Source of the DNA: a virus
Taxonomy: Duplodnaviria; Caudoviricetes
IMG/VR virus record: IMGVR_UViG_3300037423_000850
Span: 1-32,657 of that record
DNA length: 32,657 bases
Strand: one strand, 5' to 3'
Part shown: positions 1 through 32,657 of the stretch, piece by piece
Layout of the letters: the number at the start of each line of letters is the position of its first letter
Position numbering within the stretch: the stretch's first letter is position 1
Made by a program: the position numbers and the translations under genes
The notes under the pieces: model-generated
Database searches by the model: none
What the model was told of the DNA's origin: nothing
The model's input: only the letters and a program-made list of their open reading frames with translations

Positions 1-6
1 TCGGTT

Positions 7-228
7 TCACTCGGTCGCGGAGATCACGTCCGCGAGCTGCGCCAAGCCCTCGTCGGTGTCCGGGTTGCGGTCGGCATTGATGCGATCAATGATCGCCTCG
101 CGGCCTTGCAATCCGAGTTCGCCGAGGCGGTTGATCACGCCGAGCGTGATCTCGCCGAGCTGCTGCTCGTTGGCCTCCATGATCGCCTCACTGGCGACGT
201 CGAGTTTCTTCTGTTCAGTCCCGATCAT
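7..228 (-). CDS. hypothetical protein (73 aa), early leftward operon
   Basis: ORF preceded by the shared leader AGAAGGAGCACCGACCT-ATG. Confidence 0.75.
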   Translation of the reverse strand: MIGTEQKKLDVASEAIMEANEQQLGEITLGVINRLGELGLQGREAIIDRINADRNPDTDEGLAQLADVISATE

Positions 229-306
229 AGGTCGGTGCTCCTTCTACGGTGCCAAAGGCGGCACCCTGGGCGCGTCGCTCTGACCGGCGCGCCGGGGGTG
301 TCGTCG

Positions 307-687
307 TCAATCTTCCATGCCGAGCCGCTGCCGCAGCTCGACATATTCGGCCATGCTCATGCGACCAGCGGCGCGATCCTCCGCGATCCACGCCGCGATC
401 AGCTTTCGCAACCGCTTGCGAGCTGCAATTCCCGCGCCCGCGTAGCGGTTGCGGCGATCCCCTCCCCGCGCCTGGCGCTCGGCGATCACCAGCGGCATCG
501 CCTTGCGGCCGCGCACGGTTTGGCGGTTGTGGAACGCCACCCGGTGCGCGTCGCTGCAGAACATTTTCTTGGCGTCTCGCGCCGTGTCGACCGGCCCCAG
601 GCACTCGACGCAGCGGCGGCCCAGGCCCGCCTGGTCGAGGTCGCCGGGCGGCGGTTGGCCGTGTAACACGGCGGGTTGGTCGGTCAT
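307..687 (-). CDS. hypothetical zinc-finger-like protein (126 aa)
   Basis: ATG at 687 overlaps the upstream TGA (ATGA), with GGGGGAG RBS; CVEC...FCSDAHR metal-binding pattern and basic C-terminus. Confidence 0.7.
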   Translation of the reverse strand: MTDQPAVLHGQPPPGDLDQAGLGRRCVECLGPVDTARDAKKMFCSDAHRVAFHNRQTVRGRKAMPLVIAERQARGGDRRNRYAGAGIAARKRLRKLIAAWIAEDRAAGRMSMAEYVELRQRLGMED

Positions 688-942
688 AAGGCAAGCTCCC
701 CCTGTCGTGTCGTCTCGGCTCGCGCGCGAGCGGCGACATTGGCTAGTCCGCAATGGCCGAGCGGGCAAACGCCATAGGCTCCCGCCTGGTCGGCGGCGAT
801 ATCGCGGGCGCGGTGATAGCTGCTCGCCTTGTGGCCGCTCGGTCGCCTGCACGGCGCGCCTGGTCGAGCGCGGCAATCCGGGGAGGATCGGGTCGCGCGG
901 CCATGATTTGCCGCACCCTGGGCGCTGGCAAAAGGCGGTCAT
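684..942 (-). pseudogene. frameshifted small Cys/His zinc-finger protein
   Basis: MTAFCQRPGCGKSWPRDPIL continues after a 1-nt shift near 882 as PDCRARPGAPCRRPSGH...YGVCPLGHCG...ELAL*, ending at TGA 686-684 coupled to the next ATG. Confidence 0.6.
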
Positions 943-1208
943 AGCGATAGCTCCGATTGGCGGGTCAGCCGGATCACTTTCGCAAGGTGGCCGCAAACGA
1001 CGCCGGTCGCCTTCCAGTAGTAAGCTACTGGCCCCTTGTGACGCCGCCAATTCAGCTCGGCTTTCTCGCGGGCGTCGGCCTGGATCGCGAGCAATATCCG
1101 TCGCCACCTAGTGGCCTCCTCCGGCGTCATTTCGGCGAGCGCTTCGACGACGACGGGAAGCGATAGGATCGGGTTGCGGACCTCGCGCCGCGAGCTGCGC
1201 GCGGTCAT
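939..1208 (-). CDS. hypothetical protein (89 aa)
   Basis: ORF with ATGA overlaps at both ends. Confidence 0.75.
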   Translation of the reverse strand: MTARSSRREVRNPILSLPVVVEALAEMTPEEATRWRRILLAIQADAREKAELNWRRHKGPVAYYWKATGVVCGHLAKVIRLTRQSELSL

Positions 1209-1522
1209 AGCAAGCGCGCCCCGGCGTCGTTCGCAAGCTGCAGCTCGCGGGCGAAGCGGGCGATTGCCCGGATGCCGCTCACCGTCTCGTTGTGGACGAT
1301 CTGGAAGCGGAAGCGCGCCCGGTCATAAGCCCGGTCGGCTTCGCGATAGGCGGCCTCGGTTTCGGGGCAGCGGCGGGCGGCGTAGCGTTCGCAAGCTGCG
1401 CGCACCGTCACCGCCGCCGCCTCGGCCTCGGCCTCGGCCGAGCGCCACGTTTCCAGGGCGTCGGCGGAGCTGCGCGGATCGCACCGGCACAGCTCGCCGA
1501 AGTCGAACAGGAGCGCGGTCAT
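1205..1522 (-). CDS. hypothetical protein (105 aa, MTALLFDFGEL...)
   Basis: ATG at 1522 coupled to the upstream stop, with GAGGAG RBS; helical Ala/Arg-rich product. Confidence 0.7.
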   Translation of the reverse strand: MTALLFDFGELCRCDPRSSADALETWRSAEAEAEAAAVTVRAACERYAARRCPETEAAYREADRAYDRARFRFQIVHNETVSGIRAIARFARELQLANDAGARLL

Positions 1523-1938
1523 AGCGCGGTCAGCTCCTCGGCGGCTTCGTCCTCGGCCTCGGCCTCGGCCTGGCCGGTCGCGCATTCGGCGGCGTGGCCG
1601 TCGCTGTCGTCGCGGAAGCACTCGGGGCAGACGTGGACGCCTTTGGGCGGCTCGATCCCGAGCGCCTTGAGCGCGTCGCGGATCACGGCTGCGGCCTCGC
1701 TCCGCGCCTGGTTCATGCCGTCGGCGCAAGCGCTGTCGCAACCGTCGTCCCAATAGCCCTCCTCGCAAACAATGTCGGGGCTGTCGGCGGCGTAGCGGAT
1801 CAGCGCCTTGATCGCGGGAAGGTCGGTGAGCGGCTGCTCAAATCGACGTTGCAGGGCAAGCCGTTCCTCGCCCGTATCGAGCGCAACCAGGCCGCCGAGC
1901 GCGGCGACGATGATTGCTCGTTCCTTTTCGCTGAACAT
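1519..1938 (-). CDS. hypothetical protein (139 aa) with CPEC...H...C motif and acidic tail
   Basis: Shared AGGAGCACCGACC-ATG leader. Confidence 0.75.
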   Translation of the reverse strand: MFSEKERAIIVAALGGLVALDTGEERLALQRRFEQPLTDLPAIKALIRYAADSPDIVCEEGYWDDGCDSACADGMNQARSEAAAVIRDALKALGIEPPKGVHVCPECFRDDSDGHAAECATGQAEAEAEDEAAEELTAL

Positions 1939-2019
1939 GGTCGGTGCTCCTTCTTGATGCGTGGCTGCATCTGGAAAGGCCGCGACCGTGTTACACGGCC
2001 CCGGCCCTTCGGGTTGCAG

Positions 2020-2742
2020 TCAGGCGGTGGCGGGTTCCTCGACCGCTGCACCGTGCTTGTCGCACTCGAACGGCGCATAGCGCTCGTCCTCGGCCAAGCC
2101 GTCAAACTCGCCCGCGACAACATCGCCTTCGCGTTCCAGCTCCTCGCTGCGCTCCTCGGCCTCGGTCAGCTCGATCTGGCCGAGCTGCCAGGCTTTGACC
2201 CGCGCCTTCGCTTCCTCGCCGTCATTGGCGCGAACGACGACGCAATGCCGGTCGCAAGTCGTCGTGTTCTGATAGAAGCGAACGACGAAATGGCGTTCGG
2301 GGAGCGGCTCGGGTGGCGTGTAGTCTATCGACGTTGCGGAAGCTGGCTCCGCCGTCGTGTTGGCGACTGCGCCGTGCGCCGCCTCAATCCGGCTCACGAT
2401 GTGCTCGGCAAGCTCAACTTGCCTCGCGCCCTCGGCTGCGTCGGGATCGCCCGCGCCTTCGTTCTCGATCCAATCGGTTGTGAAGCTGTCGCCGAAGCCT
2501 ACGGCGGCGGCGAGTGCGGCGATCTCGAACGGTGCGAGGCGGATGATCTCGCACGGCTTGCCGTCGATCTCGGCGGCGGCGGCAATGAGCTGCGTTGCGA
2601 GGCTCCGCGCCTGATCGGGGATCAGCTCGAACGTGCCTCGGTTGCCACCCTTGGGGCCGCTGATGCCGACGAAAACGCTCGGTGTCCCGCCTGCGTCGCC
2701 ATAGCCGAGCGCGACGGCGTGGGCGTGTGCTGTCTTGGTCAT
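2020..2742 (-). CDS. hypothetical protein (240 aa, MTKTAHAH...)
   Basis: Shared AGGAGCACCGACCA-ATG leader at 2742; acidic product. Confidence 0.75.
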   Translation of the reverse strand: MTKTAHAHAVALGYGDAGGTPSVFVGISGPKGGNRGTFELIPDQARSLATQLIAAAAEIDGKPCEIIRLAPFEIAALAAAVGFGDSFTTDWIENEGAGDPDAAEGARQVELAEHIVSRIEAAHGAVANTTAEPASATSIDYTPPEPLPERHFVVRFYQNTTTCDRHCVVVRANDGEEAKARVKAWQLGQIELTEAEERSEELEREGDVVAGEFDGLAEDERYAPFECDKHGAAVEEPATA

Positions 2743-2822
2743 TGGTCGGTGCTCCTCTTGTTGTCCGCTGTCGCGGCTAGGCGGGTCGCCATGTAACACG
2801 GCGGCCCGCCAGGGCGAGACAG

Positions 2823-3131
2823 TCAGGCGTAAAAGCTCACGCGTTGCGGCGCTCCATCCCAAAGGCTGGCAAATTCATAGGAGCTGATCCTGACGTAGTT
2901 GCTCCCGGCTCGCAGCTTGCGGCGAAACTCGCCGCTTTTCGCCTGGATAGGTTCGGCGGGGATCACACGGCCCGTCATCCACTGTCCGCCTTCATCGTCG
3001 GTTTGCTTGGCCGCGATCTGCTGCAAGGTGATCCAATCGCCCTTGATCCTGACAACGCGATAGAAATCCACGTTGGTCTGCTCGTAGCCCCAAGAGCTGG
3101 CGAGGATCGCGCCTGGTTGAATGTCGGACAT
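2823..3131 (-). CDS. phage hypothetical protein (102 aa; SSWGYEQTNVDFY motif)
   Basis: GGGGAGG RBS; the motif resembles a recurrent phage early-gene family (from memory, not searched). Confidence 0.75.
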   Translation of the reverse strand: MSDIQPGAILASSWGYEQTNVDFYRVVRIKGDWITLQQIAAKQTDDEGGQWMTGRVIPAEPIQAKSGEFRRKLRAGSNYVRISSYEFASLWDGAPQRVSFYA

Positions 3132-3134
3132 AGC

Positions 3135-3377
3135 TCAAGCCTCCCCGGCTGCGATGGTGCCGACGAACAGCGCCAGAAACGCGACCAGGCCGAGCAGGAT
3201 CGCGCCGCCGTCATGGCCGAAGCGGTTGGCGAGGCCCGCGCCCGTCGCGCTGGCAATGGTCAGGACGGCGCAGAGGATCGCGGCCTGCCTCGCCTCGCGG
3301 CGACGCTGCTGGATCGCGCGCAGCCGCCACCCGGCGCGGTCGGTGTTGCGCCCGAAGGCGGTTGGATCGTGTAACAT
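3135..3377 (-). CDS. small membrane protein (80 aa, two hydrophobic segments)
   Basis: Shared leader; hydrophobic stretches AAILCAVLTIA and AILLGLVAFLALFVG. Confidence 0.7.
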   Translation of the reverse strand: MLHDPTAFGRNTDRAGWRLRAIQQRRREARQAAILCAVLTIASATGAGLANRFGHDGGAILLGLVAFLALFVGTIAAGEA

Positions 3378-3453
3378 GGTCGGTGCTCCTTACGTCCGCG
3401 ACTGTCGCGGCTAGGGCGGCGCGAGGGGAAGCGCGCCGCCCAGGGCGGGACAG

Positions 3454-3732
3454 TCAGTAGCTCGAAACTTCGGCGGCGAGCAGGACATAGCGAAGGCTTA
3501 CGCGGCCCATGCCCGGCGCTTTGATGAAGCTGTCCCGAAGGTTCGAGGCGTTGTAGCGTTCGGAGCGGACGCGGTTGCGAACGCGGAGCCACTGAACATC
3601 GATGTAGGCGAAGGCTTCGGTCAGGGTGGCGAAGCGGTGTGGACTAGAGCAATGGCTGTCCTGCCAAAGCACAAACACGGGGCGGGCGGCGTAGGCGGCT
3701 TGTGCGGTTGCGATTTCTTGACGGTCGGTCAT
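3454..3732 (-). CDS. hypothetical protein (92 aa), first gene of the leftward operon
   Basis: AAGGAGCACAGACCA-ATG leader. Confidence 0.75.
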   Translation of the reverse strand: MTDRQEIATAQAAYAARPVFVLWQDSHCSSPHRFATLTEAFAYIDVQWLRVRNRVRSERYNASNLRDSFIKAPGMGRVSLRYVLLAAEVSSY

Positions 3733-3760
3733 TGGTCTGTGCTCCTTGGTCGGTAAGCGT

Positions 3761-3805
3761 CCCGTAATTCATTTGCGAGACGGTTGCAAGCGCCATGTTA
3801 CACGG
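3761..3805 (-). promoter_or_regulatory. candidate leftward promoter with adjacent palindrome
   Basis: Minus strand: CCGTGTAACATGG, 3 nt, TTGCAA, 17 nt, TACGGG; same architecture as 12704-12748. Confidence 0.5.
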
Positions 3806-4064
3806 CGACCAAAAATCCCTGCCGCGCAGCTCGCGCAGCGAGCGGTGCGCGCGGCTCCATATCCTTCCAACTCGCGGCCCAGGCGGAGCGCAGCGGAGCC
3901 GGTGCGGGCCGCTCTGCATCATTCTCCCTTGAAGCGGATCGATTCCTGCGCCCGCGCCGTCGCTGTCGCTCTGCGTCCGTCTCCCCTGCCCTGCCCTTAT
4001 CCCGCGCCCTTGCGGTCGGGCATGAAATGGGGCACATATGGTCGCTCGCTTCGGGCGCGGGGGT

Positions 4065-4319
4065 TGTTTCCATGTTCCCAACGCTGTTCCCACGTTTGGG
4101 AACAGGCTTACCGAGCGAAATCAGGCACTTAGCGCGGTTGTGGCGCTGTTCCCAAGGGTCGCTGGCGCGGGTCACGTGATCGCGCGTGCTCTTACGCGTG
4201 CGCGTGCGCGTATGGAGAGAGTGATATCTTGGGAACATGGGAACATTCTTCATAAGTCACTGAATTAGCGCGCAAATGCAGTTCCAGCGCTTGGGAACAG
4301 CGTTGGGAACATGGGAACA
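4065..4319. repeat. iteron / inverted-repeat array, probable replication origin
   Basis: TGTTCCCA at 4073, 4085, 4147; TGGGAACA at 4097, 4230, 4238, 4292, 4304, 4312; perfect 22-bp inverted repeat 4071-4092/4292-4313; central CGCGTG tract. Confidence 0.7.
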
Positions 4320-4397
4320 GGGGTCGAAGGCGCAGGGCGGGCATGGTAGGATCGTCCGCGTCGCTCTCGCCGGGGAGCAATAAACTAGGGGGGAATA

Positions 4398-4991
4398 ATG
4401 GCGGACCATCCGTCGCCGGTCGCCGGGGAGATCGAGCAGCTCCGCGATCTGTGCGCGCTGGCCGATCCCGAGCAGCTTGAGCTGATCCGCGACGCGACGC
4501 CTGGGCGCGACGCTCCGACGGCGGTCATCGTCGCCGAGCGGCGAGGCCGGGGCCGCCCGCGCGGCTCGCTCAACAAGCGCAACCAGAAATTCCGCGAGCA
4601 GCTCCTCGCGCTCTACGGGCATCCGGCGGAAGTGCTGGCGCGCGCCGCGTTCACGCCGGTCGAGACGCTGGCGGCGCAGCTCGATTGCTCCAAGGGCGAG
4701 GCGGCGCAGCTCGCGATCCGCGCGGCGGCCGAGCTGCTGCCCTATGTCGAGGGCAAGCAGCCGGTCCAGGTCGAGCTGACCAGGCGCAGCGACGTCGTGC
4801 TGGTCATGGCCGGTGGCGGGGTGAGCGGCGAGACGATCGACGCGATCGCCGAGGACGTGAACGACGCCGCCGCCAGCGGCATCGATTGGGAGACGGCGGA
4901 AATCGGCGACGTGCTGCCGTCGCTGCCGTCTCTTTCGGGTGAACCTTCGCGAGCCGTCTCGCAACAGGGCGGCGCGCAGAGCGGCGACTAG
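4398..4991 (+). CDS. putative terminase small subunit
   Basis: GGGGGAA RBS; RGRGRPRGSLNK motif typical of TerS-like N-termini; acidic tail; lies upstream of TerL. Confidence 0.6.
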   Translation: MADHPSPVAGEIEQLRDLCALADPEQLELIRDATPGRDAPTAVIVAERRGRGRPRGSLNKRNQKFREQLLALYGHPAEVLARAAFTPVETLAAQLDCSKGEAAQLAIRAAAELLPYVEGKQPVQVELTRRSDVVLVMAGGGVSGETIDAIAEDVNDAAASGIDWETAEIGDVLPSLPSLSGEPSRAVSQQGGAQSGD

Positions 4992-5232
4992 GCCGCGATC
5001 CTGCATTTTCGGGCAGCTCTAGACCTTAGCGAGACGGTGAAGCCGGATCGACCCCGGCACCCCCCCCAATCCCGCGCGCGCCGGCTCCTCCCCCCTATCG
5101 CGCTCGATACGCGACCAATTTCGGGCCGAAATCGGCTCCCCACCGGCTGATCGGACCCCTGCCGGGGCGGAACATCGGGAGCGAAAACCGGGGCGCGGGG
5201 CTCGGGTTTTCCACAATCCGCATTGCCGGGGA

Positions 5233-5262
5233 TTGACAACCCCGTTCGCGTGCGGGAAACGT
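5233..5262 (+). promoter_or_regulatory. candidate sigma70-type promoter
   Basis: Perfect TTGACA at 5233-5238 in an intergenic region; weak -10 (GAAACGT). Confidence 0.35.
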
Positions 5263-5311
5263 GGCCTACCCCGCCGACGGGCTGGGGTAAAGACCTGGGG
5301 GGATCCGTTAA

Positions 5312-5701
5312 GTGGATCGAAACGACGCGCGCTTTGCTGCGGACGTGCTCGAGAGGCGACTCTCGGGCGATCGGGAGGCGATTGCGCTTCTCGCCGCGAC
5401 GGAGGCGGTTCGCATAATGGCTGCGGCGGTGGTCCTGAAACGGGCCGCCGCCGACTGCCTCGAAGCGCAGCACGCCGCGCTAGAGCTCGAAGCCGTGATC
5501 CGGCTCGGCGGCGCTGTGTGCGACGTCGAGTGCGACGCAGGCATCAAGAAAATTGTGGATAGTTTGCGCAGGCTGGCCGACGAAGAACCGTCGGAACCGG
5601 CGCCGTGCAACCGGTTTGAGCGCCGGCGCGCATCGAAGGTCCATTTGACCCGATCGCAGCGCCTCCGCGGGATCCGCCCGCGCGACATGGCGATCGTATG
5701 A
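5312..5701 (+). CDS. hypothetical protein (129 aa)
   Basis: GTG start after GGGGGGA; ends in an ATGA overlap. Confidence 0.55.
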   Translation: MDRNDARFAADVLERRLSGDREAIALLAATEAVRIMAAAVVLKRAAADCLEAQHAALELEAVIRLGGAVCDVECDAGIKKIVDSLRRLADEEPSEPAPCNRFERRRASKVHLTRSQRLRGIRPRDMAIV

Positions 5702-5874
5702 ACTTCCTGGCGCCCCTGTGGAGCGGCGGTTTGGCCGACCGCCGAAAGCAAGCAAGCGGGGATCCGGGCCGGGAAGGCGGATCAGAGCGCTCCCGCAACG
5801 GAGCACGCATAAGTACTGGATCCCCGCTCGGCCTGCTCGAGCTGCGGCTGATCGCAGCCGCAGGCCTGCAATGA
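5698..5874 (+). CDS. possible small protein (58 aa, MNFLAPLWSG...)
   Basis: Exactly fills the gap, with ATGA overlaps at both ends. Confidence 0.4.
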   Translation: MNFLAPLWSGGLADRRKQASGDPGREGGSERSRNGARISTGSPLGLLELRLIAAAGLQ

Positions 5875-6113
5875 GCGACGGCACGGTCGCGGCCGACCAG
5901 CTCCGGTTGTTCATCGAGCGCATTGAGCGGCTCGAGGAGGAGGAGCGCGGGATCAGCGGCGACAAGGCCGACGTGTACAAGGAGGCAAAGTCGAACGGCT
6001 ATTGCCCCAAGACCATGCGGAAGATCGTCCGCCTGCGCCGTCTCGAAACGCACACGCGCCAGGAAGAGGACGCGCTGCTCGAAACCTACCGGCAGGCGCT
6101 CGGAATTGGCTAG
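5871..6113 (+). CDS. gapR: GapR/DUF2312-family nucleoid-associated DNA-binding protein (80 aa)
   Basis: VAADQLRLFIERIERLEEE...DVYKEAKSNG...MRKIVRLR...LLETYRQALG is the characteristic family signature. Confidence 0.9.
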   Translation: MSDGTVAADQLRLFIERIERLEEEERGISGDKADVYKEAKSNGYCPKTMRKIVRLRRLETHTRQEEDALLETYRQALGIG

Positions 6114-6302
6114 CCTCGCGCCCTACGCGGGCGCCCCGGCGCCGGCGCGCACGCGAGGGCCGCGCGACATGGTCGGGCTGACGGCGCACCGCGATCTGCT
6201 GGCGGCGATCGGAGATCAGGGCGGGCTGCTGTCGTGGAAATCGTCGCCGCACGTGACGTGGCTCGCCGAGCAGCTCGCGAAGCAACGAAAAGGGGACGGC
6301 GC

Positions 6303-6506
6303 ATGAGCCATGCAATCACGGTCGGCGGCCTGCTGTTGGGGTTGGGCGTCCTCGCCGGGCTTGGCCTGGTTGGCGTCGGCGTGCTGACGGCGTTCGCCGC
6401 CGGCATGGCGAGCGTGCCCGACGAAAAAACGGGCAGAACGGGCTGCATCCTGTTCGTCGTCGGGTTCGTGCTGCTGGTCGGTTGCCTGGTCGGGTTTGCC
6501 GCATGA
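6303..6506 (+). CDS. small membrane protein (67 aa)
   Basis: AGGGGA RBS; two hydrophobic helices. Confidence 0.65.
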   Translation: MSHAITVGGLLLGLGVLAGLGLVGVGVLTAFAAGMASVPDEKTGRTGCILFVVGFVLLVGCLVGFAA

Positions 6507-6727
6507 GCAAGGTCCGGTTCGCGGCAGCGACGATCCGCGAGATTGAGGCGGCAAGAGAGGCCGAGTTCGCCGTCGAGATCGACCGCAACACGCAAAAGAT
6601 GAAGGCGGCCGAGGTGCTCGGCTTCGTCAGCGAGCTTCGCGACCATTATCCGGGTTTTGCGCTCTGGCTCGTCCCGCGGCCGCTGATCAACCAGGTCGGT
6701 TGCATGGCCGCGGTGGTGCGGCTGTGA
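6503..6727 (+). CDS. hypothetical protein (74 aa)
   Basis: ATGA overlap upstream, GTGA overlap with TerL. Confidence 0.6.
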   Translation: MSKVRFAAATIREIEAAREAEFAVEIDRNTQKMKAAEVLGFVSELRDHYPGFALWLVPRPLINQVGCMAAVVRL

Positions 6728-8319
6728 GCATTGCGCAGCTCATGAAGTCGACCGGGCCGGTCGGCGAGCGGTTCCTCAACGACTGGCGGCTGATCACCGG
6801 GATCATGGGGCCGGTCGGGTCGGCGAAAACGACCAAGTGCGTCGCCAAGATGGTGCTGTCGGCGCTCAAGCAGAACCCCGGTCCCGACGGGATCTATCGC
6901 GCCAAGTGGGGCGTCGTCCGCGACACCTATCCGCAGCTCAAGAAAACCGTGCTCGCCACCTGGCACCGCTGGTTCCCGAAAACGATCGGGCAATGGAACG
7001 GCGAGGCGCCCTACGAGCACACGCTGACGATCACGATTTTCGAGGGCGGCCGCAAGAAAGTCGTCGAGCTGACGGTGATCTTCGCTGCGATCGGCGAGAA
7101 CAAGGCCGAGGACGTGATGCGCGGGTGGGAAGTCACCGGGATCTGGCTAAACGAGGGCGATCTCGTCGCGCACGAAGTGTTCGCCTACGCAATGACCCGC
7201 GTCGGCCGCTATCCGAGCTCGAGCCAGGGCGGTTGCCAGTGGCGCGGGCTGATCCTCGATATGAACGCGCCCGATATCGAGAATTGGACCTATGGCGTGT
7301 TCGTCGAAAAGGATCTCGGGCTCGACAAGGAAGTCGAGGACGAGCTGCGCGCCGAGCTCGGCGAGTTGTTCGGGGTCGGCTTCCACGTCCAACCGGGCGG
7401 GCGGTCGAAGAACCCCAGGCCGGAGAACATCGAGAACCTCCCGGCGGGTTACTACGCGCAGCAAGTCATGGCGCTGTCGAAAAAGCCGTGGCTGATCCGG
7501 CGCATGGTCGACAACGAGTTCGGCCCGGTGCGCCACGGCCAGGTCGTGTTCACCGAGTATAACGACGAAGTGCATTGCGCCCGCGACACGATCGAGCCGC
7601 TGCCGGGCGTGCCGCTCAAGATCTCGGCCGACGCCGGAACGACGCCGGCGGCGGTGGTCCGCCAGCGCGATCATCGCGGGCAGATCCGCGTACTCGGCGA
7701 AGTGGTGGCGTTCGCCGAAAACGAGGACGACGAGCTGCAGCAGATGGGCGCGACCGCGTTCGGGAAGCTGGTCGGCCGCTACGTCCGCGACGAGTTCCCA
7801 GGCGCGACCGTGTTCCCGATCGTGCGGGTCGATCCGGCTTCCGCCGCCGGCGAAGGCGCGATGGGCGCCGATCCGAGCTGGCGACAGAATTTCCAGAAAG
7901 GGCTGCGCGAGGAGCTCGGCCCGGATATGCGAGTGAAGAAGTCGCAAGTCGCCAACAACCGGCTCGACGAGCGGCTGCAGTCGGTGCGCGAGCCGATGCT
8001 CAAGCTGGTCGAGGGCGGCGAGCCGGCGTTCATCCTGTGCCCGACGCGGTGCAAGGTGCTGCGCCGCGGCTTCAAGGGTATGTACGTGATCCAGCGCATC
8101 CAGATGCAGGGCGGCTTCGGCCGCTTCCAGGATGCGCCCGCCAAGAACGACTATTCGCACGTCCAGGACGCGCTGCAATATGGCTGCGTCGACGAAAAAC
8201 GGGGCGTCAACGACAATGACGGCGGGAGCGGGCATCCCGGCGCTCGGGCAAGCTCGAGCGGCCGCCGCGAGGTCAAGGTCGAGGGATCCTACGACCGCTT
8301 TTCGGGGAGGCAGGCATGA
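6724..8319 (+). CDS. terL: terminase large subunit
   Basis: Walker A-like GPVGSAKT, VVRDTYPQLKKT, Walker B-like GIWLNE, nuclease ISAD.G.TPA and KNDYSHVQDALQY. Confidence 0.9.
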   Translation: MSIAQLMKSTGPVGERFLNDWRLITGIMGPVGSAKTTKCVAKMVLSALKQNPGPDGIYRAKWGVVRDTYPQLKKTVLATWHRWFPKTIGQWNGEAPYEHTLTITIFEGGRKKVVELTVIFAAIGENKAEDVMRGWEVTGIWLNEGDLVAHEVFAYAMTRVGRYPSSSQGGCQWRGLILDMNAPDIENWTYGVFVEKDLGLDKEVEDELRAELGELFGVGFHVQPGGRSKNPRPENIENLPAGYYAQQVMALSKKPWLIRRMVDNEFGPVRHGQVVFTEYNDEVHCARDTIEPLPGVPLKISADAGTTPAAVVRQRDHRGQIRVLGEVVAFAENEDDELQQMGATAFGKLVGRYVRDEFPGATVFPIVRVDPASAAGEGAMGADPSWRQNFQKGLREELGPDMRVKKSQVANNRLDERLQSVREPMLKLVEGGEPAFILCPTRCKVLRRGFKGMYVIQRIQMQGGFGRFQDAPAKNDYSHVQDALQYGCVDEKRGVNDNDGGSGHPGARASSSGRREVKVEGSYDRFSGRQA

Positions 8320-8501
8320 AACTTTTCGGGCTCAAGACGCCGCACGTTCCGGGGCCAACGCCGATGCCGACCCGCGACGACGCGGCGGATCTCGCCGCGC
8401 GGGAAGATCAGCTCCGCCGGCGCAAGGGCAGCGCGGCCGACCAGATCACCGGGCCGAAAGGCGCCGAAGCCGGATCCGGCGCTGCAACGCTGCTCGGATA
8501 A
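8316..8501 (+). CDS. small virion-associated protein (61 aa)
   Basis: P-rich, RRRKG...TLLG ending typical of the small gene ahead of podovirus portals; GGGAGG RBS. Confidence 0.7.
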   Translation: MKLFGLKTPHVPGPTPMPTRDDAADLAAREDQLRRRKGSAADQITGPKGAEAGSGAATLLG

Positions 8502-8527
8502 AAGGTTCAAACAGGGAGGAAGTGGAC

Positions 8528-9529
8528 ATGGCCAAGAACAAAGCACATGCGGGCGATCAGCAAGGACACGCGCCAGCTCCGCAGGGCGACGACAACAACA
8601 CGCGGCTTGCGTTTCTCGAGAGCCGGGTCGAGCCGTTGATCACTGCAACGACCAAAATCGTTGAACGCTATGGGGGCAACGTCGAGATCGCCCCGAACAG
8701 CAACGAGGATTTGATCGATTGCCAGATCAGGATCCTCAACACGGTCGCGGACTTGCCCGACGTCCAACTCGACCGGATCGAAAAGATCGCGACTGCCGTC
8801 GCGGAATATGGGATCGATCTCGGCGAAGGGCTGGATCCGGTCGAGCAGGCGATCGCGATCATCGGGCGTGCGCGCGAGATCATGCTCGGGCTGGCCGAGG
8901 CGTTCGTCGAAGGCGGCCACGATCTCGACCCCGGCGAGGACGTGTTCGCCGGCGTGTGCCGGGTGCTCAAGGCGGCGGCCGACAGCGACGCGACCAGCGG
9001 CGAGATCGCGGCGATCGCGCGCGCCGAAGCGGCCGAAAAGGCGCTTGCGGGCGCGCAGGAGCAGATCGCGCAGCTCGAGCAGGCGATCGACCAGATCGGC
9101 GACGAGGGCAAGCGCCCCGGCTTCCTCAAGCGGCTGCTGTCGCGGGGCGGCGCTGGCGGCGATCCCGAGGCGCCGGCGTCGCGCGAACCGGTTGAGTGCG
9201 GGCCGACCTATGGCTCGGCGAGCGTCGAAGAGATCCGCGGCTTCCTCGCCGAGGAGCATCTGATCGAAGTGGTGCTGTCCGACGGGTCGCAGGAGCTGGT
9301 CGAGTCTCAGCCGACGGTGCTCGTCCGCGGCGACCTGGTGCGGCGCGGGCACAATTATCTGCTCAACAGGCCGATCCTGCTGGTCGGCCCGGAAGGCGGG
9401 CGCGAGATCGCCGGGGCGGCGCTGCTCGTCGACGGGGTGCAGGCGGATTTCTGCGCGTTCGATCGGCCGATGCAGATCGCGCCGGGCGAGCAGTACCAGT
9501 TCTCGCATCAGTTCACGTTCGGAAACTAG
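8528..9529 (+). CDS. hypothetical protein (333 aa) with coiled coil
   Basis: GGGAGGAAG RBS, ATG at 8528; GC3-rich codons. Confidence 0.75.
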   Translation: MAKNKAHAGDQQGHAPAPQGDDNNTRLAFLESRVEPLITATTKIVERYGGNVEIAPNSNEDLIDCQIRILNTVADLPDVQLDRIEKIATAVAEYGIDLGEGLDPVEQAIAIIGRAREIMLGLAEAFVEGGHDLDPGEDVFAGVCRVLKAAADSDATSGEIAAIARAEAAEKALAGAQEQIAQLEQAIDQIGDEGKRPGFLKRLLSRGGAGGDPEAPASREPVECGPTYGSASVEEIRGFLAEEHLIEVVLSDGSQELVESQPTVLVRGDLVRRGHNYLLNRPILLVGPEGGREIAGAALLVDGVQADFCAFDRPMQIAPGEQYQFSHQFTFGN

Positions 9530-9547
9530 GTTTCGTCGCGTGGGGGT

Positions 9548-9577
9548 GGCGGCGGCGTTGGGGGCAGCGCCGCCGCC
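9548..9577 (+). terminator. GC-rich stem-loop ahead of the portal gene
   Basis: GGCGGCGGCGTTG-GGGG-CAGCGCCGCCGCC; no U-tract, so function is uncertain. Confidence 0.35.
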
Positions 9578-9603
9578 GATAGTCGGAAGGGGGAGCGTGT
9601 AAC

Positions 9604-11316
9604 ATGGATGCATATTCGGGCAGGGTCGACCTTGGCGCGGCGGCCGCGACAGCGCTTTCAACCGACACAATCCAGTTGATCTTGGCCGACCAGGACCGGC
9701 TCGCGGCGAAGCGTTCGCCCTACGAAAGCACGTTCCGCGAAATCGACCGGTTCGTCGACCCGTTCGGCAGCGGCGGGTTCCTCAAGTCGTCGGCGATCCC
9801 GATGGGCGATATGGCCGACCTGTACGACGTCTCGGCGATCAAGGGATTGAAGCGCTACACGTCGACGATCGCCGGCCTGACGATCCCGCGGCAAAAGCGC
9901 TGGCACGGCGTCGAGTTCGACAACCCCGAATTGATGAAGAACCGCAACGTCCAGCGCTGGTGCGCAATGGCGGCCGACCGGCTGTTCATTGCCCGCTACG
10001 CGTCCAAGACCGGGTTCGTCGCGCAGAGCTACGGCGATATCAAGCAGGAAGGCAAATACGGCACGTCGGGCTTGTGGATCGGCGAGAAGGCCGGCGAGGG
10101 GCTGTTCTACAAGACCCCGCACCTTAGCGAGCTCTACATCGACGAGGATTATTGCGGCCAGGTCGGGCGGGTCCACCGGCTCTATACGACGACGATCCTC
10201 AACGCCTACCGCGAAGTCGAGAAGGGCGGCGGGCAATTGTCCGATCGCTGCATGGCCGCAGTCGAGGATCCCAAGAAGCGCCACGAAGAGATCCAGATCC
10301 TCCACGTCGTGCGGCCGAACGCGGAATATGAGCCGGGCTATCTCGGCCCCAAGGGCAAGCCGATCGAGAGCCTCTATATCGAGGTCGACGAAAAGCACGC
10401 GATCCGCCGGTCGGGCTATTATTCGATGCCGATCGCGGTCAGCCGCGCCGACACCAGCCCAGGCGACCCGTGGGGCCGCTCGCCGGCGATGGAAGTTCTC
10501 GCCACGACCAAGGGCGTCAACGCGATCGCGCGGACGATCCTCGACGCCGGCAACAAGGCGGTGGATCCGCCGCTGCTGTTCGCCGACGACAGCGACATTA
10601 CCAAGGTGATCACCCGCCCCGGCGGCCTGACGCCGGGCGGCCTCGACGATCAGGGCCGGGAAATGGTCAAGCCGCTCTACACTGGCGCGCAGATCCCGGT
10701 CGGGCGCGAGATCCAGGCCGAGGAGCGGAGCGTGATCGCCTCGGCGTTCCTGGAAGAGTTCTACCGGCTGATCACCGACCCGTCGGATCGCATGACCGCA
10801 ACCCAGGTGGTCGAGCAGTTGAACAAGGAAGGCGTGCTGATCGCGCCGTTCGCCGGGCGCCGCGAGACGGAGAAGCTCGGCCCGATGATCGAGCGCGAGC
10901 TCGAGATCATGATGCGCGCCGGGATCATCCCGGCGCCGCCGCCCGAAGTCCAGGAAGCTGGCGCCAAGCCCAAGATCCGAATGACCAACCCGCTGTCGCG
11001 CATGGCGCGCGCCGAGGAAGTCAGCGGCTTCACCCGAGCGCTCGAGATCGGGGTCCAGGCGGCGGCCGCCGGCTCGCCCGAGGCGCTCGACCGGCTCAAG
11101 ATCGCCGACGGCGTTGCAGCCGTCGCCGAAGTGCTCGGCGTGCGGCCCGAGCTGATCCGCTCCGACGAGGAAGTGGCGCAGATCCAGCAGGACCGCGCCG
11201 ACAAGGAAGCCGCGGCGCAAATGACGCAAGTGCTGCCGGCGGCCGCCGGCGCGGCGAAGGATCTCGCCGGGGCCAATGAGATCGCGGCGAACCTCGCCGC
11301 CGGCGGGGGAATGTAA
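9604..11316 (+). CDS. portal (T7 gp8-like head-tail connector)
   Basis: 570 aa; WGRSPAMEVL, KAVDPPLL, RMTATQV motifs; position after TerL. Confidence 0.9.
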   Translation: MDAYSGRVDLGAAAATALSTDTIQLILADQDRLAAKRSPYESTFREIDRFVDPFGSGGFLKSSAIPMGDMADLYDVSAIKGLKRYTSTIAGLTIPRQKRWHGVEFDNPELMKNRNVQRWCAMAADRLFIARYASKTGFVAQSYGDIKQEGKYGTSGLWIGEKAGEGLFYKTPHLSELYIDEDYCGQVGRVHRLYTTTILNAYREVEKGGGQLSDRCMAAVEDPKKRHEEIQILHVVRPNAEYEPGYLGPKGKPIESLYIEVDEKHAIRRSGYYSMPIAVSRADTSPGDPWGRSPAMEVLATTKGVNAIARTILDAGNKAVDPPLLFADDSDITKVITRPGGLTPGGLDDQGREMVKPLYTGAQIPVGREIQAEERSVIASAFLEEFYRLITDPSDRMTATQVVEQLNKEGVLIAPFAGRRETEKLGPMIERELEIMMRAGIIPAPPPEVQEAGAKPKIRMTNPLSRMARAEEVSGFTRALEIGVQAAAAGSPEALDRLKIADGVAAVAEVLGVRPELIRSDEEVAQIQQDRADKEAAAQMTQVLPAAAGAAKDLAGANEIAANLAAGGGM

Positions 11317-11345
11317 TGGGCGGCCTGTCGGGATCGAGGCTTTAG

Positions 11346-11684
11346 ATGCAGCACCCCAAGTCGCTGCAGGAGCGCGGTCGAGCGCTCGGCGCGCTGACTG
11401 CCAGGGCGCGGCGCGAGGCGCGGCTCTCGGTCGCCGCCAAGGCGCTCTATTTCGAGGAGGACGGCAAGACGCTGCGGCCCGAAGCTAGGTTGCTACTCGC
11501 CGACAATCTCAAGACGTCCGAGCTGTTCGGCTCGGCGATCAAGCGCGATCGTGACGGGCGGATCATGCCCGAGGACGTGATCCGGTTCGAGGGGCGGCGC
11601 GAGATCGTGCTGCGGCTGATCAATTTGTTGGAGCTCGGCCCGATCGAGGTCGCGCGTTTAGTGGAGGTGGACAATGCGGACTAA
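11346..11684 (+). CDS. conserved protein between portal and scaffold (BPP-1 Bbp19-like)
   Basis: EGRREIVLRLINLL motif and gene order. Confidence 0.65.
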   Translation: MQHPKSLQERGRALGALTARARREARLSVAAKALYFEEDGKTLRPEARLLLADNLKTSELFGSAIKRDRDGRIMPEDVIRFEGRREIVLRLINLLELGPIEVARLVEVDNAD

Positions 11685-12696
11685 CCTGGGGGGATTGCTG
11701 ACGGCGACGGCCGCGATCAGCATGATTGGAGCGGCGAGCGGGCGGTTCAAGGCGGCCGACGGCGACGGTGGCGGTGGCGGCGGGCCGCTCGACAGCCTGC
11801 TCGAGGATCCTGCGGCGGATCCAGCGGCCGATCCGGCGGCGGACCCTGCAGCGGATCCTGCGGCGGATCCAGCAGCCGACCCGGCGCTCGATTTCTCCTG
11901 GGCGACCGGGGTCAAGGCCGAGCCCGGCGAGGGCGAGGAAAGCTCGAACCTCGACTGGCTCAAGGGGACCAAGGTCAAGGATCTCGACAGCCTGGTCAAG
12001 GTCGCGCGCGACAACCAGAAAGCGCTGCGCGAAAGCGGCCGAGTCAAGATCCCCGGCGAGAACGCCAAGCCCGAGGAGATCAAGGCGTTCCGCGAGGCGA
12101 TGGGCGTTCCCGAAACCCCGGACGGCTATGAGATCAAGCTGCCCGACGACGCGCCCGCCGGCGCCGAGCTCGACGAGGGGCTGATCAAGGGGCTGGCCAA
12201 GGCGGCGCACGAACGCAACGTGCCGGCGGCCGCGTTCAACGATCTCGCGGCGGCGTTCATCGCGCACCAGGCCGAGGAAGCGCAGGCGGCGGCGAGCGCG
12301 AACAACGAGGAACGCGACGCCAAGCTCAAGGAATGGGGACCGGCGGCAAACGAGCGCAAGGGTGAGTTCGCGCGGGCGGCCAAGGCGCTCGGGCTCAACA
12401 AGGCCGATATCGGCGCGATCCAGAAAGGCTATGGCGTCGCGAAAACGATGGATCTGCTCGTCAGGCTCGGCGGGATGATGGGCGAGGATTTCTTTGGGGA
12501 CGGCGACGGCGGGGCGCAGCAGTTCGGCCTCGCCGACCTGGCGAGCTCGGAAGCCGCCTTGAAGGCGATCACCGACGATCCGGCGAGCGGCCCGCGGCTG
12601 CGCAAGGGCGATCCCAAGTTCGACCCGGCGTTCAAGGCGAAGTACGACCGGACGATCGCCGCCGTGTCGCATTTCCGGAGCCTGGCGAAGAAATAA
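11674..12696 (+). CDS. capsid scaffolding/assembly protein
   Basis: G.PETPDGYEI motif, LKEWG, low-complexity N-terminus; precedes the capsid gene. Confidence 0.8.
   Translation: MRTNLGGLLTATAAISMIGAASGRFKAADGDGGGGGGPLDSLLEDPAADPAADPAADPAADPAADPAADPALDFSWATGVKAEPGEGEESSNLDWLKGTKVKDLDSLVKVARDNQKALRESGRVKIPGENAKPEEIKAFREAMGVPETPDGYEIKLPDDAPAGAELDEGLIKGLAKAAHERNVPAAAFNDLAAAFIAHQAEEAQAAASANNEERDAKLKEWGPAANERKGEFARAAKALGLNKADIGAIQKGYGVAKTMDLLVRLGGMMGEDFFGDGDGGAQQFGLADLASSEAALKAITDDPASGPRLRKGDPKFDPAFKAKYDRTIAAVSHFRSLAKK
11806..11889 (+). repeat. 7 x 12-bp tandem repeat encoding (DPAA)6-DPAL
   Basis: GAYCCNGCRGCS units with synonymous variation. Confidence 0.9.
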
Positions 12697-12703
12697 ATCG
12701 CGG

Positions 12704-12748
12704 CCGTGTAACATGGTGCTTGACACGGGGCCGAGATCGCGAGATTTT
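12704..12748 (+). promoter_or_regulatory. candidate capsid-gene promoter with adjacent palindrome
   Basis: CCGTGTAACATGG, 3 nt, TTGACA (12720-12725), 17 nt, GATTTT. Confidence 0.6.
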
Positions 12749-12976
12749 CGGCCCCGTTCTTTCCTTTGGGGGGATAGGAACGAACCGGCCTAGCGGCGCA
12801 AAATGCCGCCCCGGCCCTGGTGGGGGAGATCACCCGGCGAACCGTGCCGCAAACGGTAGAACGGCCCGATCATTTGATCGCCTAGCCGGTCGGCTTTTCC
12901 ATTCATGGATCCCGATCGGCGCCAAGCAACAAAGCGCGACGCGACGAGACGGATCCCAACCGGGGGGACCGGCACA

Positions 12977-13927
12977 ATGACCGTTACTGGAGATCCGACC
13001 ACCACCGCAATGACGGCGTTCGACGCCAACATGCGGCTCGAGCTCAACCAGCAGAAGGCGCTGCTCGCCGATCGCACGGTGAAGCGCAACGCCAAGGGCA
13101 ACGAGAAAGAGAAGTTCGACAACCTTATCTCGAACGCCTCAATGAAGAAGAAGAAGACGCGCAACGGCGACGTCGAGCACGATACCACCGGCTATGACGG
13201 CGTGTGGATCGTCAAGCCCGAAATGGACTATCTTGCGACCCTGGTCGACAAGGAGGACGAGCTCGCCACCCTGTGCGACCTCGAGGGCGGGGAAACCATG
13301 CGCCACGCCGGCGCATACCAGCGCGCCCGCGACGCCTCGTTCCTGCAGGGCTTCTTCGGCAACATGATCACCGGCAAGTCGGGCACCGTGAACAATGCGT
13401 TCCCGGCGGCCAACCGGATCGCAGTCACCTACGACGGTGCCGGCGGCGCGGTTGCGCTCGGACTGACGGTGCGGAAGCTCCGCCACCTTCGGCAGACGTT
13501 CGCCGGGCGGTTCGTCAACCTCAATCAGCCGATCTACCTCGCCGTCGACAGCATTTCGGTCGAGCAGATCACCAGCGACGCCCAGGTGCAGAACAGCGAC
13601 TTCCTGACGGCGCTCAAGCCCAAGTGGTCCGAGGACGGCAAGTTCCTGACCGGGCTCGCGGGCTTCGAGTTCGTCGAGATCGAGCTGTCCAACCCGCTGC
13701 TGTGGGAGGAATATGACGGCATCGACCTGACCGACGCCGGCGGATCGCAGCGCGACCTTCCGGCGTGGACCGGCGACGGGATGCTCGAGGCGACGTGGCA
13801 GGATCTGTTCACCAGCGTCGACAAGCTGCCCGGCAAGCACTTCTCGGCCCAGGTCTATTCGAGCCAGGTTCGCGCCTACTCGAGAACCGACCAGGCCCGC
13901 GTCGGCGCAATCCGGGTCCAGCAGTAA
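12977..13927 (+). CDS. major capsid protein (316 aa)
   Basis: GGGGGGA RBS; size and position after the scaffold; LAGFEFV and QVYSSQ.RAYSRTD..RV ending typical of this capsid family. Confidence 0.85.
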   Translation: MTVTGDPTTTAMTAFDANMRLELNQQKALLADRTVKRNAKGNEKEKFDNLISNASMKKKKTRNGDVEHDTTGYDGVWIVKPEMDYLATLVDKEDELATLCDLEGGETMRHAGAYQRARDASFLQGFFGNMITGKSGTVNNAFPAANRIAVTYDGAGGAVALGLTVRKLRHLRQTFAGRFVNLNQPIYLAVDSISVEQITSDAQVQNSDFLTALKPKWSEDGKFLTGLAGFEFVEIELSNPLLWEEYDGIDLTDAGGSQRDLPAWTGDGMLEATWQDLFTSVDKLPGKHFSAQVYSSQVRAYSRTDQARVGAIRVQQ

Positions 13928-14028
13928 CCCTGGGGGGGGTGAGCCGGTCGGGTCAAACCGACCGGCTCTTACCCGAAGGACTTTCGATTTCAGGGCGCCC
14001 GCGGCCTTAAGCGGGGAGGGAGAAGAAA

Positions 14029-14469
14029 ATGGCTGATTTCTATTCGGTCGAGGCACCGGCACCGGCGAGCCCGGCGGTCAAGCGCTCGATGAACGCGGTC
14101 GGCGCCAAGGTCCGCCGCACGGTTTCGACCTTCGTCTGCGACGCATCTGGCGTCGGCGGCGCAGCCGCGGGATCGCGGCTGATGCTGCCGAAGATCCCGA
14201 AGGGCGCGCGAGGCGTGCACTTCATCATCACCGCATCGGCGACGATGGGTGCGGCGGCGACGTTCGCGCTCGGCATCGCCGGCAACACCGGCAAGTACCG
14301 GGCGGCGGCGGTGATCACCGCGGTCGAGACGCCGGAAACGGTGCGCAAGACTGCGTTCCTGTCGGCCGAGCTCGCGGCCGACGAGCAGCCGTTCCTGACC
14401 ACCGCGGTCGCGGCAATGGTCAACGGCGGCGAGAAGCTCGTCGTCGAGACGGTTTACACGCTCAACTAA
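14029..14469 (+). CDS. putative capsid cement/decoration protein (146 aa)
   Basis: Strong GGGAGGGAG RBS; small Ala/Val-rich beta-type protein right after the capsid gene. Confidence 0.65.
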   Translation: MADFYSVEAPAPASPAVKRSMNAVGAKVRRTVSTFVCDASGVGGAAAGSRLMLPKIPKGARGVHFIITASATMGAAATFALGIAGNTGKYRAAAVITAVETPETVRKTAFLSAELAADEQPFLTTAVAAMVNGGEKLVVETVYTLN

Positions 14470-14474
14470 GATCC

Positions 14475-14517
14475 GGCGCCCGGCGGGGAGTTCTCCCTGA
14501 ATTGACCGCCGGGCGCC
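14475..14517 (+). terminator. stem-loop after the capsid genes
   Basis: GGCGCCCGGCGG...CCGCCGGGCGCC 12-bp stem; no U-tract. Confidence 0.45.
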
Positions 14518-14617
14518 CCAAAGGTTGGGGCGGCCGCCCCGCGCTACCGCCGGATCGGCCGCCTCAATTCTCTCTCACGCGCAACCGGGGCGACGGCTCC
14601 GCTGGGGACAGGCGCAA

Positions 14618-15259
14618 ATGGCGGACCGGGTTAGCCTAAGCAACCTCGCATTGCAGCATATCGGCGAGGACGATCGGATCAGCTCGCCCGACGAGAACAG
14701 CCGCGCAGCGCGCATCATCCGCACCGCCTGGACCCCAACCTTCGAGTTCGTGCTCGGCGAAGCCAATTGGGGCTTCGCGTCGCTGACGCGGGCGCTGGTC
14801 AAGCGGGCGGTCAATCCCGACTTTCCGATCGCGCTCGAGCGCAACGCCTTCCCGCTGCCCGCCGACCTGGTGCGCTTCGGCGAAGTGCTCGATCCCGATC
14901 TCAACGACGACAACGACGAGTTCTCGATCGAGGGCGGCCCCAACGGAACCGAGCTGCTGGCCGACGAGGACGGGCCGATCACGATCCGCTACGTCGCCAA
15001 CCGCGCCGAGTTCGCCGATCCGGCGCGCTGGCCGCCGTTGTTCTGCGAAGCCTTCGCGTTCCGCCTGGCGTGGCAGATCAGCGACCCGCTGGCGGCCGAC
15101 AAGGCGCGCAAGGATCGCGCGTTCAATGCGTCGGAAGCGGCGCTGTCGCGCGCCCGCCGGGCGAACAACCGGATGAAGGCGCCCAAGGGTAATGCGGCGA
15201 CGCCCTGGTCGCGCGCGCGGATCAGCGGCACGCCGCGGATCCCAGGGGTCGATTGTTGA
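14618..15259 (+). CDS. tail tubular protein A (adaptor, T7 gp11-like)
   Basis: SNLALQHIG, WGFA, FPLPADLVR, LFCEAFAFRLA motifs. Confidence 0.85.
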   Translation: MADRVSLSNLALQHIGEDDRISSPDENSRAARIIRTAWTPTFEFVLGEANWGFASLTRALVKRAVNPDFPIALERNAFPLPADLVRFGEVLDPDLNDDNDEFSIEGGPNGTELLADEDGPITIRYVANRAEFADPARWPPLFCEAFAFRLAWQISDPLAADKARKDRAFNASEAALSRARRANNRMKAPKGNAATPWSRARISGTPRIPGVDC

Positions 15260-17505
15260 GACTGCGCACCCCGATCTTCTCGTTCAACGCCGGCGAGATC
15301 TCGCGGCGCATGGAAGGCCGCTCCGACCTTGGCGGAGTGTACGACAAAGCCGTCGCGCAGATGCTCAATTTCGTTCCGGCGATCGAGGGGCCGGCGATGA
15401 AGTGCCCAGGCTTCCGCTACGTCAAGGACGCGCACGCGACGGCCGAGTGGCTGGTGCGGTTCGTGTTCAACGTCACCCAGGCGTATGTGTTCGAGCTCGG
15501 CGAGCAATATGTCCGCTTCTACACCAACGGCGGGCGGATCGAGACGAGCCCCGGCGTGCCGTTCGAGCTCGCGGTTCCGTACAGCGCCGCCGAGTGGCCG
15601 CGGGTCGCCGTGTGGCAGAGCTTCGACCGGCTCTATCTCACCCACCCCGAGCACCCGCCGGCGATGATCACCCGCACCGGCGCCGAGACATTCACCTATG
15701 AAGTGATCCCGCTGATCAACGGGCCATACCAGGATTTCAACACCGACAAGTCGAAGAACGTCACCTGGTCGGGCAATGGCGAGATCGGCGGCCTGGCGAC
15801 GATCACCGCCGGCGCTGCGATCTTCACCGCTTCCGGGCTGGTCGGGACGCCGTTCATCTTCGAGGTGCACAGCTTCTCCGACGTCCACGCGTGGGAGCCG
15901 CAAGTCCGCTCCGACGATCTGATCGAAAACACGTCGCTGCGGCGCAACGCCGGCAAGGTCTATATGTGCACGGCGCGCACCGGATCGGGCACCGGCAACC
16001 GCTTCACCGGAACGCGCGAGCCGGTCCATACCGAGGGCGAGGAATGGGACGGATCGGGCGACGTCATTGTCGGCACCGACAACGATCGCGCCGGGGTCAA
16101 GTGGAAATATATCCACGACCGCTTCGGCGCAGGCACGATCACCGAAGTCGTCAGCACGTCGCAGATCAAGATCAAGGTGACGCGGCGACTGCCGATCATC
16201 AGCCAAACCGAGGAAACCTACAAATGGGCGGTCGGAGCCTTTTCCGACGCCGCCGGTTGGCCGCAGCTCGTCGCCGCGTGGAACCAGCGCCTGATCTTCT
16301 GGCGCGGGGTCGATATCGCCGGATCGGTCACTGGATCCTATTTCGATTTCGCGCCGATCGACGACAGCGGGATCTTCGCCGACGATCAGGGCTTCCGCCG
16401 GCGGATGGACGTCGCCGACCCGCCGATGTGGCTCCACGTCGATAAGAATTACATGCTCGCCGGATCGGCGTCGGGCGAGCTGGTGGTCAGCCCGATCAAT
16501 GCTGCGGCGGGCCTGTCGGGCGACAATATCCGGGCCGACGCGCAATCCTCCTACGGATCGGCGGAAGTGTGGCCGTGCGCGCTCGGCACCGGCCTGCTGT
16601 TCGTCCAGCGCGGCGGCCGCAAGATCCGCGATGCTGCGTTCGATTTCGGGCAGGACCGGTTCGTCGGCGCCGACGCCAATATCTACGCGCGCCATGTTAC
16701 ACGGTCGGGGATCGCCTGGCTTGCCTATCAGGCCGAGCCGGAAACCCTGGTGTGGGGCGGCCGCGGCGACGGCTCGCTGATCGTTCATCCGCACAACCCG
16801 GAACAGGAGATCAAGGGCTTCGCCCGGCGCGAGCTCGCCGCCGGGACGGCGCTGTGCGGGGTCGCGATCCCGAGCGAGGACGGATCCAGCGACGAATTGT
16901 GGATGCTCGCCGATCTCGACGGGCAGAAGTGCATCCTCAAGCTCGCCGAATGGTGGGACGAGGACGCCGGGACGGAGCTCGCCGACGCCTGTTTCGTCGA
17001 TTATGCCGTGAGCTATTCGGGCGCTCCGCAACAGACGTTCAGCACCGGCCTGGCGCACCTCGAGGGCCGCGAAGTCCGGATCCTCGCCGACGGCCACCAG
17101 GAGAGCGGAACCGTCACCGACGGATCGATCACGCTTCGCAAGCCGGCGAGCAAGGTCACGATCGGGCTCGGCTATGCGGCGCGGATCAAATTGCTGCGCC
17201 CGGAAATGCGCGGCGCGCCGACGCTGCAAGGGCTGCGCAAGCGCGCGGTGCGGCTGTTCGCGCGAGTGATCGACACGGTGAGCCTGATCTTCTCCAACGG
17301 CCGCGACGAGGAACGGTTCTTCGACCGCCCGCTGGATACGCAGATGGACACGGCGCCGCCGCGACGCAACGGCGACAGCGACAATATCGGCGTCGGCGGA
17401 GGATCCGCCTATGAGCTCGATTTCGAGCTGGTCAGCGACGACGCGTTCCCGTGCATGATATCGATGCTGGTCCCGACCTATGACGTCGAGGAGTTGCAGC
17501 GGTGA
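15253..17505 (+). CDS. tail tubular protein B (nozzle, T7 gp12-like)
   Basis: 750 aa; SFNAGEISRRM.GRSDL start, LFVQRGGRKIR, GLAHLEGREV motifs. Confidence 0.9.
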   Translation: MLRLRTPIFSFNAGEISRRMEGRSDLGGVYDKAVAQMLNFVPAIEGPAMKCPGFRYVKDAHATAEWLVRFVFNVTQAYVFELGEQYVRFYTNGGRIETSPGVPFELAVPYSAAEWPRVAVWQSFDRLYLTHPEHPPAMITRTGAETFTYEVIPLINGPYQDFNTDKSKNVTWSGNGEIGGLATITAGAAIFTASGLVGTPFIFEVHSFSDVHAWEPQVRSDDLIENTSLRRNAGKVYMCTARTGSGTGNRFTGTREPVHTEGEEWDGSGDVIVGTDNDRAGVKWKYIHDRFGAGTITEVVSTSQIKIKVTRRLPIISQTEETYKWAVGAFSDAAGWPQLVAAWNQRLIFWRGVDIAGSVTGSYFDFAPIDDSGIFADDQGFRRRMDVADPPMWLHVDKNYMLAGSASGELVVSPINAAAGLSGDNIRADAQSSYGSAEVWPCALGTGLLFVQRGGRKIRDAAFDFGQDRFVGADANIYARHVTRSGIAWLAYQAEPETLVWGGRGDGSLIVHPHNPEQEIKGFARRELAAGTALCGVAIPSEDGSSDELWMLADLDGQKCILKLAEWWDEDAGTELADACFVDYAVSYSGAPQQTFSTGLAHLEGREVRILADGHQESGTVTDGSITLRKPASKVTIGLGYAARIKLLRPEMRGAPTLQGLRKRAVRLFARVIDTVSLIFSNGRDEERFFDRPLDTQMDTAPPRRNGDSDNIGVGGGSAYELDFELVSDDAFPCMISMLVPTYDVEELQR

Positions 17506-17951
17506 GCGAGGCGCTGCAATTCCGGCGGATGCTAGCCGGCGACGCGGTGCTGCTCGAAATGCAGCCGTCGCAACAGCTCGAGCTGGGCATCGAGCACCCG
17601 TGTTACACGCTCGAGGAAGGCGAGGAGCTCGCCGCCGAAACGGCGTGGACCGGGTGTCGCGGAGCGCGGATCGTGGCGATCGGGGGGTTCCGCGAATTGT
17701 TCATGGCCGGGTCGGGCGAAGCGATCGCGTGGGTGACGCTCGGCCGCGACGTCGGCGCCGATCACCTCGCGCTCACCCGGTTCGTCAAGCGCACCATCGC
17801 CGATGCGCGGTTCGTGCGGATCGTCGCCGTCGTCGAAACTGCCAATACGTCCGCGCGCGTGTGGGCGAGCCTGGTCGGACTGGTCGCCAACCGGTCGTTC
17901 ATGGGCGCTGGCGGCAAGACCTACACCCTGTTCGAGAGGAAAAACCCATGA
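17502..17951 (+). CDS. GNAT-like / internal virion protein A-like protein
   Basis: 149 aa after the nozzle; IVAIGG and SARVWASLVG patterns; gene order. Confidence 0.6.
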   Translation: MSEALQFRRMLAGDAVLLEMQPSQQLELGIEHPCYTLEEGEELAAETAWTGCRGARIVAIGGFRELFMAGSGEAIAWVTLGRDVGADHLALTRFVKRTIADARFVRIVAVVETANTSARVWASLVGLVANRSFMGAGGKTYTLFERKNP

Positions 17952-18418
17952 AGGGCGCCGGAATGATCCTCGGCGGGCTGCAGGCCAACGCCGCCGGCAA
18001 GTACAACAAGAAGATCGCCTATCGCAGCGCGCAGCAGCGCCAGGCGCAAGGGGTGATGGAGCGCGAGCGGATCCGGCTCGCCGCTCGGCTCGCGCAAGGC
18101 CGGCAGATCAATGAGCAGGGCGCGAGCGGCTTCCAGGTTGGGAGCGGATCGGCGCTCGACGCGCTGCGTGAAAGCGCGACCAACCGCGAGCTCGATCTCC
18201 TGACGTCGCACTTCAACGCCGACAGCGCCGCGACGAGCGACCGCCTGCAGGGCAACATGGCCAAGGCGCAGGGCCATGCGGCGATGATCGGCGGATTGAT
18301 CAGCGGTGCGGCATCGATCGCCGAGGACGTCGCCAAGGCCGCGTTCGGCGGCGCCGGCGCAGGCGACATCGGCGGCGCCGAGGCATTGAGCGCCGACGTC
18401 GGCGGGACGGGGCAGTAA
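17948..18418 (+). CDS. internal virion (ejection) protein, gp14-like (156 aa)
   Basis: GAGAGGA RBS; Ala/Gly-rich; GASGFQVGSGSALD motif. Confidence 0.75.
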   Translation: MKGAGMILGGLQANAAGKYNKKIAYRSAQQRQAQGVMERERIRLAARLAQGRQINEQGASGFQVGSGSALDALRESATNRELDLLTSHFNADSAATSDRLQGNMAKAQGHAAMIGGLISGAASIAEDVAKAAFGGAGAGDIGGAEALSADVGGTGQ

Positions 18419-18420
18419 AA

Positions 18421-20418
18421 ATGGCCGAGCCGTACCAGAGCCAGCTTGCACCCAATGCGACGCCGCTGCCGTTCATGCCTGCGGAGGGGCTGGCGGCGCC
18501 GGTCGCAGCCGGGGTCGAGCGCGCGGGCGACGCGGTCGACCGGACGATCCACGCGCTGAAAGAGCAGGACCGCGACAACCAGACCGCGGCCGCCGGGGTC
18601 CAGCTCGCGCAAGTCTCGGCGGCGATGGACAAATATTCGATCGATGCCCGCGAGCAGGCGGCGCCGGGCGGCGCCGGCCACTACCAGGCGGTGACGGCCG
18701 AGTTCGACCGCCAGGCCGACGCAGCGCTCGGCTCGATCCGCGACAAGAAGCTGCGCCAGGCGTTCACCCAGCGCTACGCGGAATTGAAGGAGCATATCGG
18801 CGGCCGCGAATATGGCTGGGAAGCGGGCCAGCGGGTCGACAAGCTGACCAGTGATTTCAGCGACATGGTCGACACGCTCGGCTCCGGGCAGGCGGCGAGC
18901 CCCGACGCGATCGGCCTCGACGTGTCGCTGAAAACGGTCGAGACGACGGCCCGCCACCTGGCGGTCGGCGCCGACGTCCAGGACGGACTGATCAAGGACG
19001 GCCAGCGCAAGATCGTGCTCGGTTGGGCGAACGCGATGCAGGACAAGGATCCGCATACGCTGGTCGCAGCGCTCGATAAGGGGCTGTTCAACCAATATCT
19101 GCAGCCGAACGACGTCGCGACGCTGCGCTCGGGCGGGCTGGTCGAGATCCGCCGGCTCGCGGCCGAGGACCGGGCGCAGAAGTCGCGCGAGGAAGCGCAG
19201 GCGCGCGAGACGGTCAACACCTTCATGGGCAAGCTGCCCGACGGCTACGTGCCGGGCGACGCCGAGACGAGCCAGATCGAGGGGCTGATCAGCAAGTACA
19301 AGCTCGACGACAAGGCGTGGGATCTCGGCGTGTGGAAGGAAAAGACGCTGATCAACCGCGAGACGCGGACCTGGCAGCCCGAGCAATGGCACAGCGAGAT
19401 CAACGCGCTCGAGGCGAAGGGCGACAAGCGCAGCCAGGCCGAGAACGTGCGGTTGAAGCTGCTCGAGGCCGCGGCGCCGGCGGCGATCTCCCGCTTCAAC
19501 GCAGACCCGTTCGCAGCGGCGGCCGCCGCAGGCTCGCCTGCGCCCGAGCTCAACCCGGCGGATCCGGCCTCGATCGAACGGCGTGTAACATGGGCACGCG
19601 CCTATGCGAAAAGCGCCGGGCTGGTGAACGTCCCCTACCTCAACAACGATGAAGTCAAGGATCTGCGCGACCGCGCCGGGCAGGGCACCGCCGGGCGGCT
19701 GCAAGTCGCATCGGAGATCCGCGGCCTGGTCGGCGCTGGCAGCGCCGGATCGGCGATCGCGCGCCAGGTCGATCCCAACAAGTCGCTGCAATTGATGGTC
19801 GGCCTGGCCCCGGTGTTCGCGCAGCAATATGCGGTCGGGTCCGAAGCGGTCAAAGGCGGAACGGTCAAGTTCGGGCTCGAGCCCGAGGACGCCGAGGCGA
19901 TCGATCAGGTATGGCAGCAATTCCAGGCGGCGGTGCCGGCGGAGATGCAGCCGGCGGTGAAGGACGCTGCACGCTCGATCGCCGCCGGAATGGCGGCGCA
20001 GCAGGGCAAGCCGTCGCTGACCGGCGACGAGCTCGCCGAATATTTCCGCATCGGCCTGCAGCGCGCCGGCGGGCTCGCCGGAACCTATTACGGCGCAGGC
20101 AACTCGCCGGGCGGGTTCGCGAGCTGGAACGGGCGCATGACCTGGCTCCCGCCGGCAATGACGCGGAGCGAGTTTCAGCGCCGCTTGAGCCGCGCCGGCG
20201 AGGCCGAATGGAGCCACGCCGCGGGCGGAGCGCCGTTCTACATGGGCGGCGACGGCAAGCTGGTCAAAATGAGCAAGGCGCAGATCGGGCATTTGCGCGA
20301 CTATCAGCTCGAGACGGTCAACCCCGGCCTCTATCGCCTGGTCGGTCCAGACGGCGGGCACGTCGTCGACGCGCACGGCCAGCCCTGGCAGTTCGATATC
20401 CGGCAGTTGGGGCACTAA
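18421..20418 (+). CDS. internal virion (ejection) protein, gp15-like (665 aa)
   Basis: Long helical Ala-rich ORF in the ejectosome position. Confidence 0.7.
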   Translation: MAEPYQSQLAPNATPLPFMPAEGLAAPVAAGVERAGDAVDRTIHALKEQDRDNQTAAAGVQLAQVSAAMDKYSIDAREQAAPGGAGHYQAVTAEFDRQADAALGSIRDKKLRQAFTQRYAELKEHIGGREYGWEAGQRVDKLTSDFSDMVDTLGSGQAASPDAIGLDVSLKTVETTARHLAVGADVQDGLIKDGQRKIVLGWANAMQDKDPHTLVAALDKGLFNQYLQPNDVATLRSGGLVEIRRLAAEDRAQKSREEAQARETVNTFMGKLPDGYVPGDAETSQIEGLISKYKLDDKAWDLGVWKEKTLINRETRTWQPEQWHSEINALEAKGDKRSQAENVRLKLLEAAAPAAISRFNADPFAAAAAAGSPAPELNPADPASIERRVTWARAYAKSAGLVNVPYLNNDEVKDLRDRAGQGTAGRLQVASEIRGLVGAGSAGSAIARQVDPNKSLQLMVGLAPVFAQQYAVGSEAVKGGTVKFGLEPEDAEAIDQVWQQFQAAVPAEMQPAVKDAARSIAAGMAAQQGKPSLTGDELAEYFRIGLQRAGGLAGTYYGAGNSPGGFASWNGRMTWLPPAMTRSEFQRRLSRAGEAEWSHAAGGAPFYMGGDGKLVKMSKAQIGHLRDYQLETVNPGLYRLVGPDGGHVVDAHGQPWQFDIRQLGH

Positions 20419-23400
20419 TGGCGACCGATCCCGATCGCGCGCTGCACGCCGCACGGGCGGGGCTGTACAAGCCCGGTGCGATCGCGCCCGGTCAGGGCAC
20501 GATCGCCGACACGATCGAGGCGGTGCCCGATCTCAAGCCGGTGCGGCCGACGGCTGCGCCGATCGAGGATCCGGCGAGCCTCGGCGACGTGTTCCACGCC
20601 TCGAGCCAGCTCGCGCAGGACGATAGCAGCGTCGCCGACGATCATCGCATCGCCGAGGGCTATGCACCGATCATCGAAGCGCTCGGCCTTCCGACCAGCG
20701 AGAACCCGGCGGAGTTCGGCGATCTCGACGCCGCCGGCGTCGCCCGGTTCGGCAATGCCGGCGATCGCCTGTCGCAGCTCGCAACCGCCGCCAGGCGCGG
20801 CTCAACCACGTTCGGCAACAGCTACATGGCCGACCGTGCGCTGCAGGAATATCTGGTCGCCGAGCAGATCCGCAAGCGCCGCGCGGCCGATCCCAAGTTC
20901 CTGCCCGGCGTGCCGGATACGGTCGACGGGCTGCACAAATATTTCCTCGAGCGGCAGAAGGCGCGCCGCGCGGCCGACCAGGCGACGCTGGCGAGCGGCC
21001 CCGGCGGGATCAGCGGCTTCGCCGCGCAGCTCGGCGGCGGCGCGGTCGGCACGTTCCACGATCCGCTCAATATCCTGACGCTGCCGCTCGGCGGCGGCGG
21101 CAAGACCTTGCTCGGGATCGCGGCGCGCGAGGCGCTGGTCAACGGGATGCTCGAGCTCGCGCAGCAGCCGATCGTCGCGCACAACCGCGACGAGCTCGGC
21201 GAGCATCTGACCGCCGGCGAAGCGTTGACCAACAGCGCCACGGCGGCGGTCGGCGGGGCGGTGCTTGGCACCGGGCTTCACCTGGGCGGAAAGGCGGCGA
21301 GCCGGTTCGTCGGCAACGTCGATCTTGCCAACAGCCGGGCCTACAAGATCTTCGCGGCGCTGCCGCAGCGGTTGAAGGAAAAATGGGGCGCCGGCGTCGT
21401 GCCCAAGTGGGGCAAGCGCATCGCCGAGGGCGACACGCTCAATGACGTGTTCGGGGAGCTCGACAACCGCGAGCTGGCCGACGTCAGCCGCGAAGTGATC
21501 GGCGCCGACAAAATGAGCCCGGACGAAGCCGCCGCCGGCCATGTGATCGAGCGCGCGCAGGAGGTGAGCGAAAGCTCGCCCTATCAGCCCGGTCCCGCCG
21601 GCGACGGCACCCACGAACAGGGCTTGGCCGCCGCGCTCAAGCAAATCGAGGACGGCGCGGATCCTATAGCCGCTAATGACTATATCGGCCGAGATCCCGC
21701 ACAGCCGGGAACGACTATGCGCGATTCCGCCATAGACGGATCCGGCGATGCGCGATCGCTGAATGAGACAGCCGGGGCGGATCGTTCAGCACCGATCCCG
21801 GCGCGGCCGCGGGGCGCGTCCACCGCTCCGCGGCCGCAATTGCCGGATGAAGCGATCGACCGCTACATCGCGAAAAGCCGCCACGTCGAAAGCAGCGGCA
21901 ACGACGCGGCCGACAATCCGCTCTCCTCGGCCGACGGGCGGTTTCAGATCACCGACGGTACGTTCCGCAGCTATTACCAACGGCTGTTCGGAAGCGACCC
22001 GGGCGCGCACCCGGCGAAGGCGGTCAAGAACGATCCGGCGACCCAGGAAAAGATCATGGCCGCGCTGACGCGTGACAATGCCGCGCACCTGGCGTCGATC
22101 GGCGAGGCGGTCAACGACGGCAATCTCTACCTCGAGCATTTCCTTGGGCAGGGCGACGCGGCCAAGGTGTTCAAGGCCGCCGCCGACACGCCGATCGAGC
22201 GCGTGCTGCCCGAAGCCGTGCTGCACGCCAACCCGTTCCTCAAGGGCAAGTCGGCGTCGGAGACGATCGCCTGGGCGCACGCCAGGATGGGCGCTGCGGT
22301 GCCGTCGGTCGGGGCGAAGCCGGGTTATGCCTCGACCCTCGACGCCGGCGGCGACGATCCGCGCGTGGCGCAGCTCCGCGCCGAGGCGCTGCAGCTCGAC
22401 GACAGTGTGATCGGGGCGACCCGGCGGCTCGATGGATCCCCGGTCAACCTCTATTCGACCCGCGTCGACGCCGGGCGGATCCTCGTCGACGCCGACCGCT
22501 TCCAGTTCAAGAGCGGCGGCGACGCTTCCGGCGTCACCGACCGCCTCAAGGGCGTCAGCGAATGGGATCCGGCGCTGGCCGGGCGGGTGATGCTGTGGGA
22601 GGACGAAGCCGGCAAGCTGTTCGTCGCCGACGGGCACCAGCGCGTCGGGCTCGCCAAGCGGATCGGCGCCGATACGCCGGTCGATGCGATGATCTTCCGC
22701 GCGGCCGACGGGGTGAGCGCCGAGGAAGCGCGCACGCTCGCGGCGTTGAAGAACGTCGCCGAAGGCACGGGCAGCGCGATCGACGCGGCCAAGGTGGTTC
22801 GCGGCGCCGACATGGAGGCGCTGCTCAAGCGGCTTCCGCCCAGGTCGGCGCTGGTCCGCGACGCCGGCGCGCTGGCGCGATTGAGCGACGACGCGTTCGG
22901 CGCAGTCTATAACGGGGTGGTGGCGCCCGATATCGCCGCGGTGATCGGCCATTTGCTGCCGAACAATCCCGAGCAGCACGGCGCGCTGATCGACCTTCTC
23001 GCCAAGACCGACCCGGCGACGCGCGGGCAGGCCGAGAGCATTGTCCGCCAGGGGATCGCCGCCGGCTTCCACCATGAAGTCCAGGACGAATTGTTCGGCG
23101 CGCGCGACGTCGCCAGTTCCTTGATGCTCGAGCGCGCCAAGCTGCTCGAGAAAGGGCTTGCCGAATTGCGGAAAATGCGGTTGGTGCACAAGACCGCCGC
23201 CGAGAACAAGGGCGCGCTCGAGAAGGCGGGATCGACGATCGCCGCGGAGCGCAGCGCAGAGGAGGCACAAGCCAATGCCCAGGCAGTCGAGATCGTCAAC
23301 CGGCTCGCGTTCCGCGGCGGACCCGTCGCCGACGCGCTCGCCAATGGCGGACAGCTCGGACCCCTCGCCCGACAATTCGCCGATGCTGTCCGGGGGCTCG

Positions 23401-23750
23401 ATCTCCGAAAGCTCGATGATGGAAGCGGTGGGGAATTTGATGGAGGCGGACGCCTCGGCGGTGCTGGCGAAGCGGAGCCGGCAGTTCGCGAGGAACAAGC
23501 AGATCGCGAGCAGCCGAGCCTACTCGAGCTAGAGCAGGCCACCGAGCGCTTTTCGGACCCCGACGGGAAGGCGGTTAAGCAGCAGGCGGAAAGCCTGGTG
23601 CATGATCTAAAAGCTGACGTCTCCACAAAGGCGGCTCCATCGCTCGACCGCGACCAGCTCGGGCTCGAGCTCGACGACGAAGCCCGCTCGCTCCTCGACG
23701 AATTGGACGCCGACGACAAGGCGATCAAAGCCATGAAGGATTGTCTGTGA
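20418..23750 (+). CDS. large internal virion protein (1110 aa) with lytic-transglycosylase-like and ParB/Srx-like domains
   Basis: ATG overlaps the upstream TAA; VESSGN...SSADGRFQITDGTF...LYLEHFLGQG; DRFQFK...WDP..AG.VMLWED..GKLFVADGHQR. Confidence 0.75.
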   Translation: MATDPDRALHAARAGLYKPGAIAPGQGTIADTIEAVPDLKPVRPTAAPIEDPASLGDVFHASSQLAQDDSSVADDHRIAEGYAPIIEALGLPTSENPAEFGDLDAAGVARFGNAGDRLSQLATAARRGSTTFGNSYMADRALQEYLVAEQIRKRRAADPKFLPGVPDTVDGLHKYFLERQKARRAADQATLASGPGGISGFAAQLGGGAVGTFHDPLNILTLPLGGGGKTLLGIAAREALVNGMLELAQQPIVAHNRDELGEHLTAGEALTNSATAAVGGAVLGTGLHLGGKAASRFVGNVDLANSRAYKIFAALPQRLKEKWGAGVVPKWGKRIAEGDTLNDVFGELDNRELADVSREVIGADKMSPDEAAAGHVIERAQEVSESSPYQPGPAGDGTHEQGLAAALKQIEDGADPIAANDYIGRDPAQPGTTMRDSAIDGSGDARSLNETAGADRSAPIPARPRGASTAPRPQLPDEAIDRYIAKSRHVESSGNDAADNPLSSADGRFQITDGTFRSYYQRLFGSDPGAHPAKAVKNDPATQEKIMAALTRDNAAHLASIGEAVNDGNLYLEHFLGQGDAAKVFKAAADTPIERVLPEAVLHANPFLKGKSASETIAWAHARMGAAVPSVGAKPGYASTLDAGGDDPRVAQLRAEALQLDDSVIGATRRLDGSPVNLYSTRVDAGRILVDADRFQFKSGGDASGVTDRLKGVSEWDPALAGRVMLWEDEAGKLFVADGHQRVGLAKRIGADTPVDAMIFRAADGVSAEEARTLAALKNVAEGTGSAIDAAKVVRGADMEALLKRLPPRSALVRDAGALARLSDDAFGAVYNGVVAPDIAAVIGHLLPNNPEQHGALIDLLAKTDPATRGQAESIVRQGIAAGFHHEVQDELFGARDVASSLMLERAKLLEKGLAELRKMRLVHKTAAENKGALEKAGSTIAAERSAEEAQANAQAVEIVNRLAFRGGPVADALANGGQLGPLARQFADAVRGLDLRKLDDGSGGEFDGGGRLGGAGEAEPAVREEQADREQPSLLELEQATERFSDPDGKAVKQQAESLVHDLKADVSTKAAPSLDRDQLGLELDDEARSLLDELDADDKAIKAMKDCL
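23344..23532 (+). CDS. possible overprinted ORF (62 aa, MADSSDPSPDNS...)
   Basis: Alternate frame has almost all G/C-ending codons while the main frame becomes A/T-ending; no clear RBS. Confidence 0.4.
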   Translation: MADSSDPSPDNSPMLSGGSISESSMMEAVGNLMEADASAVLAKRSRQFARNKQIASSRAYSS

Positions 23751-23758
23751 TGGGGTGC

Positions 23759-23836
23759 GGCCGCCGACGGGAGTCGAACCCGCTACAGACCAGTCCACTA
23801 GGGAAACCCGCGCTCTATCCGGTGAGCTACGACGGC
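23759..23836 (-). ncRNA. tRNA-like element with non-canonical anticodon arm
   Basis: Acceptor GCCGTCG/CGGCGGC, T8A9, D-arm GCTC-ACCGGATA-GAGC, T-arm GCGGG-TTCGACT-CCCGT; 27-nt atypical central arm. Confidence 0.7.
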
Positions 23837-23874
23837 CGCGCTGGTCGTGTAACACGCTCCCTTGACGGTGATCA

Positions 23875-26349
23875 ATGAGCCTCGACCGCTGCCTCCCGGA
23901 TCTCGAGCGCAAGGGCGAGCTCGATATCGGCCGATCGAAGGAAGCGCGCGAGCTGTACGACGAGCTCAAGCGCTTCTACGGCCGCACCCACGACGACGCG
24001 ACCGCGGCGGCGCTGGCGTCGCAGCGGACGATCGAGCGGCTCGAGGCGGCGGCCGCGCACAAGAAGGCCAATGCGGTGCGCGAGATCCAGCGCCGCCACG
24101 TCGCGCTGTTGAAGATGCGGACCTATGACGGCGGCGATCCCGCCGGCACCGGGCCGGTCGATCCGCGCGGCGCGGTCGCCTTGTTCTCGTTCGACGAGAA
24201 GGCCGGGCACAGCGATACGGTCGAAGCGCGGTGGAAGGCGGTCAAGGGCCAGGCGCACGCGATGGTCGCCGACGTGCTCAACACCTTCCGCCACAACCTG
24301 ATCGGCAATATCCGCAACAAGGCCGAAGCGTTCGACCTGGTGCGCGAGATCTACAAGCCGGGGTCGACCGGCAATGCCAACGCGCGCGAGCTCGGCGAGG
24401 CGTTCACCAAGGCGGCCGAGTGGCTGCGATCGCGCTTCAACGCCGCCGGCGGAGCGATCGGCAAGATCGAAGGCTGGTTCCCGCAGATGCACAACGCGCG
24501 GCTGATCCGCGACGCCGGGTTCGAGGCGTGGCGCGACTTCATCACGCCGCTGCTCGACCGGTCGAAGATCGTCGACCGCCTGACCGGCGAGCCGTTCACG
24601 ACGGAAGCGTTCGAGCCGTTCCTGCGCGGCGTGTGGGAAACGCTGCGCACCGACGGATGGAGCAAGGTCAGCGAAGGCGCAGCCGGCGGCAAGATGCTCG
24701 CCAACCAGCGCGCCGATCACCGCGTGCTGCACTTCGCCGACGGCGACGCCTGGCTCGCCTACAACCAGCGCTTCGGGCAGGGCAATCCGTTCGAGGCGAT
24801 GGTCGGCCATATCGAGGGCATGAGCCGCGATATCGCGCTGATGGAGATCCTCGGCCCCAACCCGGCGGGGTTCATGCGCTGGATCCAGGACGCGATCCGC
24901 AAGTCGGCGCAGCTCGACGCTTCGCCGGGGACCAAGGCGATCGCTCGGGCCGACAAGTACGCGCCGAAGCTGCAGCGGCTCTACGACGAAGTGACCGGGG
25001 CGCTGCGCCGCCCGGAAAGCGAGGCGATCGCGCTCGGCTTCTCGACCTTCCGCGCGGTCCAGACGTCGGCCAAATTGGGCTCGGCGGTGCTCTCGGCGCT
25101 GCCGACCGACCCGGCGTTCGGGGCGATCACCCGGAAGTTCAACGGGATCCCGATGTGGCGCATGGTCGGGAGCTACGCCAAGCAATTGAACCCGCTGTCC
25201 GACGGCGACCGGATGAAGGCGCTGCGATCGGGCCTGATCGGCGAGGAATGGGCGCACATGATGAGCGCCAGCTATCGCTACCTCAACGAGGAAATGACCG
25301 GCGAAGTCGCGCGGCGGATGAGCCAGGCGGTGCTGCGCGCCTCGGGCCTGTCATGGTTCACCCAGGCGGGCCGCTGGGCGTTCGGGATGGACATTCTCGG
25401 CCATTTGACCGCCGAGAGCCACAAGAGCTTCGGCGAGCTCGACGGCGCGCTGCAGCGGGCGTTCCAGCGCCACGGCATCACCCCGGACCATTGGGACGTC
25501 ATTCGCAAGGCGCCGCTCGAGGTGCACGCCGGGGCAGGCTGGATCTATCCGCACAACGTCGAGGACCGTTCGGCGGGCGGAGCGGCCGACAAGCTGCTGC
25601 AGTTCATCCACACCGAAGTCAATTTCGCGGTGCCGACGGCGGACCTCGAGACGCGAGCGATGATCAACGGCAACCTCCCGCGCGGGACGTGGACCGGCGA
25701 GCTGCTGCGATCGGGCTTCCTGTTCAAGACGTTCGGGATCTCGGTCATTCTGATGCACGGCCGCCGGATGCTCAATCGCAACCTTCCGGGAACGATGGGC
25801 TATGCCGCGGCGCTGGTCGCGCTGACCATGCTCGGCGGCGCGGCCGCGCTCGAATTGAAGGAAGTCGCCAAGGGCAAGGATTGGCGGCCGTTTCCCAAGG
25901 GCGCGCAGGACCGGGCGAAGTTCGTCGGCGCGGCAATGGCGCAGGGTGGCGGCTTCGGCATCTTCGGCGACTTCTTCTATTCGGGCACCAACCGCTTCGG
26001 CGGCGGCTTCGCGGGAACGCTCGCCGGGCCGCAGGCGGGCACCGCGCAGAACGTGTTCAACCTCGGCTACAGCACCGCCAACCGCTACGTGTTCGGCGAC
26101 AGAAAGGCGCGGCCAGGGCGCGACGTGGTGACGCTGCTGCGCCAGGAAACGCCGGGCTCTAGCCTGTGGTTCTCCCGCGTTGCATTTGAACGCGAAATAG
26201 CGGATCAATTGCAGGAGGAGCTCGACCCGAAATATCGGGAGAGCTGGCGTGTTACACGGCGCAATGCGCGCAAGCAGGGACAGGATTTCTGGTGGGAGCC
26301 TGGCGCGACGGCGCCGAAGCGGGCTCCCCGGCTTGGGGGGGATCAATGA
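23875..26349 (+). CDS. internal virion (ejection) protein (824 aa)
   Basis: WFPQMH, HRVLHFADGDAWLAYNQRFG, RDIALMEILGPNP, QGGGFGIFGDF motifs; last gene before the fibre. Confidence 0.75.
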   Translation: MSLDRCLPDLERKGELDIGRSKEARELYDELKRFYGRTHDDATAAALASQRTIERLEAAAAHKKANAVREIQRRHVALLKMRTYDGGDPAGTGPVDPRGAVALFSFDEKAGHSDTVEARWKAVKGQAHAMVADVLNTFRHNLIGNIRNKAEAFDLVREIYKPGSTGNANARELGEAFTKAAEWLRSRFNAAGGAIGKIEGWFPQMHNARLIRDAGFEAWRDFITPLLDRSKIVDRLTGEPFTTEAFEPFLRGVWETLRTDGWSKVSEGAAGGKMLANQRADHRVLHFADGDAWLAYNQRFGQGNPFEAMVGHIEGMSRDIALMEILGPNPAGFMRWIQDAIRKSAQLDASPGTKAIARADKYAPKLQRLYDEVTGALRRPESEAIALGFSTFRAVQTSAKLGSAVLSALPTDPAFGAITRKFNGIPMWRMVGSYAKQLNPLSDGDRMKALRSGLIGEEWAHMMSASYRYLNEEMTGEVARRMSQAVLRASGLSWFTQAGRWAFGMDILGHLTAESHKSFGELDGALQRAFQRHGITPDHWDVIRKAPLEVHAGAGWIYPHNVEDRSAGGAADKLLQFIHTEVNFAVPTADLETRAMINGNLPRGTWTGELLRSGFLFKTFGISVILMHGRRMLNRNLPGTMGYAAALVALTMLGGAAALELKEVAKGKDWRPFPKGAQDRAKFVGAAMAQGGGFGIFGDFFYSGTNRFGGGFAGTLAGPQAGTAQNVFNLGYSTANRYVFGDRKARPGRDVVTLLRQETPGSSLWFSRVAFEREIADQLQEELDPKYRESWRVTRRNARKQGQDFWWEPGATAPKRAPRLGGDQ

Positions 26350-27593
26350 CGGTAGCCACCTACGCGGCGCAACCGCCGCGCGACGATATTGTCGAGGACG
26401 GCGTTACGACCGTTCACTCGATCCCGTTCAAGTTCTTCGATGCGGCGGAGATCGTCGTCACCCGGATCCTGGTCGACGGAACCGAGATCCTGCTCGCGCA
26501 GCCGACCCACTACAGCGTCACCGGCGGCGCGGTCGACGGGGTTGCGGCGCTGGGATCGATCACCAAGGTCAACGGCGGGATCGACGGCGCGACGCTGCGC
26601 ATCGACCGCAACACGGCGCTTAGCCAGCTCGTCGTCTATGACCCGACCGACGACTTCCCGGCGCGCAGCCACCAGGAAGCAATCGACCGCCTGGAAATGC
26701 AGATCCAGGAGATCCGCCGCGACCTGATCACCCGCGCCGACGTGGTTGCGATCATCCTCGCGACCCTGATCCCCGGAACCGGGATCGACTTCGACGTCGA
26801 CGAGGAAGGCGGGACGATCACGATCAACAACACCATGCTTGACCCGGCGGTGCTGGCGCAGACGATCTACAATATCCTCAACGAAGGCGCCGGGATCGAT
26901 ATCACCCTCGACGAGATCCGCAACCTGATCACGATTACCGCCGCGCAGCTCGACGATCTGCCCGATTGCGTGATGCTGTCGGGCGACCAGCAAACCTATG
27001 ACGGCGCGTTCGCCGGTTCGGGCGGGTCGGGCCTGACCACCGAGGACGTGCAGGATATCGTCGGCGGGATGATCCTCAACGGAACCGGGATCACCAAGGC
27101 GTACGACGATACCGCCGGCACGCTGACGATCGGCTGCTCGGTGACGCCGTACACCGACGAACAGGCGCGCGACGCGCTCGGCACAGCGCTTCAATCCGGG
27201 ACGCTGATCGCGCTGGTCGACGACGACGCCGGCGACCATATCACGATCAACTCGACCGCGCTCGCGCCGGCCTATGCCGGCGTGGTTCCGGCGGACCATG
27301 CCGGTGCGTTCGCCTTCACCAACGCGATGAACGGCCTGTCGACCAACTGGACCGGCGGAGCGGCCGCGATCACGATCGATCCCGAAGCGACGACTGCGCT
27401 GGCCGACGGTTGGGCGCACGTCGTGCGCAACAATGGCTCGGCCGCGATCACGATCCATCGCGGCGCCGGGGTCAGCCTCCACGTCAACGGCGCAACCGCG
27501 TCGGCCGACGCGACGATCGCGGTCGGCGGGGTGGCGACGATCAACCGCTGGGGCGACGACGATTTCACGATCGTCGGACCGGGTGTTTCGTGA
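26346..27593 (+). CDS. tail fibre protein with T7 gp17-like N-terminal anchor (415 aa)
   Basis: DGVTTVHSIPFKFFD...LRIDRNT...FPARSHQEAIDRL anchor motif followed by repeated modules. Confidence 0.8.
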   Translation: MTVATYAAQPPRDDIVEDGVTTVHSIPFKFFDAAEIVVTRILVDGTEILLAQPTHYSVTGGAVDGVAALGSITKVNGGIDGATLRIDRNTALSQLVVYDPTDDFPARSHQEAIDRLEMQIQEIRRDLITRADVVAIILATLIPGTGIDFDVDEEGGTITINNTMLDPAVLAQTIYNILNEGAGIDITLDEIRNLITITAAQLDDLPDCVMLSGDQQTYDGAFAGSGGSGLTTEDVQDIVGGMILNGTGITKAYDDTAGTLTIGCSVTPYTDEQARDALGTALQSGTLIALVDDDAGDHITINSTALAPAYAGVVPADHAGAFAFTNAMNGLSTNWTGGAAAITIDPEATTALADGWAHVVRNNGSAAITIHRGAGVSLHVNGATASADATIAVGGVATINRWGDDDFTIVGPGVS

Positions 27594-27997
27594 GCGCTGG
27601 CTCGATCATGCCACATTTCGTTCCGTCGGCGATCGTCGACGGCGCGATCACCTTTGTCGGAACCTCGGTCGACGGCACGCAATATGCGGAATGGACGATC
27701 TCGTTCGACGGTTTCACTTATGAACGCGATACCGCCGGCGCAGCCGACCAGGCCGCCGCGTGGATCGACCCGCAAGTCGGAATGGGATTGTACCAGGTCC
27801 GCGCGACGCTGGTCAGCGGTCGCCCGCCGGCGGGCACGTTCGGAACCTGGCTCCCGCTGTCGGATGCGTGGACTTGGGGCTACGCGGGCGCAACCACTGA
27901 GAAAGAGTGCAACATCACGATCGAGATCCGCCGCGCGAGCGACGGGGTGATCGTCGGCAGCGGGTCGGTGGATCTGCTGGTGACGGGCATCGAATGA
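27590..27997 (+). CDS. fibre-associated hypothetical protein (135 aa)
   Basis: GTGA overlap with the fibre stop; beta-rich. Confidence 0.65.
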   Translation: MSAGSIMPHFVPSAIVDGAITFVGTSVDGTQYAEWTISFDGFTYERDTAGAADQAAAWIDPQVGMGLYQVRATLVSGRPPAGTFGTWLPLSDAWTWGYAGATTEKECNITIEIRRASDGVIVGSGSVDLLVTGIE

Positions 27998-28070
27998 GCT
28001 AGCGGCCATGTAACAGGGCGCGCCGTCCCGACGGGGACGCGAAGGCGCGCCACCTGGGGGGGAAGCGTAA

Positions 28071-28439
28071 GTGAGCAGTTTGCTGGTATTGCTTAACGGT
28101 CGGCCGACGGCGTTGCTCGCCGGCGCGATCGCGTTCGTCGGACTGCTGCGGTTCCTCCGCTGGTTCATCCCGTTTTTCGTGGATCGGCTCGACGTCGGTC
28201 ATGGCCGCATCGCCGCCCGCCTGGCGCACGTCGAGGTCGAGCTCGACGCGTGGCGCGAGTTCGGGCTGGTCATGTTCCACGTCGTCGCCAAGATCGAGCC
28301 AGGCAACGTCGCGCTGCTCAAGGCCGCGAAGCTGCTGCGAACCACGGTGCCGGCGGTTTCGCTGGATCTCGATCAGATCATCGCCGGGCTTCACTCAATC
28401 CCCGGAACGGAGGAGGGCGCCAATGTCGCCGCTGCTTAG
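28071..28439 (+). CDS. membrane protein of the lysis region (holin/antiholin candidate)
   Basis: GGGGGGGAAG RBS, GTG start, N-terminal hydrophobic segment. Confidence 0.55.
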   Translation: MSSLLVLLNGRPTALLAGAIAFVGLLRFLRWFIPFFVDRLDVGHGRIAARLAHVEVELDAWREFGLVMFHVVAKIEPGNVALLKAAKLLRTTVPAVSLDLDQIIAGLHSIPGTEEGANVAAA

Positions 28440-28668
28440 TCGGATCCACGATATCGGAACGCGCGCCTGGCTGCGTTTCGTCCAGGCGCTGAACGCGATC
28501 CTGATCTCGCTCGCCGGCGCGGCGGTGGTGGTCAACCAGGCATATCCGGGCGTGATCACCGGGGCGATCAACAAGCTCCCGCCGATGGTCGGGATCCCGC
28601 TGCTGTTCGTGCTCGGCTTCCTCGTCCACTATTCGCTGCGCCGCGCCAAGGTGAGCCCCAATGACTGA
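28423..28668 (+). CDS. putative holin (81 aa, two TM segments)
   Basis: GGAGGAGG RBS; two hydrophobic helices and basic tail; directly before the endolysin. Confidence 0.65.
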   Translation: MSPLLSRIHDIGTRAWLRFVQALNAILISLAGAAVVVNQAYPGVITGAINKLPPMVGIPLLFVLGFLVHYSLRRAKVSPND

Positions 28669-29185
28669 CCGCCGCGCGGTTCCGGCGCAAGGCGGCGTTG
28701 TCGCCGGCGGGCTGCTCGGCCTCGCCGTGGCGATCGCTGCCGCTTTCGCCGAGCCGCGCGAGGGCATGGTCGCCAAGGCGCGGCCCGATCCGGCGGGCAT
28801 CCCGACCTATTGCTTCGGGGAGACGGAGAAGGTCGACCCGTCACGGATCTACACGCGGAGCGAGTGCTCGGTCCTGCTGCGCAAGCGCCTGGCGCTGGAC
28901 TATGCGCCGAAGATCCTCGCCTGCCTCCCGCAGCTCGAGCGCTCCGATCGGGTCAACGCCTTCGGCGCGTTCCTCGACGCCTCCTATAACGCCGGGCCGG
29001 TCGCGGTCTGCCAGAGCCGAATGGCGGCGGCGGTGCGTGCCGACAACCTCGCGGCCGCCTGCGCGGGCTTTCGTGGCTGGTACGTCACGGCGCGCGATCG
29101 GCGCACCGGCAAGAGGATCCTGCTCAATGGCCTGGTGAGCCGCCGCGAAGGCGAAGCTGCGCTGTGCGGAAAGGACGTCCGATGA
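28661..29185 (+). CDS. SAR-type endolysin, GH24 lysozyme
   Basis: Gly/Ala-rich N-terminal helix, then E-x8-D-x5-T triad (REGMVAKARPDPAGIPT), YNAG and GLVSRR.GE. Confidence 0.9.
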   Translation: MTDRRAVPAQGGVVAGGLLGLAVAIAAAFAEPREGMVAKARPDPAGIPTYCFGETEKVDPSRIYTRSECSVLLRKRLALDYAPKILACLPQLERSDRVNAFGAFLDASYNAGPVAVCQSRMAAAVRADNLAAACAGFRGWYVTARDRRTGKRILLNGLVSRREGEAALCGKDVR

Positions 29186-29436
29186 AATTCGCTCTCGCGC
29201 TGGGCGGCGCATATCTCCTGATCGCGCTCGGCCTGGTCGCGATCGGGCTGTCGATCCTCCATCAATTCGAGCGGGCGACGGCGACGATCGAGATCTCGCC
29301 GACGTCGACGATCGCGCCCGAACCGACCGATTTCCCGCTGTGCGTCACGGTCAAGCCGCGGCCGCTGATCGACCGGAGCAACGGCAATTACGATTACCGG
29401 CTCGGCCGCGGCCGCCGGGATGGAGGGGTGAGCTGA
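29182..29436 (+). CDS. membrane-anchored hypothetical protein (84 aa)
   Basis: AAAGGA RBS, N-terminal TM helix; coupled to both neighbours. Confidence 0.6.
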   Translation: MKFALALGGAYLLIALGLVAIGLSILHQFERATATIEISPTSTIAPEPTDFPLCVTVKPRPLIDRSNGNYDYRLGRGRRDGGVS

Positions 29437-30008
29437 TGGAAGCTGCGCTGGAAGCCGCATTGGCGATCTACAAGAAGGCAGCTCCGTTCATCGGCCTGCT
29501 GCTGATCCCGCTGGCGATCGCGCTGCTCGTCCAGCAAGGCGAGACGCGCCACTGGCGCAAGCAGAGCGACCGGTTCGAGGCGCTCTACCATGCCGAGCAG
29601 ACGGCCCATGCGGTGACGGTCGCCAATTACCGCGCGGCCGCCGATCGCGCGCGCCAGCTCGACCAGGCCAACGCCGCCCGCGTGCAAAGCGAGCAGCGCC
29701 TCATCAACGAAAGGACGTCCGATGATTACGAAACCCGCCTTGCTGCTGCTCGCGCTGTCGCTGACCGCCTGCGCGGCGAGCTCGCTAAAGCCGCAAGCAA
29801 TCCCGGCGGTGGCGGAGCAACGGCTGTGCCCGGCCTTCCCGCTGCCGCCGGCGGCGCTGCTCAAGCCGCCGGCGAGGACGGACTTTCTATCGACGAAAGG
29901 CTCCTCGCAACCGAGCAAGGGATCCAGCTCGACGAATTGATCAAGTGGATCCGCCGCCAAGCGGCGGTCGATCCGAACAAGCCCGGTCAGCCGGCGGGAG
30001 GCAAATAG
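29436..30008 (+). CDS. i-spanin (Rz-like)
   Basis: N-terminal TM helix, coiled coil, embedded lipoprotein ORF. Confidence 0.8.
   Translation: MEAALEAALAIYKKAAPFIGLLLIPLAIALLVQQGETRHWRKQSDRFEALYHAEQTAHAVTVANYRAAADRARQLDQANAARVQSEQRLINERTSDDYETRLAAARAVADRLRGELAKAASNPGGGGATAVPGLPAAAGGAAQAAGEDGLSIDERLLATEQGIQLDELIKWIRRQAAVDPNKPGQPAGGK
29722..29940 (+). CDS. o-spanin (Rz1-like lipoprotein), embedded
   Basis: AAAGGA RBS; signal peptide with lipobox LTAC; Pro-rich mature part; +1 frame inside Rz. Confidence 0.85.
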   Translation: MITKPALLLLALSLTACAASSLKPQAIPAVAEQRLCPAFPLPPAALLKPPARTDFLSTKGSSQPSKGSSSTN

Positions 30009-30009
30009 C

Positions 30010-30153
30010 ATGGCGATGCAGATCGGGATCGCGATCGCGCTCGGCGGGACTGCCGCCGCCGGCGGCGGAACCGGCGGAGCGCCGAGCAATGCGCTGTCGC
30101 TCGGCGGGCAGACCCTCACCCTCGGCGCCAACACTCTAACCCTCGGAGCCTAG
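30010..30153 (+). CDS. small Gly-rich structural peptide (47 aa)
   Basis: GGGAGG RBS; MAMQIGIAIALGG...LSLGGQTLTLGANTLTLGA. Confidence 0.6.
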   Translation: MAMQIGIAIALGGTAAAGGGTGGAPSNALSLGGQTLTLGANTLTLGA

Positions 30154-30157
30154 TCCA

Positions 30158-30841
30158 ATGTCGATCGATATCACCGCCCCCGGCGCCAACGCCTCCGCGC
30201 TCAAGCTGGCGTTGCGCAAGCTCGCCGATCCCTATTTCATCCCGCCGGCGGCGAATATCTTCACCGTCAAGAAAGCGACCGGCTCGGCCGACCCGACCTT
30301 CACCGACACCGACGAGGGGCTGGTGATGGATTTCGGAGAGAACCGCCTGGGCACGGCGGGCAAGGTCAAGATGGGCGCGGTCGCGGTCAACTCGGCCGCG
30401 GATTGGACGCTCAAGTCGCGGATCCGGCCCAGGCTCAACAACGGCCTGACCGGCAACTTCGGCGTCGGCATCGGGATCCTCAACAACGCCAACAGCAAGC
30501 TTATCGAGGCGGGCGCGCTCAACATCTGGAACTTCGGCGCGTGGGTGGTGAACGGGACGCTCGACGCTTATTCCGCCGACGTCGCAACAAACTCCGGCAC
30601 AATCAACCGCCATACGATCGGGATCAGGATCCGCTACGTTCAGGCTACCGGGACGATCTTCTTCGATTATTCGGTCGACGGAAACGGCGAGAGCTGGATC
30701 CCCTACGCGAGCCAGGCGCAGGCGACCTATCTCGGCGCTGCGCCGACGCACGTCGGGCCGATCATGCATTGCGGCTCGGTCCAGGCCGCCGGCGTCACCG
30801 CCAATGACAAGCTGATCATTGATCGGTGGGAGCTCGCCTAA
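30158..30841 (+). CDS. putative fibre/receptor-binding beta-sandwich protein (227 aa)
   Basis: GGAG RBS; IRIRY...FDYSVDG.G.SW lectin-like pattern. Confidence 0.6.
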   Translation: MSIDITAPGANASALKLALRKLADPYFIPPAANIFTVKKATGSADPTFTDTDEGLVMDFGENRLGTAGKVKMGAVAVNSAADWTLKSRIRPRLNNGLTGNFGVGIGILNNANSKLIEAGALNIWNFGAWVVNGTLDAYSADVATNSGTINRHTIGIRIRYVQATGTIFFDYSVDGNGESWIPYASQAQATYLGAAPTHVGPIMHCGSVQAAGVTANDKLIIDRWELA

Positions 30842-30869
30842 ACCTCAAGTCCTGAAAGGAACATCTCCA

Positions 30870-31133
30870 ATGCCACTGACCGATCCCTATGCCGAGCTGC
30901 GCCATACGTCGCTGTCCGAACCTTCCGGGGCGTTCGTTGCGCTCGCCACCGAAACCGACGTCGCCGAGACGCGCGGCCTCTACGTCGGCACCGGCGGCGA
31001 CCTGGTGTGCAAGAACGAAGCCGGCGCGTCGGTGACGTTCAAGAACGTCGCGAGCGGGACGACGCTGCCGATCCGCACGACGCGCGTCGTCGCTGCGGGA
31101 ACGACCGCCGCCGATCTCGTCGCGCTGTACTGA
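30870..31133 (+). CDS. head spike base protein (RcGTA Rcc01079-like, 87 aa)
   Basis: TRGLYVGTGGDL...VTFKNV.SGT.LPIR.TRV.A.GTTAADLVALY signature. Confidence 0.8.
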   Translation: MPLTDPYAELRHTSLSEPSGAFVALATETDVAETRGLYVGTGGDLVCKNEAGASVTFKNVASGTTLPIRTTRVVAAGTTAADLVALY

Positions 31134-31159
31134 CCGCCCGCCCAAAGGGGGAATGAACA

Positions 31160-31684
31160 ATGGCAAGTAAAGAGCTCGTCGGCGCCGACCATATCCCGGA
31201 TCTCGACGAGGGCTATGTCGCGCTCGGCGACGAATTGGTGCACGTCGTCGACACGAACGGCAACAGCCGCAGGATGACGCTTGCCGCCGCGGTTGCGGCG
31301 GGCGGCGGCGGTGGCGGCGGCGGCGGGCTGACGGCCGAGGACGTGCGCGACACGATCGGCGCTGCGCTGGTCGCGGGCACCGATATGAAGATCGTGGTCA
31401 GCGACGCCGGCGACACGATCACCCTGATCGGCCTGCAGGAATGGGCGCCGAACCTGACCGACGACGCGGTGTGCTATATCCCGGCGATCGCCGCGATGAC
31501 GATCGGCCAGGGCAATGCGATGATCGGGAGCGCGACGCGGACGATCGAGAAGTCGACCGCGGCCGCCCCCGACACGTTCGCGGCGACGGCGCTGCCGGCG
31601 GCGCTCGAGGCCGGTGCGTGGCTCAAGCTCACCTATGCCGACGTGGTTGGCTTCGCCGCCGATCACCTGGTGCGTACCGCATGA
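31160..31684 (+). CDS. fibre-like structural protein (174 aa)
   Basis: AAGGGGGA RBS; poly-Gly linker and a module shared with the tail fibre. Confidence 0.7.
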   Translation: MASKELVGADHIPDLDEGYVALGDELVHVVDTNGNSRRMTLAAAVAAGGGGGGGGGLTAEDVRDTIGAALVAGTDMKIVVSDAGDTITLIGLQEWAPNLTDDAVCYIPAIAAMTIGQGNAMIGSATRTIEKSTAAAPDTFAATALPAALEAGAWLKLTYADVVGFAADHLVRTA

Positions 31685-32241
31685 TCGTCCAACCGCTGCC
31701 GTTCCCGCCGCTGACGGCCGAGTTCATGACCGATTTCAGCGGCCTGTCATGGCAGCTTCCCGGCCTTAGCGATTTCAGCTCTACAGTGTACAATTGCGGC
31801 GCCGGATCGAGCGACGTTTACAACGTGTCGGGACCGGCGGGGCGGACGATCGAAGCGACGTTCCGGATCCGCGGCTGCGTCGAGCTCAATCCCTACACCG
31901 GCGGAACCCCGATCTCGGCCAACGTCCAGAAGGACGCGACCGGGCAGCAGGCCAACGTCAATATCTACAAGCTGGTGATCTCGAGCCCGGCTGCGACCTA
32001 CTATCTCAACAAGGGCGCGTTCACCAATTTCGACCAGACGGCCCTCGACTATGAGCTGATCGTCGACGTCGACGTCGGCGCCACGATCACGCTGCAATCG
32101 CTGTCGGTCGACAACCGCGAGATCAAGAACAACACCAACGTCAGCGTGGCCGACGACGATCCCGAGCATCCGGTCGTGGTCGCGCAGCCCTATGCCGGGC
32201 AGTTCATGCAGATCGACGCGGTTTCCGCGGTCCTGCTGTAA
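31681..32241 (+). CDS. putative fibre tip / beta-rich protein (186 aa)
   Basis: ATGA overlap; Asn/Thr/Val-rich. Confidence 0.65.
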   Translation: MIVQPLPFPPLTAEFMTDFSGLSWQLPGLSDFSSTVYNCGAGSSDVYNVSGPAGRTIEATFRIRGCVELNPYTGGTPISANVQKDATGQQANVNIYKLVISSPAATYYLNKGAFTNFDQTALDYELIVDVDVGATITLQSLSVDNREIKNNTNVSVADDDPEHPVVVAQPYAGQFMQIDAVSAVLL

Positions 32242-32315
32242 GCGGCGAGGGTCAGCAGCAGGAGCAGCACGGCGAACCCGAGGATGATCGCTTCGCTCGT
32301 TTCCAGCTTTTTCAT
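32190..32315 (-). CDS. possible small single-TM peptide (41 aa, MKKLETSEAIILGFAVLLLLLTLAAY...)
   Basis: Basic N-terminus plus hydrophobic helix; convergent overlap with 31681..32241; no clear RBS. Confidence 0.4.
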   Translation of the reverse strand: MKKLETSEAIILGFAVLLLLLTLAAYSRTAETASICMNCPA

Positions 32316-32409
32316 GGCGCGGCGCATATCAGGGTTTCGCGTGCCTGTCTAAAATCGCCGTCAGGCCGGTTTTAAGCGCCGTACAGACGATTGTCGGCAA
32401 ATCGCGCTG

Positions 32410-32568
32410 TTACGCGGCGGCGAGCTCGCCGCGGCCGCGCAGGCGGCGCTGGCGGACATAGACGGCGTGCAGCGCACGGCGCAGCTCCTCGCTCTCCTGG
32501 TCGGTCAGCTCGCGGCGCAGCGATTGCAGATGCTCGAGGCGGAGCTCGGCGCGCGTCTTGTAGCTCAT
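32410..32568 (-). CDS. hypothetical protein (52 aa)
   Basis: GGAGTCGACCA-ATG leader resembling the early-operon leader. Confidence 0.6.
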   Translation of the reverse strand: MSYKTRAELRLEHLQSLRRELTDQESEELRRALHAVYVRQRRLRGRGELAAA

Positions 32569-32657
32569 TGGTCGACTCCGGTTGCTTTCGTGATTGTGGC
32601 GCGGTCGTTCCACAGCGCGATTGCCTTCGTGATTTCGGCTGCTGTCGCTTCTTCTAG

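Follow-up and report, generated by a model that had tools for sequence, protein, structure and literature searches.

Palindromic sites dispersed over a phage genome are probable operators of a zinc-finger protein encoded by the same phage

The 32,657-nucleotide stretch of phage DNA analysed here (the window) contains thirteen palindromes, which are probably the operators of a candidate zinc-finger protein encoded at 307-687 on the minus strand of the same DNA. Dimers of the protein would bind the sites in double-stranded DNA; after the protein has accumulated following infection, they would repress the gene that encodes it as well as the early operon and the late modules. The evidence, drawn from sequence and its comparison among relatives, comprises the array itself, selection on its DNA, symmetric recognition, the co-occurrence of gene and array, a site at the start of the gene, and the co-variation of protein and operator. 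Direct binding and the repressive outcome are what we infer from the sequences.

A scan of the window located all thirteen sites of the initial annotation, twelve of which match the 11-bp core CRTGTWACAYG exactly, whereas one is a variant. The density is 13 sites per 32.7 kb, and the sites are spread over 27 kb with spacings of 0.4-5.8 kb. No exact core occurred in 100 dinucleotide shuffles of the window, and an order-3 Markov model predicts 0.015 cores. The inner heptamer TGTWACA is present 13 times, against a shuffle mean of 0.24 and maximum of 2, and all copies are within the sites, as had been noted by eye. Two additional one-mismatch matches, at 20588 and 28271, were left out of the count because their inner symmetry is broken and the TTC CAC codons of the 20588 match are also present in relatives without a site there. 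Comparison of positions 1-20000 with the contigs of four sequencing runs returned pieces without differences or short distant pieces, and no RNA holder was listed among the runs.

The initial annotation was also correct in dividing the sites into six intergenic ones (1986, 2789, 3793, 12704, 23845, 28006), two on start codons (3367, 9595), and five within coding sequences (659, 16692, 17598, 19581, 26247). The intragenic sites occupy all three phases and use rare codons: TTA accounts for three of the 846 leucine codons of the window, and two of these three fall in sites. Resampling of codons with the proteins kept gave 0.017 intragenic cores per genome (maximum of 1 in 300), against the five observed, which supports the earlier proposal that selection acts on the DNA of the sites and not on the protein. 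Site 8 (16692-16704), in codon 481 of tail tubular protein B, is shared with the related genome G001 (GTT versus GTA), and site-free relatives encode isoleucine at this position. Site 9 (17598-17610), in codon 34 of ORF 17502-17951, is likewise common to G001 (CCG versus CCA); relatives G005 and G006 have alanine for cysteine and no site. The peptide RVTW at site 10 (19581-19593; codon 388 of ORF 18421-20418) is encoded in G005 by three other codons that do not form a site, and site 12 (26247-26259), in codon 792 of ORF 23875-26349 and 88 bp before the tail-fibre start, is absent from six relatives.

The leftward early operon (7-3732, minus strand) consists of small genes among which a ribosome-binding cassette recurs. 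Five of the thirteen sites belong to this operon, as does the zinc-finger gene, located near its distal end. Site 1 (659-671) is a candidate self-operator that covers codons 6-10 of the zinc-finger gene and encodes V-L-H. Site 2 (1986-1998) is intergenic, and the start at 1938 follows after about 49 bp; site 3 (2789-2801) lies in an intergenic cassette, with about 48 bp between it and the start at 2742; and site 4 (3367-3379) covers the start codon of ORF 3135-3377(-), where it reads ATG TTA CAC. The core of site 5 (3793-3805) is 4 bp upstream of TTGCAA (3789-3784, minus strand), the putative promoter of the operon. In the late region, site 6 (9595-9607) separates the ribosome-binding site from the start codon of the portal gene, and the core of site 7 (12704-12716) is 4 bp upstream of TTGACA (12720-12725), which may be the promoter ahead of the major capsid gene. 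Neither putative promoter was picked up by a scan for sigma-70 promoters. Site 11 (23845-23857) precedes the start at 23875 by 19 bp, and site 13 (28006-28018), the one with a mismatch, precedes the lysis cassette (endolysin 28661-29185). Since sites are positioned on start codons, inside genes and, in temperate relatives, downstream of capsid genes, repression fits the array.

The placement of the cores 4 bp before TTGACA and TTGCAA resembles the geometry of class II activators. The zinc-finger protein could accordingly be an early-to-late switch that turns early genes off and, like phi29 p4 or P2 Ogr, turns late promoters on from a site just upstream of the -35 element; the placement at 3793 is the same in G001 and G006. 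We consider such a switch unlikely, because G001, G005, and G006 lack a site in the capsid leader, and four sites of the window are deep within late genes. Furthermore, a TTG hexamer adjoins 5 of 59 sites, which is not an enrichment over the background of about 5%, and KorB represses from a comparable position (PMC11790492).

The initial annotation held that no binding protein could be identified in the window. This no longer stands, since the gene at 307-687(-), which encodes a strong candidate for the binder, contains site 659 within its first codons, co-occurs with the array, and co-varies with the operator. Its product is a basic protein of 126 amino acids (pI 10.3) with the pattern C26-x2-C29...C44-x3-H48, followed by predicted helices at residues 46-72, 83-106, and 112-121. 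The four Cys/His residues are invariant in 44 of 44 aligned sequences and are the predicted metal ligands; the protein presumably binds zinc and forms dimers. The residues that co-vary with the operator are V50, H53, and N54. The spacing C-x2-C...FC-x3-(C/H) resembles that of treble-clef zinc fingers of the YacG/FCS type; YacG is a gyrase inhibitor. In the candidate family, unlike in YacG/FCS, there is also a basic helix of 27 residues and, at the C terminus, a conserved pair of helices with D-R-x-A-G-R-M.

Searches with the protein linked it to phrog_20494, annotated as of unknown function, and gave no match in Pfam or NCBIfam, none to any helix-turn-helix (HTH) family, and none in a sequence search of the PDB. 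A Foldseek search of the PDB with the predicted model returned nothing at E ≤ 0.001, the best VIA-align score (Z 6.4) was limited to helices, and fold matches in BFVD were uncharacterised phage proteins only, among them the homologue from phage Kronos. The top ESM Atlas clusters had no Pfam assignment. Weak matches to YacG were obtained for two of the 44 family members (best E 0.011) and to zf-tcix for one (E 0.0015). The family has 340 relatives, which are 'hypothetical' wherever named among the 120 matches listed. Full-text literature searches, which covered the main texts of mostly openly accessible papers, found no paper on the family or the motif in phages.

A palindrome of the same build is present at the start of the zinc-finger gene itself in 33 of 42 homologue loci and in 3.2% of control windows, with the pattern defined on the same 42 loci. 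The other nine, including that of the G006 gene, have no called self-site. At the DNA level, in 35 loci and with related sequences included in the counts, Asn54 is accompanied by T at ±1 in 26 of 26 loci, and other residues in 0 of 9; Lys or Arg50 is accompanied by a base other than G at ±2 in six of seven loci, and other residues in 0 of 28. The TGG operator occurs at two separate places in the homologue tree, which is weakly resolved at its base with 15 of 38 inner branches open, and Asn was lost each time. Among the natural homologues with Asp54 and Arg50, whose own sites are of the TGGACCA and TCTTAGA types, are L051 and L052. Among out-of-sample proteins, in which the operator was read from the peptide encoded by the site, the TCTTAGA-type peptide occurs together with Lys/Arg50 in 7 of 9, compared with 0 of 84. 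The operator CRTCTWAGAYG was found in 3 of 23 records, exactly those with an Arg50 and Asn54 protein. Exceptions to the code are L076, with Lys50 and G at ±2, P0075, with Lys50 and a TGTTACA peptide, and Jess A, with C at ±2 but neither Lys nor Arg at position 50. These comparisons indicate that the operator bases change in step with residues 50, 53, and 54 of the predicted DNA-reading helix.

The self-sites also distinguish between DNA and RNA as the probable target. In 35 of 35 self-sites, the two bases at ±1 are complementary even though a hairpin would not allow them to pair. In the sense strand of 50 orientable sites, A.C mismatches (14) are as frequent as G.U wobbles (15), and the central base is A in 29 and T in 21, without strand preference. 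This supports the view that the sites behave as double-stranded DNA dyads. Several intergenic sites form the tips of longer inverted repeats and several overlap start codons, as might be expected of RNA hairpins bound on mRNA to control translation or termination. Nevertheless, such hairpins are scarcely credible given the lack of strand preference, the A.C mismatches, the symmetric changes of the unpairable ±1 bases, and the absence of an Rfam match at the sites.

The zinc-finger gene was found in four of four site-bearing members of the podovirus clade that were compared whole and is absent from three site-free members. Cores number 12 in G000, 18 in G001, 6 in G005, and 10 in G006, all of which have the gene. 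Genome G020, with ten copies of TGTWACA, also has the gene, as does G010, which encodes a resolvase yet contains only two sites. A six-frame profile search found no zinc-finger gene in G007, G008, and G009, which contain no core; G007 is complete and G008 is 85% complete. In a scan of viral contigs for a promoter-linked 18-mer, three loci with one site each were obtained; G002, the only one examined whole, has no zinc-finger gene, and its site was dismissed as chance. Alignment of the capsid protein against GTDB genomes found no prophage, and cultured phages gave no nucleotide match to positions 6700-24000. As relatives of the phage are on contigs of 41-44 kb, about 11 kb of its genome is probably missing from the window and might encode other regulators. 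Relatives recognised by capsid similarity of 77-88% are on contigs of 22-44 kb.

The complete records G001, G005, and G006 encode a small serine resolvase and a short Cro-like HTH protein, and neither an integrase nor cI is among the genes scanned. The zinc-finger protein might thus stand in for an immunity repressor and silence every lytic module while the phage persists in a non-integrated carrier state; in the window, the portal and capsid modules, the last virion module, and the lysis module indeed each have a site at their entry. Such a role is quite unlikely: G007 has the same resolvase/Cro layout without the gene or sites, which indicates that genomes of this type can do without the system; in G005 and G006, the structural genes are free of sites; no partition genes were recognised; and the gene is distal in an operon that its product would shut down. 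One related phage has an ArdC-type gene in its early operon.

The same comparisons bear on other candidate binders. Five sphingomonad-type genomes (3.3-4.7 Mb) contain 0-1 of the 11-bp cores each, compared with 3-5 copies of the reversed control, so the motif is not equally dense in host-type DNA, as the earlier hypothesis anticipated; one of the three matches is a prophage self-site. The binding of the sites by a host regulator, such as an OmpR-family protein, is therefore highly improbable and largely excluded, even though a Salmonella study reports TGTWACAW in 12 OmpR ChIP peaks and its requirement for binding at tviA (PMC3586657). The sister phage G007 has no sites, the operator changes with the phage protein, and in the window sites ACA is followed by C or T. 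Two binders suggested previously fared no better. No GapR-like gene was found in G001, which has 18 sites. The virion protein with a ParB-like DGHQR motif, a tail component, has orthologues in the site-free G007, G008, and G009 and no match to ParB in Pfam at E up to 1; none of the 41 window proteins, and none of the genes scanned in complete relatives, has such a match.

The annotation had proposed a dimeric protein that either silences the genome or organises it. This reading is supported in part: the sites are dyads suited to double-stranded DNA, and silencing appears the better option. Organisation or anchoring of the phage DNA by bridging of sites in the manner of matS or parS, without control of transcription, is very unlikely. 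The palindromes are unoriented and dispersed, and their positions turn over between relatives; however, most homologues have one site each, at the beginning of their own gene; clusters of sites are found in early operons and on start codons; and the family matches neither ParB nor another known fold.

Arrays were also found in unrelated phages. The siphoviruses Kronos and W2 contain 6-7 copies of TGTWACA, one of them 58 bp before the zinc-finger start, and Jess A and BL94 contain 6-7 copies of CCTWAGG, one 52 bp before the start. Among these Caulobacter phages, Kronos has the motif of the window, whereas that of Jess A differs (CRCCTWAGGYG). The zinc-finger homologue is encoded at 25206-25772 in Kronos and is gp35 in Jess A. 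In a blind scan of 128 palindrome classes, the TGTWACA and CCTWAGG arrays ranked top in the four genomes. Of phages with distant homologues, phiCbK, CcrRogue, and R6L have no TGTWACA and Bajun has one; neither phiCbK nor R6L showed a clear array of another kind. GCCCWGGGC in Jess A (20 copies) was dropped as a coding word, judged from its contexts, and CGAGCWGCTCG in G007 (9 copies) because it is in a single frame in 9 of 9. The sites were probably multiplied three times independently, in the window clade, the Kronos group, and the Jess A group, and no integrase was found or annotated in site-multiplied phages.

Arrays of repressor sites scattered over the genome are well known from actinobacterial phages, where the repressors are HTH proteins, and the conserved inverted repeats of phiC31 are palindromic sites found phage-wide. 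P2 Ogr is a phage zinc finger that reads TGT...ACA, and matS sites are dispersed 13-bp palindromes in coding DNA. The candidate has no Pfam, NCBIfam, PDB-sequence, or fold match to phiC31, Ogr/p4, or matS/MatP proteins, and Ogr differs in spacer and C4 pattern. Like the stoperators of L5, Bxb1, and TipsytheTRex, the array comprises many 13-bp sites, few of them at promoters, with a motif that tracks the cognate repressor (PMC9283540, PMC6550527). L5-type stoperators, however, are asymmetric and oriented with transcription, most of them occupy short spaces between genes, and their binder is an immunity repressor, an HTH protein of two domains that binds as a monomer (PMC9283540, PMC6550527). 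In the L5-type system, the bound repressor halts elongation and confers immunity. The window sites are dyads without orientation bias, 5 of 13 of them inside genes, and the candidate is a zinc finger rather than a monomer with HTH and Stoperator domains (PMC9283540). Stoperators belong to temperate phages, whereas the zinc-finger arrays are in phages where no integrase was found. Therefore, the array falls outside the L5-type stoperator family, contrary to the analogy drawn initially. Reg576 of plasmid p576 is autoregulated through several operators, and genes are on after entry until the repressor accumulates (PMC6294495). The self-sites in 33 of 42 loci would fit a repressor acting on its own gene, and the model proposed here has a similar entry-induced, self-limiting logic. 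Reg576 is a ribbon-helix-helix protein acting on four promoters of a conjugative plasmid (PMC6294495), in contrast to the phage system with its late and coding sites, predicted helices, and Cys/His pattern. KorB of plasmid RK2 likewise represses globally from dispersed OB operators, including some that precede promoters by 4-10 bp and others at a distance, but it is a ParB-family CTP clamp that needs KorA (PMC11790492), unlike the 126-residue candidate.

A sequence of events can be proposed for the preferred reading, repression by the zinc-finger protein. Incoming phage DNA would be free of the protein, and the leftward operon would fire. The product of the near-distal zinc-finger gene would then fill the five early-operon sites, which are promoter-proximal, on start codons, and within its own first codons. 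It would also fill the eight late-region sites, at the portal start, the capsid leader, the lysis entry, and inside four genes. Initiation would be blocked and elongation roadblocked. In integrating relatives, the zinc-finger gene is just upstream of the integrase gene and there are usually one to three sites; therefore, the ancestral role was likely that of a local self-limiting brake. A single autoregulatory operator might have been multiplied in non-integrating phages.

We speculate, tentatively, on a possible wider course of evolution, in which an undescribed family of zinc-finger factors, read through a three-residue code, originally braked the excision-integration operon of alphaproteobacterial prophages from a single site. 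The family might have repeatedly given rise to a genome-wide master repressor where cI and integrase were lost, with operators placed in structural genes despite amino-acid changes, a silent non-integrated state, and the exclusion of competitors with the same sites.

The array points to a testable and likely repressive form of genome-wide control in phages that belong to relatives of Sphingomonas and Caulobacter. If correct, the model would provide a DNA target and a residue-to-base code for a family called 'hypothetical' that has no solved relative. It would also reveal an independent zinc-finger solution in alphaproteobacterial phages, with stages ranging between a single site and 18 sites. 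Natural variants, each with an orthogonal 11-bp operator, might find use as compact regulators. The cultured Caulobacter phages Kronos, W2, Jess A, and BL94 carry the family and its predicted sites, which makes binding, timing, and immunity testable.

The window is an entire virus contig of 32,657 bp with a GC content of approximately 67%, and its sequence is present in soil sequencing runs. It encodes a podovirus structural module comprising terminase, T7-like portal, capsid, tail tubes, virion proteins, and endolysin. Because the contigs of capsid relatives reach 41–44 kb, about 11 kb of the phage is probably missing. The array of 13 palindromes described in the initial annotation was recovered with the same coordinates and position classes. 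Twelve sites are exact copies of CRTGTWACAYG, which was absent from 100 shuffles, and all 13 TGTWACA words of the window fall within a site. Five sites are distributed along the leftward early operon that includes a zinc-finger gene (307–687, minus strand), and the other eight mark late modules.

The initial annotation attributed the intragenic sites to selection on the DNA, and their number is indeed far above that in codon-resampled controls: five cores lie wholly within coding sequences of the window versus 0.017 expected (300 runs, maximum one), and ten versus 0.19 expected in the related virus G001. The sites at 16692 and 17598 are common to the window and G001, where the proteins are 51–56% identical, and the two genomes differ there solely at degenerate motif positions (GTT/GTA, CCG/CCA). 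Site-free relatives encode Ile or Ala in place of the Val or Cys of the window and G001. The RVTW peptide at site 19581 is also encoded in the relative G005, but by three different codons, and site 26247 is private to the window. The sites are thus gained, kept, and lost one by one.

Whole records of related viruses contain 18 (G001), ten (G006), six (G005), and two (G010) cores, and there are none in G007, G008, G009, and G014, nor in the three partial records G011–G013. A six-frame profile search found the zinc-finger gene in the window, G001, G005, G006, G010, and G020, and did not find it in G002, G007, G008, and G009. The complete record G007 has the same resolvase and Cro-like layout without the zinc-finger gene and without TGTWACA, and is the best control for the co-occurrence of gene and sites. 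G001, G005, G006, and G007 (L020–L031) form a clade of podoviruses, 41–43 kb in size, that carry a Cro-like gene (encoding a short HTH protein in the three array-bearing members) and a small serine resolvase, with no recognized cI or integrase among the genes scanned. Of the 39 loci with downstream genes scanned, 25 (two of them duplicates) have an integrase of the tyrosine or large serine type within 3.5 kb downstream of the zinc-finger gene. TGTWACA occurs zero to two times in 29 of 33 viral records with the zinc-finger gene, and more often in G020 (10), G022 (5), G025 (3), and G051 (3). Where gene-bearing records have a second site, it is located within a primase or virion gene or shortly after the end of a capsid gene.

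The zinc-finger protein (126 residues, basic, pI 10.3) has only one match, phrog_20494 of unknown function, and nothing significant was found in Pfam, NCBIfam, PDB sequence, or fold searches. Residues C26, C29, C44, and H48 are invariant across 44 aligned homologues, and the AlphaFold model (pLDDT 86) contains a disordered N-terminus, a small finger, possibly of the treble-clef type, and helices 46–72, 83–106, and 112–121. Site 659 lies within codons 6–10 of the gene, and homologues retain this self-site in either orientation and in two different frames, where it encodes VLH or CNT. Forty-five homologue loci were collected, from which two duplicates and one unparsable locus were removed. A C-N-T-x-y-N-y′-x′-A-N-G palindrome is located 45–125 bp before the first Cys codon in 33 of the remaining 42 loci, on which the pattern was itself defined and some of which are near-identical, versus 3.2% of control windows.

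The operator sequence co-varies with the predicted DNA-reading helix. In the 35 loci whose palindrome was scored, all 26 with Asn54 have T at ±1 and none of the nine with another residue at this position does; Lys or Arg at position 50 is accompanied by a non-G base at ±2 in six of seven versus 0 of 28 otherwise. On a tree of 41 rows, from which five duplicate or near-identical loci were excluded, and whose base is poorly resolved, the TGG operator appears twice (in a 100/99 clade and in L069 within a 97/97 clade), both times together with the loss of Asn. Operator-type peptides are present in 93 of 130 proteins from outside the homologue loci. Among these 93, the TCTTAGA-type peptide accompanies Lys/Arg50 in seven of nine versus 0 of 84 otherwise, and C at ±3 accompanies residues other than His or Asn at position 53 in five of ten versus 3 of 83. 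CRTCTWAGAYG occurs twice in each of three of 23 records, which are those with Arg50 and Asn54. Exceptions to the code are L076, the homologue P0075, and Jess A.

The site symmetry is consistent with a protein of two-fold symmetry bound to duplex DNA rather than to RNA, because the ±1 bases, which are unable to pair around a one-base loop, are complementary in all 35 self-sites (TA 26, GC 8, AT 1), and the sense strands of 50 orientable array sites have A·C mismatches (14) on a par with G·U wobbles (15) and either A (29) or T (21) at the center. A host factor could be considered instead, since TGTWACAW is described as an OmpR motif in Salmonella (PMC3586657). However, the motif co-varies with the phage protein, and the sites are depleted in host-type DNA: five sphingomonad-type genomes contain zero to one core each versus three to five for the reversed control. 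The zinc-finger protein is very probably the binder of the palindromes. The earlier interpretation, a dimeric protein bound along the genome, stands in part, and is extended by a named candidate and a comparative recognition code. A homologue on a Thalassospira megaplasmid (L093 2893–3237), annotated as a transcriptional regulator and adjoining DUF736 and DUF87 genes, suggests that the family is also present on non-phage elements.

Arrays also occur in cultured Caulobacter phages. The siphoviruses Kronos and W2 encode homologues with the same His-Asn-Arg helix and contain six and seven TGTWACA words, one of which is positioned between TTGATC and TATAGA hexamers, a putative promoter, 58 bp before the zinc-finger gene. 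The Rauchvirus members Jess A (L086) and BL94 (L087) have no TGTWACA and instead contain six and seven CCTWAGG words. Those of Jess A (CRCCTWAGGYG-type sites at 2244, 4181, 12510, 20202, 26918, and 35296) lie upstream of terS and of the zinc-finger gene, between two late genes, and within the genes for primase, polymerase, and one virion protein; the array in the two phages is predicted to be the operator of gp35/gp34. When 128 palindrome classes were scanned blind, the self-site class ranked first in each of the four phages. No integrase or cI is annotated in the Kronos and Jess A records. The array claim is limited, because phiCbK and R6L, which have more distant homologues, show none. The phiCbK homologue gp144 (L090 1387–1800), whose gene comes immediately after that of the putative tyrosine recombinase gp143, is conserved in CcrRogue and Bajun, and no array was found with it.

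The window contains additional repeats and candidate DNA-binding proteins. The interval from the early promoter to the gene that is probably the small terminase contains nine GGGAAC/GTTCCC words with a 92-nt inverted arrangement (4065–4320), which may be an origin, a packaging site, or a target of the resolvase; similar clusters have 12 words in G006, 11 in G001, eight in G005, and three in G007. Five ribosome-binding cassettes of the AGGAGCACCGACC-N-ATG type (225–243, 1934–1952, 2739–2757, 3373–3391, and 3729–3747) precede leftward small genes, two of them with a longer shared hairpin leader (2743–2826 and 3377–3457), and the set resembles cassette-type early or establishment regions. The inferred early promoter is overlapped by a GTCTC-N14-GAGAC inverted repeat (3763–3783), which is imperfect in the window and perfect at the matching promoters of G001 and G006, and which is a possible second operator, for example for the Cro-like protein. 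A GapR-like DNA-binding gene (5871–6113; PF10073, E 2e-30) is present in G005 and G006 and was not found in G001. The virion protein encoded at 20418–23750 contains a transglycosylase-like stretch followed by a ParB/Srx-like DGHQR motif, with no Pfam match.

Systems for comparison include phiC31 repeats, Ogr, p4, and matS. No description of the zinc-finger family and its sites was found in the searched literature, coverage of which was incomplete. The mycobacteriophage stoperator system works alike, but its defining asymmetry, orientation, and HTH binder are absent here (PMC9283540; PMC6550527), as is the ribbon-helix-helix binder of Reg576, which also works alike (PMC6294495). The zinc-finger protein could activate transcription from sites just ahead of TTG hexamers, as the cores at 3793 and 12704 end 4 bp before such hexamers. 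However, TTG adjacency is not enriched overall (5/59 versus 5%), and KorB represses from 4–10 bp upstream (PMC11790492). Since sites overlap start codons, lie within genes, and include one in the first codons of the zinc-finger gene itself, the bound protein would repress by occlusion and roadblock. Overall, we somewhat favor a mainly repressive, self-limiting role of the zinc-finger protein.
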